Shown here: positions 1-64,000 of the stretch, piece after piece
How positions within the stretch are numbered: position 1 is the stretch's first letter
How the letters are laid out: every line of letters starts with the position of its first letter
IMG/VR virus record: IMGVR_UViG_3300012533_000005
Length of the DNA: 64,000 nucleotides
Direction: 5' to 3' (one strand)
Source: a virus
Taxonomy: Duplodnaviria > Heunggongvirae > Uroviricota > Caudoviricetes
Notes under the pieces: model-generated
What the model was told of the DNA's origin: nothing
What the model saw: the letters and a program-made list of their open reading frames with translations, nothing else
Database searches by the model: none
Program-made: the position numbers and the translations under genes

Positions 1-149
1 CAAAAGTTTTTTAGATAAATAATATAATAAATATAAAATAGAAAGAAAAAATCAAAGTAAGAAATCAAGTGTCGTCGAATGAAAACAGAAAAATTTTTTA
101 GAGAATAAAGAAAGTTAGAAGAAAAAGAATGGAAAAGTGGATTGATGGC

Positions 150-520
150 TTCGGATTATAAGAAAAGTGAGGAATAAAGAAGTTGAGGCGGGGTAGTAGC
201 GGTAATGGTACAGGCAGTAAAGGTAATTAGTAAAAGAGTATTGGTCAAAATCATATCGGAGTATAAAAAACAGGAGTCTGAAGAAACTCGCATAAGGCGG
301 AATAGTCAATAGCGTTAGAAAAAGAGTACCGAGCAAGAAGTTTGGGCGGGGTAGAGGTAAAGGTAATCGGATAGAATGAATGAAAGTCTGAAGAACTAAA
401 GGAACTGGAGCAAAGTGGTAGCCTCCACCGAATACGAATCAGAAAAAGAAGAAGATGCAAAGCGTGGGGGCGGGGTAGTTGTAGTGGTAAAAAAGGATGG
501 GAGCAAAGTGGTAGGAATGT
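150..520. repeat. G-rich degenerate repeat block, about three units sharing GGGCGGGGTAG, (GGTAA/GGTAG) periodicity, GTCTGAAGAA and GGAGCAAAGTGGTAG
   Basis: GGGCGGGGTAG at about 188, 345 and 466. GGAGCAAAGTGGTAG at 407-421 and 500-514. GTCTGAAGAA at about 276 and 386. GC-rich islands in an AT-rich genome. No + strand ORF. Confidence 0.6.
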
Positions 521-599
521 TGGAAAAAAGATTGGACACCCCTTGTAAAATCCGAAGTAAAAATTGATATTTGTAACCCTCTACGGTCAATGAAACAAA

Positions 600-1532
600 A
601 TGGCAAAAAAGAAACCTACAAAGAAAAAAGTAACTGCGAAGAAACCTGTTAAAAAAATTTCAAAATCGCCTTCAAAGAAAACTACGTCTAAAGGTAAGAA
701 GAAGTACGTTGGAAAGAAGCGAGGAAGAAAGTCAAGTGTTCCTAACAGATACAATTCGATTAAGATAGCAATCAGTTTAAATTATGCAGATACTATCAAT
801 CGTAAAATTAAACGCTATGAGCTGAAGATAATCTATGATTGGATGAAGAATACATACGGGAATCAATCCGTAAGGTATATCCTAATGAATATAGATTTAA
901 TCATTGATAATTTTTGGCAGCAGTATTGTAACTTGTACCCAGTCGATATAAATAACCACGCAAGGTTCTTTGAGTGGTATAATTTCAAGACTTATCTGAA
1001 TGATGAGAAGAAGTACCACTATCCAACAGACATCATACAAATTGATTTAAGTGCCATTGGGCAGGGTATTTTTGAGTTCTTCTTTGAGGATTATCTGAGT
1101 GAGGTTGAAAAATACTACGAAATCTGTAAATCAGAGGGAATTAAAAGAGAATCACCACCACCAGCTTTGCATTTGGAGAATGCTTATTGCGATATTGCCC
1201 GAAAAGGTAATTTATTTCAATATAAATTATTGCTTGACGCTGATATTCCGACCACTCCAAGAACTACATCGGCTATTCCGCCAGTAACTCCGCCTACTAA
1301 TCCACCAATTGCACCAGCTTCAAGCACTATTAATGTTAAAAAAGAAGAACCTCTTGTTCCACAAACCAAAGATGTTCCTCTAACTACACAACAAATTGAT
1401 GTTGAAATCCAAAAAGAAAGGATTAAAGCTGAATTTATGCTCCGTGAACAAAAATTAAAAGAGTTAGCAGAGCTGTTAAAGCAGAAAGTAATCACTTTTG
1501 AGGAGTACATGAAGGCAATTAAAGAGGTTTAG
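600..1532 (+). CDS. Lys-rich (histone H1-like N-terminal tail) protein with Pro/Thr-rich linker and C-terminal coiled coil
   Basis: 310-aa ORF. N-terminus MAKKKPTKKKVTAKKPVKKISKSPSKK. Linker PTTPRTTSAIPPVTPPTNPPIAP. Coiled-coil-like C-terminus. ACGGTCA plus A-rich leader upstream. Confidence 0.6.
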   Translation: MAKKKPTKKKVTAKKPVKKISKSPSKKTTSKGKKKYVGKKRGRKSSVPNRYNSIKIAISLNYADTINRKIKRYELKIIYDWMKNTYGNQSVRYILMNIDLIIDNFWQQYCNLYPVDINNHARFFEWYNFKTYLNDEKKYHYPTDIIQIDLSAIGQGIFEFFFEDYLSEVEKYYEICKSEGIKRESPPPALHLENAYCDIARKGNLFQYKLLLDADIPTTPRTTSAIPPVTPPTNPPIAPASSTINVKKEEPLVPQTKDVPLTTQQIDVEIQKERIKAEFMLREQKLKELAELLKQKVITFEEYMKAIKEV

Positions 1533-1558
1533 TATCAAATCTTAAAAAAAAATCATTT

Positions 1559-1580
1559 AACGTCGCTCTAACGTCGCTCT
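1559..1580. repeat. direct repeat AACGTCGCTCT x2 downstream of the gene's stop codon
   Basis: Exact 11-nt tandem copies. Confidence 0.5.
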
Positions 1581-1625
1581 CAATAAAAATGGGGCTACAT
1601 ACCATTAAACCAAAAATCATTCTAT

Positions 1626-2651
1626 ATGGCAAAGAAAAAGGCTAAAAAAACAGATATTACAAAGGATGGATACTCCGTTATGAAACCAATGAAACAGGTT
1701 ACGATAGAAGATTTCAGCATATTCGACCTAGAAAAAGATTTGAAAAAACCCGAAAAAAACAATCAAGAATCTGAAAATCAAGTCGTTGATATAATACCAA
1801 GAGATTTTTTAAACATAGAATCAAACAAACATTGTGGCTCAATAGATAATTTTGATAGGTATTTAGCCATGTACTCAGACTCAAAATCTGATTTTACCGT
1901 TGTTAGCTACGGAGTTACAAAAAAAATCATCTACGGAAAGTATAGTTTCATATTCAATGGACTGAAAGGTGAAAAAAAACCTCTCGGAACACATTTGATT
2001 TCATTAGTTAAAAAAGATATTGATAGATTAATTGAAAGCGGAGTTAAAATACCCAATATCCCCGATAAAAAGCCATACCTGACATTCATTCACCATAAGA
2101 ACCTAGATTGGTTCGGTACAGGGCAAGAAGCATTAGCAATAGACGTAAACCATTGTTATTGGAGAACAATATATTTGCTAGGGCGAATTACGGATGAAAC
2201 TTACCTGAAAGGAATTGAAAAAAATGATTATAAAGACGGTAGGTTAATTGCCGTTGGTACATTAGGTAAAATATTGACAGTCAGAAAGTATAAAGCTGGA
2301 GTTAAAGTTGAGGAATACGTCGATGATAGAGATTATTTAAGATATGGAGGGTTCTTTTGGGAAGTTATTTCAAAAGTATATGCCCTACTAATAGACCTTT
2401 GGCAAACATTAAAGGAAGATTTTCTAATGTTCCTGACCGATTGTGTGGTTATTGATGGCTCTAAGAAAGATTTAGCAATACAGATAATGGAAAAACACGG
2501 CTACGGCACTAAAGAATATAAGATAGTATTCACAGAGCTAACCGAGTCAAAAGTCGCTTGGGTAACAGATAAAGGCGAAAAAAAGCATATAATCCATAAC
2601 CGTATGCTTAATAGCGGTATCGGTAAGTCAAAAGATAACAATGATGAATAA
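1626..2651 (+). CDS. hypothetical protein (341 aa)
   Basis: Long ORF with a basic N-terminus MAKKKAKK, followed by a hairpin terminator. Confidence 0.6.
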   Translation: MAKKKAKKTDITKDGYSVMKPMKQVTIEDFSIFDLEKDLKKPEKNNQESENQVVDIIPRDFLNIESNKHCGSIDNFDRYLAMYSDSKSDFTVVSYGVTKKIIYGKYSFIFNGLKGEKKPLGTHLISLVKKDIDRLIESGVKIPNIPDKKPYLTFIHHKNLDWFGTGQEALAIDVNHCYWRTIYLLGRITDETYLKGIEKNDYKDGRLIAVGTLGKILTVRKYKAGVKVEEYVDDRDYLRYGGFFWEVISKVYALLIDLWQTLKEDFLMFLTDCVVIDGSKKDLAIQIMEKHGYGTKEYKIVFTELTESKVAWVTDKGEKKHIIHNRMLNSGIGKSKDNNDE

Positions 2652-2689
2652 GTGATTTTGTAACTACTGTTCATCCTACATAAAAAAAT

Positions 2690-2724
2690 GCACGTAAGTT
2701 TTAATTAGCTTACGTGTTTTTTTT
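2690..2724 (+). terminator. rho-independent terminator (stem CACGTAAG / CTTACGTG followed by T8)
   Basis: 8-bp perfect stem, 10-nt loop and a T-run immediately 3' of the stop at 2651. Confidence 0.6.
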
Positions 2725-2998
2725 GATTTGAATATTGATTTCAATTATTTTTGGTAATAACTGGAAACTAAAAAGTTTGATTATTTTTTGTGTTAAAATG
2801 GATGTTGATTTATTACTAATTCGCAATAAATACACATGATTTACTTAACTATTTACTTGTTTTATTTTCAAAACGATGTAAGTATTGATTTTATTAATGT
2901 TGCGGAAGAAAAGTTTGATTTCAATTCTGTAAGAAAAAATAATTCACTAAATGAGTATTTTTGATTTGTGAAAAAACAGAATTGCGTAACGCTTGATT
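2723..2998. repeat. cluster of about 8 TTGATT(T) iteron-like direct repeats
   Basis: TTGATTT-like copies at about 2723, 2738, 2777, 2804, 2886, 2914, 2962 and 2992, inside a 2.3 kb non-coding region. Confidence 0.45.
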
Positions 2999-3695
2999 TT
3001 ACTGGGATTACCGCAGAAAAGTAGCAAAAAAATAACAGGTCAAATCTCTATTTTCCAACTTATTCCAACTTATCTAAAAAAAAAACGTGCTTCGGGAATA
3101 CCAGTATTTATTGGTAATGCCGAGTTTTTTCAAAATAAAAAAACAAGAGTTTTTCATAAAATAAAAACACAAAAAAACGATTAAAAATTGATGTGATGCT
3201 CGGAAAATGAATAATAATGCGGGTTTATAAATCTAAATTAACCTTTAGATTTGGAATTTCTCTAATTAAAAATAGTGTTAAAATTTAAAATAGTTGTTTT
3301 TGTAAATGTATGGTGCTTGGAAAGTCCTATAAAATAAGGAAAGTTGAAAATGATATTATGACGAAATAAGAATATTTGCATAATTAGAGAATTTAAAAAT
3401 AGCTCAAATGCTTACTGGTATTGGTTTTGAATGGTGTTTAGAAAACAAGTAAATTAATCAAACTATTTTAATTTGTTTTTATAGCCTCTGAAAGTATTGA
3501 TTTTGCTGGATTTTCTTTATTATTTAAACTTGATTAATTGAAAAATTAACAAATAAATGTGGTGTAAAAAAATACAATATTGGCGAAAGCCTTGATAGTA
3601 GAGGGTTTCAGCGTGTGTGAAAAAGTAACGTTCTTGATTATCTTTGGAGATAACTGAAATCAAATTATACCCGTGAATTATTAGATAAAATAATT

Positions 3696-3716
3696 CAGTT
3701 ATTTTATAAAATAATT
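3696..3716. promoter_or_regulatory. copy of the 22-bp palindromic element (right arm degenerate)
   Basis: Sequence cagttattttataaaataatt. Confidence 0.5.
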
Positions 3717-4358
3717 TTTAGGGCAATCTTGATTAATTTTGGAAAGCAGATGTGTAGAAAAATACACTAATCATAAAATCACTCACTAAAATTCACTCAC
3801 TATTTTGATGTTTTTTGTAAAATGATGAAATCGCTGTAAGCCTCATGGATAGTAAGAATAACCGTTTGTAAACGGATAATTTCGTGTTTTTTTTAATTGA
3901 AATATTTTTTGGCTGACAAATTAATAAAAAAATAAAACAATCAAGATTTTGTAGTAATATCAATGGTTATAGAACATCAATAAAAATAGTTATTTTTTGT
4001 TGTTTTTTACAATTACTCTGAATCACCTGTAAAATCAATACTCACAGACAGCGTTGTTTTTTTTTAATGATGATTTTTATTGTGATTCTTCTCTGAAATT
4101 TTATAAAACTGTAACCTGATAAAAAAAAGAAAGGGCGAAGTTGAGAACTTACACCCATTTCTTTTGGCTACAAACCTATTCTACGGTCAGGCAGGGGAAG
4201 GAAGTAGCCGCAAAAGTAATCATATTATATGGTAAATACAAGTAAAACGCATTTTTTTTACGCTCCTATGGTTTAATTTGATAGAATCTGAATGTATTTG
4301 GTTGCTTTTACTGTTTAACTCTGTTTGGCAGCTATTTAACTTGAACGGCTGCGGCAAT

Positions 4359-4382
4359 GATATGGATATGGATATGGATATG
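4359..4382. repeat. (GATATG)x4 tandem hexamer
   Basis: Sequence gatatggatatggatatggatatg. Confidence 0.7.
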
Positions 4383-4401
4383 CAGTAATCATATTTAGCC
4401 T

Positions 4402-4436
4402 TTTAACGGCTTTTGCCGTTTCGGGATGGTTTCCCG
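4402..4436. other. two adjacent short hairpins (AACGGC-TTTT-GCCGTT; CGGGA-TGGTT-TCCCG)
   Basis: Inverted repeats read directly. GGGCGGG recurs at 4485-4491, as in the 5' repeat block. Confidence 0.35.
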
Positions 4437-4538
4437 TGCCTGAAATCATATAAAACACCTGAAATTGACAATAAATAGCTTTTTGGGCGGGTTCTTATTG
4501 GTCGGCTGGTTGCTGGTATTCTATTTAGTTATGGGAAA

Positions 4539-4586
4539 TTAGGAGGTTAGGAGGCAATTAGGAGGTTAGTTAGGAGGTTAGGAGTA
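4539..4586. repeat. (TTAGGAGG)x5 tandem repeat
   Basis: Sequence attaggaggttaggaggcaattaggaggttagttaggaggttaggag. Confidence 0.7.
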
Positions 4587-4593
4587 TCATTTT

Positions 4594-4610
4594 GGGGTAG
4601 GGTAGGGTAT
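4594..4610. repeat. GGGGTAGGGTAGGGTAT G-tract repeat
   Basis: Three GGGTAG units. The same GGGTAG motif occurs in the block at 150-520. Confidence 0.5.
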
Positions 4611-4611
4611 T

Positions 4612-4668
4612 TAATGTCTAAATTAATGTCTAGTTTATGTCTAGTTATGTCTAAAAAATGTCCGATTT
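4612..4668. repeat. (A)ATGTCTA x5 tandem heptamer
   Basis: Sequence aatgtctaaattaatgtctagtttatgtctagttatgtctaaaaaatgtcc. Confidence 0.65.
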
Positions 4669-4929
4669 TAGCATAATAACAGGTTAAATAATATACATAT
4701 ATAGTATGTGTTATAAAATACACGTTTTTTACCCCAAAAATACAGCCATGTACCTAGATAGGTAAGGGTTATGGCGGTTCTGTATATGCCACGAAAACAG
4801 CCTAAATATCCTATATAATGACTTAATCTTTACACGCTTTAACATATTTTAACATTAAATATTAGGTTTTCGCTCAGTTCGGTTGTATCTTTACATCATA
4901 ATACGGTCAGGTATATAGTTAATGCAGTT

Positions 4930-5235
4930 ATGAATATCGAAAGTTTTCAAGTAAATGAAAAGGTTATGGTTAAGATACCCAATCTTAGAAGCAAAACACC
5001 TAATGCAGAGCATTTTGTTGAGGGTATTGTTACTTCTAAAGGAATGATATACCCTTCTCATGGCTCTAAACATCCTCCATACGCAAGTTTCAAAGTGAAG
5101 TATATTCATACTTATTATAGGAAATTAAGTGATAAATACAATGGTTTAGTTTGGGTTGGTGAAGAAGGTGAGATTTATGATAAAGAAAATGAATCCCTGT
5201 TCTTTTATGAAAGTACAATTAAAAAAGCAAATTAA
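4930..5235 (+). CDS. hypothetical protein (101 aa)
   Basis: ORF follows the long non-coding region. ACGGTCA lies 25 nt upstream. Confidence 0.5.
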   Translation: MNIESFQVNEKVMVKIPNLRSKTPNAEHFVEGIVTSKGMIYPSHGSKHPPYASFKVKYIHTYYRKLSDKYNGLVWVGEEGEIYDKENESLFFYESTIKKAN

Positions 5236-5243
5236 ATCAAGTT

Positions 5244-5265
5244 CAGTTATTTTATAAAATAATTG
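5244..5265. promoter_or_regulatory. 22-bp palindromic element copy
   Basis: Sequence cagttattttataaaataattg, 9 nt after the stop codon. Confidence 0.6.
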
Positions 5266-5314
5266 AAGTGCAAAATAATCAAGTTTTAATAAAAAAACAT
5301 TAAAAATAAATCAA

Positions 5315-5788
5315 ATGTCAAAAAAAGAGTCATTAATTTACCAAAATGGTATCAGCGTTAAGCTTTCAAACGAAAAAAGCGAAGATTTCTTTCATTCTGC
5401 CTTATGTAACGGATTAAATGAAGTTGGTGGGTATGGATTAGAATTGGTTTATGATAAAGCAGAGTACAAAAATGCTAAAGAAAGCTTGGTAAATAAAATC
5501 AAAAAAGGCATAATCCCTATCGGTATGCACGTTTACGGTAATGATAAATTAACCGAAAAATCAATATGTTACGAGGATGTTTTGGTTGAAATATTAAGAA
5601 TTGGTGGTAAATTATCACTTAAAGGAAACGGAGAAACCAAATCAATAACACTATCTACCGTTCACAAAAGAGTTGAAAAAACAGATTTAAGGCATTTGAT
5701 TGAATACATTAATGAAACAGGTGGAGATGCTATAACTGCCGATGTAATCCTTCAAACCGTATTTTTAGATAAAGTTATTTACGGTTAA
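5315..5788 (+). CDS. hypothetical protein (157 aa)
   Basis: ORF with the AAAAATAAATCAAATG leader. Confidence 0.55.
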   Translation: MSKKESLIYQNGISVKLSNEKSEDFFHSALCNGLNEVGGYGLELVYDKAEYKNAKESLVNKIKKGIIPIGMHVYGNDKLTEKSICYEDVLVEILRIGGKLSLKGNGETKSITLSTVHKRVEKTDLRHLIEYINETGGDAITADVILQTVFLDKVIYG

Positions 5789-5807
5789 TTATTTTATAAG
5801 ATAACTG
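5787..5807. promoter_or_regulatory. 22-bp palindromic element copy (overlaps the stop codon)
   Basis: Sequence aattattttataagataactg. Confidence 0.55.
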
Positions 5808-5830
5808 AATAATCAAAATTAATATAAACT

Positions 5831-6055
5831 ATGCCAAAATTAAAAATTACCGAAGTTTCAATTACCGTTGGTAGGTCAAAAACAACAATGTCAAAGGAAA
5901 ATATTAAGCACGTTGAAGTATCACTATCAAATAAAGACCACTTTTCTATTGAAATTGATAACGATGGGGATATTTCAATAACATCAAACTCGGATAAGAG
6001 GATTAAAGTTGTAGGGCAAGAGGAAAATGAGTTGGTAATTAAGTTAATTAAATAA
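5831..6055 (+). CDS. hypothetical protein (74 aa)
   Basis: Short ORF between two palindrome copies. Confidence 0.45.
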   Translation: MPKLKITEVSITVGRSKTTMSKENIKHVEVSLSNKDHFSIEIDNDGDISITSNSDKRIKVVGQEENELVIKLIK

Positions 6056-6070
6056 TCAAAAAACAGCATC

Positions 6071-6092
6071 CAATTATTTTATAAAATAACTG
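6071..6092. promoter_or_regulatory. 22-bp palindromic element copy
   Basis: Sequence caattattttataaaataactg. Confidence 0.6.
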
Positions 6093-6132
6093 AATAATCA
6101 AAAATTAATTAATAATCAAAAAAATAAATCAA

Positions 6133-6693
6133 ATGAGAGAGAAATCAGTAACATTAAGACAAAAAGCATTAGGAATGAAAGATAAACTATTAGGAGATGT
6201 AGTTGGGTTTGTTAACGATAACGAATATAGACCAATTTATCAGATGGCAAAGGATATTAAGGTTAAAATCATTGATTGGAAACCTATTGTTGAAAAACTT
6301 AAATCATCTCACGAAAGCCTTAAAGACCTAAACCTTGATATTAGGTCGGGAAATGGTATAATTTTTATCGGTGAAAAGAAACAACCCGTACTAATTGATT
6401 CTGAATGTTGTGGAGTTGATTCTGAAACAAAAAACCTTATGATTGGAGATAAGTTTATGACAGTTGAATTTATTGAAGGTATTGGTGTTTTTAAGAAAGA
6501 AGAAGGTTTTATCGCTATGATGCCAATGTTTTATGTTGATTTTGACTACGATGATATTGAAAAATGCTTCACAGGTGAGGAAAAGGAACTTTGGGAGTTT
6601 ATGGGAGGGCGTTACGAATACAACCCCCGTATCCATAATAACCTAAGAGGTATTGTTGAACTTTACAAAGGAATTGATAAAAGAAAAAAATAA
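6133..6693 (+). CDS. hypothetical protein (186 aa)
   Basis: ORF with the AAAAATAAATCAAATG leader. Confidence 0.55.
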   Translation: MREKSVTLRQKALGMKDKLLGDVVGFVNDNEYRPIYQMAKDIKVKIIDWKPIVEKLKSSHESLKDLNLDIRSGNGIIFIGEKKQPVLIDSECCGVDSETKNLMIGDKFMTVEFIEGIGVFKKEEGFIAMMPMFYVDFDYDDIEKCFTGEEKELWEFMGGRYEYNPRIHNNLRGIVELYKGIDKRKK

Positions 6694-6715
6694 TCAAAAT
6701 TAATTAAATCAAATT

Positions 6716-7075
6716 ATGACAAAGAAATTCACATTACTTCAGTTGTTCTCGATTGTAGATGGTAGATTAGCAACTAAAATAGAGGATGTTTATGATATGT
6801 TAAATCATGTTTGCGACACGCAATTAATGACACATCATCTTCCTGTTGCTATGAACTACTTAAAGGAAAAGAACCCAAGTTGGTTTCAGGAATGTGAAAA
6901 ATATATTTCCAAAATGGGAATTACAAAAGATGTTCCTTTTGGTGTATGTTTGGCTAAAATTAAAGTTGATAATCCAATTTATGATATTCCTCAGTTAAAG
7001 GATGAATTTGTTACTTCTGACTTTTTTATTTACATGGGTGATAATTCATTATTAAAAAAAATAGGCACTAAATAA
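6716..7075 (+). CDS. hypothetical protein (119 aa)
   Basis: ORF with the TAAATCAAATTATG leader. Confidence 0.5.
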   Translation: MTKKFTLLQLFSIVDGRLATKIEDVYDMLNHVCDTQLMTHHLPVAMNYLKEKNPSWFQECEKYISKMGITKDVPFGVCLAKIKVDNPIYDIPQLKDEFVTSDFFIYMGDNSLLKKIGTK

Positions 7076-7097
7076 TCAAAATTAAATAAATCAAGTT

Positions 7098-7724
7098 ATG
7101 AAGGCTTACAATAAATTCAAAGAAAAATATTACCTACCAATAATGGAGCTGATTGAGGCACAAAGAATGGCTTTTCCCGAAACAGGATTGCACGGTTACG
7201 CACACATAGCAAGATGTTTGGTATTAACCCACGTTTTATGTAAAATGCACGAAATTGATGAAGAAAACGAATTAAAGTGTTTGATTGCTATTGGTTTACA
7301 CGATGTTGCGAGAGAGGATGATGGAGAAGATTTATGGGAAGAACAAAGTGGACTTGTTGCTAAAGAGTTTTGTGCTAAACACGGATTCAACCCTGAGTTT
7401 CAGGAGGAAGTTTATAAGCTAATTACTGAAAAGACCTATGTAGAGAACCTGCCGACAAAGAATTTTATTGTTTGCCACGATGCCGATTGCTTGGATATTA
7501 TTAGATGTTTCGGTATTGACCGTTTTGATACAAGACATTTTGCTTCATTTCCCGATAAAGCAGGTTTACGTGATTTCTTGATTCAGGATACTTGTACGTT
7601 AATTGATTGCACTTATCTTGATGAATACGAATATGATAATAAAAACTCTTTATTGCTTATGGAGCGAAACATTAAAAACGCTTGGAGTTGGAAGTTTTAT
7701 TCAATAGCAACCTTATTAAATTAA
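7098..7724 (+). CDS. HD-domain metal-dependent phosphohydrolase-like protein
   Basis: H...HD...D pattern: LHGYAHIARC, GLHDVARED and VCHDADCLD. Confidence 0.5.
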   Translation: MKAYNKFKEKYYLPIMELIEAQRMAFPETGLHGYAHIARCLVLTHVLCKMHEIDEENELKCLIAIGLHDVAREDDGEDLWEEQSGLVAKEFCAKHGFNPEFQEEVYKLITEKTYVENLPTKNFIVCHDADCLDIIRCFGIDRFDTRHFASFPDKAGLRDFLIQDTCTLIDCTYLDEYEYDNKNSLLLMERNIKNAWSWKFYSIATLLN

Positions 7725-7733
7725 ATACAACAA

Positions 7734-7915
7734 TGGAAATGAGAAACAGGCACTATGAAAGTGTTAAATCAAAAGCCAAAAGAATTGCCGATTTATTCCC
7801 GATAGATGAATTGCTATTCAAGGAAAGAAAGGGTAAATTCCTTACACACGAAGAAAAAATGCGTTTAAAAAAATACGCTGAAGAACAACGTAAAAAGAAA
7901 CAATCAAAAAAATAA
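7734..7915 (+). CDS. hypothetical basic protein (about 60 aa; start trimmed to the first ATG after the upstream stop)
   Basis: The track ORF 7682-7915 overlaps the upstream gene. MEMRNRH begins at 7734. Confidence 0.4.
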
Positions 7916-7921
7916 ATCAAG

Positions 7922-8590
7922 ATGTATAAAAACAAAAAATATATCGACCTCAACACAATTTATAAAGGTGAGTTGGTTTCAGAAACATATACTATTGATA
8001 AAGTCCGATTAACCGAAAGTGAGGTTTCTTTGGAGGGAATGAGAAACTTCAGGAATTATTGGCTTACAGCAGGTTTGAAAGCTGAGTTTGATTACATTCG
8101 CCTTGTTAAGAAAAAGGATGGTAGAGGCGTTATGATGTCCGATACACCTATGGAACGTAACACTAATCGAAAATTCCTACAAAAAGCCAATGGTGATGTT
8201 GTTATTTTTGGTCTTGGTCTTGGTTTAATTGTTTTTCCTTTATTGGATGATGCTGATGTTAAATCAATTACTATTGTTGAACTTTATCAGGATTTAATTG
8301 ATGTTGTTCAACCAAAAATTGAGGCAAAGGATAAACAAAATAAGGTTAAAATAGTACAGGGAGATTGCTTTACTTATGAATTTCCTAAAGGAACAAAGTT
8401 CGATACTATCTATTTTGATATTTGGATTAACATTTGTGGCGACAATTACGAGGAGCAAAAGAAGCTTGAACGTAGATTCAGAAAGCACTTAAATAAAGAT
8501 AACTCAAGGTTTTTTATGGATAGTTGGATGAAAGACCATTACAAAGCAGAAAAGGCAAGAGAGAGAAGAAGTGGTGGTTATGGGTGGTGA
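7922..8590 (+). CDS. hypothetical protein, possible Rossmann-fold methyltransferase-like
   Basis: VVIFGLGLGLI glycine-rich motif followed by IVELYQDLI. The evidence is weak. Confidence 0.5.
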   Translation: MYKNKKYIDLNTIYKGELVSETYTIDKVRLTESEVSLEGMRNFRNYWLTAGLKAEFDYIRLVKKKDGRGVMMSDTPMERNTNRKFLQKANGDVVIFGLGLGLIVFPLLDDADVKSITIVELYQDLIDVVQPKIEAKDKQNKVKIVQGDCFTYEFPKGTKFDTIYFDIWINICGDNYEEQKKLERRFRKHLNKDNSRFFMDSWMKDHYKAEKARERRSGGYGW

Positions 8591-8609
8591 TTATTTTATA
8601 AAATAACTG
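8589..8609. promoter_or_regulatory. 22-bp palindromic element copy
   Basis: Sequence gattattttataaaataactg. Confidence 0.55.
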
Positions 8610-8644
8610 AAACAATCAAAATTAAATCAATTAATTATCTCCAA

Positions 8645-8673
8645 AAATAACTGATTATTTTATAAAATAACTG
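8645..8673. promoter_or_regulatory. 22-bp palindromic element copy with an extra left half-site
   Basis: Sequence aaataactgattattttataaaataactg. Confidence 0.55.
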
Positions 8674-8679
8674 AAACGA

Positions 8680-9462
8680 ATGAAAATCAATAAAAACAAT
8701 CAACTTGGATTAAATTTCACTCAAAATATAAAGGATGAATTTTATAATCTTCATAATGATAAGTATTTTAAGCAACAACCCGAAGAATTTATAAGACCTT
8801 ACAGGGAACAATGGTTAAATATACTTAGTGATGATGGTAATAAGAACCTGTTGTTTACTAAAACATCATTAAGTGTAGCTAATAATATCAAAATTGAAAA
8901 ATTTAAACCTAGTATGCTTAAAATAAAGCAGGAAAAGAAGCTGACATTCCTTATTAACGATAGTAGATTTTACCGTGTTCTGTTGAAAAATGATGAAATA
9001 ATGGCTATAAAGGTAACAAAAACAAGGGTGAGTGATGGTAAGGATTATATTTCTTATGATTCATTTAAGATTTTACCATTAAAAAACATTGTTATATACC
9101 CACAAAATCAAGATGATTATATTAATGATAAACATTTCGCTGAGTTTCTTAAATTACTTATCTTTATTGAATATAGCGATGTAGAAGAAATCAACATGAA
9201 CCCTAACCAAACATACGGAACAAGAAAACAGGGTAAATTTCTAAATGAAACTGACAAGAACTTTATTATAGTTGATTCGGCTTGGAACAAAATAATAATA
9301 AATACAGGTAAATTTGGAGTTTCAGGACATCCACGATATTTATTAAGAGATGGCGGTATAAAGGTTGTTTATATTAAGGAATATACCAAGAATGGATATA
9401 CAAGAGGTTTTAGAAAGAGTCAAATAGACAATAATCAAACGGATAATAATCAAAATAATTAA
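8680..9462 (+). CDS. hypothetical protein (260 aa)
   Basis: Long ORF. Contains RDGGIKVVYI near the C-terminus. Confidence 0.55.
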   Translation: MKINKNNQLGLNFTQNIKDEFYNLHNDKYFKQQPEEFIRPYREQWLNILSDDGNKNLLFTKTSLSVANNIKIEKFKPSMLKIKQEKKLTFLINDSRFYRVLLKNDEIMAIKVTKTRVSDGKDYISYDSFKILPLKNIVIYPQNQDDYINDKHFAEFLKLLIFIEYSDVEEINMNPNQTYGTRKQGKFLNETDKNFIIVDSAWNKIIINTGKFGVSGHPRYLLRDGGIKVVYIKEYTKNGYTRGFRKSQIDNNQTDNNQNN

Positions 9463-9483
9463 ATCAAGTTAAAAAAATAAGTG

Positions 9484-10068
9484 ATGGAAGGTGAAAAAGA
9501 AGTGAACGGAAACGTTAATGATAATAATAAAGGTAAAAGTAATAAGAAGCCAAGTACCTATAAGGGTAAGAAGTTTGATAAGAAGTTTACGGGTAAAAAA
9601 TCGGAAGCAAACGACGTAACCGAAAGAAGGAATAAGCTTTTAATAAAGTTCTTCAGGTTGATTGATTTACCTGTTAGGCTTATTGGTGATGATGATAAAC
9701 CTGAAATGCTTTATAATGAGGAAGTTATTTTAAACGCTACGGTCAATAATTTTGAGTTGAATTTTACCGACTCACCAACATCAAATAATGTTGTTTACAC
9801 GGTTAAATTAAACGAGAACCCAAGATTTGATAAGAACAGAATATTACAGTTCCTTACCGAATACAAAGCAAGGGCTATATTCAAAGTGGCTCTAAAGACT
9901 ACACCTAAATTATATTTGGCAGGATATAACTTTCTGAATAAGGAGGAAAAATTAGGGCGTTATCCTGTTTTCTCAGGATATAATCCTAAGATTTACTTTA
10001 CTGAAGAAAAAGCAAAGGAAATAGTTAAGGAATTAATATCAGATGGGTATCAAGCTGTTTGTGAATAA
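9484..10068 (+). CDS. hypothetical protein (about 194 aa; Lys-rich N-terminus)
   Basis: ORF. The track start at 9481 is GTG; an ATG follows at 9484. Confidence 0.55.
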   Translation: MEGEKEVNGNVNDNNKGKSNKKPSTYKGKKFDKKFTGKKSEANDVTERRNKLLIKFFRLIDLPVRLIGDDDKPEMLYNEEVILNATVNNFELNFTDSPTSNNVVYTVKLNENPRFDKNRILQFLTEYKARAIFKVALKTTPKLYLAGYNFLNKEEKLGRYPVFSGYNPKIYFTEEKAKEIVKELISDGYQAVCE

Positions 10069-10097
10069 ACAATTAAATTAATCAAAAATAACCTATT

Positions 10098-10160
10098 CAG
10101 TTATTTTATAAAATAACCCAATTATTTTAAAAGATAATTCAGTTATTTTTAAAAATAACC
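10098..10160. promoter_or_regulatory. three tandem copies of the palindromic element
   Basis: cagttattttataaaataacc / caattattttaaaagataatt / cagttatttttaaaaataacc. Confidence 0.6.
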
Positions 10161-10183
10161 AAATCAAATAAAAACAATTCAAA

Positions 10184-10504
10184 ATGATACATTGTATTTG
10201 CGTAGATGATGCTAATAAGCCAAAAGAAATACCTGCCGAAAAGTGGGTTGAAAAAGGTAAAGAATACCATATTATTCACGTTTCCTTTCATCCTATGCAG
10301 GGTGGAATAAGAGGGGTAACATTAAGCGAGATTTCATTAGATGAAAAGTGTATGCCCTATGAAACATACAAGTTGAGTAGGTTCGCTATAAAATTAGAGG
10401 ATTACGGTAAGTTTATTGAACTTGCTGAAAGCTGTTCTGATTTATCAAAAATTGATATTCAAAAATTAATAGAGGAGTCAGAGTTACAGGTTGTAGAAAA
10501 TTAA
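10184..10504 (+). CDS. hypothetical protein (106 aa)
   Basis: ORF. Confidence 0.5.
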   Translation: MIHCICVDDANKPKEIPAEKWVEKGKEYHIIHVSFHPMQGGIRGVTLSEISLDEKCMPYETYKLSRFAIKLEDYGKFIELAESCSDLSKIDIQKLIEESELQVVEN

Positions 10505-10507
10505 TTT

Positions 10508-10529
10508 CAGTTATTTTATAAAATAATCG
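10508..10529. promoter_or_regulatory. 22-bp palindromic element copy
   Basis: Sequence cagttattttataaaataatcg. Confidence 0.6.
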
Positions 10530-10530
10530 T

Positions 10531-10842
10531 ATGACAAAACCAAAATCAAATAAAATCAAAATATTCTGTCGGAATGGTAAATCTGTTGAAGTAACCAAAA
10601 ATTATGTTGAGGGTATTAAGAAGCAGATGGTTCGTAAGATTAAAGCTGACAGGATTCAACACCCTGAGATTGCCGAGCTTTATTTCTATGGTATAGCTGA
10701 ATATTGCCATATTGAGGAAACGGGTAAAAACGTACTTGTTATAGAGTACGGAGATGCTCTATCCGCATTAGATAAGGATAAAAAAGGAAGGGTTTATGTA
10801 GAAGTTCCTATCAGGGTTAGACCAAGTAGAAAAAGTTGTTAG
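10531..10842 (+). CDS. hypothetical protein (103 aa)
   Basis: ORF. Confidence 0.5.
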   Translation: MTKPKSNKIKIFCRNGKSVEVTKNYVEGIKKQMVRKIKADRIQHPEIAELYFYGIAEYCHIEETGKNVLVIEYGDALSALDKDKKGRVYVEVPIRVRPSRKSC

Positions 10843-10882
10843 TTATTTTTAAAAATAACTCAGTTATTTTATAAAATAATCG
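10841..10882. promoter_or_regulatory. two tandem copies of the palindromic element
   Basis: agttatttttaaaaataact + cagttattttataaaataatcg. Confidence 0.6.
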
Positions 10883-10940
10883 TATCTTAGACAAACGAAT
10901 GAAAAACAAACCAAAATAAATCAAAATCAAATTAATCAAG

Positions 10941-11510
10941 TTGAGTAAATCTCATAATAATAAAGGTGGTAGTATTGCATCGAATGGTTATAAGCTAATT
11001 TATGTTGGTAAAGAACATCATTTATCAGATGTTAGGGGATATGCTTATGAACATAGAGTTGTTGCTGAAATAAAATACGGTAGACGATTATTACCAACAG
11101 AGGAAGTTCATCATAAAGACCATGATAAACTTAATAACTCACCTGAAAATTTAGAAATATCAGATTCAAAAAAACACCACAGGTTTCTTCATAGGGTGAA
11201 AGAATCTGATTTAAGATTACCTGATGAAGAAAATGTTTTAATTAAATGCAAGTGTGGTTGTGGTTCTGAATTTATGAGGTACGATTATAGTGGGCGACCA
11301 AGACTTTATATTTCAGGTCATAATCCATCTGACAATAGCGGTGAGAAATTTATTTTGGAACAAATAAAATTAGGTAATAATACAACAAAAGGAATACTTT
11401 ATAAGTATGGTAAAAATACAATAAAGACAATATTAAGCAGAATGGTTAAAGATGGTATAATTTCAAGGATTTCTTTAGGTATTTATAAATTGAAAACAAA
11501 TGAAGGATAG
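10941..11510 (+). CDS. HNH homing endonuclease
   Basis: GYAYEHRVVAEIKYGRRL...EEVHHKDHDKLNNSPENL, which is an HNH motif. The start is TTG. The Cys-rich C-terminus CKCGCGSEF is zinc-ribbon-like. Confidence 0.65.
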   Translation: MSKSHNNKGGSIASNGYKLIYVGKEHHLSDVRGYAYEHRVVAEIKYGRRLLPTEEVHHKDHDKLNNSPENLEISDSKKHHRFLHRVKESDLRLPDEENVLIKCKCGCGSEFMRYDYSGRPRLYISGHNPSDNSGEKFILEQIKLGNNTTKGILYKYGKNTIKTILSRMVKDGIISRISLGIYKLKTNEG

Positions 11511-12276
11511 TAAGATAGAATGGTGTACACACACTACAAATTTATGGCACGGATGTACTCATGCTCAAAGTATTGGATGTGATAATTGTTACGCTGAAGT
11601 TTTATCCCATAGGTGGGGTAAAAATGTTTGGGGTAATAATAATCCAAGACTTGAAACTAAAACTTGGGCTAAAGATTTAATTAAATATCAAAAAAAGGCT
11701 TTAGAATCAAATGACATACATAGTGTTTTTGTAGGCTCTATGATGGATATTTTTGAGAAAAGGATGCCATTGATAAATCATAAAGGTGAGAAGTTAGAGT
11801 ATGATACGAATGATTTAAGGGTTAAATTGTTTGAAGATATAATACCAATTACACCAAATTTACTGTATTTACTATTAACTAAAAGACCACCGAATATAAA
11901 TAAACAAATACCCGAATCATGGAAGTCAAATCCACCAAAAAATGTAATATTTGGAACAAGTCCTGTTAATCAAGAAACAGCAGATAGAATGATTCCACAG
12001 ATATTAGAGGTTAACGGTAATATATTTCTAAGCATAGAGCCTATGTTGGATAAGATAATTCTAAAACCTGAGTGGTTTAAATCAGGTAAAATAAAACAGA
12101 TTATCGTTGGTGGTGAGAGTGGACATGGTAAAAGACCTTTCAATCCTGATTGGGCAAGGTCTATTATGGCTCAATGTAAAGAGTTTAATGTCCCATTTTT
12201 TATGAAACAATGGGATAAAATACAGGAGATACCCGATGATTTAATGCTAAGAGAATTTCCTTCAGTTATTTTATAA
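11500..12276 (+). CDS. phage Gp37/Gp68-family (DUF5131-like) protein
   Basis: N-terminus IEWCTHTTNLWHGCTHAQSIGCDNCYAE matches the family's IEW...W.GC...GC..CYA signature. Confidence 0.55.
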   Translation: MKDSKIEWCTHTTNLWHGCTHAQSIGCDNCYAEVLSHRWGKNVWGNNNPRLETKTWAKDLIKYQKKALESNDIHSVFVGSMMDIFEKRMPLINHKGEKLEYDTNDLRVKLFEDIIPITPNLLYLLLTKRPPNINKQIPESWKSNPPKNVIFGTSPVNQETADRMIPQILEVNGNIFLSIEPMLDKIILKPEWFKSGKIKQIIVGGESGHGKRPFNPDWARSIMAQCKEFNVPFFMKQWDKIQEIPDDLMLREFPSVIL

Positions 12277-12283
12277 AATAACC
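12263..12283. promoter_or_regulatory. 22-bp palindromic element copy overlapping the last five codons of the upstream gene
   Basis: Sequence cagttattttataaaataacc. The stop TAA at 12274-12276 lies within the element. Confidence 0.55.
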
Positions 12284-12300
12284 AAAACAAATAAATTAAA

Positions 12301-12531
12301 ATGGAATTAAATAAAGAAGAATTTAATTGGACAGGAAAAGCCATAGTAGGAATGGCATTGATTATTCAGGGAGGTAGTATTGATAGCTTTGGTAATCAGA
12401 TAAAAAGCGACATATATTATGAGGTTGGAAAACATAAAGAGAGTGGAATGGTAGCAATACTGCCGACGGATAGAAATCAAAAACATGAATTTATTAATGA
12501 AGTTATGAAAAGTCAAAATAAGTTTAATTAA
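12301..12531 (+). CDS. hypothetical protein (76 aa)
   Basis: ORF. Confidence 0.45.
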   Translation: MELNKEEFNWTGKAIVGMALIIQGGSIDSFGNQIKSDIYYEVGKHKESGMVAILPTDRNQKHEFINEVMKSQNKFN

Positions 12532-12536
12532 TTATT

Positions 12537-12578
12537 CAGTTATTTTATAAAATAATTCAGTTATTTTTAAAAATAACC
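12537..12578. promoter_or_regulatory. two tandem copies of the palindromic element
   Basis: cagttattttataaaataatt + cagttatttttaaaaataacc. Confidence 0.6.
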
Positions 12579-12610
12579 AAACCAAAATAAATCAAACAAA
12601 ATAAATCAAA

Positions 12611-12841
12611 ATGAAATCAACAATATTAATAACTCCGACAACCAACATTGTAAATATGGCTGTGGTTGATAATAGTAAGGTCGAGAAGCGTACATACGAT
12701 TCTGATATGGATGTTTTTACCTTTTATAATGTAAAGCGAGAACATACACGGAAGGCAAACCTAATGGATGTTTCCCTTTACGATGATGTTATTGTAGAAA
12801 ATGATGTTCATTATAAGATATTACAAATGTTATCAAAATAA
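12611..12841 (+). CDS. hypothetical protein (76 aa)
   Basis: ORF with the AAATAAATCAAAATG leader. Confidence 0.5.
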   Translation: MKSTILITPTTNIVNMAVVDNSKVEKRTYDSDMDVFTFYNVKREHTRKANLMDVSLYDDVIVENDVHYKILQMLSK

Positions 12842-12851
12842 ATCAATCAAT

Positions 12852-13049
12852 ATGAACGCAGATTTAGTAGGGGCTTTAGAGCAACTTGAAGAAAGTTGGA
12901 AAGCTTTTGAACACAAAGGGAAGCCAATGACAAAAGAGCAGGTTAGAAAGACACTTGTTTATGGGATTAGGAAAGGTTATAAACATACAGGTGAATTAAC
13001 CGATGAAGATGTTGATTGTGCTTTATTAGATAATAATCAAACGAAATAA
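12852..13049 (+). CDS. hypothetical protein (66 aa; start trimmed)
   Basis: The track ORF 12801-13049 overlaps the upstream gene. MNADLVG at 12852 follows an AAATCAATCAATATG leader. Confidence 0.45.
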   Translation: MNADLVGALEQLEESWKAFEHKGKPMTKEQVRKTLVYGIRKGYKHTGELTDEDVDCALLDNNQTK

Positions 13050-13055
13050 ATCAAA

Positions 13056-13526
13056 ATGAATAAGTCGGTATTAATTCAAAAAATAATAAACGTATGCACT
13101 CTTTTGTCAGAAAAGGAGTTTGTTAACATTGATGGTGCTGAAAAAATTATATTTGATTTAGTAGATGAATACTATTCAAATAAGAGTGAGTATGAACCTA
13201 AACCAAAACAAAAAGGGCTACCGTTATTGATTTCAGTTGGTGGTAAAAATGTTCCGAGAGAAAGGGTAATTGCGTTTTGGAAAGAGAAGCATAGGGTTTT
13301 CCCGTACTTTACATTTCATAACTGTTGGACATTTAAAAAAGAGTTCCCTTTTATCCGAAAATTCAGTTCACCTGTTTGGGGTCGGAAAGAGTTGAGTTGT
13401 TTGGCTATTCAGTTAGATAATGGTAAAATAATTCGCCAATGGTTTAAGCACGGTAGTTATAGTAGTCATACATATTGTGAGCAGGGTTTAGCAAGTTTTA
13501 TAAGAAATAATTATCCAACAAATTAA
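13056..13526 (+). CDS. hypothetical protein (156 aa)
   Basis: ORF. Confidence 0.5.
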   Translation: MNKSVLIQKIINVCTLLSEKEFVNIDGAEKIIFDLVDEYYSNKSEYEPKPKQKGLPLLISVGGKNVPRERVIAFWKEKHRVFPYFTFHNCWTFKKEFPFIRKFSSPVWGRKELSCLAIQLDNGKIIRQWFKHGSYSSHTYCEQGLASFIRNNYPTN

Positions 13527-13538
13527 AATAAATAAATT

Positions 13539-14057
13539 ATGAGTTACATAGTAGTAGATGTTGAATCAGACGGAGCAATACCACACAAATTTTCAATGGT
13601 GTGTTTTGGGGCTGTTATTGTTGAACCAACATTATCAAAAACATTTTACGGAAAGGTAAAGCCTATTTCAAGTGAATGGAATCCTGAAGCACTTGCTATA
13701 AGTGGTTTTAGTAGAGAAGAACACGAATCATTTGACGACCCGAAAGAGGTTATGGAAAAATTCGCTAAATGGGTTTCTGAAAATTCAGTAGGAAAGCCAA
13801 TATTTATAACAGATAATCCTGCATACGATTGGAGTTTCATAAACTATTACTTCCATTATTATTTGGGTAAAAACCCGTTTGGTTTCTCTGCCCGTAGAAT
13901 CGGTGATTTGTATTGTGGAATGGTTAAGGATAGTACCGCACAATGGAAATGGCTCAGAAAAACTAAGCACGACCATCATCCTGTAAATGATGCAAAAGGT
14001 AATGCTGAAGCTTTATTGGAAATGAAAAAAATGGGTTTAAAAATTGATTTTAAATAA
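13539..14057 (+). CDS. DEDDh-type 3'-5' exonuclease (DnaQ/RNase T-like)
   Basis: Exo I motif VVDVESDG and Exo III-like motif HHPVNDAKGNAEALL. Confidence 0.55.
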   Translation: MSYIVVDVESDGAIPHKFSMVCFGAVIVEPTLSKTFYGKVKPISSEWNPEALAISGFSREEHESFDDPKEVMEKFAKWVSENSVGKPIFITDNPAYDWSFINYYFHYYLGKNPFGFSARRIGDLYCGMVKDSTAQWKWLRKTKHDHHPVNDAKGNAEALLEMKKMGLKIDFK

Positions 14058-14075
14058 TGTTAAATACTTAAAATA

Positions 14076-14585
14076 ATGAAATTAATTCCTCTAAGTGGTA
14101 AACACGGTATTGGTAAATTCGCTCAAGTAGATGATGATGATTATGAGCATCTAATGAAGTGGAAATGGCATATATCAGGTCGGTATATTAGACGATGGCG
14201 TAAAAAAGAAGATGTTGGAAAATCATCCTATATTCTAATGCACAGGTATATAGTTGGTCTGTATGATGATAAAAAAGTTTGCGACCATAAAGACCGTAAT
14301 ATTTTAAATTGTCAAAAATCAAATCTAAGAATATGTACACAATTAGAGAATAGTAGGAACAGGAGTGGATTCGGTAAATCAAAGTATTTAGGCGTTAACG
14401 CTCATATTAGAAGGCATAATGGAAAGGAATATAAAAGCTTTAATGTTTCTATATATTATAATAAAAAAATAAAACATTTAGGTACTTTTCCATTTACTTC
14501 TGAAGGAGAAATTTTAGGTGCTAAATGTTATGATGAATCAGCCAAAATTTATTTTGGAGAGTTTGCAAATTTAAACTTTAAATAA
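14076..14585 (+). CDS. HNH homing endonuclease (HNH_3 type with AP2-like C-terminal domain)
   Basis: MHRYIVGLYDDKKVCDHKDRNILNCQKSNLRICTQLENSRN, followed by YLGVNAH...GKEYKSFNVSIYYNKKIKHLGTF, which is AP2-like. Confidence 0.6.
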   Translation: MKLIPLSGKHGIGKFAQVDDDDYEHLMKWKWHISGRYIRRWRKKEDVGKSSYILMHRYIVGLYDDKKVCDHKDRNILNCQKSNLRICTQLENSRNRSGFGKSKYLGVNAHIRRHNGKEYKSFNVSIYYNKKIKHLGTFPFTSEGEILGAKCYDESAKIYFGEFANLNFK

Positions 14586-14608
14586 CCACATAAAAAAAAT
14601 AAAATAAT

Positions 14609-14962
14609 ATGTTTAAGACAACAGAAGAAGTAATTGAAAACATTAGCCCTATACTAAATCAGGCATTAAATGTAGCTGAAAATAGACACTTTGGGTTAGG
14701 GATAGTCCGAGTTTATTATGCAGGTGGAACATTGTGTATTGATATACACGATAAATCAAAAATGGCATTTGTGCTTATGGTAAACATAAATGGAGAAGAA
14801 TTTAATGTTATTGAAAGTGATATCCTTAAAGAAACAAGAAGGTTATTACCTATAAATGCTCTAAAGACTGCATTTTTAATTTACGAAAAAACAAAAGGAA
14901 AAACCGAATACTTTAATGAGTGTTTTAATAATTCTTGTTTAAGGCATTTACAAACCACTTGA
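14609..14962 (+). CDS. hypothetical protein (117 aa)
   Basis: ORF. Confidence 0.5.
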   Translation: MFKTTEEVIENISPILNQALNVAENRHFGLGIVRVYYAGGTLCIDIHDKSKMAFVLMVNINGEEFNVIESDILKETRRLLPINALKTAFLIYEKTKGKTEYFNECFNNSCLRHLQTT

Positions 14963-14973
14963 AATTAAATCAA

Positions 14974-15213
14974 ATGAAAAATAAAACACCAATACAGGAT
15001 ATGATTGATTGGCTTGAAGAAGTTGAAGCACCTTCAGGTATAATAAAACAAGCAAAATCATTGTTAGAAAAAGAAAAAAAGATGATAATAAAAACATATC
15101 TTGACAGTCAGAATCAGATGTTAATGATTTTAGAACCTAATGGCGTTGAATCAATAAATACAGAAGAAGGAGAGTTATATTATAAAAGCAATTTTGAACA
15201 AATAAATAATTAA
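14974..15213 (+). CDS. hypothetical protein (about 79 aa; start trimmed to the MKNKT leader)
   Basis: AAATTAAATCAAATG leader at 14960-14976. Confidence 0.45.
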   Translation: MKNKTPIQDMIDWLEEVEAPSGIIKQAKSLLEKEKKMIIKTYLDSQNQMLMILEPNGVESINTEEGELYYKSNFEQINN

Positions 15214-15216
15214 CCA

Positions 15217-15408
15217 ATGGGAGTTATAATTATTTTATTAATAATACTTGTTTTAGGTTTAGCTTTTGGTGGAAAAGAAAAGCCATCTAACTTACCTTCG
15301 TTTACAAAATATGAGGCTGAACAATATTATTATAATGAACTAAAACCACTAATAGATAATCAAAAAAATAAATCAAATAATAACAAACCAAAAAATCAGA
15401 AAAAATGA
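15217..15408 (+). CDS. small membrane protein (63 aa, one TM)
   Basis: Hydrophobic N-terminus VIIILLIILVLGLAFGG. Confidence 0.4.
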   Translation: MGVIIILLIILVLGLAFGGKEKPSNLPSFTKYEAEQYYYNELKPLIDNQKNKSNNNKPKNQKK

Positions 15409-15968
15409 AAACAAAAACAATCGTAGCACTATCATCATTAATATTAATTGCTGTAATAGCATTAATTTGGTTCAGTATGTCAGTATCAACAACCAATAGG
15501 GAAATTGACTTACGAACAACAACAATGGCTCAACAAACAAAATGCGAAGCTTATTTTGATAAAATGTGGAAGATTTTAAAAACACAAGCAGATGTTGCAG
15601 ACCAATATAAAAAAGCATTTGAGGAAATTTATCCTAAACTAATTGAAGGTCGTTACTCTAAAGGTGATGGCTCTTTAATGAAATGGATTACAGAACACAA
15701 TCCTGAATTTAAAACAAATATGTACGAAAAAGTAATGCAATCAATAGAAATTGAACGTACAGGTTATTTTAATGAGCAAACCCGTTTGATTGATATGCAA
15801 CGTGAACACTCAGCATTACTACAAAAAATACCTTCAAAATGGTTCTTAAACGATACCTTAAAACCAATTCATATTATCATTGTAACATCAGCAAACACTA
15901 AGGAAGCTTATATTACGGGTGAGGAAAATGATGTAGATTTATTTAAAAAAGATACAGCTAAAAAATAA
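15405..15968 (+). CDS. membrane-anchored protein (187 aa, N-terminal TM)
   Basis: Hydrophobic segment IVALSSLILIAVIALIWF. Confidence 0.5.
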   Translation: MKTKTIVALSSLILIAVIALIWFSMSVSTTNREIDLRTTTMAQQTKCEAYFDKMWKILKTQADVADQYKKAFEEIYPKLIEGRYSKGDGSLMKWITEHNPEFKTNMYEKVMQSIEIERTGYFNEQTRLIDMQREHSALLQKIPSKWFLNDTLKPIHIIIVTSANTKEAYITGEENDVDLFKKDTAKK

Positions 15969-15973
15969 AATTT

Positions 15974-17134
15974 ATGGCTTGGATAGGAATCTTCATACCT
16001 GTTGTAGTCGCAATACTACTTTTAATCTTCTTCCGTAAATCGGTTACGTTTTGGGAAGTTGGGCTTTTGATAGCACCTTCAGCATTATTGATTTTGATTA
16101 TGAACCTTATTATGGTTTCATCAAACGAAAGTGATACTGAGTATTTAGGTAGTTATATTACTAAAGTTGCTTATTATCAAGCTTGGGATGAAGAAGTTTC
16201 CTGCCGACACTCTTACGATTGCCATTGTAGTACGGATAAAGATGGGCGTAAATCCTGTTCAACCTGTTATGAACACGCATACGACGTAGATTACCACCCT
16301 GAACATTGGACAAAGGTAAGTAACACGGGTGCTGAATATGAAATAAGTAAACAAAGCTTTTTGGAATTACAGAAACAATTTGCCACTCAGCCTTATTTTG
16401 TGGAGTTAAACCGTGATTACCACTCTATTGACGGGGATGCTTATTATACGGATTGGAATAAAAAACCCGAAACATCTGATATTGTAACTACCGAACACAC
16501 CTACAAAAATAAAGTACAAGCATCAAAGTCAATATTCAAGTTTGATGTTATTGATGAAAAGGCTAAAAAGGATTGGAAGTTATACGATTATCCTAAGAAG
16601 CTGTGGTTGTATCAACCAATGGTTTTAGGTCGTGGAGTTGATTATAATACCGATAAAAAGCTTCAGTATTTGAACGGTTATTATGGTGTTAACAAGCAAT
16701 TCCGTATGTACATTTTATTCTTTAAAAATCAAAGCGTTGAAGTTGCATTTAAACAGCGTTCTTATTGGGAAGGTGGTAATAAAAATGAATTTGTTGTTTG
16801 TGTTGGAACGGATGATTTTGGTAAGTATAAATGGTGTAAATGCTTTAGTTGGATGGATAAACCTGATTTAGAAGTAAGGGTTGAGGGTTGGTTTAACGAC
16901 GACAAAAACAATAAACCTATTGAATTAAATAAATTTGCAGATTGGATGCCAAAACAAATTGAGCAACATTGGCAAAGGAAGCGTTTTAGGGATTTTGAAT
17001 ACCTTGATGTTGAAATATCGGGTACTCAAATGATGTGGATTTTAATCATCGTAGGGATATACAATATCGGTATGGCTATTTGGGTTATTGTTAATGAGTT
17101 TACAAACGAAACAAATGGAAGAAAAAGATATTAA
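15974..17134 (+). CDS. Cys-rich integral membrane protein (386 aa)
   Basis: N-terminal and C-terminal TM segments. Cys cluster CRHSYDCHCSTDKDGRKSCSTCYEH. Confidence 0.55.
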   Translation: MAWIGIFIPVVVAILLLIFFRKSVTFWEVGLLIAPSALLILIMNLIMVSSNESDTEYLGSYITKVAYYQAWDEEVSCRHSYDCHCSTDKDGRKSCSTCYEHAYDVDYHPEHWTKVSNTGAEYEISKQSFLELQKQFATQPYFVELNRDYHSIDGDAYYTDWNKKPETSDIVTTEHTYKNKVQASKSIFKFDVIDEKAKKDWKLYDYPKKLWLYQPMVLGRGVDYNTDKKLQYLNGYYGVNKQFRMYILFFKNQSVEVAFKQRSYWEGGNKNEFVVCVGTDDFGKYKWCKCFSWMDKPDLEVRVEGWFNDDKNNKPIELNKFADWMPKQIEQHWQRKRFRDFEYLDVEISGTQMMWILIIVGIYNIGMAIWVIVNEFTNETNGRKRY

Positions 17135-17405
17135 AGAGCTTGAAAATCACTTTAAAGCTATTGATGATTATTTTAAAAGTGTAGTTAAATCACCGAGATT
17201 TAAAAATCCTCAATTTCAAATAGAGGTTTTTGATGTGTATTGCGAAAACACTTATAGGGTTTTTAAACCTACAAAAAAGCTACTTGTTTTTTATAAGACA
17301 AAAAAAGACTTACCGAATGATATTGTATATGGAGAACAGCCTTATAAATTTTATAACATTACAGAAGAACAGGTTAAAAAACTTGAAAATTATTATTATT
17401 CTTAA
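17118..17405 (+). CDS. hypothetical protein (about 96 aa; start uncertain)
   Basis: The track ORF starts at TTG 17088 and overlaps the upstream gene. There are internal ATGs at 17094 and 17118. Confidence 0.4.
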   Translation, partial: EEKDIKELENHFKAIDDYFKSVVKSPRFKNPQFQIEVFDVYCENTYRVFKPTKKLLVFYKTKKDLPNDIVYGEQPYKFYNITEEQVKKLENYYYS

Positions 17406-17407
17406 TT

Positions 17408-17683
17408 ATGAAAAAATCTGAAGAAATAGATAGTTTGGCTGAAAAAGAATTTCCAAAAAATCACATTGATAAATATACAAGTTATAACGATAATTCATTT
17501 AGGCGACAAGGGTTTAAAAGTGGATATATTAAATGTCAAGAAGATAATATTGAAAGAAAATATACTGATAAGGATTTAACTAATTTTTATTACAGAGCAG
17601 GTAGAATTGGAGTTGAAAACGCACTTAAAGAATTTAAATATTTAAACTCTCTTAGTATAGATACAGATGTAATATTCCCTTAA
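17408..17683 (+). CDS. tandem paralog 1 of 5 (small protein family with G(F/Y)xxGYxxCQ(E/Q)DN and KK(Y/F)T(x)(D/E)D motifs)
   Basis: MKKSEEIDSLAEKEF...GFKSGYIKCQEDN...KYTDKDLTNFYY. Confidence 0.55.
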   Translation: MKKSEEIDSLAEKEFPKNHIDKYTSYNDNSFRRQGFKSGYIKCQEDNIERKYTDKDLTNFYYRAGRIGVENALKEFKYLNSLSIDTDVIFP

Positions 17684-17693
17684 TAAATAAATT

Positions 17694-18005
17694 ATGAAAA
17701 ACCCCGAAGAAATAAAAAAAATAGCTGAAGATTATGCCAATAATGAATTATCAATTTACCCTGATAAATCTGAAAACCTATCACAAGATGAAATACACAG
17801 AATTAAAACCGTTGTTTTTTCTCACTCTTACATTGGTTTTAAAAATGGTTACACTCAATGCCAACAAGATAATGCTGATAAGAAATATACGGAAGAAGAT
17901 ATGGTAGCATTTGCTTATCAGTTTTCAAGTATAAATGTTTCTGATTTTAGAAAACATTTAAAAGATTTTGATTTAAACCTAAAAGAAAAAAACAAACAAG
18001 ACTAA
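17694..18005 (+). CDS. tandem paralog 2 of 5
   Basis: MKNPEEIKKIAEDY...GFKNGYTQCQQDN...KKYTEEDMVAFAY. Confidence 0.55.
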   Translation: MKNPEEIKKIAEDYANNELSIYPDKSENLSQDEIHRIKTVVFSHSYIGFKNGYTQCQQDNADKKYTEEDMVAFAYQFSSINVSDFRKHLKDFDLNLKEKNKQD

Positions 18006-18370
18006 TGGAAACACCTGAAGAAATTAAAGAAACAGCCATTGAACTTTTCTCTGTAATGAGTGGTATTCCAAGAGATAAAGATGGTGATGTTGTTAACGCT
18101 ATGCGTGGCAACTTTATAACAGGTTATATTAATGCGTACACTAAATGCCAAGAAGATAATTCTAATTTGATTAAAAATCAAACAAAAACTATTGGTTATA
18201 TGCACGAAGAAATAAGGAAACTTAATGAGCAATTAAGTAATACTGATAAAAAGTACACATTAGATGATATGAAAAAAGCTTGTGCTGTTGGAATTGATAT
18301 AGTAAACAAAGAAGGGGAAAATAATTTTCAGCCATTTGAGGATTTAATAAACTCACTAAACAAAAAATAA
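18005..18370 (+). CDS. tandem paralog 3 of 5
   Basis: METPEEIKETAIEL...GYINAYTKCQEDN...KKYTLDDMKKACAVG. Confidence 0.55.
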   Translation: METPEEIKETAIELFSVMSGIPRDKDGDVVNAMRGNFITGYINAYTKCQEDNSNLIKNQTKTIGYMHEEIRKLNEQLSNTDKKYTLDDMKKACAVGIDIVNKEGENNFQPFEDLINSLNKK

Positions 18371-18372
18371 TA

Positions 18373-18663
18373 ATGGATAAAGAAAAAAAGCTTCAGGATG
18401 AAGCTATAAATATATCACATAGACAACTCAGTTTTTTCACGCCAAGAAAAGGGTATGAACCCGATTCTAACATTATTCAATGTATGGTTGATTTTGCAAA
18501 GTCAGATATTGTAAAAGAATATCATAATAATGATAAGAAATTTACTTTGGATAATATTAAAAAAGCTATTATTTATGGACACGATAAATCCACAGAAGGA
18601 GAATATTTATCAAGAGTACTTAAAAATTCAGATGAATTTATACAATCATTAAAAAAACAATAA
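18373..18663 (+). CDS. tandem paralog 4 of 5 (divergent)
   Basis: KKFTLDNIKKAIIYG motif retained. Same size and position in the array. Confidence 0.5.
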   Translation: MDKEKKLQDEAINISHRQLSFFTPRKGYEPDSNIIQCMVDFAKSDIVKEYHNNDKKFTLDNIKKAIIYGHDKSTEGEYLSRVLKNSDEFIQSLKKQ

Positions 18664-18665
18664 AA

Positions 18666-18914
18666 ATGAAACCACACGAAGAAATAGAAAAATTAGCTAA
18701 AGACTCAATATTTACAGAGCAAGGACAAGTTGGATTTGTTATCGGTTATAACCGTTGTTTGAAAGATAATTCCGAAAGTACATTTACGGATGAAGATATA
18801 AGAACAGCTTTCTTTCAGGGTTTTGTTGTAAAATCAACACTCAAAAAAAACGAAAGTATTGATAAAGCCTTTAATGATTTTCTTCAAATATTAAAAAACT
18901 CTAAAATTAAGTAA
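18666..18914 (+). CDS. tandem paralog 5 of 5
   Basis: MKPHEEIEKLAKDS...GYNRCLKDNSESTFTDEDIRTAFFQG. Confidence 0.5.
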   Translation: MKPHEEIEKLAKDSIFTEQGQVGFVIGYNRCLKDNSESTFTDEDIRTAFFQGFVVKSTLKKNESIDKAFNDFLQILKNSKIK

Positions 18915-18920
18915 ATCAAC

Positions 18921-19262
18921 ATGAGATTTGAGCATTTAAAACAGGGATTGTTTGTTAAGTACGAAAACAAGCAGATATTCAGAAATTATCATATTTACGG
19001 CAGGGTAATGTATATGAATGAAAGTTTTGTAAGGATTTTAAATTACGATGATTTTGAGCAATTTGAATTTACAAAAGATGAAATAGAATCAATGGAGATT
19101 AATGAGATTTACGGTTCTGAATTAATGCAGTATTTGGTAATGAGAAAAGAAACTCTTACCGAGCTATTGGATGAAGTAAAGGTTAAACACGCTAAAGAGA
19201 TTGTTGATATTAATTATGACATTTCTAAGTTGGATGTTTGCATAAATGATTTAAAATCATAA
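18921..19262 (+). CDS. hypothetical protein (113 aa)
   Basis: ORF. Confidence 0.5.
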   Translation: MRFEHLKQGLFVKYENKQIFRNYHIYGRVMYMNESFVRILNYDDFEQFEFTKDEIESMEINEIYGSELMQYLVMRKETLTELLDEVKVKHAKEIVDINYDISKLDVCINDLKS

Positions 19263-19290
19263 CTTTGCAAAACATTAAAAAATAGAAAAA

Positions 19291-19506
19291 TTGGTATCGG
19301 TAAAATGGCATAGCTTAGAAAACTCACACATAGGGAAATCAACCTGTGGAAAATACCTTATTGAAATTACCAATGAAGGAAGCCATTTTGACTATAAAGT
19401 AAGCCAAAACAAGGAAATAATACATAAAAACGCTAAACCACACGATAGTATTGAGGATGCGAAAAGAATTATTATGACCTTATTATCTTTAAAATATATG
19501 TTTTAA
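19291..19506 (+). CDS. hypothetical protein (71 aa)
   Basis: Short ORF in an otherwise non-coding gap. Coding status is uncertain. Confidence 0.3.
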   Translation: MVSVKWHSLENSHIGKSTCGKYLIEITNEGSHFDYKVSQNKEIIHKNAKPHDSIEDAKRIIMTLLSLKYMF

Positions 19507-19549
19507 TTGTTTTTCTGTAAAATTGTTGAAAACTTTAATCAGTAATGTA

Positions 19550-19579
19550 TTGCGAATTGTATATTTAACATTATCTTTG
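19550..19579 (+). promoter_or_regulatory. Bacteroidota sigma-A-type promoter (TTG -33 box, 19-nt spacer, TAtcTTTG -7 box)
   Basis: TTG at 19550-19552 and TATCTTTG at 19572-19579. ACGGTCA at 19628-19634. The ATG is at 19640. Confidence 0.45.
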
Positions 19580-19639
19580 TATCGGCTACAAAATACACTT
19601 GAAAAAAACAATTTGAATTAAAAGAAACGGTCAGGATTT

Positions 19640-20950
19640 ATGAAGTTTATTAAAATCACAAGTAAAGGTGAAATTGACATAAGAGCTTTTTCAAAAATGG
19701 GTGCATCATCTAAAAGAGCAGATGGCACAAAAATAGGTATGTTCGGTTCGGGATTAAAGTATTCACTTGCGTACCTATTAAGAAAGGATGTTCCTTTTAA
19801 AGTTTTTTCAGGATACCGAGAAATTAACTTCTCCACAAAAGAAGATGTTTTTAGGGATAAAATAATTCACAGTATTTATATTAACGGTAGAGAAACTGAC
19901 CTTACAACAGATATGGGTATGGATTGGGAGCATTGGTTCGTTATCCGTGAAATTTACTGTAATGCTCTTGATGAAACAGAGGCAAGTATAAGTATTGCTA
20001 ATTCACCTGATATTGAATCATTAAAACCTATTGAGGATTTTACTACTTTTTATATCAAAGTAGATGCTGAATTTGAAAAAATACTTAACGATTGGGATTT
20101 GTATTTTTCTGAAAACCGTAGGGATGTTATTTACAAAGATTTGAAATCTAATCAAATTTATAGTGGTGGAGAGAGCTTAATTGTTTATAGAAAAGGAATC
20201 CGTTGCCATTTTGTACAAAAGGAAAAATCCTTATTTAATTACGACTTATCTTGGGTTGAGATTAATGAAAGCCGAGTTTTGAAAAGCGAGTTTATGCTTA
20301 GATATGATTTAGTTGGTTTTTTAAGGGCTATAAATGATAACGGTATAGTTCATAGAATACTCTACAATATAAATGATTGTTGGGAAAAATGTTTTGATTG
20401 GAATCATAAAAGCCACATTCCGTTTTCAGATACTTGGACTGAAATAATTGGAGAAAAATATTTAATTCCATACGAAAACGGTGGTTTTTGGGATGAAGAA
20501 ATAAAATACTTAAAAGATAAATGTATTATTTTGCCGAATAATTTAATTGAAGCACTTAAATTACAATTTGGTGATAAGGTTAAGGTTATTGGTGATGATG
20601 CCACAAATGATGGTAAAGCTGATAAGAAGGTAATCAATGAGTTAAATAAGCGTGAACAATATTTGTTAGACGAAGCAGTAAAATTTCTTAACGAAGTAGG
20701 TTATGAAATAAAATATCCAATTAAAGTTTGTAAATTCTTTAGAACAGAAACACTCGGACAAGCTTTAGATGAAACAATATTCCTTTCTGATAAACTTTTC
20801 ACAATGGGTAAGCGTGAAATAATCAATACTATTATTGAGGAAAATCAACATTTAAAAACAGGTTTCAAAGACGAAACAAGGGCTATGCAAACGGATTTGA
20901 TTAATTTGGCTATATCCTTTATGGAAGAAAAATTAGGTAGATATTTATAG
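19640..20950 (+). CDS. hypothetical protein (436 aa)
   Basis: Long ORF. The IGMFGSGLKYSLAYL glycine-rich motif could not be placed in a family. Confidence 0.55.
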   Translation: MKFIKITSKGEIDIRAFSKMGASSKRADGTKIGMFGSGLKYSLAYLLRKDVPFKVFSGYREINFSTKEDVFRDKIIHSIYINGRETDLTTDMGMDWEHWFVIREIYCNALDETEASISIANSPDIESLKPIEDFTTFYIKVDAEFEKILNDWDLYFSENRRDVIYKDLKSNQIYSGGESLIVYRKGIRCHFVQKEKSLFNYDLSWVEINESRVLKSEFMLRYDLVGFLRAINDNGIVHRILYNINDCWEKCFDWNHKSHIPFSDTWTEIIGEKYLIPYENGGFWDEEIKYLKDKCIILPNNLIEALKLQFGDKVKVIGDDATNDGKADKKVINELNKREQYLLDEAVKFLNEVGYEIKYPIKVCKFFRTETLGQALDETIFLSDKLFTMGKREIINTIIEENQHLKTGFKDETRAMQTDLINLAISFMEEKLGRYL

Positions 20951-20967
20951 GTATTAGTCAGATTATT

Positions 20968-21330
20968 ATGACAAGAATTAATGTAGGAATACCGCCAAAT
21001 GATTTGACAACAAAGCATTTGATAGCCGAACACAGGGAAATAGTAAGAATACCTAATTGTGTTTCAAAAGGTAGGTTTAATCTTAAAGACCAACCCGAAA
21101 AATTCACATTAGGAAAAGGACACGTTAAGTTTTTTTATACACGATTAGGGTATTTAAAAAAAAGGTATGAAGAAATATATGCAAATTGTTTAAGTAGAGG
21201 GTACAATGTTTCTTATTATGGTGATGCTTGGAATAATCTACCAAAGGAATTTATGAACGATTATATTCCAACACAAAATGATATTAATATTATAAAACAA
21301 AGGATACAAGAAAGGTTAAGTGGTAAATAA
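20968..21330 (+). CDS. denV: pyrimidine dimer DNA glycosylase / AP lyase (T4 endonuclease V family)
   Basis: MTRINVGIPPNDLTTKHLIAEHREIVRIPN...GKGHVKFFYTRLGYLKKRYEEI closely matches T4 EndoV ([27 protein letters not shown]...GAGHVTFFYDKLEFLRKR), including the catalytic N-terminal Thr2. Confidence 0.8.
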   Translation: MTRINVGIPPNDLTTKHLIAEHREIVRIPNCVSKGRFNLKDQPEKFTLGKGHVKFFYTRLGYLKKRYEEIYANCLSRGYNVSYYGDAWNNLPKEFMNDYIPTQNDINIIKQRIQERLSGK

Positions 21331-21978
21331 ATGAACGCAACAGTATTAGAAAATACAGATATTTCAAACTTAGAAAATCAAGTTTTTGAAAATGGCTTAT
21401 TAAAAGTTATGCCATCATCTTTTTATCATTCTCTTGACCAAAACCAAGTAAAGATTTTAATGTGGAAGCACGGTATTTATGTTATACCTACTCAAGAGTT
21501 GATTGATTGGTTAAAGCAAAATATTCACGGTAAATCCATAGAGATTGGTGCAGGTATAGGAACTATTTCAAGAGCATTGGAAATACCTATTACCGACAGC
21601 CGTATGCAGGAATTACCCGAAGTTAAAATGTATTACGCTTTAGGTGGTCAGCCCGTTATTCAGTATCCAAATGATGTTGAAAAATTAGATTTCAAACAGG
21701 CTATATTCAAATATCAGCCACAAACAGTAATAGGTTGCTTCATTACGCATAAATACGACCCACAAACTAATACGGGAAATGCTTATGGTATTGAGGAGGA
21801 ATTTATTTTAAAGAATGTAAGCCGATATATTAATGTAGGTAATCTATATACTCATAAGGATAAACCAATTTTAAAAAGAAATCCTGTTGCTCATAGTTTT
21901 GATTGGTTAATTACCCGTTCAAACGACCAATCTTTGAATAGAATTTGGGTTTATGACCAATTTGTAAAAAATGATTAA
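21331..21978 (+). CDS. hypothetical protein, possible class I SAM-dependent methyltransferase
   Basis: Motif I-like SIEIGAGIGTISRAL followed by PITDS. Confidence 0.5.
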   Translation: MNATVLENTDISNLENQVFENGLLKVMPSSFYHSLDQNQVKILMWKHGIYVIPTQELIDWLKQNIHGKSIEIGAGIGTISRALEIPITDSRMQELPEVKMYYALGGQPVIQYPNDVEKLDFKQAIFKYQPQTVIGCFITHKYDPQTNTGNAYGIEEEFILKNVSRYINVGNLYTHKDKPILKRNPVAHSFDWLITRSNDQSLNRIWVYDQFVKND

Positions 21979-22299
21979 ATGGAGATATTGTCAATTTATA
22001 CAACTAAAAAAAACAAGAAAAAACAACACTATATGTATGTCCGTACTAACCTTTTTTCAATAATACAAATATCAAAATTTGCTTATGAACAATTAAGATT
22101 AAATTCAATTAATGAAGGGTTTAGAGTTATTCAGAGTAAGAATGGATGTGAAAAATTAGAGAAATAAATAGTATGGAAATATTTAAAAATAAAGAGGTTC
22201 TTAAAAATATTAAATTAAATGGCGTAAGTCTTTTAACCATCAAGACAATAACGGAGCAGGAAGTATTAAAAGCATTAAAAAACAATAAAAAAAAGTAAT

Positions 22300-22743
22300 A
22301 TGAGTAAGTTAGGATTAGCAATTTCAATAGCTTCAAAAGCATTTGAAAACAAGTTAGATAAGGGTGGTAAACCATATATCCTTCATTGTCTTTGGGTAAT
22401 GAATAAAGTTCGTCATTTAGGCGAAGAAGCTATGATTATAGCCGTGCTACACGATATAGTTGAGGATACCAACGAAAACTCTGAAATAAATTACACATTC
22501 GCAAAGCTTACTGAATTAGGATTTTCGGATAATGTTATTGGTTGCTTACATTTACTTACTCATAATGAAGAAACTCCTTATGATGAATATATCAAGGCGA
22601 TTTCAGTACATAAAATTGCTACTGAAGTTAAAAAAGCTGATATTGAGCATAACAGTAATGTTAGTAGGCTAAAAGGGTTGCGTAAAAAAGATATTGATAG
22701 GCTTGAAAAATATAGCAGAGCATACGTTTATTTATCAAACTAA
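22300..22743 (+). CDS. HD-domain small alarmone hydrolase ((p)ppGpp pyrophosphohydrolase, SpoT/Mesh1-like)
   Basis: KGGKPYILHCLWV...AVLHDIVEDT matches the RelA/SpoT hydrolase H...HDxxED signature. At 147 aa it is a single-domain hydrolase. Confidence 0.6.
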   Translation: MSKLGLAISIASKAFENKLDKGGKPYILHCLWVMNKVRHLGEEAMIIAVLHDIVEDTNENSEINYTFAKLTELGFSDNVIGCLHLLTHNEETPYDEYIKAISVHKIATEVKKADIEHNSNVSRLKGLRKKDIDRLEKYSRAYVYLSN

Positions 22744-22942
22744 TTTAATAAAGTGAATAACTTATACCAATATTCATATAGAAATGGATTGCAATTTGTA
22801 ACAACAGCAGAGCCTTTATTGATAGGTATTGCACTTTATAAATCATTTAATAAAATTTCACCCGTTGAAGTCCCAAAGCTTATTGGTGTTTGGAGATTTA
22901 AAGAAATTAAAACACAAAAAAACAAGACAAAATAAAACAATT

Positions 22943-23557
22943 ATGAATCTATCAAACGAACAACTCTACAAAAAGATTGAAGAAATTTACAGTAGCGAAA
23001 AAGGAAAACCATTCATCGCACACTTAACAAGAAGCTTCCTTCCTCTTAATCGCTCAACTTTTATGCTTTCAAACGAAAAGAAAAAGTTGATGAAATGTGC
23101 AATCACAGGAACTCCATTAATCCATAAAGAGGAATTAATAAAGTTTCAGTTAGAAAATGTAGATGCTATTTTGAAAAACTTTGGAGATAGATTGTTAGGT
23201 AACACTACTGAAAATTTATTGTTAGAAAATTTCAAGGGTAAAATGTTAGCGGTGGAGTCTGAAAAATCAGATAAGTTACTTTGTTTACAGGCTGTTCATC
23301 AGTTGTTAAACTTCGCTTCATCAGAATACCTAAAAGGTAATAAACACATCGGTTATATACTAAAGGATGAAAATAGAAAGGAAGTGCAAAATCAATCCAA
23401 CAATAGTCCAATCGTTAATCAAACAAAATCGGATAAACCACAATTAAAACAACAACCACAACAAAAATCAACAGTAGTTCACTCTACTACAAGTTTAGGT
23501 GATTTTGATGTTCTTAAAAACTTGAAAGAAAAACTTGAAAAAAACGAGAGTAATTAA
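22943..23557 (+). CDS. hypothetical protein (about 204 aa; start trimmed to MNLSNEQ)
   Basis: The track ORF 22829-23557 overlaps the 22753-22935 ORF. There is an ATG at 22943. Confidence 0.45.
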   Translation: MNLSNEQLYKKIEEIYSSEKGKPFIAHLTRSFLPLNRSTFMLSNEKKKLMKCAITGTPLIHKEELIKFQLENVDAILKNFGDRLLGNTTENLLLENFKGKMLAVESEKSDKLLCLQAVHQLLNFASSEYLKGNKHIGYILKDENRKEVQNQSNNSPIVNQTKSDKPQLKQQPQQKSTVVHSTTSLGDFDVLKNLKEKLEKNESN

Positions 23558-23559
23558 CT

Positions 23560-23814
23560 ATGGAAACTTTATTTTTTAATGGTTTACATGGTTTTAAAAA
23601 AGATGATGATTCAAAGACAATCTATCTGAATAAAAATCATTTAAAGGAATCTCAAAAGAAGATATTGAGAATGGGAGATGGTTCTTTATATCATATTGGT
23701 TACTCAAGTGTAAAGGTGTATATAAAAAATATGCTGAAGGGTTATGAGGAACAAGGATATAAAATAATGTTTGAACATGAAGGTAAAAACGTATTATTAA
23801 GATTTAATAGGTAA
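23560..23814 (+). CDS. hypothetical protein (84 aa)
   Basis: ORF abutting the upstream stop. Confidence 0.45.
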   Translation: METLFFNGLHGFKKDDDSKTIYLNKNHLKESQKKILRMGDGSLYHIGYSSVKVYIKNMLKGYEEQGYKIMFEHEGKNVLLRFNR

Positions 23815-23818
23815 AAAA

Positions 23819-24019
23819 ATGGCAATAGAATTAAAAGCACCGAAAGGTAAATTTAGAGTTATTGGAGTTGATACTTTCAGTAATGAGGATTGGGTTATTG
23901 GGGATTTTAATAGTGTTGAAATAGCAATTAAAACAGCAAATGGCAAGGGTGGAGAAATGCTTAAAACACACGTTTACGACGATAAGGGAAAACATATTCA
24001 CGAAGCAGGTAAATTTTAA
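23819..24019 (+). CDS. hypothetical protein (66 aa)
   Basis: ORF. Confidence 0.45.
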   Translation: MAIELKAPKGKFRVIGVDTFSNEDWVIGDFNSVEIAIKTANGKGGEMLKTHVYDDKGKHIHEAGKF

Positions 24020-24198
24020 ATGTCAGAAACTAAAAAAATAAAATTTAGAGAATATCAATACGATGTTTTTTATGAAATACACGGTGATATGGCTACGGCT
24101 ACTGTTCGTGGTAATAATTGGGCTGATGCTAAAAAAGTATTTAAGAAAATATACGGTAATTTTAAAATAACAAATCATCAAAGATTAGGAAAAGTATA
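24019..24198 (+). CDS. hypothetical small protein (59 aa; below the ORF-track cutoff)
   Basis: ATG at 24019 overlapping the upstream TAA. Translates to MSETKKIKFREYQYDVFYEIHGDMATATVRGNNWADAKKVFKKIYGNFKITNHQRLGKV*. It exactly fills the gap between two genes. Confidence 0.4.
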
Positions 24199-24199
24199 A

Positions 24200-24478
24200 A
24201 TGAGAACAATATTTAAATATCAATTAAAGGTTGATGGTGAACAGAGTATATTAATGCCTAAAGATGCAGAAATACTTTGTGTAAAAGAAGTAAAAGGAGA
24301 TGTATTCATTTATGCTTACGTTGATAAAAACGCTATAAAAGAAGAAAGGTTTTTTATTATTTATGGCACGGGACATGAAATTGAAAACGATATGTGGTCA
24401 AATAAGAAATATATTGGAACATTCGTTATGTTAAATGATAATTTTGTTGGACATTTATTTGAGGACTTAAAATTATAA
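24200..24478 (+). CDS. hypothetical protein (92 aa)
   Basis: ORF. Confidence 0.5.
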   Translation: MRTIFKYQLKVDGEQSILMPKDAEILCVKEVKGDVFIYAYVDKNAIKEERFFIIYGTGHEIENDMWSNKKYIGTFVMLNDNFVGHLFEDLKL

Positions 24479-24750
24479 TGGAAAAATATTCAAAATTAGA
24501 AGATAATATAAACAAAAATTATGTTAGTTATTATAGACACGGTAAATCAGTTACTCATAGCTTTCAGGTAAGGTATAATTCAAAAAATGAAATTGATTGC
24601 CTTATGGCTATGGACAAAAGAGTTAATCCTAAAGGAGATTGGTACTTTAATGGTGAAAAAGGAAACATAACAAAAGAAGAATTTGATGCCGAATTATTTA
24701 AAACTATTTTATTCTTAACCGATAAACAACAGACACCAATAAATGAATAA
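24478..24750 (+). CDS. hypothetical protein (90 aa)
   Basis: ORF with an ATGA start/stop overlap. Confidence 0.5.
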   Translation: MEKYSKLEDNINKNYVSYYRHGKSVTHSFQVRYNSKNEIDCLMAMDKRVNPKGDWYFNGEKGNITKEEFDAELFKTILFLTDKQQTPINE

Positions 24751-25243
24751 CGGAAAATATAAAATTGATTATGTTGACAATTTGAAAGTTGATAATGGAA
24801 AAGAAATGTTAACACCTATGAGGGTAAATTCAAAGGAAGGCACTATTGAAATACCAAAATCTTTTTTTGATAAAAATTCTATTAATTATCATAGGTTTAA
24901 AGTGAAAAACGCACCCCTGATGGTTTATCACGAATTATTACATATTGAAGGAAATATAAAGCATAAAGTAAATATAACAAACAAAAGAATTAAAGAGTGG
25001 ATTGAGTATGCTGATAAAGAATTAAAGCAATACAGGGAATCAAAAACATTCTTAACGGTAAATGGAGAGTCGGTAGATAATAATTTCTTATTCACGGGTA
25101 CATTAAGTTCATTTAGAATGAGATTAATTAAGCGTTATTGGTGGAGATTGGGAATTTATGGTATAAAAGAGAGATGGGAATATTTCAAGCTTGGTCGTAG
25201 AATAAATAAAATACTTAAAGGAAATGGCTTACAAAAATATTAA
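24743..25243 (+). CDS. hypothetical protein (166 aa)
   Basis: ORF. Confidence 0.5.
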   Translation: MNNGKYKIDYVDNLKVDNGKEMLTPMRVNSKEGTIEIPKSFFDKNSINYHRFKVKNAPLMVYHELLHIEGNIKHKVNITNKRIKEWIEYADKELKQYRESKTFLTVNGESVDNNFLFTGTLSSFRMRLIKRYWWRLGIYGIKERWEYFKLGRRINKILKGNGLQKY

Positions 25244-25550
25244 AAAAAGTAAAAGACAGTTAATTGTTGATGCTTATCCCGATGAAAAAATAGTTTTTTT
25301 TGATGGATTTGATGATGCCATATTAGGTATTGATGAAGAAGAAATGAGAGTAATCTATTCGGTTAAAAAAGCAATAGATATAATTTACAAAGATACACCA
25401 TTAAAAAAATCTGATTTAACAAAAGAAGAAATTGAAGAAGGTGTAACCGTAAGAGATAGAAGAATGGAAATGTCGTTAGAACATTTTGAATATAATGTTC
25501 GTGGCACTAAAGGAGAAAGATTTCCGATTTGGTTAACTAATGATTTTTAA
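25224..25550 (+). CDS. hypothetical protein (108 aa)
   Basis: ORF. Confidence 0.45.
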   Translation: MAYKNIKKSKRQLIVDAYPDEKIVFFDGFDDAILGIDEEEMRVIYSVKKAIDIIYKDTPLKKSDLTKEEIEEGVTVRDRRMEMSLEHFEYNVRGTKGERFPIWLTNDF

Positions 25551-25552
25551 TT

Positions 25553-25897
25553 ATGGTAGTTGATAAAGATAAAATATGTAAGGATGCTGTTGATACATTT
25601 GGTGTAGATAACCAATTTGATATGGTTTCAGAGGAGTTTGGTGAGCTAATCCAAGCATTAAATAAAATAAAAAGAACTTTCGATACTAATAAGTTATCTG
25701 AAATAAAACAAGGTAAGATTAAGTTTAATAGCGTTAAAGAATCCCTTGTCTATTGTGGTATGTGTAGTGAGATTGCGGATGCAAAAATAATGATTAGACA
25801 ACTTGAATATATATTTAGTAATGACCATATTAATATTTCTGAAGAAAGAAAATTAATTAGATTGCAAGACAGGATTTATAAGAAAAATAAAAAATAA
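25553..25897 (+). CDS. possible MazG-like nucleotide pyrophosphohydrolase
   Basis: VSEEFGELIQALNK resembles the MazG ExxE-containing helix. Weak evidence. Confidence 0.5.
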   Translation: MVVDKDKICKDAVDTFGVDNQFDMVSEEFGELIQALNKIKRTFDTNKLSEIKQGKIKFNSVKESLVYCGMCSEIADAKIMIRQLEYIFSNDHINISEERKLIRLQDRIYKKNKK

Positions 25898-25899
25898 CA

Positions 25900-26115
25900 A
25901 TGCAGAAGGAAATAGAATATAAAGGAAAGAAATATACTATTGAAATTCAATGGGCAACAGAAAACTATGTAGTTAGAGCTATTGGTGTTGGTGGTTTTCA
26001 GACCATACCATTAGATTGTTTAAATGATATTGAAAAAATTAAACCTCATATCATAAAAGCAATAGAACATAAGCCTGATTTACACGTAATTCAAGAGTGG
26101 GATGGTAAACTTTAA
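25900..26115 (+). CDS. hypothetical protein (71 aa)
   Basis: ORF. Confidence 0.45.
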   Translation: MQKEIEYKGKKYTIEIQWATENYVVRAIGVGGFQTIPLDCLNDIEKIKPHIIKAIEHKPDLHVIQEWDGKL

Positions 26116-26118
26116 TAA

Positions 26119-26406
26119 ATGAGCAGGTTTTTAATACAATTATTGAGGCTTAAACGTAAAGAAGCTAATAAAAGAATACAAATGAAAAATTGTTTTATAA
26201 TAGTAAATAAAAATGGTAATATGATTACCACAGACCATAAACTTCCTATTTATTGGAATAAGTCAGTAGCTTTAAAGGATAAAGAAAAATTCGGTGCTGA
26301 CAAAGTAATTAGTGTTAGAATTGATTATTTGAAAAACTTATTAAAACAATCCGCAACATCACAATATCTTAAAAATAATGCAAAAAATATAAACCTTAAA
26401 AAATAA
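26119..26406 (+). CDS. hypothetical protein (95 aa)
   Basis: ORF. Confidence 0.45.
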   Translation: MSRFLIQLLRLKRKEANKRIQMKNCFIIVNKNGNMITTDHKLPIYWNKSVALKDKEKFGADKVISVRIDYLKNLLKQSATSQYLKNNAKNINLKK

Positions 26407-26409
26407 AAT

Positions 26410-26784
26410 ATGAAAGCAGAAATGAATATTTATGTATTGATTGCAATGTTATTAATACATTGGATAGCCGACTTCGTGCTACAAACTGACAAACAGGCTA
26501 AAGGAAAAAGTAAAAATTGGGATGATTTATTGGCTCATACCATAACATATTCTGCTTGTTGGATTCCATTTGCGTTTTTTAGATTTGGCTATTCTTCAGT
26601 TGGGTTTTTAATGTTTCCAATAATAACATTTATAGCTCATACTATTACGGATTATTTTACAAGTAGATTAAATTCAAAACTTTGGGCTAAAGGTAATGCA
26701 CATTACTTTTTTGTTTCAGTAGGTTTTGACCAAATATTACATTATGTTCAGTTAATAATAACGTTTCAGATTTTAAGTAGTTAA
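26410..26784 (+). CDS. integral membrane protein (124 aa, 3-4 TM)
   Basis: Hydrophobic segments YVLIAMLLIHWIADFVL, CWIPFAFF and LMFPIITFIAHTI. Confidence 0.5.
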   Translation: MKAEMNIYVLIAMLLIHWIADFVLQTDKQAKGKSKNWDDLLAHTITYSACWIPFAFFRFGYSSVGFLMFPIITFIAHTITDYFTSRLNSKLWAKGNAHYFFVSVGFDQILHYVQLIITFQILSS

Positions 26785-26810
26785 TATAAACCATATAAAA
26801 AACAAATAAA

Positions 26811-27212
26811 ATGCTAAGAAGAATGACAGTTATCGGAAATCTTACAAAAGATGCCGAAGTAAAAGAAGTGAAAGACCGTAAAGCTATTAATTTTGCTGTC
26901 GCTGTAAATGAATATTTTAAAGATGCTAATGGAGAAAAGCTTGAGAAATCAACTTTTTATAATTGTACTCTTTGGAGAGAAACAAACGTGAAGGTTGCTG
27001 AGTTTTTAACTAAAGGAACTAAAGTGTTTATTGAAGGAACTCCTGAACCTGAAATGTTTAAGACAAAAGAGGGTGAAGTTAAATGTTCTATTAAGATACT
27101 TGTTTCAAATCTATTATTAATGGGTGGTGGAACACGACACGCTGAAGAAGGTGGTGGTTCAGGTAATGCCAACACAGGTTCAGGTAAACCTAACGAAGAT
27201 TTACCATTCTAA
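26811..27212 (+). CDS. ssb: single-stranded DNA-binding protein
   Basis: The N-terminus VIGNLTKDAEVKEV...AINFAVAVNE has an OB-fold SSB pattern. A Gly-rich linker and an acidic C-terminal tail EDLPF follow (compare the DDDIPF tail). Confidence 0.7.
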   Translation: MLRRMTVIGNLTKDAEVKEVKDRKAINFAVAVNEYFKDANGEKLEKSTFYNCTLWRETNVKVAEFLTKGTKVFIEGTPEPEMFKTKEGEVKCSIKILVSNLLLMGGGTRHAEEGGGSGNANTGSGKPNEDLPF

Positions 27213-27223
27213 AATAAATAACT

Positions 27224-27517
27224 ATGGAAAATAAAGAAGAAATATCATCACAGAATGATGTGAAAATGTTTAAAGGTGTAGCAATATCATTATTTTGGGC
27301 ATTAGTTGTCCTTATTAGTGATTTTGTCATATTTGAATTTGCATTAAAAATTATGTCAGCCCCAAGTACTTTAGGGTTTATTATAGGCGTATTGTTAATA
27401 GCATTTTGTGTTTTAGCAACTATTGCCTTTTTTTACCTTGAGTTAAAAAAAATGTTTAAGAAAAATAATTCAGGTAGTCAACCTGAAGAAAAAAACAAAC
27501 CCGAAGAAAATAAATAA
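27224..27517 (+). CDS. small membrane protein (97 aa, 2 TM)
   Basis: AISLFWALVVLISDFVIF and GFIIGVLLIAFCVLATIAFF. Could be holin-like. Confidence 0.45.
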   Translation: MENKEEISSQNDVKMFKGVAISLFWALVVLISDFVIFEFALKIMSAPSTLGFIIGVLLIAFCVLATIAFFYLELKKMFKKNNSGSQPEEKNKPEENK

Positions 27518-27527
27518 ACAAATAAAT

Positions 27528-28052
27528 ATGAAAAAAATAATAATCGGCTTAATGTTAGCCACAATCACATCATTTTCTTTTGCTCAAAAGGATAGCGTTT
27601 ATGTAGCTAAGATAGTAGATGATATGGAGGATAAATCTTATTATGTTCCATCAAGAAAAATGATTTGTGCATCAGATGATAAGAAAACAGGTTTTGCATT
27701 ATCGGCATTTCTTACATACAAGAATGACGAAATAACTATAAATGAGTTAAAGGTTAAGACTGTAAACATTGGTAGTTGTGATGAAAAAGATGAATTAATT
27801 ATTCTTTTTGAAGATGATAGTAAAATAAAGCTTATATCATGGAATGAGTTTAATTGCAAGGGAGATGCTTGGTTTAATTTATCTAAATCAGATAAAGAAA
27901 GTTTATCGAAACTTAAAATAAAAAAAATAAAAGTTCAGAATGGTAGAACATTTGAAAGTTTCACAAAAGAGCTTACTGATGATGGTGATTACTTTATACA
28001 GTTGTTTTATGCTACTAACAATAAAAAAATAAAAGAAGTAAAAGAAAAATAA
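27528..28052 (+). CDS. secreted protein or lipoprotein with N-terminal signal peptide
   Basis: MKKIIIGLMLATITSFSFAQ. Confidence 0.5.
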   Translation: MKKIIIGLMLATITSFSFAQKDSVYVAKIVDDMEDKSYYVPSRKMICASDDKKTGFALSAFLTYKNDEITINELKVKTVNIGSCDEKDELIILFEDDSKIKLISWNEFNCKGDAWFNLSKSDKESLSKLKIKKIKVQNGRTFESFTKELTDDGDYFIQLFYATNNKKIKEVKEK

Positions 28053-28056
28053 AATC

Positions 28057-28746
28057 ATGGAAAGTATTTATCAGAAAATATGTAGTGATATAGTATTCCC
28101 TGAATTTAAAGGTGGTTTACTTTATATGCACAAAACAAAGATGGATAATATAATTCTTCCTAAAGAGTATAAGCGTTATACTGAAACATTTGAACAGATG
28201 CTTAAAAATGTTAAGGATAGAAATGATGTTTGTTACATAACTATTGATGAAAAAACAGTTTGTAATGATACTCATAGACGAGGCGGAATACACGTTGATT
28301 TTAATTGGTTTGAAAATTTAGGGGGTGGTAAACATGGGCATAAAAGAGCAATCGGTATGCACAATGGAGATAATGGTAGTCATAACGGAGGTAGAGGTAA
28401 TGGCGGACACCCTGCCAATTATCCACAACCAAACGGTAATCATAACGGAAGCCCTCCGTCAACACATTGTAGTCTTTCTGAATTTAACAAAAACGGGGGG
28501 ATGTTATTGGTTTCAAATCATTCAGCCTGTAAGGTTTATAAAGGCTTGTATAATGGTGAAATAGGTGAGGGGGGTGATTGTTCAAATATTGATATATCTA
28601 CCCTTAAAAGCGAGATAATGAAGCCAAACGACGTTTATTTCATAAATGCTTTAGGGATACATGAACCATTGGTGATTGAACAAAAAGTAAACAGAAGCTT
28701 AATTAGGGTTAATTTTCATCCTGATTATGTTTGGAAAAACAATTAA
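28057..28746 (+). CDS. hypothetical protein with a Gly/His/Asn-rich low-complexity segment
   Basis: GGGKHGHKRAIGMHNGDNGSHNGGRGNGGHPANYPQPNGNHNGSPP. Confidence 0.5.
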   Translation: MESIYQKICSDIVFPEFKGGLLYMHKTKMDNIILPKEYKRYTETFEQMLKNVKDRNDVCYITIDEKTVCNDTHRRGGIHVDFNWFENLGGGKHGHKRAIGMHNGDNGSHNGGRGNGGHPANYPQPNGNHNGSPPSTHCSLSEFNKNGGMLLVSNHSACKVYKGLYNGEIGEGGDCSNIDISTLKSEIMKPNDVYFINALGIHEPLVIEQKVNRSLIRVNFHPDYVWKNN

Positions 28747-28791
28747 TAATAAAAATAAATCAAATAAAAACAAACCAAAAAAATCAAAATT

Positions 28792-29694
28792 ATGGAAAAG
28801 AAAAAAGCACAAATCACATTAGGTGTAATAGTACTATTGATATTTATCATATTTATCTCTACTAAAAGAATAGATGCAGGACACGCAGGTATTAAGGTTT
28901 ATAACTATGGCGACGATAAAGGGGTGTCAAATATTGTTGAGGTTACAGGATGGACATTATACAACCCTCTTTCTCAGAAGGTATATGAAGTTCCTACATA
29001 CGTTCAAACAGCAAATTATAAGCTTGATACAGTTGAAGTTGATAAAAATACTGAATTAAGATTCAATACAAAAGATGGTATGGTAGTTAGGATTGATGCT
29101 TCTTTGAATTATTCGACACCAAGCGAAAGTGTTGTTAAGATATTTAGAAAGTATCGTAAACCTGTAACGCAATTAGAAGGTAATGTTTTAAGAAACTTAG
29201 TTATTGAGTCTTTAAATCAGGTTTGTGGTGATTATACTTGCGAACAGGTTTATGAAAAACGTAATGAATTAGAAACAAAAGCCCGTAAACACCTGAAAGA
29301 TTTTTTAGGTAAAGAAGGATTTATTGTAGAGCAGTTCGTTATTCTTGGAGAATTAAGATTACCACGTACCGTTGTACATAATATTAACGAAAAGGTTAAT
29401 GCTACTCAAATTGCATTAAAGAAACAACAAGAGGTTCAGCAAGAGTTTTTTGAAAGCTTAAAAAGAATTACAAAAGCAAGAGGTGATAGTTCTGTTGCTA
29501 TGATTTCAGCTACGGGTAAAGCAAACGCTTTATTGGTTACTGCTGATGCTGAAGCAAAATCAAATAATAAAATTAGTTCAAGTATCACGGATGTATTGAT
29601 TAGATACAATCAAAGTAATAATTGGGATGGTCATTATCCTGCTACATTAGTTACGAATGGACAAAATGTTATTTTACCATTATCAAATAAATAA
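28792..29694 (+). CDS. SPFH/band-7 (stomatin/prohibitin-like) membrane protein
   Basis: N-terminal TM, then IDAGHAGIKVYNYG...TKDGMVVRIDASLNY (compare stomatin TKDNVTVSVDAVVYY). Ala/Glu-rich C-terminal segment TADAEAKS. Confidence 0.5.
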   Translation: MEKKKAQITLGVIVLLIFIIFISTKRIDAGHAGIKVYNYGDDKGVSNIVEVTGWTLYNPLSQKVYEVPTYVQTANYKLDTVEVDKNTELRFNTKDGMVVRIDASLNYSTPSESVVKIFRKYRKPVTQLEGNVLRNLVIESLNQVCGDYTCEQVYEKRNELETKARKHLKDFLGKEGFIVEQFVILGELRLPRTVVHNINEKVNATQIALKKQQEVQQEFFESLKRITKARGDSSVAMISATGKANALLVTADAEAKSNNKISSSITDVLIRYNQSNNWDGHYPATLVTNGQNVILPLSNK

Positions 29695-29901
29695 TTGATG
29701 TTAGGTAAAAAATGTAGTTTCTGTCAAAAAAACTTTGTCGTCGGGGATAGGTATGAGCAATATGGAGAAGATTATTCTCATACAAAATGCCTTGACGAAC
29801 AAATGTTTTTGCATAGGCATAATCCATATACCGAATTAGTACTTCTGAGAAATAAATTAAATCAATTAATTATAAGAAATGAGAGTAGAGTTCAATTATA
29901 A
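29695..29901 (+). CDS. small Cys-containing protein (68 aa), possible zinc ribbon
   Basis: CSFCQKN...HTKCLDE. Confidence 0.4.
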   Translation: MMLGKKCSFCQKNFVVGDRYEQYGEDYSHTKCLDEQMFLHRHNPYTELVLLRNKLNQLIIRNESRVQL

Positions 29902-30334
29902 GAAAGAAAATTTCGTTCAGATATTTCCTGTATTTTATATTACCAATGGTAACGAAAATGTTATTTTAATTGGTCTTGGATATATTAATATTGCTTTTAT
30001 ATTCGGTAATAATATTAAAAGCATTTACGATAAAGTTGGTAAAACTGATGGTAATTTAAATGAATTTGTTTTCATTTGGTATAAGAAAATGCAGAATGGA
30101 GATAAAACACATTATACAGAACCGTTCAGGACAGTAGTTAAAGCTAATAACAGAGAAGAAGCAGTTGAACAATTAACTCAGTTTGCCCTTAAAAAAATGA
30201 CACTTTGTATTCACGATGAAGGAAATTTTATTAGAAGTGATTATTCTAAAATTCAAGAGGATTTCCATTATATGAACCGAGCTATGAAGGATATGGAAAA
30301 TAAATTTAAAAACATTAAGAATAGATACAGTTAA
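29879..30334 (+). CDS. hypothetical protein (151 aa); paralog of 39943-40257
   Basis: MRVEFNYKKENFVQIFPVFYITNGNENVILIGLGYINIAFIFGNN aligns with MRTEINYKKEGFTQIFPILYITNDKEKAWVFGFGKKNIAFVSGEN. Confidence 0.5.
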   Translation: MRVEFNYKKENFVQIFPVFYITNGNENVILIGLGYINIAFIFGNNIKSIYDKVGKTDGNLNEFVFIWYKKMQNGDKTHYTEPFRTVVKANNREEAVEQLTQFALKKMTLCIHDEGNFIRSDYSKIQEDFHYMNRAMKDMENKFKNIKNRYS

Positions 30335-30340
30335 TAAAAA

Positions 30341-30646
30341 ATGGACAACGTAAAAGAAACATTAAAAGAAGTATTCAAAGAGAAGTTTGGTGAAAATTGG
30401 CATTACGAATATCTTAATTTTGAACATAGTTCAGGTTTTTATAATGAAGTAATAACTGCATTAGAAAGGGTTAGGGAAAAACAAATGGAGGTATTAATAA
30501 AAACAGCTCCAAGCGACGAACTGATTGCTGATATTATTAATGAAGTAACGGTTAATGAGATTGGCATTGGTGTTAAGCCTTTCTATTTAGAGCAAAGAAT
30601 TAAAGGTGCTAAAATAATTATTGGATTATTAAAGGGAGAAAAATAA
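30341..30646 (+). CDS. hypothetical protein (101 aa)
   Basis: ORF. Confidence 0.5.
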   Translation: MDNVKETLKEVFKEKFGENWHYEYLNFEHSSGFYNEVITALERVREKQMEVLIKTAPSDELIADIINEVTVNEIGIGVKPFYLEQRIKGAKIIIGLLKGEK

Positions 30647-30666
30647 AATTACTAAAACAAAACACG

Positions 30667-30876
30667 ATGGAAAGTTTAACGGCAGAACAAAGAGAACAAA
30701 TTGCTTTAGAGGAATTTAGAAAACAACCGCTACAAAATATATGCACGGTTGCCGTTATTAAAATTGCAGAAGTTGCTATAAGCACTAATGCAGATAACGG
30801 AGTTGTTGAAACAGCCGCAACGATAAACGGTAAAAGATATAAGGTAAAGGCAGTTGTTACTTACGAATCTAACTAA
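30667..30876 (+). CDS. hypothetical protein (69 aa)
   Basis: ORF. Confidence 0.45.
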   Translation: MESLTAEQREQIALEEFRKQPLQNICTVAVIKIAEVAISTNADNGVVETAATINGKRYKVKAVVTYESN

Positions 30877-31078
30877 AAATAAAATGGAAGTTGTCAAAAA
30901 AATAACATTCAAATTAAGCTGTAAAGTTATATATTTTAACAATATGAAATTGTATTGGTATATAAGGAATGAATGTGATTACATTTACGGTGTGTGTACA
31001 AGAATTTACGCTTGGTCTTGTACCTGTTACAAATAAAATTAATTAAAATGGCGGACACAAATTAAAATTTAATTAAAA

Positions 31079-31525
31079 ATGATATTAAAAGGAAGTAGAT
31101 TAGAGTTTATCAGTTGGATAAAAAGAGATGGTAGTGGAACAGAACCCATTACTGAAGATTATTTAAAAATATTACAAGACGAGAAGTTTGAAGTTAATTG
31201 CTTGTCATTAAGCGAAAATACTCACATAGCAAGTGGATTTAATTCTTTTGTAGTAAGAATTAAAAAAGCAGATATTACTGAAAAACAATTAACTCCAATG
31301 CAGGAATTTTACGATTGGATTTATAGAAACGGAATGAGTCCCGATTGTGGTATTCCTGCTATTAAAGAAAAAGTAAAGGAATTAATTGTAAAAGAAAAGG
31401 AAGTTATTATAACTTTTGCAAATAAACTTGTAGAAATTCAGGTTGAAGGATGTGGATGTTTTAAGAATGGTAGTTCGGAAGAAGAATCAGAAGAATTGTT
31501 TAAAAAAATATTTGAAATAGAATAA
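31079..31525 (+). CDS. hypothetical protein (148 aa)
   Basis: ORF. Confidence 0.5.
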   Translation: MILKGSRLEFISWIKRDGSGTEPITEDYLKILQDEKFEVNCLSLSENTHIASGFNSFVVRIKKADITEKQLTPMQEFYDWIYRNGMSPDCGIPAIKEKVKELIVKEKEVIITFANKLVEIQVEGCGCFKNGSSEEESEELFKKIFEIE

Positions 31526-31768
31526 ATGGAAAAAAAACTAACCCCTATTCAGGAATTAATTAAAGAATTTGAGAACATTAAGGAAACCAAATGTAAAACA
31601 CTACAAGAGGTGGTTTTTTTTGATGGTGTTTTAGCTATAATTGAATCCAAATATGTTGCTAAAGAAAAGAAAATCATTATTGATACCTATGATAGTAATG
31701 GGGTAGTTAATGGTAAATTGTGTGGAAACGGAAAGCAGTATTATAAAGAAAAATTTAAAAACAAATAA
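31526..31768 (+). CDS. hypothetical protein (80 aa)
   Basis: ORF. Confidence 0.45.
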   Translation: MEKKLTPIQELIKEFENIKETKCKTLQEVVFFDGVLAIIESKYVAKEKKIIIDTYDSNGVVNGKLCGNGKQYYKEKFKNK

Positions 31769-31770
31769 AC

Positions 31771-32544
31771 ATGGAAAATAAACTACCTATACTATTAGAC
31801 AGACCGATAGCCTTCTTTGACTGTGAAACGACTGGACTGGATATTGGAAAAGATAGAATAATTTCACTTGCAGTAACAAAATTAATGCCTGATGGAACAA
31901 GACTATCAAAGAACTCTCTCATTAACCCAATGATTCCTATTTCTGCTGAAGCAACTGCTATACACGGAATAACAAATGAAGATTTAATTGATAAGCCTAA
32001 GTTTTCTCAATTAGCCAAGTCCTTGTATGAATTTATGAAAGGTTGCTACATAGCAGGATATAATAATAACCACTTTGATAACCCGATATTGCAGGAGGAA
32101 TTTTCAAGATGCGATATAGAGTTTCCTAACTATGATGAAGTTAGTATTGATGTTTGTGGGATATTCAAGCACTTTGAAAAAAGGGACTTATCATCAGCAT
32201 TAAAGTTTTATTGTAATAAAACTATGGAGAACGCTCATAATGCCCAAGCGGATATTGATGCTACTGTTGATGTGTTTTTAGCCCAATTAACGAGATACGA
32301 TGAATTAAAGGATAAAAACATAATTGAAATATCTAAGATTGGTAGGAATGAAAACTCAGTCGATTGGCAAGGTCGTATTGTTCTTGATGCTGATGGTGAT
32401 TATTCTTGGAATTTCGGTAAAGTGAAAGGTAAAAAGATAAAAAATGAATTAGGATTTGGTGATTGGGTATTAACAAATGATTTCCCCGAAACGTTTAAAG
32501 CATTGGTTAGAAGGATAAAAGAGGATATAAATTCTAAAAAGTAG
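31771..32544 (+). CDS. DEDD-family 3'-5' exonuclease (DnaQ / Pol III epsilon-like)
   Basis: Exo I motif FFDCETTGLD, Exo II motif YIAGYNNNHFDNPIL and Exo III motif HNAQADIDATVDVF. Confidence 0.7.
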   Translation: MENKLPILLDRPIAFFDCETTGLDIGKDRIISLAVTKLMPDGTRLSKNSLINPMIPISAEATAIHGITNEDLIDKPKFSQLAKSLYEFMKGCYIAGYNNNHFDNPILQEEFSRCDIEFPNYDEVSIDVCGIFKHFEKRDLSSALKFYCNKTMENAHNAQADIDATVDVFLAQLTRYDELKDKNIIEISKIGRNENSVDWQGRIVLDADGDYSWNFGKVKGKKIKNELGFGDWVLTNDFPETFKALVRRIKEDINSKK

Positions 32545-32547
32545 TAT

Positions 32548-32578
32548 TTTGATATATTAATTCTAAGTTATGTATCTT
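32548..32578 (+). promoter_or_regulatory. Bacteroidota sigma-A-type promoter (TTTG, 19-nt spacer, TAtcTTTG)
   Basis: TTTG at 32548-32551 and TATCTTTG at 32571-32578. ATG at 32595. Confidence 0.45.
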
Positions 32579-32594
32579 TGATAAAAAAAATAAA

Positions 32595-32849
32595 ATGGAA
32601 AAAATAAGTTGTATAGTAAAGTTGGAAGGACATGAAGAAACTACAATGGAGTTTATATCTACCCCAAAGAAAGGCGAAAATATTGTTTATAATGACGAAA
32701 AATTTGAGGTAAAAGTTGTTAGTCATGTAATTGTTAAAAGACCGCCAACCGAACTTGAGAGAGAGGTTAATCTAGCTAGAGATATTATTTCAGATACTAT
32801 TGAAGAAAATAAAGTAATGATACACGCAAGTAAAATAAAAGGATTATAG
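32595..32849 (+). CDS. hypothetical protein (84 aa)
   Basis: ORF. Confidence 0.5.
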   Translation: MEKISCIVKLEGHEETTMEFISTPKKGENIVYNDEKFEVKVVSHVIVKRPPTELEREVNLARDIISDTIEENKVMIHASKIKGL

Positions 32850-32861
32850 TGTTAATTAAGT

Positions 32862-33590
32862 ATGGATGGTGGATATACAAAACTGATAGATAAGGCAAGA
32901 AAATTGAAGGCATTGGCGGACAGGGGTAATGGCGGAGAGATGGATACGGCAAAGAGATTCTATGAAGAATTTTTGCATAAAAATAATATATCTGAACAAG
33001 AAATTGATTCGGAGTATTTCAAAAGAACATTCGTTTTGGCGGACAGCGAGTACGAGATACTTTTAAGTCATATCATAATGTCTGTAAATCCATTTTGTAC
33101 TATAAACAGAACTGAAAATCATAGGTTTTTAGTTAGCTTAGACGACGAGGACTTTATTGAGGTTGAGCATAAATTTATGGTTTTTCATAATCTTTTTAAA
33201 AGTGATGAAAAACGAATGTTAAAAAGATACAGTAAGTTGGATAAAAAGGATTATGAAAAAGAAAAGTTCATATTTCTGTCAGGATTTTTAAACTTTCATC
33301 AAAAGCACTTTGCCCCTGATACATACTCCGTTTCAAAGCAAAGAGGTTCTGATGGTCGTAATATTAATCCCGATATGGCGGACAAAGTTAGTGATGCTGT
33401 GTCGGATAATAAAATTGAAAAAAAAGAGATTATTGAGGAAAAAGTTAAGGATGCTAAGAAGAAGTTAAATGAAGCTCCTCAACCGAAAACATTTAGTGAA
33501 AAAGAGATAGATAAACTAATTGAATATACTGAAGATTATACTCCAATTAGTTATGTGAGGGCTAAGAGAACATTAGCAGAGAGCTATTAA
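32862..33590 (+). CDS. DUF2786-like N-terminal domain protein (242 aa); paralogous N-terminus with 39420-39779
   Basis: KLIDKARKLKALADRGNGGEMDTAKRFYEEFLHKNNISEQE aligns with KIKSLITKVKALADKGEGGEKENAKKKLSELLDKYNITKFEE. Confidence 0.5.
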   Translation: MDGGYTKLIDKARKLKALADRGNGGEMDTAKRFYEEFLHKNNISEQEIDSEYFKRTFVLADSEYEILLSHIIMSVNPFCTINRTENHRFLVSLDDEDFIEVEHKFMVFHNLFKSDEKRMLKRYSKLDKKDYEKEKFIFLSGFLNFHQKHFAPDTYSVSKQRGSDGRNINPDMADKVSDAVSDNKIEKKEIIEEKVKDAKKKLNEAPQPKTFSEKEIDKLIEYTEDYTPISYVRAKRTLAESY

Positions 33591-33613
33591 TATTTTAAAT
33601 TGTTGATAAATTC

Positions 33614-33635
33614 CAGTTATTTTATAAAATAACTG
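33614..33635. promoter_or_regulatory. perfect copy of the 22-bp palindrome CAGTTATTTTATAAAATAACTG
   Basis: Exact palindrome, isolated from the main cluster. Confidence 0.6.
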
Positions 33636-33681
33636 ATTGAATTAAAGAAACGACGTATTATATTTGTGAATAGGCTATAAA

Positions 33682-33960
33682 ATGTTAAGTGTTTTCAAAA
33701 AAAAAGAATTTAATCTCGGTCAATATCTTATTGAGTTAGGTTATTTTAAGACAGAGCAAACTGTTAGTCATACAACTTATAGTGATGGTGCTTATTGTAT
33801 AAGTATTTTTATAAAAGAAAGAGGTGGTTACAACATGGTAACGATAACATTAGATGATTTTAATTTAGCTACACTTAGGTTTATCCCAAATTCAAAGACA
33901 ATGATGGATATGATTTTAAATAGTATAAAGTCGGAGGTTGATAGTAATGAGGAGGTATAG
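33682..33960 (+). CDS. hypothetical protein (92 aa)
   Basis: ORF. Confidence 0.45.
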   Translation: MLSVFKKKEFNLGQYLIELGYFKTEQTVSHTTYSDGAYCISIFIKERGGYNMVTITLDDFNLATLRFIPNSKTMMDMILNSIKSEVDSNEEV

Positions 33961-34059
33961 TAAAATGGCACTAACAGCGTTAATAATTAGTCTTATTAAT
34001 TTATTATGCTTAATAGCATTTGTTTTTTTAATTTTTAATAGATAATAAATAAGTACAGA

Positions 34060-34299
34060 ATGGAACAAACAGGAGTTAAAAAAGAAGGGTTGAATCAAGC
34101 ATTAAATGAAGCTTTATCAAAGTCAACGGAGAAGGAAAGAATTATTGCGGTGTTGGATTGTGTTCGTGGTTATCGTAATGAATATAATAGAGATTTAGAA
34201 GAAGAAAAAGATAAATTTGAGGGATTCAATAAATGTAAAAGTGAATATCGTAATCAAATTCAAAAAGTAAAAGAATATGTTAATAAACATGATTTTTAA
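34060..34299 (+). CDS. hypothetical protein (79 aa)
   Basis: ORF. Confidence 0.45.
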   Translation: MEQTGVKKEGLNQALNEALSKSTEKERIIAVLDCVRGYRNEYNRDLEEEKDKFEGFNKCKSEYRNQIQKVKEYVNKHDF

Positions 34300-34313
34300 T
34301 AATTTTTTTTATA

Positions 34314-34517
34314 ATGGAAAATAATCAAGAAAATAATCAAGAAAATCCACACTCACAGCTAGGTGTGTGTGATGTTCATAGGTTAGTTAATAAGGACTAT
34401 GACACAAGAGAGGTTCAGTATTGTGGCTTATGTGATGCTTGGATGTGTAAAGACTGTTTTGGTAATTATCCTAAAAGGGCTTTAGCTGCATCAATAAAAC
34501 TAGCAAGAGGAGAATAA
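34314..34517 (+). CDS. small Cys-rich (zinc-finger-like) protein
   Basis: CDVHRL...CGLCDAWMCKDC. Confidence 0.45.
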   Translation: MENNQENNQENPHSQLGVCDVHRLVNKDYDTREVQYCGLCDAWMCKDCFGNYPKRALAASIKLARGE

Positions 34518-34598
34518 TAATAGTTTTTTCGATAAAAGTATTTTAACTTTTATCTATGGATAGGTTTTTAGTAAGGAAATTTTTAAAGTAAAGATAAG

Positions 34599-34820
34599 AT
34601 GGATAGTAATAGTGCAACAATTAAATTAACATTAGCCGAATTTTATGCTTTCGGATTAGTGAATCAAAGAATCTATATAAATCAAGATATTGATTTTATA
34701 AAGGCTGAACTACAAGAAATCTGTAATACTAACAGATTAATCTCAATAACGACGTATTCAGCCACTCCAGCAGAAATATTAACTTTTAACGGTCAAAACG
34801 ATGAACGATATTCAGAATAG
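34599..34820 (+). CDS. hypothetical protein (73 aa)
   Basis: ORF. Confidence 0.4.
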   Translation: MDSNSATIKLTLAEFYAFGLVNQRIYINQDIDFIKAELQEICNTNRLISITTYSATPAEILTFNGQNDERYSE

Positions 34821-35115
34821 AGTATTAAAACCATTTTGGCGTACAGATGGTATGGATAAGGTTGCTGACTTGGGTGAGATGAAACAGGCTGTTGTAGTGG
34901 CTTTTTATACCCCAAGAGGCGGTATTAATTACTATTCAATAAGCCCTAGAAGCTATTTCCCATTCACAGATACTCAACTTCATAAGAAATACGATGATTA
35001 TTACGATTGTTGTATTTACGCTGAATCAATTATATTGGATTGGGTTAAGTCACTCTTAATAAACGAAAGTGATATTCTGATATTGGATGGAGTTAAGAAA
35101 ATGTTATATAAATAA
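34801..35115 (+). CDS. hypothetical protein (104 aa)
   Basis: ORF. Confidence 0.45.
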   Translation: MNDIQNRVLKPFWRTDGMDKVADLGEMKQAVVVAFYTPRGGINYYSISPRSYFPFTDTQLHKKYDDYYDCCIYAESIILDWVKSLLINESDILILDGVKKMLYK

Positions 35116-35147
35116 TAAACAAACAAATAAACAAACAAACCAAAATC

Positions 35148-35477
35148 ATGACAAAAAGTAAAGTTAAAAAAGCAGCAAAAGCTGTAAAAAAAACAGTTGT
35201 TAAATCACCTGTAAAGAAAGCCGTAGCTAAGAAAGCCGTAGCTAAGAAAGTAGTCGTTAATAAACCAGCAGTTAAGAAAGCTACTGAAAATAAAAATTCA
35301 GTTAAAGCTAATTCAGCAAAAGCTAATGCTAGTAATTGGGATGCTCCTAAAGCAGAGTCTTTAAAAAAAGGTGGTAAAAAAGTAAGTGCAAAGAAGGTTT
35401 CTATGCCTCCAAAAGCGACACCTACAAGAAAAGGACAGAAAAAACAAACTATTAATAAGCCATTAACAGGCAATTAA
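35148..35477 (+). CDS. histone H1-like / Lys-Ala-rich DNA-binding protein
   Basis: MTKSKVKKAAKAVKKTVVKSPVKKAVAKKAVAKKVVVNKPAVKKATENK. Leader AAACAAACAAATAAACAAACAAACC. Confidence 0.55.
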   Translation: MTKSKVKKAAKAVKKTVVKSPVKKAVAKKAVAKKVVVNKPAVKKATENKNSVKANSAKANASNWDAPKAESLKKGGKKVSAKKVSMPPKATPTRKGQKKQTINKPLTGN

Positions 35478-35488
35478 TAAGTCCTTTT

Positions 35489-35564
35489 CAGTTATTTTAT
35501 AAAATAATTGGAATCACATCCAGTTATTTTATAAAATAATCCAGTTATTTTATAAAATAATTGG
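35489..35564. promoter_or_regulatory. three copies of the 22-bp palindromic element (operator-like array)
   Basis: Copies at 35489-35510, 35521-35541 and 35543-35564. They lie upstream of 35587-35970 and the XRE regulator gene. Confidence 0.6.
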
Positions 35565-35586
35565 TAAATTTGAAAAAACCAAAATT

Positions 35587-35970
35587 ATGTTTGTAGTAAC
35601 GGGGAAGTTATCTAATAAATCATTAGTAAAATCAGGGGTTTCTGAAGTAGGTACTTGGAAAATAATACAATTCCTTATTGAAAAGACACGTAATAGAAAA
35701 CCGATTTTTATTCCCCTTATTGCAAAAGGCAAATTAGCCGATAAAATAGATGATATTCCTATTGGCGAAAGAATTAAGGTTGATTTTTATATTGAGGGAA
35801 AGAATTATAATGGCAAGTATTATACCGATTGTATTTCGACAAGTATTGATAAATACATACCTAGAAAGAAATGGATACACGGACAGGTTACTTTTGGTAA
35901 TGATGTTTTTGAAGATGGTAGTGAAAATTTAGGTAAGGACATACATTTATTTAAAGATAAAAAAGATTAG
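35587..35970 (+). CDS. hypothetical protein (127 aa)
   Basis: ORF. Confidence 0.5.
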   Translation: MFVVTGKLSNKSLVKSGVSEVGTWKIIQFLIEKTRNRKPIFIPLIAKGKLADKIDDIPIGERIKVDFYIEGKNYNGKYYTDCISTSIDKYIPRKKWIHGQVTFGNDVFEDGSENLGKDIHLFKDKKD

Positions 35971-35972
35971 AA

Positions 35973-36200
35973 ATGGAACAGAATTACGGTGATAAACCCA
36001 CAAGACTTAGGACAGTATTAGCTGAAAAGGGTATTATGCAGAAAGATTTAGCTAAAATGTCAGGCGTTGAAACATATCAAATAAGCCAACTGTGTTCGGG
36101 TCTTAAATCAAATGTTATGTTAGACACAGCAAAAAGAATTGCTAAAGCTTTAAATGTTACTCTTGATGAAGCTTTTGGTGATGATATAAAGGGAAATTAA
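35973..36200 (+). CDS. XRE-family helix-turn-helix transcriptional regulator (Cro/CI-like)
   Basis: LRTVLAEKGIMQKDLAKMSGVETYQISQLCSGLKSNVMLDTAKRIAKALNVTLDEAF is a canonical HTH_XRE fold pattern. Confidence 0.7.
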   Translation: MEQNYGDKPTRLRTVLAEKGIMQKDLAKMSGVETYQISQLCSGLKSNVMLDTAKRIAKALNVTLDEAFGDDIKGN

Positions 36201-36213
36201 AAATCATCATAAT

Positions 36214-36798
36214 ATGAATAGAAGAAATTTTTTAAAAGGTACGGTATTTGGATTTATAGGTGCTATTTTATGTCCAAAAGATATATTTTCATCACCAGTA
36301 CATGATAAAAATAATGAATTACACAAAGTTAATTTAAAATTAAATAATGATTTTGATGATAGTGAAATACCAAAAGATTTAATAAGGTTTGCTAAAGAAT
36401 TTTCTGAAATATTCAAACTATTATCGGATAAAGGGTCATATATTTCTCATTGTGGAAAATATAGTATTAAGTGTGTAGACTATTTAAGGGATAATGAAAG
36501 CGGACAGATTTTTAGTACGCCATACAGGGTATCAAACTCAACAGGTATAATGGAGTTTAGTAAATTAAGGATGAAGGATATGCCACAGTCAATTATATTT
36601 AATGGAGTTGTATGGTGTTATTTAGTTTATAAAAACCCATCGGACTATATTGGAGCAGATATAAAGTCAATTCAATGTTCTGTTAAAAATGGATTCTCTA
36701 AAAAAGAATTATTTAAACAGTATTGTAACATATTCAAAGACAATCTAACTGAATTTAATATGGATAGGATAAGAAAATTAAGTCAAAATTTAAAATAA
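36214..36798 (+). CDS. exported protein with twin-arginine (Tat) signal peptide
   Basis: MNRRNFLKGTVFGFIGAILCP fits the S/T-R-R-x-F-L-K Tat consensus. Confidence 0.5.
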   Translation: MNRRNFLKGTVFGFIGAILCPKDIFSSPVHDKNNELHKVNLKLNNDFDDSEIPKDLIRFAKEFSEIFKLLSDKGSYISHCGKYSIKCVDYLRDNESGQIFSTPYRVSNSTGIMEFSKLRMKDMPQSIIFNGVVWCYLVYKNPSDYIGADIKSIQCSVKNGFSKKELFKQYCNIFKDNLTEFNMDRIRKLSQNLK

Positions 36799-36799
36799 A

Positions 36800-36889
36800 A
36801 TGAAAAATTTTTTGAAACAAAGTGCAGGAGCAATAATAATCATACTATCTATAATTTTCGTAGTATGGTGCTTCTTAAATAATAATTAA
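36800..36889 (+). CDS. possible small hydrophobic peptide (about 29 aa)
   Basis: MKNFLKQSAGAIIIILSIIFVVWCFLNNN fills an intergenic gap. Coding status is uncertain. Confidence 0.25.
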   Translation: MKNFLKQSAGAIIIILSIIFVVWCFLNNN

Positions 36890-36913
36890 TAAAACAAACC
36901 AAAATAAATCAAA

Positions 36914-38392
36914 ATGAAGGCAGTATTAGATTTAACAAAGGCAATAAAGAATAAAGGGTACTATGAGGAGCAGTTTGAGGGTTCGGGAACAGAAAAGAAT
37001 ATTTTATTTGTTTCGCCACAATTAACTTCAAAACATTTATATAAATTCATTTTACCATTCTTTTCTTTCTATAATAAGAAAGTTCACACGGCAATTACGG
37101 ATTTATCAAAATATAATCCTTTTGAGCAGATAGTTCAATTAGATGCGACATTAAATAGAACTGAAATACTTTGGGCAAATTATATTGTTTTTCCATTTAC
37201 TACAATGGATTTATCAAAACAATATGGATTGTATGAGGCTATAAGAGAAGTTAATCCAAGCTGTAAAATAGTTTTCTTTGTTGACTTTAACTATTACGCT
37301 TTACCTGAAGGGCATCCTCATAAAGAGCTATTTGATTTTCCTAATGTTGTTGATAGTACTGAAATGAATATACTTATGTCAGACTTATGTTTATCTAGCA
37401 ACATTAATTTACAAACATTTTTAGTGAATAAATTTACTGAACTTGTACAAAGTAAATATAAACATATTGAGCATATACCCGCCATGTTTAATGCTATACC
37501 TTATTTAATTGACGACCAAATTGTATTACAAAATGTTGAGTTTGATGCTAATAAACCTGAATCTGTTATAAATAAGGAATTGTTTAAAAAAGTAGCAGGA
37601 GTAGCTGATGAAATAAAGAAAGATGATTTATCATTGAATAAGGATAAAGCTAAAAAGTTAGCTAATAGTAAGCCATCACCTAAAAAGAGTTATGAAAAAA
37701 CTAAAAAGGTAGTTGCTAAGAAGGGAAGAAAGAAGAAGGTTGAAATATCTACTGAGGAGGTTAAAACATCAGTTGAACAAACACCTTCATCTAACCCTAC
37801 TGAGTTTAATATTGAGCAAGAGAAACCAGTTATTGAAACTCCATTACCTAAGAAATATAGAATTGGAATAATTTGTTCTCAAAATAACTATATTGATATT
37901 AAAGCTTATAATGAGGAGTTTCGTAAGATAAATGAAAAGTATGGAGATTATGTTACACTTATATTTATTGGATATGATTATAAGGAAGATAAGAAAAACA
38001 TATTAGATGGGGTTAATTTTGAATATACTGAACAGGTTTCTATTATACAGTATTTTAAGCAATTACAGAGCTTGGAGTTAGATTTAATATTCATTCCACT
38101 AGATAGAAACTTATATAATGTAACAAGCGAAAACTTAAATAAGTACCTAGAAAGTGGGTTATTCAGTATTCCCGTAATTGTTGACGATATGTTCCCTTAT
38201 AATCAAATCATCCTTAATGAGAGAAATGGTTTTTTATATAAATCAAGACAAAATTTTATTACAGAGCTTCATAAGATATTGAATAATCTCGATTTGATAA
38301 AGGTTGTTAGCATTGAGGTTAAGAAAGATGTATTAAGAAGTTATACATATTCAGATGCAAACGTCGGATTAATCGCATCCGTTTATAGTTAA
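36914..38392 (+). CDS. hypothetical protein (492 aa) with a Lys-rich central linker
   Basis: Long ORF with the AAATAAATCAAAATG leader. Central KKSYEKTKKVVAKKGRKKK. Confidence 0.55.
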   Translation: MKAVLDLTKAIKNKGYYEEQFEGSGTEKNILFVSPQLTSKHLYKFILPFFSFYNKKVHTAITDLSKYNPFEQIVQLDATLNRTEILWANYIVFPFTTMDLSKQYGLYEAIREVNPSCKIVFFVDFNYYALPEGHPHKELFDFPNVVDSTEMNILMSDLCLSSNINLQTFLVNKFTELVQSKYKHIEHIPAMFNAIPYLIDDQIVLQNVEFDANKPESVINKELFKKVAGVADEIKKDDLSLNKDKAKKLANSKPSPKKSYEKTKKVVAKKGRKKKVEISTEEVKTSVEQTPSSNPTEFNIEQEKPVIETPLPKKYRIGIICSQNNYIDIKAYNEEFRKINEKYGDYVTLIFIGYDYKEDKKNILDGVNFEYTEQVSIIQYFKQLQSLELDLIFIPLDRNLYNVTSENLNKYLESGLFSIPVIVDDMFPYNQIILNERNGFLYKSRQNFITELHKILNNLDLIKVVSIEVKKDVLRSYTYSDANVGLIASVYS

Positions 38393-38418
38393 TTAAAAAA
38401 AATAAAAAAATAAAAACT

Positions 38419-38625
38419 ATGAAAGTAACAATTTTAGACAATGGCATAACAGCAAAAGATGAAAATGGTAAGGTTTGGAACGTTAGTGGTATTAACGTAA
38501 AAAAAGACAACCATGAGGGTAAAACATTTTATGCAAATGACACAAAATTCTTTAAGGTTTGTTGCCCAATTAAAACACCACATCAAGCGGTGGTTGTAGA
38601 TGATAAAACAGTATCATTACTTTAA
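38419..38625 (+). CDS. hypothetical protein (68 aa)
   Basis: ORF. Confidence 0.45.
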   Translation: MKVTILDNGITAKDENGKVWNVSGINVKKDNHEGKTFYANDTKFFKVCCPIKTPHQAVVVDDKTVSLL

Positions 38626-38635
38626 AAAAAATATT

Positions 38636-39433
38636 ATGGCTAAAACAAAAACAAACAAAAAAGGGTCAGGCACAAAGGTAAAAGAACCTGTATATAAAAA
38701 ATCAAGGGCTAAATTATCTACTATTAAGCCTTTGAAACATAAGGAAAGGGTGTTGAAAATTGTAGTTGGATGTAAAGGTTCGGGAAAGACAGTTGAAACA
38801 AAGGGGTCTATAAAAAAGTATCATAAAAAGTTTCCGAAAGAAAAGATACTTATTCTTGATTTTTATAACGAGTATAGTGAATACAAGGCTCTTGATGTTA
38901 ATGATATTATTAAATACAATAATTCTATAAAAACAGAACCAAGAAGAATAGTTTGTGATTTAAAAACAGCTCATAAGCAAATTGAGCAGGTGATGTTTCA
39001 TTTCAGAGGTGGTCTTTTAGTTATAGAACAAAATCCTTTTATTGATAATATTAAGCAAGAACATTTGCTTATGGGGTTAGTTGCTTCTAATCGTACAAAA
39101 GACATTGACATTATTTTACACTATTCATCAATAAGGCAAGTTCCGATTAAGGTATATCAAAACGCATCATTTTTCAGAGTTCATAGAAATATTGAGCAAA
39201 TTGATTTAAGAAAGTATCTTGAAACACATCATTCTACTGCACTTTGGGTTGCTCTTGATATTCAGTCAAATCAATTGACAAATTATAATTGTATTCATGT
39301 TAATATGAATACAGAAAAAATATTTGGAGCTTCTTATAACCAACTATATTATTCATCCGTTAGTTATTTTTCTGATAAGATTCACGAATTAGCTAAAAGA
39401 CTTAAAGGGGAAGGTAATTATGGCAAAAATTAA
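38636..39433 (+). CDS. P-loop NTPase (Walker A GCKGSGKT; Walker B-like ILILDF)
   Basis: KIVVGCKGSGKTVET. Start trimmed to MAKTK at 38636. Confidence 0.5.
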   Translation: MAKTKTNKKGSGTKVKEPVYKKSRAKLSTIKPLKHKERVLKIVVGCKGSGKTVETKGSIKKYHKKFPKEKILILDFYNEYSEYKALDVNDIIKYNNSIKTEPRRIVCDLKTAHKQIEQVMFHFRGGLLVIEQNPFIDNIKQEHLLMGLVASNRTKDIDIILHYSSIRQVPIKVYQNASFFRVHRNIEQIDLRKYLETHHSTALWVALDIQSNQLTNYNCIHVNMNTEKIFGASYNQLYYSSVSYFSDKIHELAKRLKGEGNYGKN

Positions 39434-39779
39434 GGATAGTGATAGTAAAAAGATTAAATCCCTTATTACAAAAGTAAAGGCTTTGGCGGACAAAGGTGAG
39501 GGAGGGGAAAAAGAAAATGCTAAAAAGAAACTTTCAGAATTATTGGATAAATACAATATCACTAAATTTGAGGAAAAGAAGTATAAAAAGAGAACTTTCA
39601 AATTAGCTGATTTTAACGATTGCAAGACGATTATGACACATTGCATCATTGATACCAATAAAAACGCCTGTATTGAAGGATATAAGGCTAAAAAAGAACT
39701 TTACGTTAAGTTGACTGACGGGGAATATATTGATGTTTGTGAGAAGTTTAACCATTATTACCCAATATTCCACAGGTAA
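39420..39779 (+). CDS. DUF2786-like domain protein (119 aa); paralog of the 32862 N-terminus
   Basis: See 32862-33590. Confidence 0.5.
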   Translation: MAKIKDSDSKKIKSLITKVKALADKGEGGEKENAKKKLSELLDKYNITKFEEKKYKKRTFKLADFNDCKTIMTHCIIDTNKNACIEGYKAKKELYVKLTDGEYIDVCEKFNHYYPIFHR

Positions 39780-39942
39780 CGTGAAAGTTTTGTGAAGGCT
39801 TTTATATTGAAGAACGACTTAGGTATTGTAGATTTGACCACTAATCAATTTGAAGAAGCAGAATCGGCAGAAATAGCTGAGATTTCTGATATGATGAATG
39901 GAATTGATGGATATAGATTTATTAAACATAGCCACTTATTAA

Positions 39943-40257
39943 ATGAGAACTGAAATTAATTATAAAAAAGAGGGGTTTACTCAAATATTCCCTATTCTTT
40001 ATATCACAAATGATAAAGAAAAGGCTTGGGTTTTCGGATTCGGAAAAAAGAATATTGCATTTGTTTCAGGTGAAAATGATTATTATAAGGATAATAAGAA
40101 ACACTTCAAAAATGGAGGTGATATTTCATCTAGTTATGATGGAGTCATATCGAGTAGGTTTAGTAAATTAAAAACAAACGAAAAGTTTTTATTAGTTGTA
40201 TCTGTATTTGCAGTAGCAGGTCTGTTTATGTATGTATATAATAAAAGACGTAGATAA
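39943..40257 (+). CDS. hypothetical protein with C-terminal TM (104 aa); paralog of 29879
   Basis: See 29879-30334. C-terminus FLLVVSVFAVAGLFMYVY. Confidence 0.5.
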   Translation: MRTEINYKKEGFTQIFPILYITNDKEKAWVFGFGKKNIAFVSGENDYYKDNKKHFKNGGDISSSYDGVISSRFSKLKTNEKFLLVVSVFAVAGLFMYVYNKRRR

Positions 40258-40282
40258 TAATTGATTTCAAGCTAATTAATAA

Positions 40283-40313
40283 AAAACCCAATCTTTTTTA
40301 AGGATTGGGTTTT
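40283..40313. terminator. bidirectional rho-independent terminator (AAAACCCAATC / GATTGGGTTTT)
   Basis: 9-bp stem flanked by an A-run on one side and a T-run on the other, between convergent genes ending at 40257 (+) and 40341 (-). Confidence 0.65.
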
Positions 40314-40340
40314 GCCGTTTTTGGTATTCTGAGATATTTT

Positions 40341-41417
40341 TTATTCGTCTTTAACCGAAAATTTTGGAGTTGAAGTCTTGTCATTACCTCTTGAAATATT
40401 AATATAGTAGTCATTACCTCCTTGAACTATTTCATAACCAAATGTGTTATCTGCACTTGATAATATGCCTTTTAAAACACTAAGAGGAATATATTTCCAA
40501 TGTAACATTTGAAATGTGCTATTGATAATGTCCATTATGCTTTTTGAGTAATCTTCAATATATTTTTGAGGAGAAACTGGAATTATTTGTTCAGGAACGT
40601 ATTGAAGGTTTTGTTGCTTATGAACATCTTGGAAATGATTGCTCTTATTAAGCATTTCATAATGTATCTGTTTGTTTTCAGTAATTCCTTTAGGTTGATT
40701 ATTGCTAATGCTAGAAACTGGATTGCTATGTATATGATGTTGGTAACTGCCAGTCGCTTCCCTTGCTATTATAGGGTTTTGCCCATGAGTAACTTGAGGT
40801 TGATTTGCATTTGTATTTGTATTATTGTTACTAGGCATTGAGTTCATTACATTGTTTATGTTACTAGCATCAATAACTGTTTTAGTATTTGTGTTATCGC
40901 TAACAACAGATACCCCACCTTTTACTTTTATTTTAAGTGTAATTAATTTATCTTTTTTGGGTTCAGCCCACTCTTTTAAGGCGTTAGATGCCTTAGTGTC
41001 TTTTTCAATAATAGTAGCAACTAACTGAACCATCATAGGGTTTTGAGTTAATGTAGTGAAGTCACTAACGAAATCATTTACAAGATTCAAAATATCCTGT
41101 GGTAATCTTTGAATATCAATATTGTATTCATCTATGATACCTCCTGTTTGAGTTTTTTGCTCTGACTTAGGAAAAGGAATAGCATCTTTTAGCTGCTCAT
41201 TTCCGTAAATTTCCTTTATCAACAAATCAGTTTCGTTTAACTTTGGCTTAACCGACTCATTATTTTTAGTTTCTTTTTTATCTTCAGCCTTTAAAGACTC
41301 TTTCTTATTGATAACGTTTTTTTCTTCTTTAATTGATGGTCGCCCACGACTAGCCTTATCATCCGTGATTTTTTTATTATCGGAATCTTTTTTCTTTTTA
41401 TCGTTATTTTTTGCCAT
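40341..41417 (-). CDS. minus-strand protein with N-terminal AT-hook (RGRP) and Asn/Gln-rich low-complexity regions
   Basis: MAKNNDKKKKDSDNKKITDDKASRGRPSIKEEK. The only convincing minus-strand gene in the window. Confidence 0.55.
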   Translation of the reverse strand: MAKNNDKKKKDSDNKKITDDKASRGRPSIKEEKNVINKKESLKAEDKKETKNNESVKPKLNETDLLIKEIYGNEQLKDAIPFPKSEQKTQTGGIIDEYNIDIQRLPQDILNLVNDFVSDFTTLTQNPMMVQLVATIIEKDTKASNALKEWAEPKKDKLITLKIKVKGGVSVVSDNTNTKTVIDASNINNVMNSMPSNNNTNTNANQPQVTHGQNPIIAREATGSYQHHIHSNPVSSISNNQPKGITENKQIHYEMLNKSNHFQDVHKQQNLQYVPEQIIPVSPQKYIEDYSKSIMDIINSTFQMLHWKYIPLSVLKGILSSADNTFGYEIVQGGNDYYINISRGNDKTSTPKFSVKDE

Positions 41418-41500
41418 TTTGATTTTGGTTTACAGGTTTTTTGTAAAGATAAAAAATATTTGATTTGTTTTCAAATGTTGATAAAAAATTGTTATTATTT

Positions 41501-41508
41501 AGTATTTT
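41501..41508 (+). promoter_or_regulatory. TAttTTTG -7 box of a Bacteroidota-type promoter for the downstream operon
   Basis: TATTTTTG lies 18 nt upstream of ATG 41527, in the divergent intergenic region. Confidence 0.4.
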
Positions 41509-41526
41509 TGTGTGTATTGAAATCAA

Positions 41527-42135
41527 ATGGATAAATCAACTGAAAGCAGATTAACGCTTATAAGTAGTAAAATATTAAAAAAAGGAAGGTTATTATATTC
41601 AAAATATCTTTGCCTGTGTGGTAATCATAGGTATTATCCTGAATATATGGTTAATAAGGGGGATATTAAGAGTTGTGGTTGTTTGAAAAAAGAAAGAATT
41701 TCTAAGCTTAAATATAAAGATGGTTTAAAGGCTAGTAACTTAAAATTATATCAAGTTTGGGCATCAATGAGGAAAAGATGTAGAAATAAGAAGGATAATG
41801 ATTTTTTAAATTATGGTGGTAGGGGTATAATTGTTTGTGATGAATGGAATAATAGTTTTAAGTCTTTTTATGAATGGTCTATGAATAACGGATACACCGA
41901 AGGAAAAGGATTAAGTATAGATAGGCGTGATAATAATGGTAATTATTGCTCTGAAAATTGTAGGTGGACTGATTGTAAAACACAGAACTATAATTCAAGA
42001 CACGCAATAGGTTTTGAAAAAGCAAATAAAATAAAATCTGAAATAGGTAATGGCACTATGAAAGAAGTAGCTAAAAATAATAACATATCATTATCAACTT
42101 TAAAAAGAATTAAATATGGGAAAACCTATAATTAA
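41527..42135 (+). CDS. HNH homing endonuclease (HNH_3, phage-type)
   Basis: LCLCGNHRYY...CGC zinc motif, then YGGRGIIVCDEWNNSFKSFYEWSMNNGYTEGKGLSIDRRDNNGNYCSENCRW. Confidence 0.65.
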   Translation: MDKSTESRLTLISSKILKKGRLLYSKYLCLCGNHRYYPEYMVNKGDIKSCGCLKKERISKLKYKDGLKASNLKLYQVWASMRKRCRNKKDNDFLNYGGRGIIVCDEWNNSFKSFYEWSMNNGYTEGKGLSIDRRDNNGNYCSENCRWTDCKTQNYNSRHAIGFEKANKIKSEIGNGTMKEVAKNNNISLSTLKRIKYGKTYN

Positions 42136-43414
42136 AAATAAAGGCGGAATATTCAAAGGTGCTTTGCACTCTCAGGGTGGAATACCATTAGTTGTTAATG
42201 GTAGTGGTCAACATATTGAAGTAGAAGGAGATGAAGGACTCATACCTTCTGAGGCTATGAAAGGTGAAAAAATAAAAAAAGTAGAAGGTACTAATGTAGA
42301 AGTTATTCATAAAATAAATAAAGAGGTTGGTGCAAAGGGTTTGAATGAGAAAGCCACAGAAGTCCATGTAGGTGATGCTATAATTTGTCGTAAATCAATG
42401 TATGATAAAAAGAAAAGAACTTATATAGGTACTGATAAACAGATAGTTAGTGCTGTCAATCGAAGTAATGGATGTAAGGTTATTGAAAAAGGAGCAAAAG
42501 CTATCGAGCCTGATGGAAGTGTCGTTCAATACAAAAAAGGTGGCGATGTTTCAGTAATAAATGCACGTTGGGATAAAAAGAAAAAAAGCATTGAAGAACT
42601 TGCGAATAATATTCACCGATTGAGGCTAAATCTTACCCGTAATTTGAATGGTGATGATGAAAAAGATTTTTTAACCGCACTTGTTATTTCAGTTATGATG
42701 AAAACAGGTGAGCGTGTAGGTAATGATGATAGTGCAAGTAACGGTCACTATGGCATTACAGGGTTCAGAAAGAAACATATTAAAATAAACGGCAGAACAG
42801 TTACCCTAAACTATATGGGAAAGTCGGGTGTAGAGCATGAAAAAGAATTTACCGATAGGATATTATCAGAGCATCTGAAAAGAGCAATAAGAAAATCACC
42901 AAACAACTATATATTCTGTACATCTGATGGCTTTAGAATAAAGGCAGATAGAGTAAATCGTTATCTTGAGGAATATAATATTTCGGCAAAGGCTCTAAGA
43001 GGATTTGCTGCTAATAAATGGATAGTTGATAAGCTAGAAAAAATTGAAATACCCGATACTGAAAAACAAAGAAAAACTGTTTTTAATAAAGTGGCAAGGT
43101 CGGTAGCAGAAAAAATAGGACATGGTGTTCCTACTCTTAAAAAACACTACATGATGCCTGAGTTGGCGGATAATTATATTTTTGATGCTGAAATAGTTGA
43201 TGTTAAGGAGGCGAGTGTATTTGCTTCGGGTGGTGAGTTAGGTACTGAGTCGTTGGAAAAAAGAGTGACAAATAGGCTTAGTGAGGAAAAGAAAATTAGG
43301 GTTAAGGATTTAATTGAAATTATTGGTAGAGAGCCTGAGTATCCAAATGAATATATTGGTGGATTGAAATTACAGAAGTGTTTCCTAATTCCTTTTTATA
43401 GATTAATTAAATAA
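42116..43414 (+). CDS. type IB DNA topoisomerase (poxvirus/bacterial TopIB-like) with N-terminal extension
   Basis: Catalytic pentad with vaccinia-like spacing. R (VMMKTGERVG, compare vaccinia ETMFFIRFG) to K (YMGKSGVEHEKEF, compare KFVGKDKVSHEF) is 36 residues, against 37 in vaccinia. R (KALRGF) to H (IGHGVPT) is 42 residues, then 9 more to Y (TLKKHYM, compare vaccinia SKRAY). GITGFRKKHIKI aligns with vaccinia GLLTLKNKHIEI. Confidence 0.7.
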   Translation: MGKPIIKNKGGIFKGALHSQGGIPLVVNGSGQHIEVEGDEGLIPSEAMKGEKIKKVEGTNVEVIHKINKEVGAKGLNEKATEVHVGDAIICRKSMYDKKKRTYIGTDKQIVSAVNRSNGCKVIEKGAKAIEPDGSVVQYKKGGDVSVINARWDKKKKSIEELANNIHRLRLNLTRNLNGDDEKDFLTALVISVMMKTGERVGNDDSASNGHYGITGFRKKHIKINGRTVTLNYMGKSGVEHEKEFTDRILSEHLKRAIRKSPNNYIFCTSDGFRIKADRVNRYLEEYNISAKALRGFAANKWIVDKLEKIEIPDTEKQRKTVFNKVARSVAEKIGHGVPTLKKHYMMPELADNYIFDAEIVDVKEASVFASGGELGTESLEKRVTNRLSEEKKIRVKDLIEIIGREPEYPNEYIGGLKLQKCFLIPFYRLIK

Positions 43415-43417
43415 TAA

Positions 43418-46400
43418 ATGAAGTTATTAGCACCCAATGGAAAGCCGAGTAATCTTACTCCCGAACAATATCGTTTGGTGAGAACTACTGCTTTCAAATC
43501 TTGGTTTGGTGATTGGGAAAATGACCCCGAAAATTCTTCAAAGGTTGTTGATGAAAATGGTGAGCCTTTGGTTTGTTATCACGGAACTCGCTCTGATTTT
43601 AATGAGTTCAAGAGAACTCGTTTTGGTAAATTAGGTGAAGCTATGTATTTTACATCCATTGAAAAAGATGCTATTAGATATGCTAAAAAATATGATGGAG
43701 TGAGAGTTATTAAAGCTTTTTTAAATTCAAAAAATTTAGCCGAAATAAGCAGTCCTTTTGCTAAAAAAGAGTTACCTGAAACATACGATGGGGTAATGGC
43801 ATCTAAAGGTGTAGTAGGTGGGGAAGAAATTGTTGTATTTGAACCCAATCAAATAAAACTCGCAGACGGAAGCAACACGACATTTGACGGTAGCAACCCT
43901 GATATAAGGTTTGATGATGGTGGTGGTATTGGTATTGATGTGAAAACACCAATTTACACAGCTATATTCATTAATAAAGATGAATTAATTAAAAAATACA
44001 AGCCTGTTCATAAAAATATATTCTACCATCATTCAACTATTGAATTTAAACCTCAAGATGTAACTGATTTTCCAAAAGGTCAGGAAACCAAAGTTGATAT
44101 AACTGGTAGATTAACAACCGATAAGGTTGATGTTTTATTAGTTAATAACCAACTTTCAAAAAAGAAAAACCCTCATATTACATTGTCTACTGCCGAAGGT
44201 GTAAGTCCAATGCAAAGCGATATTGAAATTGAAGAAAATTTGGGAAATATAATTCCATTAAACGACTCTATTAATGGCATTTATGATGTTTTTTATGGTG
44301 ATAATTCTAAAATAACATCTACCGATAATGGTGGCAATCAGGTAACATTGAAGTATATTAAAGATGGAAAAGAATTAGGTTATCTTAATTATATTTATGA
44401 TGATAAAGAACCCCTGTCTGTTGGTTTAGATTTACATCCATTTAACTTCAATAGTGAAATGTATATTGATTTTATTGAGGTTTATGAGGATTATATGGGA
44501 AAAGGTATTGCTAAAAAGCTAATTAATAAAGCTATAAGTGATGCAAATGAATTGGGTGTAGTTGTTGTAACACTTCGTAGGGATAGTGGTTTAGGATGTA
44601 ATTATGGAAGTGAATATGATAATATGCTAAAAAAATTATACTCAAGTCTTGGTTTTACTGAAACTTGGACTGAAAAAGATGCTAAATTAAGTGGTGGAGA
44701 AAAAAATATATGTGCTATGCACTTAAAAGTTTATAATAAATACAATAATGGCGGACAAATGGAAAATGAAATAAACGAACAGGAATTTAATGAAGCCATT
44801 AACACTATGATTGTTTATGGTAAGCAGAATAATCGTAAAGACTTTATTCAGGCAGCAAATTTCATTAGAGATTTTGATTTAGATAATGATGTTTTGATTA
44901 AAGCAAAGTATGAGGAAATAAAAAACCAAACAAAGAGGCTATTTGAAGAACAAAAAAAGTCTATAAGAGAGTCTAAAGAATATAAAGAGTTGCCGTATAA
45001 TGATTACTATCATATCATGAATGATGTGACTTCGTATAGATATATTGAAGTTATTGGTAGAGTACCGAAGGATATTCAAAAAATTAAAAAAGAAACAAAA
45101 GACCTTAAAGGTGCTTATAAAAAAGTTGTAGATGATTATATTCGTAGCATAGAGTTATTTGTTCCGATTGCTATAAAAGTTGAAAAGTTAAAAAATAAAA
45201 TTGTAAAGAAATTGCCATTGACACCTGAACAAAAGGAAGATAAGGCTATGAAAGAATTGAGAGAAAGTATTTATGAATCCATGCCAACAATAAATAAGGA
45301 AGTCCTTAGTAAAATGGTTGAGGAAATTAAAGAAACATTTAAGCCACTTGAAAAGATAATTTACGAAAGGGAAACGAAAAGATACCATGAGATTATATTA
45401 AAAATAATAAAAGATAACGAGGTTTATGGAAATCGCTTGAGCGATGGATTATTGCCTTTTTATAATGATATATTTGATTACAAAACAGAATCAAGGAAAA
45501 GTGAACCCAAGATAGATTTTACTGGCAATACTTATTATATACAGGAACATTGGCTTATTGATTTAAGCCTAAAAAATAATTGGAAAGAAGTTGTTTCAAA
45601 AGTTGTCTTACAAGAAATTGAAATGCTTAAATATAATATGCTTTATTCAATCGTAAGCAATTTCAGGAAAATAACAGCTCCTATTGAAAAAATAGAACAA
45701 TTAAGATTATATGTAGGTGAAAAAGGATTTGAAGGGGCTTATAAATTTACTTTTAAAAATGGAAGCAGCTTTGTGTTTCAAACACAATCAATATCTGCTG
45801 GTGGTTATAATATACAAAAATACCATTTTAGATATTTAACTCATTTTACTGATATTATTTTATCTGATGGGAAAAAGGCATCTAGTAATATTGATATACA
45901 CAAGTATTTTTCCGTACCCGATGCTGAAATAAATCCTTATACTAAAATAGATGATGCTCCATCACAAATTGAAATAGCTGAAATAATTGTTGATGCTATT
46001 AAAAATGGTGCGACAAGTATTGACCCTAAATCTATAAAAGATATAAAGGTTGATAACGACTGGATGCGTAGAATAATAGTTTCAGTAACATATATGGAAG
46101 ATGGTATTCAGCAAAATCAATATGTGTATTTAGACCTTTTATCATTTAAAAAGAGCCAAACGGCAGCTAAAAAGTTTTTAAAGGATATTGATGCTGAAGT
46201 TTATCAAATTGCTGATTCATCTAAAAATAATGAAGTTGAAAAGCCGTCTGTTGATATAAATGATGATTCAGATAAATTAAAAAACGAATTAATATCAGTA
46301 TTAAAGGCAACCTATAATCTAAAAGACAGAAGTGAAAAAATAGGTCAAAAGTATAGTCAAGCTAATGATGCCTTTAAAGATAAGTTTGGCATTACCTATG

Positions 46401-49063
46401 AAGAATATTTATCAAAAGGCAATAGCTTCTTTGATGGCGGACAAATAGAAACAAAGTATTATCTTTTATTAAAGAATAATAAACCAATATTTAGGACTAA
46501 ATTTTCAGGTTATAATATTGAAACAGAGCAGGATATGTCTGATATGCTGGATAAGTTACAGGATATGGATTATATTTTAAAGCCAGTAACAGAAGATGAA
46601 TACAAAGAATTTAAATACAGCGACATTGATAAGAAGGATTTAGCAGAATTTACTCAAAATTTTAATTATTTTAAAAAAGGCGGGGAGGTTAAGCGAGATG
46701 GGAAGATTGAATTTAGAAGAAACCGATTGCCTAGAAGGGATATTTATGAATTTGCTAAGATGGTAAAGACAAAATACCCTAAAGTTTGGGCAAAAGGCGG
46801 TAATATATTCGGTAATGAGGCATTTAATAGGCTTGATAAGGTCATTAAGCGTGGTTATTGGTTACCAAATGAGGAATGGATGCAGATTAAGTGGCAAAGC
46901 TACATAGCACGACACCATAAGGATTTTAGAATTGAAGGGGTTGTAGCTATGTTAAAATGGATAGCCACTACTGACAAAGGTTGGAGGTATATGAAGAACC
47001 TAATCAACGAAGAAATTAAAAAGCAATACCCTAATGCTGACGATAATTACAAATATGGCGGTGCAGTCGAATTACAAAAAAAAGTTTTACTAGCACCAAA
47101 TGGGAAACCAACAAATTTAACCCCCGAACAATATAAATTAGTTCGCACTCCTGAATTTAAAGCTTGGTTCGGTGATTGGGAAAAATTAGCTAATGTTATT
47201 ATCAAAGATTCTGCAATAGATGAAATTACTTTGCGTAACATTTCAAATGATGTTTCAAAGGTTGTTGATGAAAACGGAGAGCCTGTTGTCTGCTTTCACG
47301 GAAGCAATAATGATTTTAATGAGTTTAGGAGTGATGTAGGTTATTCAACCGACAAGGGATATTATGGAAAGGGATTTTATTTTACATTTAATACAAATGG
47401 AGAGTGGATGAAGTTTATGAAGGGAGAGGCAGGTTATTATGGTTCAATAGTTAAAGAGTTTTTTATTAAATCATTAAACCCTTTTGATATTAGTGAACTG
47501 TCAGAATATAAAGGTATTAAGATTAGTTATGTTGGAACTGAAACGATAGTTTTTTTGAGCAATATTGCCAAGAGATTTCCTGAACTTGCAGATAGTATTT
47601 TTTTAGAAAAGGAAAAGTGGAACGAGAAAGAACAGCTATACGATATAATAGATGTTCCTATTAGCGTATTACCCGAATTAATAAGCAAATATCAAAAGCT
47701 ATTAAAAACATTTATATTTGAAGATGGTAGGGGTAATAAGATGAAGTCGGGATATGTAAAAAGTGAAATAGTAGAATATGATTACACAAGTACTGGTGGT
47801 AAAAAAGGTTCTTATGAAAGACATGATGATTTAGGTGGGCGTTATTCAGAAGGAATAAGTGATACTGAGGTTGAAATTATGTTGATTGTAAGTGCAATAG
47901 AAAAATATGATGGCATTAAGGCAAATTATCATCCCGAAGGATATATGACAAGAAACCCTGAAATTACAAATGCTATAAAAAAGAATCATGATAGTATTAT
48001 GACAACTAAAAGTGGTGATGAAATTGTAGTTTTTGAGCCTACTCAAATAAAATTGGCTGACGGAACAAATACGACGTTTGACAGTATGAATCCTGATATA
48101 AGGTTTTCAAAAGGTGGTGGATTAGAACTTGAATTAGTTGAAACATATTACGTTAAACATGAAAATGGTAATGATTACCTTGCCTTTAATAACGAATTTG
48201 ATGGAGAGCGTAATGTTTTTCGTTTATCTAAAGATTTCGATGTCGAGTTTGGATATACTGATACTGTTGGTGTATTTATGTACACCGAAACATACATGAA
48301 GCGTATAATAGCAGAGTATTTTCGTAAAGTTTCGTTTGTTAAGTTTGGAAATTTATTTAGAAAATATATTGATGATAAATTCTCTCAAGAATATAACTTA
48401 CAAGACCTATCTAAAACATATAAATGGAGCGAGAAAGCTTCATATATAATTGGTGATGGAAGTTACTATATTAATAATCAAAAAAACTTTATTGATTTTT
48501 GTAAAGAAGCAAAAATTAAGATACCGTCATTACCTAATAAAGAAAGTGTAAAATTTGATAATGGTGGTGGAGTAGAAAATAAAAAAATAAGAGATTTTAA
48601 AGAAATAAAAAACTTTAAATACGCCTCTTTAGGTTCACAATATATTGATATGTTGGATGATAATGCTTATGCCCAAGATAAAATTAATTCTAACAGATGG
48701 TTTGATTTAGTTCAAAAAAACAATAAAAAAGGCGGATTAACAGATAAAGAATTTATTGAGCTTAAAGATTTATCTGATAAAGTGGCAAGATATGATGAAG
48801 ATATGGAAAGCGGTGGCGAATTAGGTAAACAATGCCCTGTTGGTACTAAAGTACAGACATTAATATTCTCAAAGGATGATTTTTCAGAGCAAAAGGCTAA
48901 AGATTGGGCAAAGGAACATGGATATAAATATACAGGTGTTGATGAAAAAGAAAATACATACCGAATAAGACAAGCAGACCCTAAAGATTTTGTAAAAGAC
49001 ATATTTAGAACTATCGAATTTAAAAAAGGAATTAAAGCTGTTGTAGCCTGTCCTAAAAATTAA
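43418..49063 (+). CDS. giant polyvalent protein (1881 aa) with two PARP-like H-Y-E ADP-ribosyltransferase (ART) domains, a GNAT acetyltransferase domain and recurrent GG linkers
   Basis: ART copy 1 at nt 43418-43912: VCYHGT...YFTS...GEEIVVFEPNQIKLADG, compare PARP HGS...NEYIVYD. ART copy 2 at 47087-48110: VCFHGS...GDEIVVFEPTQIKLADG. GNAT region about 44350-44700: IEVYEDYMGKGIAKKLINKA...LYSSLGFTE. At least 9 x(D/N/K)GG(G) linkers. Confidence 0.7.
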   Translation: MKLLAPNGKPSNLTPEQYRLVRTTAFKSWFGDWENDPENSSKVVDENGEPLVCYHGTRSDFNEFKRTRFGKLGEAMYFTSIEKDAIRYAKKYDGVRVIKAFLNSKNLAEISSPFAKKELPETYDGVMASKGVVGGEEIVVFEPNQIKLADGSNTTFDGSNPDIRFDDGGGIGIDVKTPIYTAIFINKDELIKKYKPVHKNIFYHHSTIEFKPQDVTDFPKGQETKVDITGRLTTDKVDVLLVNNQLSKKKNPHITLSTAEGVSPMQSDIEIEENLGNIIPLNDSINGIYDVFYGDNSKITSTDNGGNQVTLKYIKDGKELGYLNYIYDDKEPLSVGLDLHPFNFNSEMYIDFIEVYEDYMGKGIAKKLINKAISDANELGVVVVTLRRDSGLGCNYGSEYDNMLKKLYSSLGFTETWTEKDAKLSGGEKNICAMHLKVYNKYNNGGQMENEINEQEFNEAINTMIVYGKQNNRKDFIQAANFIRDFDLDNDVLIKAKYEEIKNQTKRLFEEQKKSIRESKEYKELPYNDYYHIMNDVTSYRYIEVIGRVPKDIQKIKKETKDLKGAYKKVVDDYIRSIELFVPIAIKVEKLKNKIVKKLPLTPEQKEDKAMKELRESIYESMPTINKEVLSKMVEEIKETFKPLEKIIYERETKRYHEIILKIIKDNEVYGNRLSDGLLPFYNDIFDYKTESRKSEPKIDFTGNTYYIQEHWLIDLSLKNNWKEVVSKVVLQEIEMLKYNMLYSIVSNFRKITAPIEKIEQLRLYVGEKGFEGAYKFTFKNGSSFVFQTQSISAGGYNIQKYHFRYLTHFTDIILSDGKKASSNIDIHKYFSVPDAEINPYTKIDDAPSQIEIAEIIVDAIKNGATSIDPKSIKDIKVDNDWMRRIIVSVTYMEDGIQQNQYVYLDLLSFKKSQTAAKKFLKDIDAEVYQIADSSKNNEVEKPSVDINDDSDKLKNELISVLKATYNLKDRSEKIGQKYSQANDAFKDKFGITYEEYLSKGNSFFDGGQIETKYYLLLKNNKPIFRTKFSGYNIETEQDMSDMLDKLQDMDYILKPVTEDEYKEFKYSDIDKKDLAEFTQNFNYFKKGGEVKRDGKIEFRRNRLPRRDIYEFAKMVKTKYPKVWAKGGNIFGNEAFNRLDKVIKRGYWLPNEEWMQIKWQSYIARHHKDFRIEGVVAMLKWIATTDKGWRYMKNLINEEIKKQYPNADDNYKYGGAVELQKKVLLAPNGKPTNLTPEQYKLVRTPEFKAWFGDWEKLANVIIKDSAIDEITLRNISNDVSKVVDENGEPVVCFHGSNNDFNEFRSDVGYSTDKGYYGKGFYFTFNTNGEWMKFMKGEAGYYGSIVKEFFIKSLNPFDISELSEYKGIKISYVGTETIVFLSNIAKRFPELADSIFLEKEKWNEKEQLYDIIDVPISVLPELISKYQKLLKTFIFEDGRGNKMKSGYVKSEIVEYDYTSTGGKKGSYERHDDLGGRYSEGISDTEVEIMLIVSAIEKYDGIKANYHPEGYMTRNPEITNAIKKNHDSIMTTKSGDEIVVFEPTQIKLADGTNTTFDSMNPDIRFSKGGGLELELVETYYVKHENGNDYLAFNNEFDGERNVFRLSKDFDVEFGYTDTVGVFMYTETYMKRIIAEYFRKVSFVKFGNLFRKYIDDKFSQEYNLQDLSKTYKWSEKASYIIGDGSYYINNQKNFIDFCKEAKIKIPSLPNKESVKFDNGGGVENKKIRDFKEIKNFKYASLGSQYIDMLDDNAYAQDKINSNRWFDLVQKNNKKGGLTDKEFIELKDLSDKVARYDEDMESGGELGKQCPVGTKVQTLIFSKDDFSEQKAKDWAKEHGYKYTGVDEKENTYRIRQADPKDFVKDIFRTIEFKKGIKAVVACPKN

Positions 49064-49087
49064 TATTAAAATGGATAGGGATAAAGA

Positions 49088-49477
49088 ATGATAAAAACAC
49101 TATATAATAAAGAATTAGTATATCCAAATAAAGACAACTACTATTTTAGTCATGTTATTCTTAGAAAAATAACCTATGTTTCAGAGATAGAATTGGTTGC
49201 TGGTAAAAATTATCAATTAGAGCTAAATGATGATTTTGGGAACATAGTTAGTGGATTGATTGAACATAAGTATTTAGGAGCTAAAGATAATCTTTTACAA
49301 TTTGAGGAAATTAGTGATGGTAATGTAAAAAGTATATATAAAGGCAATAGGATATACACGTATTATAAATATGATTTTGAAATGGATAATAATAGAGCTG
49401 ATTTATTTAAAATAATTGATGAAAAATTTGGATTAAGGATTCATTCTAGTGGTGAAATTAACTTTGACAGATATTAA
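49088..49477 (+). CDS. small protein of the C-terminal (D/N/S)-G-x-(I/F) family (129 aa)
   Basis: C-terminus ...IHSSGEINFDRY. Confidence 0.5.
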   Translation: MIKTLYNKELVYPNKDNYYFSHVILRKITYVSEIELVAGKNYQLELNDDFGNIVSGLIEHKYLGAKDNLLQFEEISDGNVKSIYKGNRIYTYYKYDFEMDNNRADLFKIIDEKFGLRIHSSGEINFDRY

Positions 49478-49478
49478 A

Positions 49479-49919
49479 ATGAGAAAATATTACATACCAT
49501 ATTTTAATAGTGGTCAATTAATATATCATGGTGATGAAAAAAAAATATCATCATTTATGCACCTGTTTAAATCTATTTATAAACAAAAAAATAAAATACA
49601 CTATTATGATATAGTAGTTGGTAATAGTTATATAGTGGAGCATAATAATGAATTTGAAAAAGCAACATTTAAAGGAGTTTGGTTAGGTAATGGATTTAAT
49701 ATATATACATTTGAACTTCATAGTAATTTAGAAAATATAGAAATTACGGCTACTGAAAAGTCTTTAGAAAGCGTAATGAATAGCAAGGTTTATATTGATT
49801 TGTTTTCAGATTCAGGAAATATAGGTAGTAAAAGATTTATTTTTAGACAGATAGACTCAAGTGCAAAGAGCTTTGAGTTATATATAAATTCTAATGGTAG
49901 CATAGAGGCTGTAAGATAA
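49479..49919 (+). CDS. small protein of the C-terminal NGxI family (about 146 aa; start trimmed)
   Basis: C-terminus ...YINSNGSIEAVR. Confidence 0.5.
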   Translation: MRKYYIPYFNSGQLIYHGDEKKISSFMHLFKSIYKQKNKIHYYDIVVGNSYIVEHNNEFEKATFKGVWLGNGFNIYTFELHSNLENIEITATEKSLESVMNSKVYIDLFSDSGNIGSKRFIFRQIDSSAKSFELYINSNGSIEAVR

Positions 49920-49924
49920 TTGAT

Positions 49925-50311
49925 ATGAAAAAAATAAATTTATTTATAAATAAAAATATCATTTACCATCATAAAAGAACAATGGATGTTAAATATCATG
50001 TATCTCCTGTTGTAACTAAAGATTACTATGCCGCATTGAGTTTTAAAATAGGCGAGTACTATTATTTACAAATTAGAGATAGGGATATTAAATTAAAATA
50101 TAAGTTTGTATCTCTAATTTCTCCTAATACTGGCTCATTTGAAGATGAAAATGGAAATTTATATACTTTTAAATTAATAAGTGATACATATAAATTTTAT
50201 AATAATCCGCCTTTCTTTAACACGGATGATGTTATGGGTAACTTTTTAGTATTTGGTATAGGAAATAAAGGTATTTATATTACATTAAATGGTAATATTG
50301 GTGAAATTTAA
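49925..50311 (+). CDS. small protein of the C-terminal NGxI family (128 aa)
   Basis: C-terminus ...ITLNGNIGEI. Confidence 0.5.
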   Translation: MKKINLFINKNIIYHHKRTMDVKYHVSPVVTKDYYAALSFKIGEYYYLQIRDRDIKLKYKFVSLISPNTGSFEDENGNLYTFKLISDTYKFYNNPPFFNTDDVMGNFLVFGIGNKGIYITLNGNIGEI

Positions 50312-50322
50312 TATGAATAAAA

Positions 50323-50574
50323 ATGAGTAGTAGAAAAAATCATATATCTAGCTTTAGTAATTCGAGTATTAAATTTAGTAATTATAGTCTAAGGTTTCCT
50401 CCGTCACATAGTCCTAAGACCAAATTTTGGAAAAAGGCTATTATTGTAGGTCGTTCAATGTTTGGCGTTTGGTTTGTGTCAAAAGAAGATACTTTGCAGG
50501 TATCTAAATTGGTTATTCATGGCGGTAATTCCTTTAAAATGTATGATGATGGTACTTTTTCAATAAATAAATAA
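50323..50574 (+). CDS. small protein of the C-terminal DGxF family (83 aa)
   Basis: C-terminus ...MYDDGTFSINK. Confidence 0.5.
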   Translation: MSSRKNHISSFSNSSIKFSNYSLRFPPSHSPKTKFWKKAIIVGRSMFGVWFVSKEDTLQVSKLVIHGGNSFKMYDDGTFSINK

Positions 50575-50581
50575 TATTAAA

Positions 50582-50827
50582 ATGGATAGAGAAAGCTATA
50601 TATTAGATTTATACAAGGATATTTTAACATTTGCTCCATTGAAACGTGATGGGCTAAAAATGAGTCCTTCTTTTTTTATTTATAAGGGTATGCTTACTAA
50701 ATACATTTTAATAGGAAAAGACTACAATAGGACTAATCAATTACATTTTACAACAAGACAGCAACCGAACACGAAAAGGGGTGAAACGGTTCATCTTATG
50801 GATGATGGGCAGATTTTGAGATATTAA
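50582..50827 (+). CDS. small protein of the C-terminal DGxI family (81 aa)
   Basis: C-terminus ...LMDDGQILRY. Confidence 0.5.
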   Translation: MDRESYILDLYKDILTFAPLKRDGLKMSPSFFIYKGMLTKYILIGKDYNRTNQLHFTTRQQPNTKRGETVHLMDDGQILRY

Positions 50828-50937
50828 GGCATTAATTACGTGGTTATTAATAAATTACTGCTAATAACTTGTTTGAAAAATACTAATAATAATAAGTATT
50901 TTAGTAGAAATTTTGATTAAATCAGTTTGATTAAATA

Positions 50938-51147
50938 ATGGCTGTAAAAAATTATATAAGTTTTTTTGAAAAAAATAATACACAATACATTGATTTTAAC
51001 ATAGGTAAGATTACCGCTTATGGCAAAGACCACGAATATTTTGAACTTACTGGATTTAGTAATATTAAGATTAGTAATGATAGAATAATTTTTAATGGTA
51101 AAAGATTAGTAACTATTAATGATAAAGGCGTAATAAGAGCAATTTAA
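50938..51147 (+). CDS. small protein of the C-terminal (K/D)GxI family (69 aa)
   Basis: C-terminus ...INDKGVIRAI. Also an internal IIFNGKRLVTI. Confidence 0.5.
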   Translation: MAVKNYISFFEKNNTQYIDFNIGKITAYGKDHEYFELTGFSNIKISNDRIIFNGKRLVTINDKGVIRAI

Positions 51148-51148
51148 A

Positions 51149-54100
51149 ATGGAATTAACACTACAAGACACAATAGCAAGTAAAAAGAAGCTTATAGGTA
51201 TGTATTTACCTATTCAAATAGCTATTTATGTACCAAGCACAAAGGATGCAAACGTACCTATATCAAAAGAAGAACTGCAAGGTAGGGTTGATGAAGTCCG
51301 TAAGTATTTAGCAAGTATGTTCGGTGGTTTCTCGTCTGAAGGAATGACTGGTGGCTATGTTTCTACATTCAAAGAATTAATCAAAGAAGATGTTGTTAGA
51401 GTTGTTGCTTTTTCTACAAAAGAGGCTTATGAAGATAATAAGAGAAGATTGATTACTCAAATATCAAAGTGGGCAAAGGAATGGTCGCAAGAGGCTATTG
51501 GAGTTGAATTTGAAAATGATTTGTATTATATCAATCAAGCTGAATCCTTTAAGGATGGTGGAAAAGTTGAACGTGAAGAAAGTAATTATCTTCAAGGATA
51601 TAATTTCAAGGATTACGAAGATATGATAGAAACCTTGAAAAAGGCAAAGAAAGAGAAATACGACTTAGGTGATGCTATTGATAGTCCCGAATCCCTTAAA
51701 TCAGCTATGGATAGTGCTGTGAAATTAGCAGAAAATATTAGAGATGAATATAGATATAACAACGATGGAGATAAAGTACTTGTTGTTAACGTAAAGACTT
51801 ATACGAGTGTTAGTGAAGATAAATCAATAGATTTAGCAAAGGAAGCTTTTAACCTAAATGAAGAACAAGTAGAACAATTACGAGAAGAATTTAATAGTGA
51901 GCGTGTAAATGATATAGTAAATGACTATATGGATTTACAACGTGAGGATGCAGAAGAAACTTTAAAGGATTTTATAAATCTTGAAATATGCAAAGATGAA
52001 GTTTTATTTGGTGGAAGAAGTGGCGGATATTTAATATTTCAGGAATATGACTTTTTTGATGGTAAAATAGAGCTTTTAGAGGATTATATATACACAAATT
52101 TTAATAGTATTGGTGAGTTTGAGTCAAATAGTTATGGTTCTTTTGAGCAATTCATTCAGGAGAATTTTAATGAGATTAGAGAAACTATTGGATTGATTAA
52201 CTATTATGAATTTGCTTTCGGTGTATTTGAGTCTTATGTAAAAATGTTAGTTAAGGGGACAGGTGAATATGCACAGGAAGAACTTGATTATCATGTTGAC
52301 CAATATATTGAAGAAAATATTAAAACAAAGCCTAAAAAGAAAAAAATGAAAAAAGTATCTGAAGAAACTATGGAAATGGGTGGTACTATTGATAGTGAAA
52401 GAAGATTTACCGAAGCTGATTTTAACAAGTTAGTTGATAGTAGTGATTTAAAGGGAAAATGGAATGGTTTTCTTTGGGAAATAATTAAGAAAGATGGTGG
52501 CGGTTATGTATATGGTAAGTTTAACCCGAAGTCAAAAGTTTTATTCATTACCCGTGAAAAAGACTTGACAAATCCATTAGTGCTTTGGTTACAACAAAAT
52601 TCAAAGGTTTCATTTGAGGAGTATCAAAAGCTAGGTAGTGGAGGTAATATTACTAAAAATTGGGATGAATTTGGTACTGGTGGAAGTATTGACGATGAAT
52701 TAAAAAACTTCGATATAAATAACTTAGATGCTTTTGAGCGTAAACAATACGACCATCTTATAAAACAAAGTTCAAAAGAAGAAGTATTACAAATACTAAT
52801 TAATAGTGTTGAAAGTGATTACTCTCAATTAAGCCCTGAACTTGCAGAAATAGCTGAAAAACAGAACCCTACTGGGTATAATAATGGCGGTTTAATTATT
52901 GATGAAAATTGGGGTAACGACGGCTCAACACCAAGTAATAATAAAGATTATAACGCTCTATATGAAATGTTTCCTGATAATCATGCAGAAGCAAAGGCTA
53001 TATGGAATCAATTAAGTGAAAAACAAAAAGAAGGATTTATTTATGACCTAGAGGTTACGGATGCAGCTAGTGAACATATCGCAGAGTCATGGTTAGAATT
53101 TATTAACGCATCATCACAGGAAGATTATTGGGAAAATGCAACTAATTGGGATGAAATGAAAGATGGCGGTGGAGTTGGTGAAGTAATAACCGATGTTGAT
53201 ATAGATTATTCTAAGGTACATGGAATTAAGGCTATTAAAATAAAACAAGGTAAAAATGGTGGTCATTCGGCTTTGTTTTCTTATTATACTGAAGAACCAA
53301 AGAGAGAAAAATGGGAAAAAATATCAAAATTTCAATATAATTCTTGGATGAAACAAGTAAAAAATAAGTTAGCTAATGGCGGTGGAGTTGGTGAAAGTAA
53401 ATACAAAAACGAAGATTTATTATCACAAAAAATATTTAGAATAGAGTATTTTAATTGGCTATCATCTTGGGAGCAATTTCATTTAATAAATAAATATAAT
53501 TTAGATGAAAATATTAGAACTAAATTTGATAATGGCGGTGGGGTTAGTGAGCAAAAGAATATAGCAAGGCAATTAGAAATAGTAAGATTATCGTCTATGA
53601 GTTTAGATGAACTCTTAGAAGAAGCAGGAATGACTTTAAGAGAATTTAAAGAATATCACTTAACAAGAGAAGCTTTAATAAAGGATTTGTCAGAGCCTAA
53701 CTTTTCTAATGGCGGTAAAATTAATAGTAAAAACCTAATTAAAGAACTTAAAAAAGGGTTGGTTGTTAGATTCCAAAGAGATACAATTAAGGGAGCAAGG
53801 TGGGAAACTAATTTAGATTATAAAGATGGTAAAATAATGTTTTGGCGTAGCTACTTCAACAATGAAATGGAAGAAGTTGCTGATAAAAAGAAAGAGTATG
53901 AAATGACAGAAAAACAAGCCATTGATTTATATAACAAAGATAAAGAATATATTATTGAGGAGTATTATGTGAGTGGTAATGTTGCTTTAGAGCCTTTAAA
54001 TGAAGATAAATACATATATGAAGTAGTTAAAGATGCTACCGAGCATTTAACTAATGAAAGTAAACATGATACTCAGGAAAAGTATAATAACTCTGATAAA

Positions 54101-55903
54101 TATAATTACACAGAATTTTGCGATAAGTGTGGAAGGGGTATAAAAGGAGAACCTGCATTTTTTATACACATGGTTGCTCCCGATTACGTTGTTCCTAATG
54201 ATAAAGAAAATGATAAATTAATAGAGGAATATTCTATTAAAGGAGTTGTTGAAGATTTAGGATGGCATCCAATAGGTTCTGAGTGTGTTAAGGCTTATCC
54301 AAAAAAATACCACTACCCAACAACAGCTCATGGTACAGTTTTTGTTAATGATGATAATGATTCAGATGATTCTAAAGTGAAAAAATTAGTAGTTAAGTTT
54401 GAAAAAGAAAAAGAATCAATAGCACTTTATGTAATAGCTGACTTAGTTTCAGAGCATTTCATGCGTAAAGATTATGATAAGAATATTGTTTGGGATAAAT
54501 TAACTGACGAGCAAAAAGTCAAATACAATGAGGATTATAAAGTATCTAAAAATGATTTTGAAAAACATATAGTATATGAGTTTGTTAAGCTTTATTATTC
54601 TAGTAAGAAAATAAAGGAAAGATGTAAAGGTCAATCAAAACAAACAATAGAAAGTATTAAATCTGTTATGTATGATATTGCTAAAGAATATGATACAGAT
54701 AAGTTCCCGAAAGTTTCTAAAGTTGAAAGGTCTGTTTCTGATGAAGAAAAGCCAAAGCAAGAAGTAGCTAAAGAAATTAGAACAGCTCCTATTAAGGATG
54801 TTTCAGATGAATTAATTAATCAGGCTATAACAGAAGTACTATTATTACCTAAATATAAATACCTTGATAAAGATGAAGCTGATTTCTTATACATGGCATT
54901 TGCAAACTATGAGAATCAAAAGAATAATTATGGTGATTATGTTTATGAAATTAAATGGAGGTATGAATACGGAAGTAATGATGATAAGGCTAAAGAACAT
55001 GATGAAAAGCTAAAGAAATTTATTGAGGGTATGGATAAGGCTAATATTATCATGTTTAGTAATTATGATGGTACTATTGAGGCTGATAAAGCGGTTATTG
55101 ATTTCATTAATTCAGTAAGGGGTAGGGTATATACTCTTAAAAACAAGTCAGTAAGTACGGATTTGTTCCCTGAAACAGATATTACACCTAAATTGACTGC
55201 CGTAGAGAGTAAAAGGACTGTGTTAATGACTATATTAAATTTATACACAAAGACTACCGATAAAGAAAAAAAGGAAAAGTTATGGGCAAAAGTACAGGAA
55301 ATAAAACAACAAATAAAAGGCATGGAAAATCAGGAGTTTAAGCATGGTGGAGATGTTAAAATGACAAAATCCGATATGCTAAAAAAGCTCCATTCTTTAA
55401 GCAAACATAAAAACTCAAAAACAATAAGCGACAAGTATGAAAAATTAAATGCTGAATACAAGTCTAAAACAGGTGTTGATTTTGAGGGTGTTTTAAAGGG
55501 CGGTAAAGCGGATGGTATGGATGAAGCATCTTTAGCTAAGAAACATGGCGTAAGTGTTGCTGCAATAAGAAAACAGCTAGAAAAAGGTATTCAGGTTGAG
55601 AGAGAGCATATTGATAATCCTGCTATACAAAGAGAGATTGCCTTAGACCATATTGAAGAATTTGTTGATTATTACGACAGACTTGAAAAAATGGAAAGAC
55701 AGGCTAGTGTTAAGCATACCGTAAAAGCAATTAAAGGACTATCAAAATCTCAGATTAACTCAATAAGTAATTATATGAAAAAGAAAGGGTTTGATAACTC
55801 TGATTTTGATGTTTATGATAACGGAATGATTTTAATTTACAAAGATGTTGATAGTAAGGTTTATAAAGAGATTTCAATGTTCATTAAAAATAATGTAATT
55901 TAA
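51149..55903 (+). CDS. second giant polyvalent-type protein (1584 aa) with at least 11 x(D/N/K)GG(G) linkers and a Cys4 zinc-ribbon segment
   Basis: Linkers FKDGGKVE, MEMGGTID, YNNGGLII, KDGGGVGEV, ANGGGVGES, DNGGGVSEQ, SNGGKINS, KHGGDVKM and KGGKADG. Zinc ribbon CDKCGRG...GSECVKAY. C-terminus ...YDNGMILIYKDV. Confidence 0.7.
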   Translation: MELTLQDTIASKKKLIGMYLPIQIAIYVPSTKDANVPISKEELQGRVDEVRKYLASMFGGFSSEGMTGGYVSTFKELIKEDVVRVVAFSTKEAYEDNKRRLITQISKWAKEWSQEAIGVEFENDLYYINQAESFKDGGKVEREESNYLQGYNFKDYEDMIETLKKAKKEKYDLGDAIDSPESLKSAMDSAVKLAENIRDEYRYNNDGDKVLVVNVKTYTSVSEDKSIDLAKEAFNLNEEQVEQLREEFNSERVNDIVNDYMDLQREDAEETLKDFINLEICKDEVLFGGRSGGYLIFQEYDFFDGKIELLEDYIYTNFNSIGEFESNSYGSFEQFIQENFNEIRETIGLINYYEFAFGVFESYVKMLVKGTGEYAQEELDYHVDQYIEENIKTKPKKKKMKKVSEETMEMGGTIDSERRFTEADFNKLVDSSDLKGKWNGFLWEIIKKDGGGYVYGKFNPKSKVLFITREKDLTNPLVLWLQQNSKVSFEEYQKLGSGGNITKNWDEFGTGGSIDDELKNFDINNLDAFERKQYDHLIKQSSKEEVLQILINSVESDYSQLSPELAEIAEKQNPTGYNNGGLIIDENWGNDGSTPSNNKDYNALYEMFPDNHAEAKAIWNQLSEKQKEGFIYDLEVTDAASEHIAESWLEFINASSQEDYWENATNWDEMKDGGGVGEVITDVDIDYSKVHGIKAIKIKQGKNGGHSALFSYYTEEPKREKWEKISKFQYNSWMKQVKNKLANGGGVGESKYKNEDLLSQKIFRIEYFNWLSSWEQFHLINKYNLDENIRTKFDNGGGVSEQKNIARQLEIVRLSSMSLDELLEEAGMTLREFKEYHLTREALIKDLSEPNFSNGGKINSKNLIKELKKGLVVRFQRDTIKGARWETNLDYKDGKIMFWRSYFNNEMEEVADKKKEYEMTEKQAIDLYNKDKEYIIEEYYVSGNVALEPLNEDKYIYEVVKDATEHLTNESKHDTQEKYNNSDKYNYTEFCDKCGRGIKGEPAFFIHMVAPDYVVPNDKENDKLIEEYSIKGVVEDLGWHPIGSECVKAYPKKYHYPTTAHGTVFVNDDNDSDDSKVKKLVVKFEKEKESIALYVIADLVSEHFMRKDYDKNIVWDKLTDEQKVKYNEDYKVSKNDFEKHIVYEFVKLYYSSKKIKERCKGQSKQTIESIKSVMYDIAKEYDTDKFPKVSKVERSVSDEEKPKQEVAKEIRTAPIKDVSDELINQAITEVLLLPKYKYLDKDEADFLYMAFANYENQKNNYGDYVYEIKWRYEYGSNDDKAKEHDEKLKKFIEGMDKANIIMFSNYDGTIEADKAVIDFINSVRGRVYTLKNKSVSTDLFPETDITPKLTAVESKRTVLMTILNLYTKTTDKEKKEKLWAKVQEIKQQIKGMENQEFKHGGDVKMTKSDMLKKLHSLSKHKNSKTISDKYEKLNAEYKSKTGVDFEGVLKGGKADGMDEASLAKKHGVSVAAIRKQLEKGIQVEREHIDNPAIQREIALDHIEEFVDYYDRLEKMERQASVKHTVKAIKGLSKSQINSISNYMKKKGFDNSDFDVYDNGMILIYKDVDSKVYKEISMFIKNNVI

Positions 55904-55933
55904 CATAATAATTAATAAGAAAATTTAATCAAA

Positions 55934-56170
55934 ATGATGAAGCAAGGTCAAACAAAATTTTCGGGTACACAAAGATTTAATACGTTTGGTAAAAATCAAA
56001 ATATGCTTTTTTATACAATAAAAAGTGGTAAGTTGGCTCAAGAATGTATTGTACTTGAAAATTTAAACGATAAATACTCTTACTATAAAGATATTCCTTT
56101 TAATAAAAATCTTCTTTTGAGTGACAGAATAACCGTTTTAACTGATGGTAATATAAAGGTTGGTAAATAA
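55934..56170 (+). CDS. small protein of the C-terminal DGxI family (78 aa)
   Basis: C-terminus ...VLTDGNIKVGK. Confidence 0.5.
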   Translation: MMKQGQTKFSGTQRFNTFGKNQNMLFYTIKSGKLAQECIVLENLNDKYSYYKDIPFNKNLLLSDRITVLTDGNIKVGK

Positions 56171-56199
56171 AAAATAACATAAAATAAAAACACACGACT

Positions 56200-57153
56200 A
56201 TGGATTCAGTAGATATAGCCAAAGAGGTAAATATAATTTCAAAAAGAGTTAATGAACAGCTTTCTGATTTTTATGAATCATTGAAAAATGATGTTGCCAT
56301 GAATAAGGCAAAGGCAAAATCGGGAAAAGATAATAGTAGACAAGTAAAAGTTTGTCCAATAATTCAGCAGATAGAGCCTATGAGCGAGTCTGAAAGACAA
56401 ATTGCAACTTCTACCATAGCTAATATTGAAAAAGTAGTTAAGGATAATCCAAATGAATTTGGCGGAAAAGATATTTCTGAAACAAGTTATACTGGAGGTA
56501 GCAAAGGTACTGGTGATGGAACTGGTAGAGAAACAGAATTGATTAGTGTTGGTATGCCAAAATGGATTCAAGAAATTGAAAACTCAGTTAAAGCCAAATT
56601 TAAAAGAAAAAAGAAAAGAGAGTATTTCGATGTAGAGGGTTTAGTTCGTGGCGTTACTAGGAAAAAGAAAGAAATGGGAATGAAAAGAATAGATTATGTC
56701 TATTTTATGCTTGATGTTAGTGGTTCAATGAGATGGAATACATTCAAGGGGCATAAATTATTAGATTTATTCGCATCATATATACCTCCAATGGCTAAAA
56801 GATTTGATGGTATGTGGGTTCAGGTTGATGGTCATAAAGTAATACCTACCGAGTTAAGTAAAATTGGCAAAGGTGAAATAAAATCTTTGATATTAGGCGG
56901 TGGCGGTGGTGCTGATTTTGAAGCAGCCTATAATTTTATAAAAAATGATATAGCTAAAAATGGAATTACAAATCCTGTTGTCGTTATGGCTTCTGATGCT
57001 GATGAACAATTCCGCTTTGAATTACTACCAAATACAATATTTGTAACTACAAGTAAAGGTTGGGATGGACACGCACATAAAAATGGATTAATAGCACAGG
57101 GTTTCCCTAACCCACTAAAAGGTCAAAAGGTTGTTATAATTAACATAGATTAA
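56200..57153 (+). CDS. von Willebrand factor A (VWA) domain protein
   Basis: The MIDAS motif DxSxS sits in VYFMLDVSGSMRWNTF in the C-terminal half. The N-terminal half has no recognised domain. Confidence 0.55.
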   Translation: MDSVDIAKEVNIISKRVNEQLSDFYESLKNDVAMNKAKAKSGKDNSRQVKVCPIIQQIEPMSESERQIATSTIANIEKVVKDNPNEFGGKDISETSYTGGSKGTGDGTGRETELISVGMPKWIQEIENSVKAKFKRKKKREYFDVEGLVRGVTRKKKEMGMKRIDYVYFMLDVSGSMRWNTFKGHKLLDLFASYIPPMAKRFDGMWVQVDGHKVIPTELSKIGKGEIKSLILGGGGGADFEAAYNFIKNDIAKNGITNPVVVMASDADEQFRFELLPNTIFVTTSKGWDGHAHKNGLIAQGFPNPLKGQKVVIINID

Positions 57154-57159
57154 AGCACT

Positions 57160-57381
57160 ATGGCTAAATCAAAACATATTACTAGATTCTCTTACTCTTT
57201 TCCTGTAAATGCAGTAGAGATTCTTTTTAAGAAAGAATTAATATCAATATATAAATCAAGAACAAGGGATGATTTTGGTTTAAATGATGATAAAAACACA
57301 AGTTTTGAATCTCTATATTTAGATAGCATGAATGATATTAGTATAAAAAGTGATGGCAAATTAAAATTTGGTAATTTTTAA
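57160..57381 (+). CDS. small protein of the C-terminal DGxL family (73 aa)
   Basis: C-terminus ...IKSDGKLKFGNF. Confidence 0.5.
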   Translation: MAKSKHITRFSYSFPVNAVEILFKKELISIYKSRTRDDFGLNDDKNTSFESLYLDSMNDISIKSDGKLKFGNF

Positions 57382-57383
57382 GC

Positions 57384-57842
57384 GTGAGGATATTTAAATT
57401 AAATAGCGGTGATTTTAATTATGTTGGAAAGCATGATGTTACATCTAAAGAAACCCTTAAACAAGTTTATTTTAGCTATGGTCTTTTTTCACCCAGTTAC
57501 CCTAAGAATGAGCTTAAAAAATATTTAAAACAAAATGATAATAAGCTTAAATATGGTCGAACTAATATCAATAAGAATATAACATTAGGTAAAGAGTATC
57601 AGGTTGCTAATTTGGATTCTGATATAATAGTAGGAGAGGCTTATGGTGAAAAGCAAATTTATGTAAGAATATTACTAGATAATGGTGTTACAGATGAAAT
57701 TCCTCTTGATGATTTTGAACACAAAAAAATGGAAATTAAAATATTGGTTAATGATTATTATCCTACTAGGATTAATTTAAACTTACTCAGTACTAAAATA
57801 CTTATGATTAATAATGATGGATATATTGATATATTTAAATAA
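57384..57842 (+). CDS. small protein of the C-terminal DGxI family (152 aa; GTG start)
   Basis: C-terminus ...INNDGYIDIFK. Confidence 0.5.
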   Translation: MRIFKLNSGDFNYVGKHDVTSKETLKQVYFSYGLFSPSYPKNELKKYLKQNDNKLKYGRTNINKNITLGKEYQVANLDSDIIVGEAYGEKQIYVRILLDNGVTDEIPLDDFEHKKMEIKILVNDYYPTRINLNLLSTKILMINNDGYIDIFK

Positions 57843-57854
57843 TTATATTTTAAT

Positions 57855-58079
57855 ATGAATACTTCTTATAAGTTATTTAGTAGTGATAAGTTGGTACATC
57901 AAACTTTTATACCTGAAAGCCCGTTATATCCATCGTTTGATGTTTTTTCATTTATTATTAAGTTAGGTAAAAATCACGGAAATAAGTTTGATAATAAAAG
58001 CGGTCTTTGGCAGCTATCGGATGATGGATTTGCTATTACGACTAATTTTATAATTAAGAGTAATGGTGAAATAAGATAA
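57855..58079 (+). CDS. small protein of the C-terminal NGxI family (74 aa)
   Basis: C-terminus ...IKSNGEIR. Confidence 0.5.
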   Translation: MNTSYKLFSSDKLVHQTFIPESPLYPSFDVFSFIIKLGKNHGNKFDNKSGLWQLSDDGFAITTNFIIKSNGEIR

Positions 58080-58324
58080 TGAAATCAAAAAGAATTATAA
58101 CTGTATTTAAGGATTCCGAGATAGTTTACATAGGAAACACTCATGCCGTTATGAAAATTCCAACTCCTAAGAACCTGTATAAAATTGAAGATAGACACTT
58201 AAAAAAAGGAGGAAAAAAGTTCGGGATAACTACAACAATTAATGAAGGATTGATGTTTTTTGGTGCTGCTAATCCTCATTTTGGGCTGATATTTAACGAT
58301 AAAGGAACATTCTCTGTGTTTTAA
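58079..58324 (+). CDS. small protein of the C-terminal (K/D)GxF family (81 aa)
   Basis: C-terminus ...FNDKGTFSVF. Confidence 0.5.
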   Translation: MKSKRIITVFKDSEIVYIGNTHAVMKIPTPKNLYKIEDRHLKKGGKKFGITTTINEGLMFFGAANPHFGLIFNDKGTFSVF

Positions 58325-58340
58325 AATTGCTGATAAATAA

Positions 58341-58634
58341 ATGATTATCATAAATAAAATAAATCTTCTAAATAACCATAATAAGTGGATAGTATTTGCT
58401 AATAATGGTGTTAATTGGATTTATCGTATGGATGGCGACGAAGAAAGTGATGAAATTGAAGAAAGACAAAATACATTTCATTCAACAAATGTTTCTGACA
58501 TTGACTACGAGGATGATTTAACGATACTTAATATAAAATACAAAGGAGTCATAACTAGGAACTCAAGGCATGATAACGGAAAGAGGATAGTAATAAGGGA
58601 TAGTGGTGATATTTTTTGCAATATTATACATTGA
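58341..58634 (+). CDS. small protein of the C-terminal SGxI family (97 aa)
   Basis: C-terminus ...RDSGDIFCNIIH. Confidence 0.45.
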   Translation: MIIINKINLLNNHNKWIVFANNGVNWIYRMDGDEESDEIEERQNTFHSTNVSDIDYEDDLTILNIKYKGVITRNSRHDNGKRIVIRDSGDIFCNIIH

Positions 58635-58870
58635 AAATGTCAAAAAGTGTATTAATACGGGAGCTAAATAAATATAATAGTGTGTTTTTTAGAAATTCAA
58701 ACCTTAAAAAACCTGCTACTAAGTTTGATTTGATGCTATATAGGTCAAAGGGCGGTATAATGGGAGATAAAAGATTGATAACAGCGACTACTGAGCATCT
58801 TCAGATTAATATTAGAAAAGGCTGGAATCATTTAATGTTTAGTGATGATGGCTCAATAACATTGTATTAG
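58616..58870 (+). CDS. small protein of the C-terminal DGxI family (84 aa; the start may be M at 58637)
   Basis: C-terminus ...FSDDGSITLY. Confidence 0.45.
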   Translation: MQYYTLKMSKSVLIRELNKYNSVFFRNSNLKKPATKFDLMLYRSKGGIMGDKRLITATTEHLQINIRKGWNHLMFSDDGSITLY

Positions 58871-59008
58871 TCATTTAAATATTTATTAACACGATACAAA
58901 CAATAATGGCTGTAACCATTATCAATCCTAAATAAATCAAGTAACCTTTACAACATTATTGTATAGGATAAATATCGCTCTTGATTTACTTTATTTGATT
59001 TTTAATCT

Positions 59009-59016
59009 TATATTTG
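59009..59016 (+). promoter_or_regulatory. TAtaTTTG -7 box, Bacteroidota-type promoter
   Basis: Lies 19 nt upstream of ATG 59036. Preceded by a 163-nt non-coding gap containing the hairpin ATAATGG-ctgtaa-CCATTAT (58903-58922). Confidence 0.35.
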
Positions 59017-59035
59017 TTCAATTATAAAACTAACG

Positions 59036-59605
59036 ATGTCGGATAATTTAGGAATATTCAATGAAGAAGAATTTGCTGTTATGAAACCTAAACAGCAAAC
59101 AACGACACCTCCACCCCCACCAAAAGACGATAAGAAAAAAAAACCTGAAGAAAAACCTGAAGATGAAAATCTTGATGAAATTCCTTTAAAGACAAAAGAG
59201 GAAATACTTGATGGATTAAAAAAAGCAGGTATCATTAAAGATGATGAAATTCCTGATGATGATTCTAATGAGCCTAAAGACGACAAGGGTAATGAAGATG
59301 GTGGTAATGAACCGAAAGATGATGAAGGTAAGGAAGATGGTGGCGAAAAGCCAACTGATGATAAGGGTACTGAGGATGGTGGTGAAAAGCCAAAGAAAAA
59401 AGGTAATAAAGGTCAGATTGAAGATATTGAGGGTGAAAAGAGGCGTGATAAAATAAAGGCTACTAGCATCATTAATAAAAAGATAAATGATTACGAGGAA
59501 GTATTAATAAAAGATGAATACGGAGTATTTAAATTACCTAATAGGGTTAAACAAACACTATTAGATGCTAAAAAAGACTTAGAAGCACTTAAAGAAAAAT
59601 TATAA
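59036..59605 (+). CDS. acidic repeat protein (189 aa) with poly-Pro and three ~13-aa KDD(K/E)G(N/K/T)EDGG(N/E)(E/K)P repeats
   Basis: The protein repeat is mirrored by a roughly 39-nt tandem nucleotide repeat at 59275-59400. PPPPP is followed by KDDKKKKPEEKPEDE. Confidence 0.55.
   Translation: MSDNLGIFNEEEFAVMKPKQQTTTPPPPPKDDKKKKPEEKPEDENLDEIPLKTKEEILDGLKKAGIIKDDEIPDDDSNEPKDDKGNEDGGNEPKDDEGKEDGGEKPTDDKGTEDGGEKPKKKGNKGQIEDIEGEKRRDKIKATSIINKKINDYEEVLIKDEYGVFKLPNRVKQTLLDAKKDLEALKEKL
59275..59400 (+). repeat. 3 x ~39-nt in-frame tandem repeat within the acidic protein gene
   Basis: ...gatggtggtaatgaaccgaaagatgatgaaggtaaggaagatggtggcgaaaagcca...gaggatggtggtgaaaagcca. Confidence 0.55.
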
Positions 59606-59635
59606 TTAATTTATACCATTTAAAAAAATAAAAAA

Positions 59636-61765
59636 ATGCAAGAATCAGTTAAGCTTAATGATAATGATATGATTTTGTATCTATTAAATTTAATACGATA
59701 CGATATTCCAATCTTGATAGCAGGAAAATCATCAATAGGTAAGTCATATACCATGTTAGAACTTGCTAAACAATGGGGTATGCCAAATGCAGTACTTTAT
59801 GTTGGTTCTGAAAAAGCAGATAACATTGAGGGTTTACCAAAACTCATTCAAAAAGATGTAGATGTAGATACAAGCGAAAGTGTATTGGAATATTTTAAGC
59901 CTTATTGGTTTCCAAAAAGTGCTTTGATTCAAGCTGCTGTCGGAAAAGGACAGGAAATATTTGATTCAAAAATAAGACCATATCTAAAAGACAATACTCA
60001 AGATTTACGTTATGAAACCATAATGGGAATTTTATTTGCTATTGGAGATATGAAGTTTGATGGTTCTAATACAACCCAAACTTTTAATTTCATTGATAAA
60101 TCAAGACGAATAACCCCTAATGAAGATGTTGAACTTTTATCAAAAGAGGTTACATTTACAAGAGATTTAGTTAAAAAGGGTGAGGATATGCTAACTAAAA
60201 GTAATGAGTTATATGAATTATCATTATACCTATGTACTTTAGTTGGTCTTGGTAACTATTGGTTAATACTTGACGAATTAGATAAGGTTCAAGAGGAAGA
60301 AGCTGATAAGTTCGCACCGATGCTACACATTGTTCGTGAAAGACGTTTAAAAACTTATTCATTAAGAGAGCTTAATGATGGAAAAGGTGCTGATGTTGCC
60401 ATGAATGTAATAGGCGGTTCATATCTACCAATTTACAATTCAATAAAAAATAGCTTACAAAACAATCAATCTGTACTTGATACCCGTATAATAGCTATAT
60501 CAAATCAAACCAGCAACATTATAAATATTTCAGATGCTTTATTTAAGCGTTTTGTTCAGGTTGTTGTAAATGGTATTATCCAATTAAAACCAGTTGATAA
60601 AAAACTGAAGGATATTAGAGATTGCTTATATAAGATAGAAACTAGAATTGGCGGTGAGCAAGGTGATTTAAGTTTAGGTTATCTTCAGGAAATAAATCTT
60701 CAATGGCAATTTGGATTCTTACCAAGAATTTTAAATAATGGTGATACACAAGGTAATTTTATAAAACAACAATACGATACTGAGGTTGCTGATGTTTTAG
60801 CAATAGATAACGCTGATGTACGAGAGGAAAGATTAAGAGAGGTAAGAAGAAAAACAGCTTTATATAAGCTTGTTTATGATAATTTTGACGAGGATACTGA
60901 GGTTAAAGAAGATTCTGATGATGATGATAACGGAAAGCAAACAGTCCCTTCATTAGTAATGGATTGTTTAGTTGCTCAGATTACACCTACTATTGATGTT
61001 AAGGCTGAAGCAACGTCTAACCCTATGGATTTGATAAATCAATTTAAAGCAGATGGATATTCTGATGAAGATGCTGCAAAAGAGGTTTATGATACATTAA
61101 TGGAAAAGTATAGACTGCTTCCTAAAGAAAAAGAAAGCAGAAGGTTAGAAATGGAAAGATTAGTTGATTATGCTTTCTCTTTCATATCACATACTGCCTA
61201 TGCTGATGGTTATTCAGAAGAAAAGATTAAAAATAGTGTTCCGTATTCTCCATTAGAGATAAACAAATATTTAATTCCATTAATGATTAAGTTTACTCTT
61301 AAAGTAATTACAAAAGACGAAATATTAAGCCCTGATGTATATATATCATTCGATGATAAAGATGCTTTATTATCTCGTCATGCTGAACTTTGGGATAAAT
61401 TCGCAATTCCTGAACATATTGATAAAATAAAAGGCGACCCTGATTTAACTAATAAATTATTCTACGGTGGTGAAGATAGTTTATGGGGTAGCTCAGACCT
61501 TAATGCTGATGATTTCCAAAAATCATTTGTAAATTCTTATAATTCTGCAAACGCAGAGCTATTCGATGAATTTATTGAAGCTTATCTTGATATGGATAAT
61601 GATAAGAAAACTGAATTTTCTGATTTCATTGAATATATCAAAAAATATCGTTTAGCTGATATTGAAGATTTAAAGAGAAGGCAAGTAGATGGATTAAAAG
61701 TAAGAGGTGAAATATCTAAAGTACCTGCTTTAACTAAGAAATATAGAGATGCTTTTGGCGTATAA
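59636..61765 (+). CDS. P-loop ATPase, AAA+/MoxR-like (709 aa)
   Basis: Walker A PILIAGKSSIGKSYT. Walker B WLILDELDKV. The Asp-rich acidic insert EDSDDDDNG follows. Confidence 0.5.
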   Translation: MQESVKLNDNDMILYLLNLIRYDIPILIAGKSSIGKSYTMLELAKQWGMPNAVLYVGSEKADNIEGLPKLIQKDVDVDTSESVLEYFKPYWFPKSALIQAAVGKGQEIFDSKIRPYLKDNTQDLRYETIMGILFAIGDMKFDGSNTTQTFNFIDKSRRITPNEDVELLSKEVTFTRDLVKKGEDMLTKSNELYELSLYLCTLVGLGNYWLILDELDKVQEEEADKFAPMLHIVRERRLKTYSLRELNDGKGADVAMNVIGGSYLPIYNSIKNSLQNNQSVLDTRIIAISNQTSNIINISDALFKRFVQVVVNGIIQLKPVDKKLKDIRDCLYKIETRIGGEQGDLSLGYLQEINLQWQFGFLPRILNNGDTQGNFIKQQYDTEVADVLAIDNADVREERLREVRRKTALYKLVYDNFDEDTEVKEDSDDDDNGKQTVPSLVMDCLVAQITPTIDVKAEATSNPMDLINQFKADGYSDEDAAKEVYDTLMEKYRLLPKEKESRRLEMERLVDYAFSFISHTAYADGYSEEKIKNSVPYSPLEINKYLIPLMIKFTLKVITKDEILSPDVYISFDDKDALLSRHAELWDKFAIPEHIDKIKGDPDLTNKLFYGGEDSLWGSSDLNADDFQKSFVNSYNSANAELFDEFIEAYLDMDNDKKTEFSDFIEYIKKYRLADIEDLKRRQVDGLKVRGEISKVPALTKKYRDAFGV

Positions 61766-61797
61766 TTTATAACAAAGAATTATTTCAATAAAATAAC

Positions 61798-63246
61798 ATG
61801 ATAATAGATATAACACCATTTTCTGATTTTAACCTATTCTTTGCTTGGTACATGAATGTTATCAAGTCAAAGGTTGATGGATATGATGTTTCTATGGGTT
61901 CGGATGAAGTACATTTAAAATTTGGTAAATTAACTGAAGAAGAAAGGTCTTTTACCGAAAGAATGATTAGAAAAATTCAACTTATACCTAAAGGAATAGG
62001 TTTTGATAATGATGATACAATAGGGACTTTTGCTTGTTACTGGGATAAACAAAAGAAAAAAGCAATTATAAAATACCCTTCTGTTACTTACTATTGGTTG
62101 AGGTTTCCTGAAATGATTAAAGCAGCCTTTCAACATGAGATAGGTCATATTGTTAATGGGGATATTACATATAAGAGCGAACACGGTGAAGCTTATCAAC
62201 AAGAACACCATCAATGTATTAATGTGTCGCAGGATGTTAGGATTAATCAAAACCTAAATTATCAAACTTTAGATTATATTAATCGTTGCTTATTCACTTT
62301 CACAAATTCTGTTACAAAATTAAATGTACCTGAACAATACTTCCCTAAATGTGGATTAAATGTTCATGCTTATAAAGGAAGGGCTACTGCTAATTTTATA
62401 CATAAGAATTACCATAATATGCACCCAAAACCTCAACCAACAAAGGATGAAATGGTTTTGAAAATAGGCTCTTATGTAAAAACATTAGTTGATAAATACG
62501 GATACCCTAAAGACACTTATGGAAGAATAGTAGGAAAGACTCCAATAAGTAATGATGTTTTTGACTATACCATAGTTAAAATTACAGATGAAGAAATTGT
62601 AGCTTTAGATAAAGAAGATTATATGTTCTTTGAACAATTTAATGACCCTGCACAGAATATAATGGGTAATTATATTTTTCCTGAAAAATTTATTAAGGAT
62701 AATTTAATTGGTAGTTATAAATATAATGAAGATGTAGAAGAATTAGAGGTTTTACAAAGACCTGTATCTAGTAAAATAAAGCCCGAAGTAGGAAGTATAG
62801 CATTATCAATTAAAAAAATAGGCTCTATATCCGAAGCAAATTACTCCATAATATCTAAAGTGATAGATGAAGAAAAGGGTAAATGTGTGCTTAACGAATT
62901 TACAGATGAATTACAAAAGATAATTGGTGCTGGAGATGCTGATACTTATTTTGAAAAATTAAGAATAGGTAAAGATTTATTTAACGGAAATTCTGAAGAA
63001 GGAATATTTAAGATTGATTTTGTGATTTTCCCATTATCACCAAATCCTAAAAATCCACCACCACCTCCGCCACCTGATACCAAGAATGTTGATAAACCAA
63101 AAGAAGGGGATGTTGTTCAAATTAAAAAGGGAGATAAAAAAGGTAAGTATGGTGTTATTCAAAAAATAACCGAAGATGGTGAATATGTTATAACAGAAGT
63201 TTCTGAAGAAGTAGCAAAGGCTATGGTAGCAAAAAAAGGAATTTAA
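61798..63246 (+). CDS. HExxH zinc metallopeptidase (possibly ImmA/IrrE-like) with poly-Pro linker and small C-terminal SH3/KOW-like domain
   Basis: AAFQHEIGHIVNGD (compare ImmA/IrrE xxAHELGHIxLH). PPPPPPPD linker. C-terminus GDVVQIKKGDKKGKYGVIQKITEDGEYVITEV. Confidence 0.5.
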   Translation: MIIDITPFSDFNLFFAWYMNVIKSKVDGYDVSMGSDEVHLKFGKLTEEERSFTERMIRKIQLIPKGIGFDNDDTIGTFACYWDKQKKKAIIKYPSVTYYWLRFPEMIKAAFQHEIGHIVNGDITYKSEHGEAYQQEHHQCINVSQDVRINQNLNYQTLDYINRCLFTFTNSVTKLNVPEQYFPKCGLNVHAYKGRATANFIHKNYHNMHPKPQPTKDEMVLKIGSYVKTLVDKYGYPKDTYGRIVGKTPISNDVFDYTIVKITDEEIVALDKEDYMFFEQFNDPAQNIMGNYIFPEKFIKDNLIGSYKYNEDVEELEVLQRPVSSKIKPEVGSIALSIKKIGSISEANYSIISKVIDEEKGKCVLNEFTDELQKIIGAGDADTYFEKLRIGKDLFNGNSEEGIFKIDFVIFPLSPNPKNPPPPPPPDTKNVDKPKEGDVVQIKKGDKKGKYGVIQKITEDGEYVITEVSEEVAKAMVAKKGI

Positions 63247-63269
63247 TATTAAAAAATATTTTTGTTAAA

Positions 63270-63944
63270 ATGGATATAAATAAAGCAATAAGAGATTTAA
63301 TTGATGCGACGATTCAAAATCCAAACGCATACAGCCAAGATGATATTAAGGGTTCGGTTGCTAATTATACTGAATGTAGTGATTTTGAATTAAGTAGTGA
63401 TGATATTAAAATAGGTCTTGAAAGGATTTATAAATACTTAGATATTAATGAGCTGTCGGAGAATAAATCTTGCATAATTACTAACTCTGTTAACGGTAAA
63501 ATTGCAAGAGATATTATTGAAAACATTCATATTTATTGTTTTGATAACGATTATTATTGCTCTATGGCAAGTAGAATAGTTAATAAGGAAAAAAATAAAT
63601 CAGATAAGATTGAGTTCTTATTTGGTGATATTAGCCAGTTCTTTACATCTGATTTTAACTCAACATTTAACGCTGATTTTGTTATTACTTGCCCAAGTAA
63701 ACATAATGAAGCTTATAAGGACTTGGATTCTGAAATGGAGTATCGTCAAATGAACTCATACGAATACTATACAAAAAGAAGTATTGAGTTTTTACAGGTA
63801 GGTGGTATTTGTTTAAGCATTGTCCCTTCGTCAATGGAAAGATATGTGGTATCAAAATTATTATCTTCTGAAAAACCTGTTTCAGTTTTAGATACTATTA
63901 AATTCAGTAAAGGCTATTCATTTATTTACATAAAAAAGATATAA
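63270..63944 (+). CDS. hypothetical protein (224 aa)
   Basis: ORF, last complete gene in the window. Another ATG follows at 63946. Confidence 0.5.
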   Translation: MDINKAIRDLIDATIQNPNAYSQDDIKGSVANYTECSDFELSSDDIKIGLERIYKYLDINELSENKSCIITNSVNGKIARDIIENIHIYCFDNDYYCSMASRIVNKEKNKSDKIEFLFGDISQFFTSDFNSTFNADFVITCPSKHNEAYKDLDSEMEYRQMNSYEYYTKRSIEFLQVGGICLSIVPSSMERYVVSKLLSSEKPVSVLDTIKFSKGYSFIYIKKI

Positions 63945-64000
63945 TATGGACTATACAAAGCTTCCTTTGAAATCAAGGAATAAAAACATTCAAACAATAT

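Follow-up and report, generated by a model that had tools for sequence, protein, structure and literature searches.

Several groups of phages control their genes through short repeated sites that resemble those described here. In the lambdoid phages (lambda, 434 and P22), Cro and CI operators are dyads of 14-18 bp that are read by helix-turn-helix dimers, and the repressor of the Streptomyces phage phiC31 reportedly acts on a set of conserved inverted repeats (CIRs). Regulation in phages of the Bacteroidota, such as the uncultivated phage studied here, is in our assessment poorly known next to that of coliphages or mycobacteriophages, and a literature search on this subject returned nothing relevant. 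The primary-sigma promoter consensus of the Bacteroidota consists of a -7 box, TAnnTTTG, with a -33 TTG. The repressors of cluster A mycobacteriophages (gp71 of L5 and its relatives) have more than 20 sites, the stoperators, distributed over the genome (PMC9283540, PMC6550527); they are asymmetric 13-mers in one orientation relative to transcription, bound by a monomeric two-domain repressor (PMC9283540). The PeSL cassettes of T4-type phages associate a strong sigma-70 promoter with an efficient terminator stem-loop (PMC2839356, PMC4122927).

Copies of the palindrome and their placement

Scanning the 64,000-nucleotide stretch of phage DNA analysed here (hereafter, the window) with a 22-mer and at most 3 mismatches gave 15 matches against 0.02 expected, and the 16-bp core TTATTTTATAAAATAA, with at most 2 mismatches, gave 21 where 1.6 were expected, 20 of which fall in the interval 3678-35560. 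The repeat is genuine and greatly exceeds chance expectation. A first-pass annotation had described about 17 copies, close variants included, of a perfect 22-bp palindrome; the repetition is borne out by these counts, but not the perfection, since only a single copy (33614-33635) is a perfect 22-bp palindrome. The dyad is for the most part a 16-bp perfect palindrome, TTATTTTATAAAATAA, whose symmetry is weakly extended to 22 bp. Altogether, this AT-rich element of 16-22 bp is represented by 23 sites, namely 14 with a perfect 16-bp core, 6 with one or two core mismatches and 3 looser variants, and no extra copies were found elsewhere in the window or in about 10 kb beyond it. In the list of positions of the first-pass annotation, the copy placed at 8645 is really 8652-8673; the list was also incomplete, having missed 3675-3696 and the looser relatives at 2742-2763, 3635-3656 and 8632-8653. 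The sites of the left non-coding and early regions are the following (sites carry no strand):

2742-2763: variant site CAATTATTTTTGGTAATAACTG in a long non-coding region, with a TTAT-N8-ATAA frame and the -7 box TATTTTTG inside
3635-3656: variant site TGATTATCTTTGGAGATAACTG with the embedded -7 box TATCTTTG, a likely promoter, followed by two sites
3675-3717: two copies 21 bp apart, one degenerate (3675-3696) and one with a perfect core (3696-3717)
3735-3742, + strand: -7 box TAATTTTG, 20 bp downstream of the core at 3699
5244-5265: single copy between genes 4930-5235 and 5315-5788, in a gap without a -7 box
5786-5807: single copy with 1 core mismatch, its left flank being the stop codon of gene 5315-5788
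6071-6092: single copy upstream of gene 6133-6693
8588-8673: three-site cluster, the first site (8588-8609) with a stop codon as its left flank, the second (8632-8653) being the variant TTATCTCCAAAAATAA, of the G-containing type but reversed, and the third (8652-8673) lying 6 nt ahead of the ATG at 8680; positions 8588-8613 and 8652-8677 form a 26-nt direct repeat
10098-10161: triple array with a 21-bp period, TTATTTTATAAAATAA, TTATTTTAAAAGATAA and TTATTTTTAAAAATAA
10508-10529: single copy filling a 26-nt gap and ending 1 nt before the ATG at 10531
10840-10882: double array with a 21-bp period, the first copy, TTATTTTTAAAAATAA, overlapping a stop codon
12263-12284: single copy with the stop codon of gene 11500-12276 at the dyad centre
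12537-12579: double array with a 21-bp period, upstream of gene 12611-12841

All 23 sites are intergenic or overlap a stop codon, intergenic DNA making up about 9% of the window, which agrees with the intergenic placement claimed earlier, as does the overlap of the copy at 12263 with the last codons of its gene. Copies had further been said to start usually within 0-10 nt of the upstream stop codon; for 7 of the 11 gaps preceded by a gene, the first copy does start -14 to +11 nt relative to the end of that codon, but for the other 4 it starts 15-29 nt past it. Adjacent copies are spaced by 20-21, 32, 44 or 64 bp, which places them on the same face of the helix. The nine short early-gene gaps between 5.2 and 12.6 kb hold 16 sites and are devoid of a TAnnTTTG box.

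The XRE operon and its relatives

The remaining sites are found at two predicted promoters, the second of which precedes a regulator gene:

33614-33635: perfect 22-bp palindrome, 26 bp upstream of a -7 box
33659-33666, + strand: -7 box TATATTTG, predicted promoter for gene 33682-33960
35489-35563: triple array with cores at 35492, 35524 and 35545 (spacing 32 and 21 bp)
35566-35573, + strand: -7 box TAAATTTG, predicted promoter of the DUF3127-XRE operon, from the consensus and its conservation in relatives
35587-35970, + strand: DUF3127 / single-strand-DNA-binding-like gene, first of the operon
35973-36200, + strand: XRE/Cro-type helix-turn-helix protein of 75 aa, the candidate binder, with the recognition helix ETYQISQLCSG

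Both triple arrays that had been reported, at 10098-10161 and 35489-35563, were thus recovered, and the last copy of the latter ends 5 nt short of the -7 box. The 75-aa protein clearly belongs to HTH_3/HTH_26, and an alignment pairs it with DdrO/XRE regulators in the PDB; neither a partner repressor nor a divergent switch accompanies it.

This adjacency of a helix-turn-helix regulator gene and an array at its own predicted promoter recurs in relatives. About 38 related metagenomic loci show synteny of the module DUF3127-XRE-(194 aa)-492 aa, XRE being a conserved core gene in this family of uncultivated phages from fresh water and wastewater. In the 400 bp upstream of the DUF3127-XRE module, where about 0.1 TTAT-N8-ATAA sites would be expected by chance, at least 15 distinct relatives carry two or more of them, and these arrays usually end at a TAnnTTTG box. 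In two phages without DUF3127 (L030 and L039), the arrays still stand directly upstream of XRE. Family-wide, 55 of 77 distinct neighbouring site pairs deviate by at most 1.6 bp from a multiple of 10.5 bp, against 31% expected if spacing were uniform. In the relative L217, whose orthologous proteins are about 58% to 97% identical to those of the window, the early-region sites are kept at orthologous gaps, including the three different copies of the triple array at 10098-10161.

Across the window and its relatives, changes in the centre of the dyad accompany changes in the XRE recognition helix, as follows:

YQISQLCSG: site TTATTTTATAAAATAA (window, L028, L222 and L030)
YQVSKICSG: site TTATCTTCAAAAATAA (L022)
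YQVSNLCTG: site TTATTTTTGAAGATAA (L025)
CQISNIVSG: site TTATATTATAATATAA (L039)
YKISQLC[A/M]G: site TTATTAAnnnnAATAA

This co-variation is correlative, covering about a dozen lineages and being partly confounded by phylogeny, and its key cases are L030 and L222; the XRE protein of L030 is 53% identical overall to that of the window, with the same helix and an identical 16-mer. The gap orthologous to that at 33.6 kb carries the L022-type site in L022 and the window-type site here.

Operators, promoters, joints or hairpins

Array-XRE synteny, helical phasing and the co-variation of dyad centre and recognition helix argue for the palindromes being operators of a dimeric phage-encoded regulator, most probably the 75-aa XRE/Cro-type protein, a reading to which we give somewhat better than even chances. 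They also fit the earlier proposal of a dyad for a dimeric helix-turn-helix protein with an autoregulated array at XRE. From the sequence we infer that this protein binds, that it does so as a dimer, and that it represses rather than activates. Each subunit would contact one half-site, TTATTTT or AAAATAA, with a weak extension to CAG...CTG, and dimers bound to copies on one helix face could cooperate. At its own operon, three sites extend to within 5 bp of the -7 box (35566) and cover the expected position of the -33 element, so that the protein would repress its own synthesis. The promoter at 33.6 kb would be controlled through the one site 26 bp upstream of the box at 33659, and in the left non-coding region the putative target would be the -7 box embedded in the variant at 3635-3656, together with the two sites that follow. 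In the nine early gaps, the bound protein would most likely block RNA polymerase arriving from upstream; alternatively, weak -7-like boxes (TATTTTTA in three copies) would be occluded. Under either mode, accumulation of the regulator would switch off the entire early block, and occupancy of the early gaps by the XRE regulator probably serves this shut-off. As 16 of the 23 sites have no adjoining recognisable promoter, a classical operator role needs the extra assumption of a roadblock. The binder could also be another uncharacterised small protein.

That the palindromes are instead early promoters, with degenerate or activator-dependent -7 boxes each driving the downstream gene and with the XRE protein or another factor as activator or without a role, seems unlikely to us. 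The first-pass annotation had found no TAnnTTTG match in the element, which is true of the consensus copies; when examined for a Bacteroidota primary-sigma promoter, they read TATTTTAT and have no -7 box. It is not true of two variants in this phage (2742 and 3635 only) and of many copies in relatives, which hold the box inside the dyad. Neither is the element unrelated to such boxes, three sites abutting one or lying 20-26 bp upstream of it. The left half, TATTTTAT / TATTTTTA, does resemble TAnnTTTG, and copies in the same frame in relatives contain the full box (TTATTTTTGAAGATAA in L217, L025 and L221; TTATATTTGAATATAA in L219), among them the L217 orthologue of the first copy of the 10840-10882 array; in L221 such copies are the only boxes in the gaps. 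Moreover, an orthologous promoter in distant relatives varies between G and A at the last box position, and a copy stands 1-80 nt upstream of the ATG of nearly every early gene. Since some related copies contain a full -7 box, some members of the site family may be promoters, not operators. Against a promoter role for the whole set, 14 copies keep TATTTTAT, in which the TTTG part of the box has two mismatches, and the G-containing type is also found reversed, both here (8632-8653) and in L022. Promoters do not show perfect two-fold symmetry or tandem arrays, and the sites at 33.6 and 35.5 kb are followed downstream by a good -7 box of their own. Site-to-box spacing is variable among relatives, which disfavours a positioned activator.

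A primary role in recombination or mobility, in which the repeats promote gain, loss and shuffling of early genes in a PeSL-like manner, is distinctly improbable. It has in its favour that the ClpS-like gene, the 114-aa gene and the HNH gene 10941-11510, which differ between the window and L217, adjoin arrays (3-4 of about 6 differences in the one genome pair compared), that the 26-nt direct repeat represents a local duplication at an array, and that the single and double arrays around gene 12301 are swapped between the two phages. Other indels between this pair lie away from palindromes, however, and recombination by itself leaves unexplained the dyad symmetry, the phasing on the helix, the association with the XRE operon and with -7 boxes, and the helix co-variation. 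Recombination is more likely a consequence of the many identical sites, and the apparent clustering of indels at sites probably a side effect; to that extent the recombination hot spots suggested earlier find some support, whereas the anti-termination site suggested alongside them finds none. A site for a host protein, or a DNA function other than transcription (centromere-like partition, replication or packaging), is still less probable. Dispersed 16-bp palindromes do resemble parS-type sites, and an unrelated contig, from a Flavobacteriaceae MAG, has the same 16-mer as a 21-bp-spaced array ahead of an integrase-like gene; but the site sequence shifts between close phages in step with a phage protein, the sites adjoin promoter boxes, and no ParB-like or replication initiator gene was recognised. 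We give least credence of all to an RNA hairpin acting between genes to terminate, process or stabilise the early transcripts. The sites do lie directly past stop codons within the transcribed strand, a stem of 9 bp is possible in the consensus 22-mer, and the A-to-G changes of two variant copies would leave G-U pairs in place. In favour of an operator, by contrast, both central bases are changed symmetrically in the common variant TTATTTTTAAAAATAA, although they would form the loop of any hairpin, where compensation of pairing is not needed. The best fold reaches only -6.1 kcal/mol, variants giving 0 to -3 and several not folding, whereas the real terminators of this genome are GC-rich with T runs and fold at -13.8 and -19.4 kcal/mol, as foreseen by the first-pass annotation, which had judged the element too AT-rich for a stable terminator hairpin. 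Furthermore, in L022, L053 and L062 the centre of the homologous sites lacks self-complementarity, and many copies are upstream of promoters and hence untranscribed. An intrinsic terminator was rejected, as the element lacks a stable GC-containing stem and a T run, and a terminator scan of the window picked up no copy.

If the sites are indeed operators of the XRE protein, they would provide (i) a testable regulator/operator pair, (ii) probable promoter positions (-7 boxes) throughout a widespread family of uncultivated phages from fresh water and wastewater, and (iii) a natural series of helix/operator variants for studying the evolution of DNA-binding specificity. In genome annotation, a repeated palindrome in this phage group would then be read as a binding site, not as a terminator.

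Comparison with described systems

As in the lambdoid phages, tandem sites overlap the predicted promoter of the presumed regulator's own operon, and an AT-rich centre, which tunes affinity there, is found here too. In contrast to them, there is no divergent repressor/Cro pair, the sites are far more numerous and mostly away from promoters, and the promoters are of the Bacteroidota -7/-33 type. With PeSL cassettes the locus shares a repeated regulatory motif between small early genes of a plastic region, and may share gene gain and loss at the repeats; assignment to this class was rejected, a stable stem-loop being absent (hairpin strength at most 6.1 kcal/mol) and the promoter box usually so, as in the consensus copies.

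Like stoperators, the sites occur both at promoters and in short promoter-less gaps, and their motif changes together with the presumed repressor. They are not stoperators proper, being two-fold symmetric and often tandem instead of asymmetric and in one orientation, with a 75-aa single-domain minimal helix-turn-helix candidate in place of a two-domain monomer; they are also confined to the early block and two promoters rather than spread genome-wide. A symmetric, dimer-bound counterpart, in which a minimal Cro-like protein would silence the early block from each gap by blocking elongation, is a tentative idea. Equally speculative is the other part of this joint reading, in which the TTATTTT half-site would imitate the host -7 box and compete for sigma at box-containing copies, the identical sites doubling as joints of early-gene cassettes.

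The phiC31 CIRs likewise are short conserved inverted repeats that reportedly serve as the operator autoregulating the regulator gene and recur in many highly conserved copies between early genes. That phage is temperate, has a host of another phylum with another promoter type, and makes a larger, multi-isoform repressor, whereas the candidate here is a 75-aa XRE protein and the copies stand in 21-bp phased arrays. Scattered repressor sites in early intergenic regions are already known from phiC31, L5 and P1. The palindromes most likely represent a gene switch of a type well known in phages, encountered here in a group that has been little studied.

Repeat, position and genomic setting of the palindrome

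A scan of the window with the 22-mer CAGTTATTTTATAAAATAACTG, allowing up to 3 mismatches, gave 15 matches against 0.02 expected, which upholds the repeat reported by the first-pass annotation as about 17 copies of a perfect 22-bp palindrome; the perfect 22-mer itself, however, occurs only at 33614-33635. With the inner 16-bp palindrome TTATTTTATAAAATAA and up to 2 mismatches, 21 matches were found against 1.6 expected, 20 of them within 3678-35560; 14 copies of this core are perfect and 6 carry 1-2 changes. In the common variant TTATTTTTAAAAATAA the two central bases are altered symmetrically. The flanks CAG and CTG are moderately conserved, about equally left and right after correction for tandem overlap, and the palindrome is thus a true dyad. 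The looser pattern TTAT-N8-ATAA (34 matches versus 13 expected) added three related intergenic sites, at 2745, 3638 and 8635. Equal density inside coding DNA would have spoken against a dedicated element; the 11 matches within genes are at chance level and the whole excess is intergenic. The first copy in a gap frequently overlaps the upstream stop codon or comes straight after it, while the last ends 1-79 nt upstream of the next start codon. No copies occur at 12.6-33.6 kb, beyond 35.6 kb or in the approximately 10 kb past the window end.

G+C content is about 30% in the window, and 101 of its 104 open reading frames lie on the + strand. Neither DNA nor protein searches against GenBank phages found a match, deposited phages include no close relative, and a 436-aa protein had no relatives in an IMG/VR scan; the same genome was recovered in several metagenome assemblies, as contigs of up to ~76-92 kb. 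Scanning the window with Rfam and for tRNA returned nothing. Recognisable genes encode SSB, exonucleases, HNH endonucleases, DUF5131, a type IB topoisomerase-like protein and giant polyvalent proteins. TAnnTTTG is the Bacteroidota -7 promoter element, and good boxes of this kind stand in a few larger gaps; a sigma-70 promoter scan did no better than shuffles, that model being irrelevant to the host type. Shine-Dalgarno sequences are absent before start codons, and an A-rich leader, AAATAAATCAAA(A)ATG, recurs before many genes (e.g. 5300-5314, 12596-12610, 36899-36913); it may signal translation start in hosts of a group that does without Shine-Dalgarno pairing. AATCAA/TTGATT is twofold over-represented (216 versus 111 expected), with 13 + strand copies of TTGATT inside 2723-3734. 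This cluster lies in 2652-4929, 2.3 kb without convincing genes or Rfam match, which contains the left-most palindrome copies, terminator-like hairpins and short tandem repeats (GATATG x4 at 4359, TTAGGAGG-type x6 at 4539, TTAATGTCTAA x4.7 at 4611), and may serve in replication or packaging, or code for small RNAs.

Giant proteins, probably polyvalent injected proteins:
43418-49063, 1881 aa, ADP-ribosyltransferase and GNAT domains
51149-55903, 1584 aa, DUF5661
L019:10919-18097 (just outside the window), 2392 aa, SNF2-like helicase motifs, without RNA polymerase DxDxD

In some strains the giant genes are broken up by frameshifts or stops. The 2392-aa protein was considered as a crAss-like virion RNA polymerase with special promoters and rejected, as it lacks DxDxD and resembles a polyvalent protein with an SNF2-type helicase.

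Arrays in relatives and the XRE protein

Scans of IMG/VR with a 19-mer gave one match, attributable to chance, and with the 16-mer only single chance matches in AT-rich contigs. Searching IMG/VR and GTDB genomes for tandem copies returned five loci, two of them in giant-virus MAGs and one in a Flavobacteriaceae MAG, none with protein homology to the window. In the last of these (L216:190-267, JAIPBH010000019.1), two 16-mers 21 bp apart and one copy with one mismatch precede a TATATTTG box and an integrase-like gene by ~70-140 bp; this array may belong to an unrelated element whose regulator has similar specificity. A literature search on Flavobacterium phage palindromes returned nothing usable.

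Relatives were gathered by a profile scan of metagenome contigs (70 loci), and three genes of the window are relevant here.

35587-35970 (+), DUF3127 gene
35973-36200 (+), 75-aa XRE-type helix-turn-helix protein, the sole DNA-binding regulator recognised by a Pfam scan and by precomputed Pfam annotations
36914-38392, 492-aa glycosyltransferase-like protein with many homologues (46-81% identity)

The XRE gene stands just upstream of the 492-aa gene in about 38 of the 70 loci, often preceded by DUF3127. In these relatives, tandem TTAT-N8-ATAA dyads lie upstream of the XRE operon, commonly with a 20-21 bp period and a TAnnTTTG box at the array end.

Dyads upstream of the XRE operon in relatives:
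L028, window motif, x3-4
L030, 16-mer identical to that of the window, x2
L022, TTATCTTCAAAAATAA-type, x4
L025, TTATTTTTGAAGATAA-type, x4
L039, TTATATTATAATATAA-type, x3
L053, L056, L060, L062 and L070, TTATTAAnnnnAATAA-type

Family-wide, 55 of 77 distinct neighbouring site pairs fall within 1.6 bp of a multiple of 10.5 bp, compared with 31% expected for uniform spacing; the peaks, 20-21 and 32-34 bp, are those of proteins that sit on a single face of the helix.

In the alignment of XRE homologues, the third helix co-varies with the site; comparison with DdrO and further XRE structures, again by alignment, identifies it as the recognition helix. The helix YQISQLCSG and a TTATTTTATAAAATAA-type site are common to the window, L028 and L222, whereas the dyad centre is particular to each of L022, L025, L039 and the YK-helix group. 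The L030 protein is only 53% identical overall (below L022 and L025) and its neighbouring protein 55%, yet L030 shares the helix of the window and its exact 16-mer. In the orthologous promoter gap (33.6 kb) the site is of window type in the window and of L022 type in L022, both 26 bp upstream of TATATTTG, and in L030 and L039 the arrays remain with XRE though DUF3127 is missing. Together these observations point to one phage-encoded factor recognising all copies in each genome. Overall, the palindromes are quite probably protein-binding regulatory DNA sites. The proposed operator array of the XRE protein gains from co-variation and synteny, and this protein is the simplest candidate for the binder of all copies, a reading we somewhat favour on correlative evidence from about a dozen lineages, partly confounded by relatedness.

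Promoter boxes, early gaps and rival readings

According to the first-pass annotation, the motif does not match the TAnnTTTG promoter consensus. This applies to the consensus copies that have no box, but three cores adjoin boxes and two variants contain one.

Core 35545-35560, ends 5 bp upstream of -7 box TAAATTTG (35566)
Core 33617-33632, 26 bp upstream of -7 box TATATTTG (33659)
Core 3699-3714, 20 bp upstream of -7 box TAATTTTG (3735)
Variant sites 3635-3656 and 2742-2763, -7 box inside the site

In promoters of this type transcription starts ~7 nt downstream of the -7 box; the final copy before the XRE operon would thus span roughly -38 to -17, and a dimer bound there would shut polymerase out. 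Since array-to-box spacing varies among relatives, repression fits better than a positioned activator.

Sixteen sites fill nine early gaps (5.2-12.6 kb), none of which contains a TAnnTTTG box; one site ends 1 nt upstream of an ATG. The early regions of relatives were located via homologues of gene 8680-9462. In L217, the close relative (orthologous proteins ~58-97% identical), sites are kept in orthologous gaps, including the same three differing copies of the triple array as in the window, and one copy is TTATTTTTGAAGATAA, a complete -7 box. Arrays of L221 have box-containing copies followed by a window-type palindrome right before the ATG, and L219 has another dyad, AATTATATT..AATATAATT, in triple arrays, some enclosing TATATTTG. 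The box-containing type also occurs in reverse orientation (L022; window 8632-8653) and therefore is not simply a promoter. We read all of these as a single family of putative binding sites with a half-site similar to the -7 box, some copies perhaps being promoters as well, and the consensus copies of the window phage as presumably pure binding sites. In promoter-less gaps, bound sites would act only on polymerase arriving from upstream or on weak TATTTTTA boxes. Roadblock of polymerase has been proposed for stoperators, the dispersed repressor sites of cluster A mycobacteriophages (PMC9283540); for the early-gap copies we regard it as possible, though rather doubtful.

Two other early-region features were seen in relatives. 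L219:2142-3584 encodes a 480-aa protein that matches the RNA polymerase alpha C-terminal domain weakly and has no homologue in the window. Early gaps at L023:4695-4827, L218:2385-2518 and 2834-2973, and L219:8843-8990 carry a different element, a hairpin of roughly 100 nt bordered by TAACGTTT and CTGTTA, with compensatory changes in 9 of 21 predicted pairs; it is not in the window and has no Rfam match.

As RNA, the consensus palindrome folds at -6.1 kcal/mol and variant copies at 0 to -3.7 kcal/mol, as against -13.8 and -19.4 kcal/mol for two real terminators of the window, which have T runs (2690-2717, and 40.3 kb between convergent genes). The palindrome was thus correctly judged too weak for a terminator hairpin, a role ruled out by folding energy, and because the central changes of TTATTTTTAAAAATAA would fall in the loop, the symmetry is kept at the DNA level. 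The suggestion of recombination hot spots fared unevenly. Several differences between the window and L217 adjoin arrays (a ClpS-like gene, a 114-aa gene, HNH gene 10941-11510 and a local duplication, the 26-nt direct repeat 8588-8613/8652-8677), and the single and double arrays flanking gene 12301 are interchanged, but further indels lie away from sites. Similar shuffling next to repeated sites is described for PeSL cassettes of T4-type phages (PMC2839356). We regard shuffling at the arrays as a side effect of so many short repeats being identical. Both HNH endonuclease genes (10941-11510, overlapping the start of the DUF5131 gene, and 14076-14585) are missing or replaced in L217 and look like homing-endonuclease insertions. 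An IS605 OrfB/TnpB-type gene lies at L218:17427-18075, within a relative's 148-kb contig.

Comparison with known systems

The phiC31 repressor has conserved inverted repeats in early intergenic regions. This system, L5-type operators and stoperators, and the classical Cro/CI operators are the closest in how they work. The window sites nevertheless fall outside the stoperator class, because they are symmetric and the candidate protein is a single small domain, and they are not PeSL, since the consensus copies have neither a terminator stem-loop nor a promoter. They are best placed within a known kind, the helix-turn-helix regulator of a phage that has multiple dispersed operators, in this case from a family of uncultivated Bacteroidota phages.

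What the first reader, a model, noticed from the sequence alone, without database searches (positions are those of the whole stretch)
43418..55903. Recurrent GG linker motif punctuates both giant proteins at module boundaries, with a conserved ATGGCGG at DNA level
**Protein level.** The motif is x-(D/N/K)-G-G-(G)-hydrophobic-x-(E/S). Occurrences in the first giant protein include:
- FDDGGGIGIDVK, about 43906-43945
- NNGGQMENE, about 44747
- FDGGQIETK, about 46434
- KKGGEVKRDG, about 46672
- KYGGAVELQKK, about 47051
- SKGGGLELELV, about 48101
- DNGGGVENKK, about 48551
- KKGGLTDKE, about 48725
- ESGGELGKQ, about 48806

Occurrences in the second giant protein sit at about 51547, 52371, 52881, 53158, 53381, 53524, 53702, 55336 and 55493. 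The TopIB gene also carries two: KKGGDVSV, and ASGGELGTESLEKR at about 43223.

**Module boundary.** The duplicated N-terminal module restarts immediately after one of these motifs (KYGGAVELQKK|VLLAPNGKPTNLTPEQYKLVRT). That sequence reproduces the protein's own N-terminus (MKLLAPNGKPSNLTPEQYRLVRT). A cut there would regenerate an identical N-terminus.

**DNA level.** The Gly-Gly is repeatedly encoded by (A/G)ATGGCGG, using GGC in a GC-poor genome. Two 20-nt stretches are identical: atggcggtggagttggtgaa at about 53160 and about 53388.

This points to proteolytic maturation sites, autoprocessing sites or module-shuffling recombination sites of polyvalent proteins.
Basis: partly seen in the sequence, partly recalled or inferred. 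Interest (0 to 1): 0.8.

Follow-up and report, generated by a model that had tools for sequence, protein, structure and literature searches.

The report
Gly-Gly junction motif joining phage effector modules
Two giant phage proteins are strings of unrelated small modules joined by one fixed seven-residue connector centred on Gly-Gly; the connector recurs in hundreds of related metagenomic proteins, marks where modules are swapped between genomes, and may be a cutting site, though cutting is untested.

Summary
The Gly-Gly sites are the core of a fixed heptad, [F/Y/M]-x-x-G-G-x-[V/I/L/T]. It occurs 9 times in giant A and 8 times in giant B, against 0.3 and 0.2 expected. It occurs twice in the adjacent TopIB gene and almost nowhere else in the window.

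Both giants are polyvalent proteins; A carries ART-PolyVal twice. In 286 related metagenomic giants the heptad is 25-50 times over-represented. It sits at homology breakpoints and flanks one tracked module at 95% of internal edges. It is mostly absent when that module ends a protein. A related genome has swapped B's central cassettes, with breakpoints on GG codons.

Four cultured-phage ART-PolyVal giants lack the heptad, and so does a third, DarB-like giant of this same genome. It is therefore lineage- and class-specific, not generic linker chemistry.

The DNA-level ATGGCGG is mostly the peptide motif plus a genome-wide codon-pair bias. One identical 20-mer pair flanking a cassette does suggest junction-level exchange.

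Module boundary and shuffling are shown. Proteolytic cleavage is plausible (about 45%) but untested, and no cognate protease was found. I found no prior description in the papers searched.

The parts
43418..49063 (+). Giant polyvalent protein A (1881 aa): ART-PolyVal, unknown module, GNAT, a large unknown block, small modules, a second ART-PolyVal, and three to four small C-terminal modules.
   Evidence: Pfam ART-PolyVal at 108 bits against a cut-off of 31.2, plus GNAT. Module limits come from homolog alignments.
51149..55903 (+). Giant polyvalent protein B (1584 aa): a conserved N-terminal block (aa 1-511), a variable cassette array (aa 512-1067), and a conserved C-terminal block containing DUF5661.
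42116..43414 (+). TopIB gene. It is a three-module protein with two heptad junctions, and the TopIB module is fused into giants in relatives.
   Evidence: Pfam Topoisom_I. TopIB forms the N-terminal part of the 2196-2607 aa proteins P0027, P0031 and P0130 and lies internally (aa 1129-1392) in P0093.
42530..42550 (+). Junction heptad YKKGGDV, between the N-terminal domain and the TopIB core.
   Evidence: In the AF2 model of aa 1-145 the pLDDT falls below 50 at 143-145.
43220..43240 (+). Junction heptad FASGGEL, after the TopIB core.
   Evidence: Homolog alignments end at aa 365-376.
43910..43930 (+). Junction heptad FDDGGGI, at the end of ART copy 1 (NPDIRFDDGGG).
44741..44761 (+). Junction heptad YNNGGQM, at the end of the GNAT module.
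   Evidence: The P0108 alignment starts at aa 445.
46427..46447 (+). Junction heptad FFDGGQI.
   Evidence: The P0114 alignment covers aa 1004-1089 exactly.
46670..46690 (+). Junction heptad FKKGGEV.
   Evidence: Nine alignments start at aa 1085-1095.
47048..47068 (+). Junction heptad YKYGGAV, just before the restart of the ART module.
48104..48124 (+). Junction heptad FSKGGGL, at the end of ART copy 2 (NPDIRFSKGGG).
48554..48574 (+). Junction heptad FDNGGGV.
   Evidence: No homolog covers this boundary.
48803..48823 (+). Junction heptad MESGGEL, before the C-terminal module shared with P0005.
   Evidence: The P0005 alignment starts at aa 1804.
48722..48742 (+). Looser junction NKKGGLT, with no aromatic residue at -3.
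   Evidence: The P0034 and P0035 alignments start at aa 1773.
51548..51568 (+). Junction heptad FKDGGKV, at the end of B module 1.
   Evidence: Conserved in all orthologs and at 105 of 109 internal edges.
52370..52390 (+). Junction heptad MEMGGTI. Nucleotide homology with L001 resumes here.
52631..52651 (+). Looser junction LGSGGNI.
   Evidence: Conserved in L001 and in P0002-P0004.
52670..52690 (+). Junction heptad FGTGGSI. Nucleotide homology with L001 ends on these GG codons.
52682..54351 (+). Variable cassette array (B aa 512-1067): six Gly-Gly-delimited cassettes of 52 to about 212 aa. In L001 it is replaced by a different, shorter set.
52877..52897 (+). Junction heptad YNNGGLI.
53156..53176 (+). 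Junction heptad MKDGGGV. It overlaps the left copy of the identical 20-mer (53163-53182).
53369..53389 (+). Junction LANGGGV. It overlaps the right copy of the identical 20-mer (53376-53395). Together the two 20-mers bracket a 71-aa cassette.
53525..53545 (+). Junction heptad FDNGGGV. This is a third copy of the 20-mer, with 3 mismatches.
53702..53722 (+). Junction heptad FSNGGKI.
55337..55357 (+). Junction heptad FKHGGDV.
   Evidence: Conserved in P0001-P0005.
55490..55510 (+). Looser junction VLKGGKA, immediately before DUF5661.
61798..63246 (+). Candidate zincin-like protein (invariant QHEIGH) with three SH3/Tudor/KOW-like barrels. Its link to the junctions is unproven.

Best explanation
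**What is shown.** The Gly-Gly sites are the core of a self-contained seven-residue junction, [F/Y/M]-[A/E/K]-[K/D/N]-G-G-x-[V/I/L/T].
- The junction joins unrelated, independently folding effector modules into giant polyvalent proteins in one lineage of uncultured phages.
- It sits at module boundaries and is kept by purifying selection in orthologs.
- It is present only where two modules meet.
- It is the point at which modules and cassettes are exchanged between proteins and genomes.

**What is inferred.** The junction is a short linear recognition motif. It is most likely the cleavage site of a dedicated endopeptidase, phage- or host-encoded. That enzyme would cut the string into individual effectors in the capsid or after delivery, as in a viral polyprotein. 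A single standard junction also means that any in-frame recombinant between two junctions stays functional. That would explain the rampant module shuffling.

**Confidence.** About 0.95 for the descriptive part. About 0.45 for cleavage as the function.
For: **Fixed register and strong position-specific constraints** (1895 strict sites).
- Position -3 was selected as F/Y/M/W.
- Position -2 is Ala at 7x, with no hydrophobic residues.
- Position -1 is D, K or N.
- Position +2 is V, I, T or M at 3-5x, with charged and polar residues at 0.2x or less.
- Pro is excluded from -4 to +2 but enriched just outside.
- This footprint resembles a peptide bound in a groove, not a floppy linker.

**Independent of the flanking fold.**
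- The heptad lies between unrelated modules.
- A variable spacer separates it from the module cores. The distance from GG to YVPST ranges from 17 to 36 residues, with peaks at 18 and 23.

**Junction-specific.**
- A ends in ACPKN*, whereas the same module in P0005 continues ACPIVNKFDNGG.
- When B's module 1 is C-terminal, the protein usually ends in GDLMYVPQEL* with no motif.

**Conserved.** Orthologs at about 50% identity keep the heptad while the surrounding linker residues vary.

**Over-represented.** 968 heptads against 36 in shuffles, 202 against 4, and 767 against 26, in the three homolog sets.

**Lineage- and class-specific.**
- Absent from the ART-PolyVal giants of cr85_1, BF1-TP2, PalP_Y7 and SbaS_Y11.
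- Absent from the DarB-like third giant of the same genome.

**Exchange at junctions.** See the L001 breakpoints and the identical 20-mers bracketing a cassette.

**Precedent.**
- Iyer et al. 2017 argued that polyvalent proteins need processing into functional units (PMC5512222).
- From my own knowledge: Gly-Gly-X cleavage of polyproteins is established for ASFV pp220/pp62, adenain, coronavirus PLpro and polyubiquitin.
Against: - There is no proteomic or biochemical evidence of cleavage.
- No peptidase domain or HExxH motif occurs in A, B or TopIB.
- No peptidase family recurs next to distant heptad-rich giants.
- The HExxH ORF is restricted to close relatives.
- The hydrophobic residue is at P5, not at P4 as for adenain or PLpro, so no known Gly-Gly protease specificity fits.
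- Some proteins carry a heptad followed by only 5-17 residues, where cleavage would release nothing useful.
- One heptad-like match lies inside a conserved module (A1124).
- N4 virion RNAP and several plasmid polyvalent proteins act uncleaved (PMC5512222).
Confidence: 0.45

Rival explanations
1. The heptad is an uncleaved structural hinge or connector. It is a short standard linker that lets neighbouring modules fold and move independently, for example during unfolding and refolding on ejection through the tail. The proteins act as intact beads on a string.
For: - Gly-Gly is the classic flexible dipeptide.
- pLDDT collapses at the TopIB junction.
- Known polyvalent proteins such as N4 vRNAP, ArdC and TraC1 function unprocessed (PMC5512222).
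- No protease was found.
Against: - A hinge does not explain the fixed seven-residue register.
- It does not explain the near-obligatory large hydrophobic residue at -3 and beta-branched residue at +2.
- It does not explain the Ala preference at -2 or the exclusion of Pro from -4 to +2.
- Variable spacers separate the heptad from both flanking folds.
- Other polyvalent giants, including one in the same genome, manage without the motif.
Confidence: 0.25
2. The heptad is a repeated binding motif rather than a cleavage site. Multiple copies would dock the giant protein onto a common partner, such as the capsid interior, portal, scaffold or a chaperone, for packaging or delivery.
For: - The position-specific footprint is the same as for the cleavage model.
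- There are many copies per protein (up to 17), which would give avidity.
- Heptads followed by only a short C-terminal tail make more sense as binding motifs than as cut sites.
Against: - Strict placement at module boundaries is not required for a binding motif.
- No partner has been identified.
- The DarB-like giant of the same genome lacks the motif.
Confidence: 0.12
3. The primary function is at the DNA level. The junction (ATGGCGG and its neighbours) would be a recombination signal or microhomology island that promotes in-frame cassette exchange. The peptide conservation would then be a by-product.
For: - Breakpoints with L001 lie on GG codons.
- A 71-aa cassette is bracketed by identical 20-mers. 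The chance of this, given the same peptide, is about 0.004.
- The junctions are GC-rich islands in a 30% GC genome.
Against: - Conservation is by residue class (F/Y/M; A/E/K; K/D/N), not by nucleotide. Only GGNGG is constant.
- Orthologous junctions differ at synonymous positions.
- The GGC preference is a genome-wide codon-pair effect.
- Half of the ATGGCGG copies lie outside the giants.
- Selection alone would place surviving breakpoints in linkers.
Confidence: 0.08
4. The motif is a chance or compositional effect of Gly-rich linkers in large proteins.
For: None beyond a slight general Gly-Gly excess in the window (66 against 52).
Against: - No shuffle in 5000 reaches the observed heptad count.
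- Enrichment is 25-50 fold in three independent homolog sets.
- Other homodipeptides are not enriched.
- Five large control proteins lack the motif.
Confidence: 0.01

Closest known systems
Polyvalent proteins of phages and conjugative elements (Iyer, Burroughs, Anand, de Souza, Aravind 2017; PMC5512222)
   Same: - Giant polypeptides that combine many unrelated effector domains.
- The hallmark ART-PolyVal domain is present.
- Extensive domain mosaicism.
- The authors predicted a need for processing into functional units.
   Different: - The paper proposes an in-protein zincin (MPTase) as the processor. A and B have none.
- The full text contains no occurrence of 'linker', 'glycine', 'boundar' or 'shuffl', and the only 'gly' hits are in 'glycosidic' and 'glycosylation'.
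- Four cultured-phage ART-PolyVal giants lack the heptad.
Viral polyproteins and precursors cleaved at Gly-Gly-X: ASFV pp220/pp62 by pS273R, adenovirus precursors by adenain, coronavirus PLpro (LXGG), polyubiquitin (cited from my own knowledge; PMC10308890 surfaced)
   Same: Multi-unit polypeptides of large viruses with a recurring Gly-Gly site at unit boundaries.
   Different: - The hydrophobic residue is at P5 rather than P4.
- A beta-branched residue is required at P2'.
- No clan CE or papain-like protease was detected.
- Cleavage has not been demonstrated.
Demarcation motifs of polymorphic toxins (CdiA VENN, Rhs PxxxxDPxGL; cited from my own knowledge)
   Same: A short conserved peptide marks the border between exchangeable modules, and recombination breakpoints map to it. 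In Rhs it is also an autoproteolysis site.
   Different: - Those systems have one motif per protein, separating a constant region from one variable toxin, with an immunity gene.
- Here there are up to about 17 junctions per protein, between any pair of modules.
- No immunity genes are present.
T4 Alt and internal proteins processed by the prohead protease gp21 at (L/I)xE; phiKZ-like inner-body proteins cut at (S/A/G)xE (cited from my own knowledge)
   Same: Capsid-packaged, injected effectors (Alt is an ART) that carry short consensus cleavage motifs.
   Different: - The motif is different.
- Position +3 after the Gly-Gly shows no acidic preference across the family.
- Those sites remove targeting peptides rather than separating many modules.
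Double-glycine leader peptides cleaved by C39 peptidase domains
   Same: Gly-Gly with upstream hydrophobic positions.
   Different: Those are single N-terminal leaders with the hydrophobic residue at -4 from the cut. They need an ABC transporter with a C39 domain, and none was seen here.

Membership tests
Polyvalent proteins (Iyer et al. 2017) | Many unrelated domains (2-15 or more) in one polypeptide. | tested here: met
   - A: ART-PolyVal twice, GNAT, and at least 7 further homology-delimited modules.
- B: at least 10 modules, including DUF5661.
Polyvalent proteins (Iyer et al. 2017) | A hallmark effector domain such as ART-PolyVal (PF18760) above the curated threshold. | tested here: met
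   108.4 bits against a cut-off of 31.2, in three stretches. B has no hallmark enzymatic domain, only DUF5661.
Polyvalent proteins (Iyer et al. 2017) | Encoded by a phage or conjugative element. | tested here: inconclusive
   - PHROG-only hits.
- Almost all genes on one strand, and no cellular marker genes.
- Syntenic uncultured contigs of 40-92 kb, and a DarB-like neighbour.
- No capsid, portal or terminase gene lies in the window.
Polyvalent proteins (Iyer et al. 2017) | An in-protein zincin (MPTase) domain for autoprocessing. This is frequent but not obligatory. | tested here: not met
   No peptidase Pfam hit and no HExxH motif in A, B or TopIB.
Polyvalent proteins (Iyer et al. 2017) | Packaged in the virion and delivered into the host. 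| not testable with these tools
   Requires virion proteomics.
Gly-Gly-X polyproteins with a clan CE or papain-like protease (ASFV, adenovirus, PLpro) | A recurring Gly-Gly at unit boundaries. | tested here: met
Gly-Gly-X polyproteins with a clan CE or papain-like protease (ASFV, adenovirus, PLpro) | A hydrophobic residue at P4, as in (M/L/I)XGG or LXGG. | tested here: not met
   FYMW makes up 6% at -2 (P4) and 56% at -3 (P5). P4 is Ala, Glu or Lys.
Gly-Gly-X polyproteins with a clan CE or papain-like protease (ASFV, adenovirus, PLpro) | A cognate cysteine protease encoded by the virus. | tested here: inconclusive
   None appeared among the 25 window ORFs scanned with Pfam, the ORFs scanned with PHROGs, or the neighbours of 5 related loci. 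Only part of the genome is in hand.
Gly-Gly-X polyproteins with a clan CE or papain-like protease (ASFV, adenovirus, PLpro) | Demonstrated cleavage products. | not testable with these tools
   Needs proteomics or in vitro assays.
Double-glycine leader / C39 peptidase systems | A single N-terminal leader ending in Gly-Gly, plus a C39 ABC transporter. | tested here: not met
   The sites are internal and multiple. Only 1 of 140 proteins has a motif within 15 residues of the N-terminus. No C39 hit was found.
Polymorphic-toxin demarcation motifs (VENN, PxxxxDPxGL) | One motif separating a constant region from a variable C-terminal toxin, with a downstream immunity gene. | tested here: not met
   There are 8-9 strict junctions per protein, between arbitrary modules. 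No toxin/immunity pair is evident.
Polymorphic-toxin demarcation motifs (VENN, PxxxxDPxGL) | Recombination breakpoints coincide with the motif. | tested here: met
   Three of the four breakpoints between the window and L001 lie on GG codons.
Generic flexible Gly-rich linker | Variable length, low complexity, and no position-specific flanking residues. | tested here: not met
   The heptad has a fixed register with strong flank preferences and Pro exclusion.

The most novel reading that the evidence does not exclude
These giants are true bacteriophage polyproteins. Each would be a string of up to about 20 small anti-host effectors joined by one standard cleavage heptad. A dedicated, still unidentified endopeptidase would cut them apart in the capsid or in the infected cell. 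The same standard junction would make every module a plug-and-play part that can be recombined in frame across a large pool of uncultured phages.
Probability: 0.4. Interest if true: 0.8.

Novelty: new variant of a known kind. Interest (0 to 1): 0.6.

Why it matters
**An open question becomes testable.** Polyvalent proteins are thought to be the first weapons a phage or plasmid delivers into a cell. How one giant chain serves many targets is unresolved. The 2017 proposal, self-cleavage by an embedded zincin, does not apply to proteins like these. A stereotyped junction gives that question exact, testable coordinates: 17 strict sites in this window and about 1,900 in the relatives collected here.

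**A parsing rule for giant ORFs.** Splitting at the heptads delimits effector-sized units. Many are 50-130 residues long with no known family. These can be screened for anti-defence activity.

**An evolutionary model.** The junction explains how this lineage shuffles effectors so freely.

**If cleavage is confirmed.** To my knowledge, a large family of multi-effector polyproteins in tailed phages has not been described. The protease would be a new handle on early infection.

Tried and rejected
1. **Nucleotide search of the 12.5-kb region against 50,697 phage records.** No match. Protein searches hit only the ART-PolyVal and DUF5661 domains.
2. **Scan of viral contigs for relatives of B.** Nothing confirmed.
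3. **ATGGCGG as an independent DNA signal.** Rejected. Half the copies lie outside the giants, and the GGC preference is a genome-wide codon-pair bias.
4. **A prohead-protease-like xxE site after the Gly-Gly.** This looked plausible in the window (QME, QIE, AVE, KVE, VGE). Position +3 carries almost no information across the family (0.09 bits), so it was rejected.
5. **The HExxH ORF as the universal processor.**
   - It is limited to 12 clusters and absent near distant giants.
   - Verdict: neither supported nor excluded for this phage.
7. **Population variants L004-L006.** They are essentially identical to the window, so they give no cassette polymorphism.
8. **PDB sequence search with A and B.** No hits.
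9. **Literature searches** for polyvalent linkers, phage polyproteins, ART-PolyVal, and literal motif strings such as YAKGG and MAKGG. Nothing relevant.
10. **Structure prediction across a junction with a paired alignment.** No collinear two-module homologs were available. The afdb50 library was unavailable.

Full report
**1. What is in the window**

The region holds three adjacent + strand genes that belong together.
- A TopIB gene at 42116-43414 (432 aa).
- Giant A at 43418-49063 (1881 aa).
- Giant B at 51149-55903 (1584 aa), after three small ORFs.

The window is 30% GC, and almost all ORFs are on one strand. Pfam finds the following.
- In A: ART-PolyVal (PF18760) in three stretches (108 bits, cut-off 31.2), plus a GNAT domain.
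- In B: DUF5661.
- In the upstream gene: Topoisom_I.

A is therefore a polyvalent protein in the sense of Iyer et al. 2017 (PMC5512222). B has the same multi-module build but no hallmark enzymatic domain. There is no nucleotide match in 50,697 phage records. Protein-level matches there are limited to the ART and DUF5661 domains. Near-identical contigs of 40-92 kb occur in several metagenomes.

Yes.

Gly-Gly counts:
- A: 19 observed against 7.7 expected (3 of 20,000 shuffles reach this).
- B: 21 against 5.3 (0 of 20,000).
- The other 109 ORFs: 66 against 52.

It is a fixed heptad, [FYMW]-x-x-G-G-x-[IVLTM].
- A has 9 copies against 0.3 expected, and B has 8 against 0.19. No shuffle in 5000 reaches these counts.
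- The remaining 16.5 k residues of the window hold 4 copies, two of them in the TopIB gene.

The internal duplication is also real. A aa 1-167 and about 1222-1565 are two ART-PolyVal copies (77-86% nt identity in blocks). They end in NPDIRFDDGGG and NPDIRFSKGGG. The second copy restarts eight residues after KYGG.

**3. The same heptad in relatives**

I collected three sets of relatives.
- 21 homologs of B.
- 119 homologs of A, the best of 3038 hits.
- 146 representatives of B's N-terminal module, out of 925 hits in a 1.8-billion-protein library.

In the 140 A and B homologs, Gly-Gly is 2.03 times expected, while other homodipeptides are at 0.6-1.0. The strict heptad counts are 968 against 36 in shuffles, 202 against 4, and 767 against 26. 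Of the 119 A homologs, 118 carry at least three copies.

The register is fixed.
- For GG runs, FYMW makes up 56% at -3 (background 13%) and no more than 10% at every other upstream position.
- IVLT makes up 61% at +2 (background 24%).
- In GGG runs the third Gly occupies +1, or the first occupies -1.

A matrix of 1895 strict sites shows further constraints.
- -4: Arg or Lys.
- -2: Ala at 7x, with essentially no hydrophobic residues.
- -1: Asp, Lys or Asn.
- +2: Val, Ile, Thr or Met, with charged and polar residues at 0.2x or less.
- Pro is excluded from -4 to +2 and enriched just outside.
- Beyond about five residues on either side the composition returns to background. The exception is the NPDIR tail contributed by ART modules.

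**4. The heptad marks module boundaries**

In an all-against-all BLASTP of 142 giants, internal alignment starts and ends lie within five residues of a Gly-Gly in 36% and 41% of cases. Random positions give 9%.

For A, alignments with single shared modules begin or end at aa 445, 1004-1089, 1085-1207, 1206-1578, 1773 and 1804. These are the listed Gly-Gly sites.

B's first module (aa 1-137, also a PHROG of about 125-residue proteins) occurs at every position in proteins of 138-2197 residues.
- 118 of 124 internal upstream edges carry a hydrophobic-x-x-G-G match.
- 105 of 109 internal downstream edges carry one.
- When the module is last in the protein, the chain usually ends in ...GDLMYVPQEL* without the motif.

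Likewise A ends in ...VVACPKN*, but the same module at the start of P0005 continues ...VVACPIVNKFDNGG, followed by B's second module.

The heptad is separated from the module cores by spacers of variable length. The distance from GG to YVPST ranges from 17 to 36 residues, with peaks at 18 and 23. It is therefore not the cap of either neighbouring fold. Orthologs at about 50% identity keep the heptad while neighbouring linker residues change.

**5. Exchange at the junctions**

L001 is a contig binned as a Micavibrio MAG. It is syntenic with the window from B to the window end, at 72-80% nt identity.

Inside B the nucleotide homology breaks into blocks: 51145-52287, 52372-52683 and 54352 onward. 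B's central array is six Gly-Gly-delimited cassettes, aa 512-1067. In L001 it is replaced by a shorter, unrelated set.

Three of the four breakpoints lie on a junction.
- Homology resumes at GAAATGGGTGG (EMGG).
- Homology ends on the GGTGGA of FGTGG.
- In L001 homology resumes at ADGG.

P0002-P0004 share B's N- and C-terminal blocks but carry other central cassettes. TopIB, a separate gene here, is part of larger giants in relatives: N-terminal in P0027, P0031 and P0130, and internal in P0093. In P0027 and P0031 it is followed by FYKKGG, and in P0130 by FYSKGG.

**6. The DNA-level claim**

ATGGCGG occurs 16 times against 1.6 in dinucleotide shuffles. Eight copies are outside the giants, and all but one of the 13 copies I could assign to an ORF read x-AT GGC GG in frame.

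GGC as the first codon of a Gly-Gly pair is favoured throughout the window, and GGA is disfavoured there.
- Rest of the window: 12/60 against 66/776 for single Gly (p = 0.009).
- Giants: 13/33 against 8/140.
- Giants against the rest: p = 0.05.

The heptamer is therefore the peptide motif seen through AT-rich codon usage and a codon-pair bias.

Aligned junctions share only about 20-25 nt. Conservation at -3 to -1 is by residue class, not by codon.

One feature does point to DNA-level events. The identical 20-mers at 53163 and 53376 bracket one 71-residue cassette whose neighbours are unrelated. Given identical peptides, the chance of full codon identity is about 0.004. L001's first cassette junction also looks like a hybrid of two window junctions.

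**7. Specificity controls**

These ART-PolyVal giants of cultured or assembled phages show no Gly-Gly excess and almost no heptads.
- crAss-like cr85_1: 2518 aa, 6 GG against 12 expected.
- Bacteroides phage BF1-TP2: 3633 aa, 23 against 19.8.
- Pseudoalteromonas phage Y7: more than 4384 aa, 21 against 25.7.
- Shewanella phage Y11: 3372 aa, 18 against 20.1.

A third giant of this same genome lies just beyond the window end. It is 2392 aa, with DarB-like and methyltransferase PHROG hits. It has 6 GG against 4.7 expected and no strict heptad. The motif is therefore not a general property of large proteins, of this genome's composition, or of polyvalent proteins as a class. More distant heptad-rich phages carry several such giants side by side.

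**8. How it most likely works**

*Shown:* a standard junction at module boundaries, under purifying selection, specific to junctions, and used as the exchange point.

*Inferred:* it is a recognised short linear motif. Three features are what a peptide bound in an extended conformation in a groove would show.
- The fixed register.
- The alternation of buried-type and exposed-type positions.
- The exclusion of Pro.

Stereotyped junctions between heterogeneous units are, in known biology, usually cleavage sites. Examples, from my own knowledge, are viral polyproteins, polyubiquitin and neuropeptide precursors. Iyer et al. argued that polyvalent proteins must be processed because their domains have different targets. 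I therefore rank proteolytic release first, at about 0.45.

The scissile bond cannot be inferred. Cleavage after Gly-Gly, after the aromatic residue, or before the +2 hydrophobic residue are all compatible with known protease classes.

Against cleavage:
- There is no peptidase domain in A, B or TopIB.
- No peptidase recurs in neighbourhoods.
- No known Gly-Gly protease has a hydrophobic P5 preference.

The HExxH ORF at 61798-63246 remains a candidate for this phage only, and nothing links it to the junctions.
- It has an invariant QHEIGH...D motif in 11 homologs.
- Its modelled N-domain layout, three strands followed by the helix that carries HExxH, looks zincin-like to me.
- It is confined to 12 close clusters.

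Rivals are an uncleaved hinge (0.25), a multivalent binding motif (0.12), and a primarily DNA-level recombination signal (0.08).

**9. Comparison with what is known, and novelty**

A is a member of the polyvalent-protein class; the domain test is met. B shares the architecture without a hallmark domain. The junction heptad is not mentioned in the founding paper: there are no occurrences of linker, glycine, boundary or shuffling. It is not mentioned in the 2022 follow-up or in any paper found by four further searches. The library does not cover all journals.

Functionally the heptad resembles the Gly-Gly-X sites of ASFV or adenovirus polyproteins and the demarcation motifs of polymorphic toxins. 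It fails the defining features of each: the P4 hydrophobic residue, a cognate protease, or a single motif with an immunity gene. I rate it a new variant of a known kind.

**10. Verdict**

Interest is 0.6. The feature is strong, widespread and apparently undescribed, and it makes the long-standing processing question for polyvalent proteins directly testable. Its function is still inferred.

Noticed in passing
window 42116-42550 (TopIB aa 1-145): - This roughly 140-residue domain has an invariant Gly-x-x-His and a Glu-x-Glu-Gly-x-Glu motif.
- It recurs in at least 39 of 140 heptad-rich giants, often at the extreme N- or C-terminus.
- The AF2 model is confident (pLDDT 89.8), but no fold match was found.
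- It could be a virion-anchoring or delivery domain.
   Followed up: partly
window 61798-63246: A 482-residue protein with an invariant QHEIGH...D motif and a Pro-rich linker. It has a weakly zincin-like N-terminal domain followed by three SH3/Tudor/KOW-like barrels. It is conserved in synteny in L001 and found in only 12 protein clusters.
   Followed up: partly
L004 12391-19569 (just downstream of the window end, same genome): A third giant protein (2392 aa) with DarB-like antirestriction and DNA-methyltransferase PHROG matches. It lacks the Gly-Gly junctions entirely. It is followed by a 620-residue ORF with no family match.
   Followed up: partly
window 49055-49081 and 50566-50592: A repeated gene-start context, AATATTAAAATGGATAG(G/A)GA, precedes two small ORFs between the giants. 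It may be a shared translation-start or promoter-proximal element.
   Followed up: no
window 59036-59605: An ORF with a 13-residue low-complexity repeat (KDDxGxEDGGxxP, three copies). These Gly-Gly pairs are not junction heptads.
   Followed up: no
L001 1306-1851 and 1853-5437: The B ortholog in the related genome is split by a frameshift in a Lys-rich, A-rich stretch (...TLTKSKRKV*), not at a junction. This is probably an assembly error, or else a real frameshift. L005 and L006 also show one or two single-base gaps relative to the window.
   Followed up: no
whole window (codon usage): There is a genome-wide codon-pair bias at Gly-Gly. GGA and GGG are avoided and GGC is favoured as the first codon when the next codon starts with GG (GGA 11% against about 33%; GGC 25% against about 9%). 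One possible reason is avoidance of GGAGG-like or G-run sequences.
   Followed up: partly
relatives P0063, P0070, P0109, P0123, P0134, P0140 and others: Tiny Cys-rich segments (such as SSCGCSGKKYKYGG and CGCKHSMAEGG) sit between consecutive junctions. They may be zinc-knuckle mini-modules.
   Followed up: no
window 55490-55700 and relatives: DUF5661 always begins directly after a junction (LKGGKADGMDE here). In several T4-like cyanophages and a Vibrio phage it aligns to short stretches (55-65 codons) inside genes annotated as hypothetical or DUF2213 proteins.
   Followed up: no
L009, L010, L011: More distant phages carry clusters of two to four heptad-rich giants side by side. In L009 the cluster is near lysis genes (Peptidase_M15_3, GH108). 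ArdA, Zeta-toxin and Eco57I-like methylase domains occur in neighbouring giants.
   Followed up: partly

Follow-up and report, generated by a model that had tools for sequence, protein, structure and literature searches.

Thirteen small proteins with a conserved Gly-centred C-terminal motif in the polyvalent-effector island of an uncultured large-phage lineage

The internal proteins of T-even phages (IPI, IPII and IPIII, from the polymorphic IP locus) have been tied to injected counter-defence functions (PMC3012670), and the polyvalent proteins are predicted in the literature to be packaged, injected effectors (Iyer et al. 2017, PMC5512222). The locus described here lies in a 64,000-nt window, the whole stretch of Caudoviricetes DNA that was analysed, and shares features with both systems. 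As at the IP locus, many small, mostly basic (pI at least 7.9 in 11 of the 13 window proteins) and mutually dissimilar proteins are encoded in a hypervariable region, and one short conserved terminal element is the main feature that they have in common. As for the polyvalent proteins, the setting is an island of giant genes, laid out as follows:

43418..49063, plus strand: polyvalent protein 1, 1881 aa, ART-PolyVal copies and a GNAT acetyltransferase; left border of variable slot 1
49088..49477, plus strand: family member, long class, 129 aa; hairpin LRIHSSGEINF, nt 49433-49465
49479..49919, plus strand: family member, long class, 146 aa; hairpin LYINSNGSIEA, nt 49878-49910
49925..50311, plus strand: family member, long class, 128 aa; hairpin IYITLNGNIGE, nt 50273-50305
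50323..50574, plus strand: family member, short class, 83 aa; hairpin FKMYDDGTFSI, nt 50533-50565
50582..50827, plus strand: family member, short class, 81 aa; hairpin VHLMDDGQILR, nt 50789-50821
50938..51147, plus strand: family member, the shortest, 69 aa; hairpin VTINDKGVIRA, nt 51109-51141
51149..55903, plus strand: giant protein 2, 1584 aa, DUF5661 near the C-terminus; right border of variable slot 1
55934..56170, plus strand: member of the 'GQ' subfamily, 78 aa, starts MMKQGQTKF; hairpin ITVLTDGNIKV, nt 56129-56161
56200..57153, plus strand: VWA-like protein, 317 aa, MIDAS-type D-V-S-G-S; left border of variable slot 2
57160..57381, plus strand: family member, short class, 73 aa; hairpin ISIKSDGKLKF, nt 57337-57369
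57384..57842, plus strand: family member, long class, 152 aa, GTG start; hairpin LMINNDGYIDI, nt 57801-57833
57855..58079, plus strand: family member, short class, 74 aa; hairpin FIIKSNGEIR, nt 58047-58076
58079..58324, plus strand: family member, short class, 81 aa; hairpin LIFNDKGTFSV, nt 58286-58318
58341..58634, plus strand: family member, 97 aa, acidic; hairpin IVIRDSGDIFC, nt 58587-58619
58637..58870, plus strand: family member, short class, 77 aa; hairpin LMFSDDGSITL, nt 58832-58864
59036..59605, plus strand: acidic, proline-rich conserved protein, 189 aa; right border of variable slot 2
59636..61765, plus strand: P-loop ATPase, 709 aa; adjoins the island and is conserved there

The conserved order of the island runs from the polyvalent ART protein through slot 1, the DUF5661 giant, the GQ gene, the VWA-like gene, slot 2 and the acidic protein to the ATPase. 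Polyvalent protein 1 matches Pfam ART-PolyVal (E = 6.7e-31) and GNAT, and giant protein 2 matches Pfam DUF5661 (E = 3e-12). The D-V-S-G-S of the VWA-like protein is invariant across 14 homologues (alignment A5), and one homologue is named 'VWA domain-containing protein' in a database source; matches to VWA_2 and VWA_CoxE are sub-threshold, the best having E 0.001 in homologue P0021, and no PDB sequence match was found. Walker A (GKSSIGKS) and Walker B (ILDELD) are readable in the ATPase, which has a weak match to a PHROG 'ATPase'; neither it nor the VWA-like protein reaches the Pfam or PDB threshold. The acidic, proline-rich protein has orthologues in all related loci.

All 13 small ORFs named in the first-pass annotation are present with the C-termini quoted there, and their sizes form two narrow classes of about 70-95 aa and about 120-160 aa. 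That annotation described their C-terminal signature as far beyond chance, which the counts bear out against both other ORFs and shuffled sequence. The pattern [DNSK]-G-x-[IFL] falls within the last 14 residues of 13/13 small plus-strand ORFs in 49088-58870, as against 1/96 of the remaining plus-strand ORFs of the window of at least 50 aa (Fisher p = 6e-16); at a background rate of 0.035 the binomial probability of 13/13 is 1e-19, and 20,000 rounds of residue shuffling of the 13 proteins gave a maximum of 5 hits per shuffle. Column statistics extend the pattern to a fuller motif, phi-x-phi-(N)-(D/S/P)-(D/N)-G-x-(I/F)-x-phi, with hydrophobic residues at -6 and -4, N at -3, D/S/P at -2, D/N at -1, then G, and I/F at +2; the residue preceding the Gly varies, K, S, T and P being seen besides acidic residues. 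The motif recurs in related uncultured phages whose VWA-like proteins are 43-65% identical, including loci L020 and L021 (49% and 43% identical, respectively). In a search of seven loci the fuller pattern was found in 51/56 small ORFs of the syntenic island and in 1/86 outside it (p = 1.5e-31), while the first-pass annotation's own pattern was found in the related loci in 26/43 island ORFs and in 1/13 outside.

An AT-rich genome (about 30% GC) enriches N, K, I, D and F, and the signature could in principle be an artefact of such composition, of a DNA signal laid over the gene ends (promoter, ribosome-binding site or terminator), of non-coding ORFs or of fragments left by stop reassignment; the likelihood of this is close to nil. 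The 1/96 background comes from the same genome, and neither it nor the shuffles approach 13/13. The Gly of the motif is written GGT, GGC, GGA or GGG and the Ile ATT or ATA; since the codons at these conserved positions vary, the constraint acts on the protein, and no DNA-level motif common to the motif regions of the 13 ORFs was found. The upstream regions have just an A-rich stretch in common, and promoter-like and terminator-like sites are as frequent as expected by chance. Recoding of stop codons does not explain the signature, because 11/13 small ORFs end in TAA and the adjacent giant ORFs (1881 and 1584 aa) are uninterrupted. An artefactual origin is refuted by the background, the shuffles, the codon variation and the counts in related loci, where ORFs and motif are kept at the amino-acid level.

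The fuller motif reads as a tight beta-hairpin. A loop of the form N-(P/S/D)-(D/N)-G is the sequence that turn statistics associate with the type I turn + G1-bulge hairpin, a preference that would account for the invariant Gly and its alternating hydrophobic flanks. The terminal beta-strand proposed in the first-pass annotation is in partial agreement with the structural prediction, in which this region forms a beta-hairpin: an AF2 model of the GQ protein is all-beta (best of five pLDDT 72.6, the other four at most 55), and strands 66-68 and 74-76 flank Gly72 in this moderate-confidence model, the sole model of the family. In the GQ alignment (A4, 25 sequences) Gly72 is the sole invariant column. 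The subfamily is confined to 20 clusters among 1.84 billion (1.84e9) proteins, and each related locus has a GQ orthologue immediately before its VWA gene, making the GQ-VWA gene pair invariant.

Beyond the hairpin, the remainder of each protein had been called divergent. This is largely right: from cluster to cluster, the middle regions resemble one another no more than shuffled controls do (4.5% of pairs lie above the 95th percentile). An N-terminal strand-turn-strand motif, [FY]-polar-x(2-5)-phi-x-[YF], which was defined post hoc after the data were seen, is also enriched (29/52 versus 5/90, p = 2e-11). The N-terminus of the 50323 protein, KNHISSFSNSSIKF, agrees with this motif, and the ATG at 49479 matches it better than the longer GTG start at 49449 (156 aa); for the last protein, independent gene calls picked the ATG at 58637, not the TTG at 58616 of the first-pass annotation. 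The long class can be aligned over several motifs (alignment A6), DL-x-(I/V)-G-x-x-Y and Y-x-F among them. With no close relatives in the build, leave-one-out family HMMs place the held-out window members at a median rank of 5th among 313 decoys, the best-scoring 'decoys' being island ORFs themselves; the 49479 (E = 2.5e-4) and 50938 (E = 1e-4) proteins rank 1, the 49088 (12.2 bits, of 313 decoys), 58079 (12.2 bits) and 57160 (11.5 bits) proteins rank 2, and the 49925 protein scores weakly at 3.3 bits. The best blastp E-value among the 13 is 0.008. Between sub-clusters the best hhalign probability is 61%, as for the 49479 protein with paralogues in L009, and most alignments span the C-terminal hairpin only. 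The signature marks the 13 as a real group; whole-protein homology among them is putative, and the low blastp, hhalign and middle-region similarity speaks against it.

[quoted passage not shown] The proteins are also small and mostly basic, their genes sit in hypervariable slots beside predicted injected effectors, and strict conservation keeps the genes for the VWA-like protein and the ATPase beside the family, with the GQ-VWA pair invariant. This role is possible, though we consider it rather unlikely. The motif is absent from the ends of the giants, although most of the predicted cargo would consist of these proteins. Giant protein 2 had been described as ending with the same flavour, and a loose phi-x-phi-xxx-G-x-I match does begin at residue 1553 of 1584, but its Gly (1559) lies 25 residues before the end, and this one hairpin-like match in both giants together is not above background. 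The family HMM finds nothing in the giants, its best score being 4.5 bits against 80 proteins of at least 200 aa from eight loci, every giant included, and phmmer links no hairpin protein to a giant; on the same two results, the family was rejected as a stand-alone copy of a polyvalent-protein domain. Counted back from the C-terminus, the hairpin Gly falls at residue 4 to 9 in each of the 13 window proteins and is farther from the end in some relatives, a variability that makes recognition of a fixed free C-terminus unlikely. The variable acidic residue before the Gly argues against a role as MIDAS ligand, and the N-terminal motif is co-conserved.

A plainer reading takes the hairpin for the final structural element of the fold, conserved among paralogues that have diverged strongly. 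It is consistent with several results: the enrichment of the N-terminal motif, the two size classes, the variable distance of the Gly from the end and the absence of the motif from the ends of the giants.

The phage lineage, known from metagenomes only, shows strong turnover of these genes. A single locus carries between about 5 and about 17 small island ORFs, and loci with 43-65% identity in their flanking genes have different gene content and copy number. Orthologues detectable by phmmer exist for only 3/13 window proteins, among them the 57855 protein (L011 8225-8443) and the 58637 protein (L011 9373-9618); a fourth is linked by hhalign alone. The polyvalent effectors form one fused ORF in some related phages and split genes in others. 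Tandem arrays of small genes directly downstream of multi-domain effector genes, varying in copy number from locus to locus, recall the immunity arrays of polymorphic toxins, and the small proteins might be inhibitors ('immunity' or timing factors) that keep toxic polyvalent domains such as the ARTs inactive until packaging. Such a function appears improbable: it is purely analogical, locus L007 has the largest fused polyvalent protein (>3429 aa) yet small genes of the GQ type only, half of the genes in the window lie beyond the VWA gene and away from the effectors, and no similarity of the small proteins to known immunity families was found.

The statement in the first-pass annotation that this is not a described family is upheld by the database searches. 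None of the 13 has a Pfam-A match at E <0.01; PHROGs v4 gives only matches of E >=0.015 to families of unknown function (12/13 scanned, 58637 left out); NCBIfam 20 gives zero matches for the 10 members scanned; and no match to the small proteins was found among PDB sequences or GenBank phages. Three specific candidates were rejected. The Bacteroidota T9SS C-terminal sorting domain (TIGR04183/TIGR04131) has no NCBIfam match in the 10 members scanned, and T9SS substrates are a poor comparison for polar or charged N-termini without a hydrophobic signal segment and for whole proteins of just 69-152 aa, against 70-100 aa for the domain. For a beta-hairpin repeat protein (MORN_2, WG_beta_rep or RHS/YD), internal copies of the motif are too few, just three over about 980 residues (3.1 versus 1.1 per 1000 aa), and Pfam gave no repeat match. 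A T4-type N-terminal targeting peptide does not fit a C-terminal conserved element and N-termini without a common cleavage-type motif.

We give about an even chance to the reading that the 13 ORFs are genuine genes from a clade-restricted family or superfamily in very rapid divergence, whose small, soluble, beta-rich and mostly basic accessory proteins are encoded in two hypervariable slots of a polyvalent-effector island and have the hairpin as structural frame; the clade is possibly a Flavobacterium-associated lineage of uncultured large phages. On this reading the terminal strands would form the constant frame of a small sheet, and the unalignable middle would be a variable surface with a separate target for each paralogue, to which the long class would add its DL-x-(I/V)-G-x-x-Y module. 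Copy number and sequence would turn over quickly between phages as the flanking genes stay about 60% identical. Judged by position and turnover, the proteins may be accessory host-takeover or counter-defence factors that act with the polyvalent effectors or travel alongside them, and the GQ member may be functionally coupled to the VWA-like protein.

Among the known systems, the T-even internal proteins share no sequence similarity with the small proteins described here; the T4 capsid targeting sequence is an N-terminal element of about 10 residues that is cut off by the prohead protease, whereas the element here is a predicted C-terminal beta-hairpin for which no protease site is known. With the polyvalent proteins (PMC5512222) the family shares a genomic island, flanked by giants with ART-PolyVal, GNAT and DUF5661. 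The small proteins, however, match no domain in these giants and no Pfam LPD or polyvalent-associated family, and they are stand-alone genes that are not bounded by GG linkers. The adjacent DxSxS VWA-like protein and P-loop ATPase recall pairs of a MoxR/CoxD-type ATPase and a CoxE-type VWA protein, one homologue having the sub-threshold VWA_CoxE match, but this likeness concerns the context genes and not the small proteins. We know of no MoxR/CoxD-CoxE-type pair accompanied by arrays of small hairpin proteins. The local logic of the motif, alternating hydrophobic residues around a (D/N)-G turn, is similar to that of the MORN variant, WG/KWG and YD/RHS repeats; those are tandem arrays of many hairpins, whereas each protein here has one conserved terminal hairpin.

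The region 49088-58870 of the window contains 13 closely packed plus-strand ORFs of 69-152 aa, here named by start coordinate; all 13 are present with the C-termini listed in the first-pass annotation, which considered their shared glycine-centered ending to be far beyond chance. In its loose form, [DNSK]-G-x-[IFL] inside the last 14 residues, this ending is found in 13/13 ORFs of the block vs 1/96 other non-nested plus-strand ORFs of ≥50 aa from the same window (Fisher p = 6e-16); the chance expectation is ~3.5% per protein in this AT-rich genome, and when the 13 proteins were shuffled 20,000 times, no shuffle produced more than five matches. The motif Gly is the 4th to 9th residue from the C-terminus in every member. 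The motif is thereby enriched at C-termini relative to both shuffled proteins and other ORFs of the window, and its explanation as an artefact is refuted.

The constraint acts on the protein; a DNA-level signal is ruled out by the varying codons of the motif (GGT, GGC, GGA and GGG for Gly; ATT and ATA for Ile) and by sigma-70-type promoter and terminator matches that occur only at chance level, and the 13 have no nucleotide motif in common. Stop-codon recoding is likewise ruled out: 11/13 small ORFs stop at TAA and the neighboring 1881-aa and 1584-aa ORFs are uninterrupted, so no larger gene has been fragmented by a reassigned stop. Two starts are better placed at ATG codons, at 49479 rather than GTG 49449 and at 58637 rather than TTG 58616; independent gene calls also use ATG 58637.

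The small genes occupy two slots in an island with the following order:

HNH endonuclease
Topoisomerase IB
43418-49063, plus strand, polyvalent protein 1 (giant 1) with ART-PolyVal copies and GNAT
Six small genes
51149-55903, plus strand, giant protein 2 with DUF5661
One small gene (55934)
56200-57153, plus strand, VWA-like protein with an invariant DVSGS motif
Six small genes
Acidic proline-rich protein
59636-61765, plus strand, P-loop ATPase
More conserved genes, including a ~2390-aa protein just past the window

Polyvalent proteins are predicted to be packaged, injected effectors (PMC5512222). The source element is an uncultured phage; GenBank phages give no DNA match to the block by megablast and no match to the ATPase protein by tblastn, and a conserved 436-aa protein shares no more than 33% identity with unrelated phages. 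Identical sequence is present in at least 18 metagenome contigs, and a fragment of the element has been placed in the bin of a Flavobacterium MAG. The host is probably Flavobacterium; upstream of the small genes the sequence is A-rich and free of Shine-Dalgarno sites, as would fit a Bacteroidota host. ARAGORN detects no tRNA genes in 1-64000. All genes of the window but one lie on the plus strand and the cumulative GC skew climbs steadily throughout; the sole sizeable minus-strand gene (40341-41417) encodes a low-complexity, K/N/Q-rich protein of 358 aa, and the AT skew changes sign locally around it. A second, unrelated tandem family is seen at 17408-18914, where phmmer groups five small genes in a row (82-121 aa) whose N-termini resemble one another (M..PEEI..).

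The full motif was counted over 48 sequences from the window and four related loci, selected for and anchored on the Gly.

Column counts of the C-terminal motif (n = 48)
Position -6: L/I/V, 37/48
Position -4: I/L/F, 40/48
Position -3: N most common, 16/48
Position -2: D/S/P, 32/48
Position -1: D/N, 26/48; K less often, 5/48
Position 0: G, 48/48 by construction (anchor residue)
Position +2: I/F, 43/48
Position +4: V/I/A most common, 20/48

The consensus phi-x-phi-N-(D/S/P)-(D/N)-G-x-(I/F)-x-phi reads as a strand, a four-residue turn and a second strand. The type I turn + G1-bulge hairpin favors loops of the N-P-D-G type, which would explain the invariant Gly. AlphaFold2 was applied to the single subfamily with a usable alignment, GQ, whose window member 55934 begins M-x-(K/E)-G-Q-x-x-F; it predicts an all-beta protein in which strands 66-68 and 74-76 flank Gly72 (best model pLDDT 72.6, the other four ≤55). 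An earlier model built from 14 sequences was discarded (pLDDT 51).

Giant protein 2 had also been thought to end in the signature; a match exists, however it is internal, beginning at residue 1553/1584, and the claim is weak. Giant 1 has a different terminus, a tighter K-K-G hairpin. Both giants are rich in GG (9.5 vs 3.6 per 1000 aa in other window proteins), with GG/GGG linkers splitting their modules in the context (F/Y)-x-(D/N/K/S)-GG(G)-x-(V/I/L)-(E/D...); these linkers may mark the borders of domains or be sites of processing. As a form of the hairpin motif, F-x-(D/N/K)-GG-x-(V/I) was rejected: it lies in another register, and no alternating hydrophobic strands precede it. The polyvalent effector is fluid among related contigs: it is divided among separate ORFs that overlap in L012 (1-5630) and L016 (275-2752), L012 having three tandem ART-PolyVal genes that all end in the same ...VSINGIEYKKVFLRPEYKRL tail, while in L007 (1-8757) topoisomerase IB, ART, PolyA_pol and DUF5661 are fused in one ORF of >3429 aa.

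Homologues that share 43-65% identity with the VWA-like protein led to the syntenic loci L007, L009, L011, L012, L013, L016, L019, L020 and L021, in which small ORFs fill the same two slots and carry the same terminal hairpin (INKDGTIRAF, ITPEGIIKVV, LSPNGKLSIGKK, ILSDDGKFISL, IDIDSDGSIE). The first-pass pattern, defined on the window alone, matches 26/43 island ORFs of independent loci vs 1/13 outside; a fuller pattern matches 51/56 vs 1/86 across seven loci (p = 1.5e-31), the single outside match being itself a paralogue. At the level of sequence, the motif is confirmed for the whole phage clade. A metagenome scan added only four further loci, and IMG/VR viral contigs and GTDB genomes hold no relatives of the VWA protein. 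The longer contigs available for the clade include ones of 122 kb and 153 kb. The small-gene slots are hypervariable, as copy number differs widely among loci, phmmer detects orthologues for no more than three window members (55934, 57855, 58637), and the flanking genes are well conserved; 49479 is linked to relatives by hhalign only. In L009 an IS605-type OrfB/TnpB gene (6428-7845, 397 aa) is inserted into the giant protein 2 homologue, leaving a 36-aa N-terminal stub and a 579-aa DUF5661 remainder. Contig L004 folds back at 9573-14931, a segment that maps in reverse to window 52297-46939 and is probably an assembly chimera or inverted duplication.

When a profile HMM was trained without any close relative of the held-out protein and scored against 313 decoys, the 13 window proteins ranked 1, 1, 2, 2, 2, 3, 5, 6, 7, 9, 11, 19 and 29; because held-out members rank this high and the top-scoring "decoys" are island ORFs overlooked by the strict pattern, a coherent family is retrieved. 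Against a single family, pairwise blastp among the 13 gives a best E of 0.008; profile-profile probability between sub-clusters is ≤61%, with most alignments covering only the hairpin, so that a common fold was not established by this comparison; and sequences trimmed of both termini are no more similar between clusters than shuffled ones. A single family is partly demonstrated, with global homology in the sense of one common fold unproven. The GQ subfamily is coherent, with the hairpin Gly as the sole invariant column of its alignment, and rare, forming only 20 clusters (50% identity) among 1.84 billion proteins; its gene immediately precedes the VWA gene in every locus, an invariant adjacent pair (55934-57153 in the window; equivalents in L007-L021) across all related loci examined. 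L007 has five GQ paralogues, one displaced downstream at 15161. Members of the long class (120-160 aa; 49088-50311 and 57384-57842 in the window) align over the terminal hairpin and over two internal elements, DL-x-(I/V)-G-x-x-Y and Y-x-F, which are absent from the short class and may form an additional small beta domain; the long-class profile has no significant match in the PDB. Across all members an N-terminal strand-turn-strand pattern, defined post hoc, is enriched (29/52 vs 5/90 sequences, p = 2e-11).

The first-pass annotation suggested that the C-terminus is a sorting, packaging, oligomerization or donor-strand signal. Tentatively, and as the main alternative, the hairpin could serve all members as a signal for packaging or docking: conservation is confined to the termini, the hairpin is common to two size classes, and the small proteins are mostly basic and come from a hypervariable locus. 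However, the giants lack it as a C-terminal motif, the distance from hairpin to C-terminus varies, and the N-terminal motif is co-conserved. What stands of the earlier interpretation is an undescribed family conserved across the clade.

No curated family in Pfam (all 13 scanned), PHROGs (12 scanned) or NCBIfam (10 scanned) is matched by the small proteins and no relative is found among PDB sequences, in agreement with their being an undescribed family with no recognizable homologues by sequence. Matches to a PH domain (PKD, E = 0.84) and to R.NgoVII (E = 0.21) were dismissed as not significant; a hairpin-repeat protein was ruled out, internal hairpin copies being too few for enrichment, and stand-alone copies of giant-protein modules were rejected.

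On the best-supported reading, the small proteins have about an even chance of being a clade-specific, fast-diversifying family of small beta-rich accessory proteins with hairpins as the structural frame. The terminal hairpins would be the constant part and the unalignable middle a variable functional surface; the proteins would act in the early or injected effector setting that the polyvalent proteins also belong to, possibly in counter-defense, and the GQ member would be coupled to the VWA-like protein. Inhibition of polyvalent toxin domains by the small proteins, in contrast, is improbable.

The family marks a whole uncultured phage clade and pinpoints two hypervariable gene slots adjoining predicted injected polyvalent effectors; anti-defense and host-takeover genes tend to sit in such slots. 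If the hairpin is only structural, the family would provide a compact scaffold for fast-evolving binders and a good hunting ground for new counter-defense proteins; if the hairpin instead serves as a tag for docking or packaging, it would offer a simple signal, open to transplantation, by which phage particles are loaded with proteins. The strict GQ-VWA pairing provides a concrete candidate interaction for the otherwise opaque VWA/ATPase module.

The family is of a familiar kind, small accessory proteins that have expanded within one lineage at a hypervariable phage locus. It is rather doubtful that the hairpin is a portable, uncleaved C-terminal tag that brings changing small effectors, together with the polyvalent proteins, into the capsid or to the VWA/ATPase machine in this uncultured Bacteroidota-phage lineage; such a tag would match in function the capsid targeting sequence found in T-even internal proteins, which is N-terminal.
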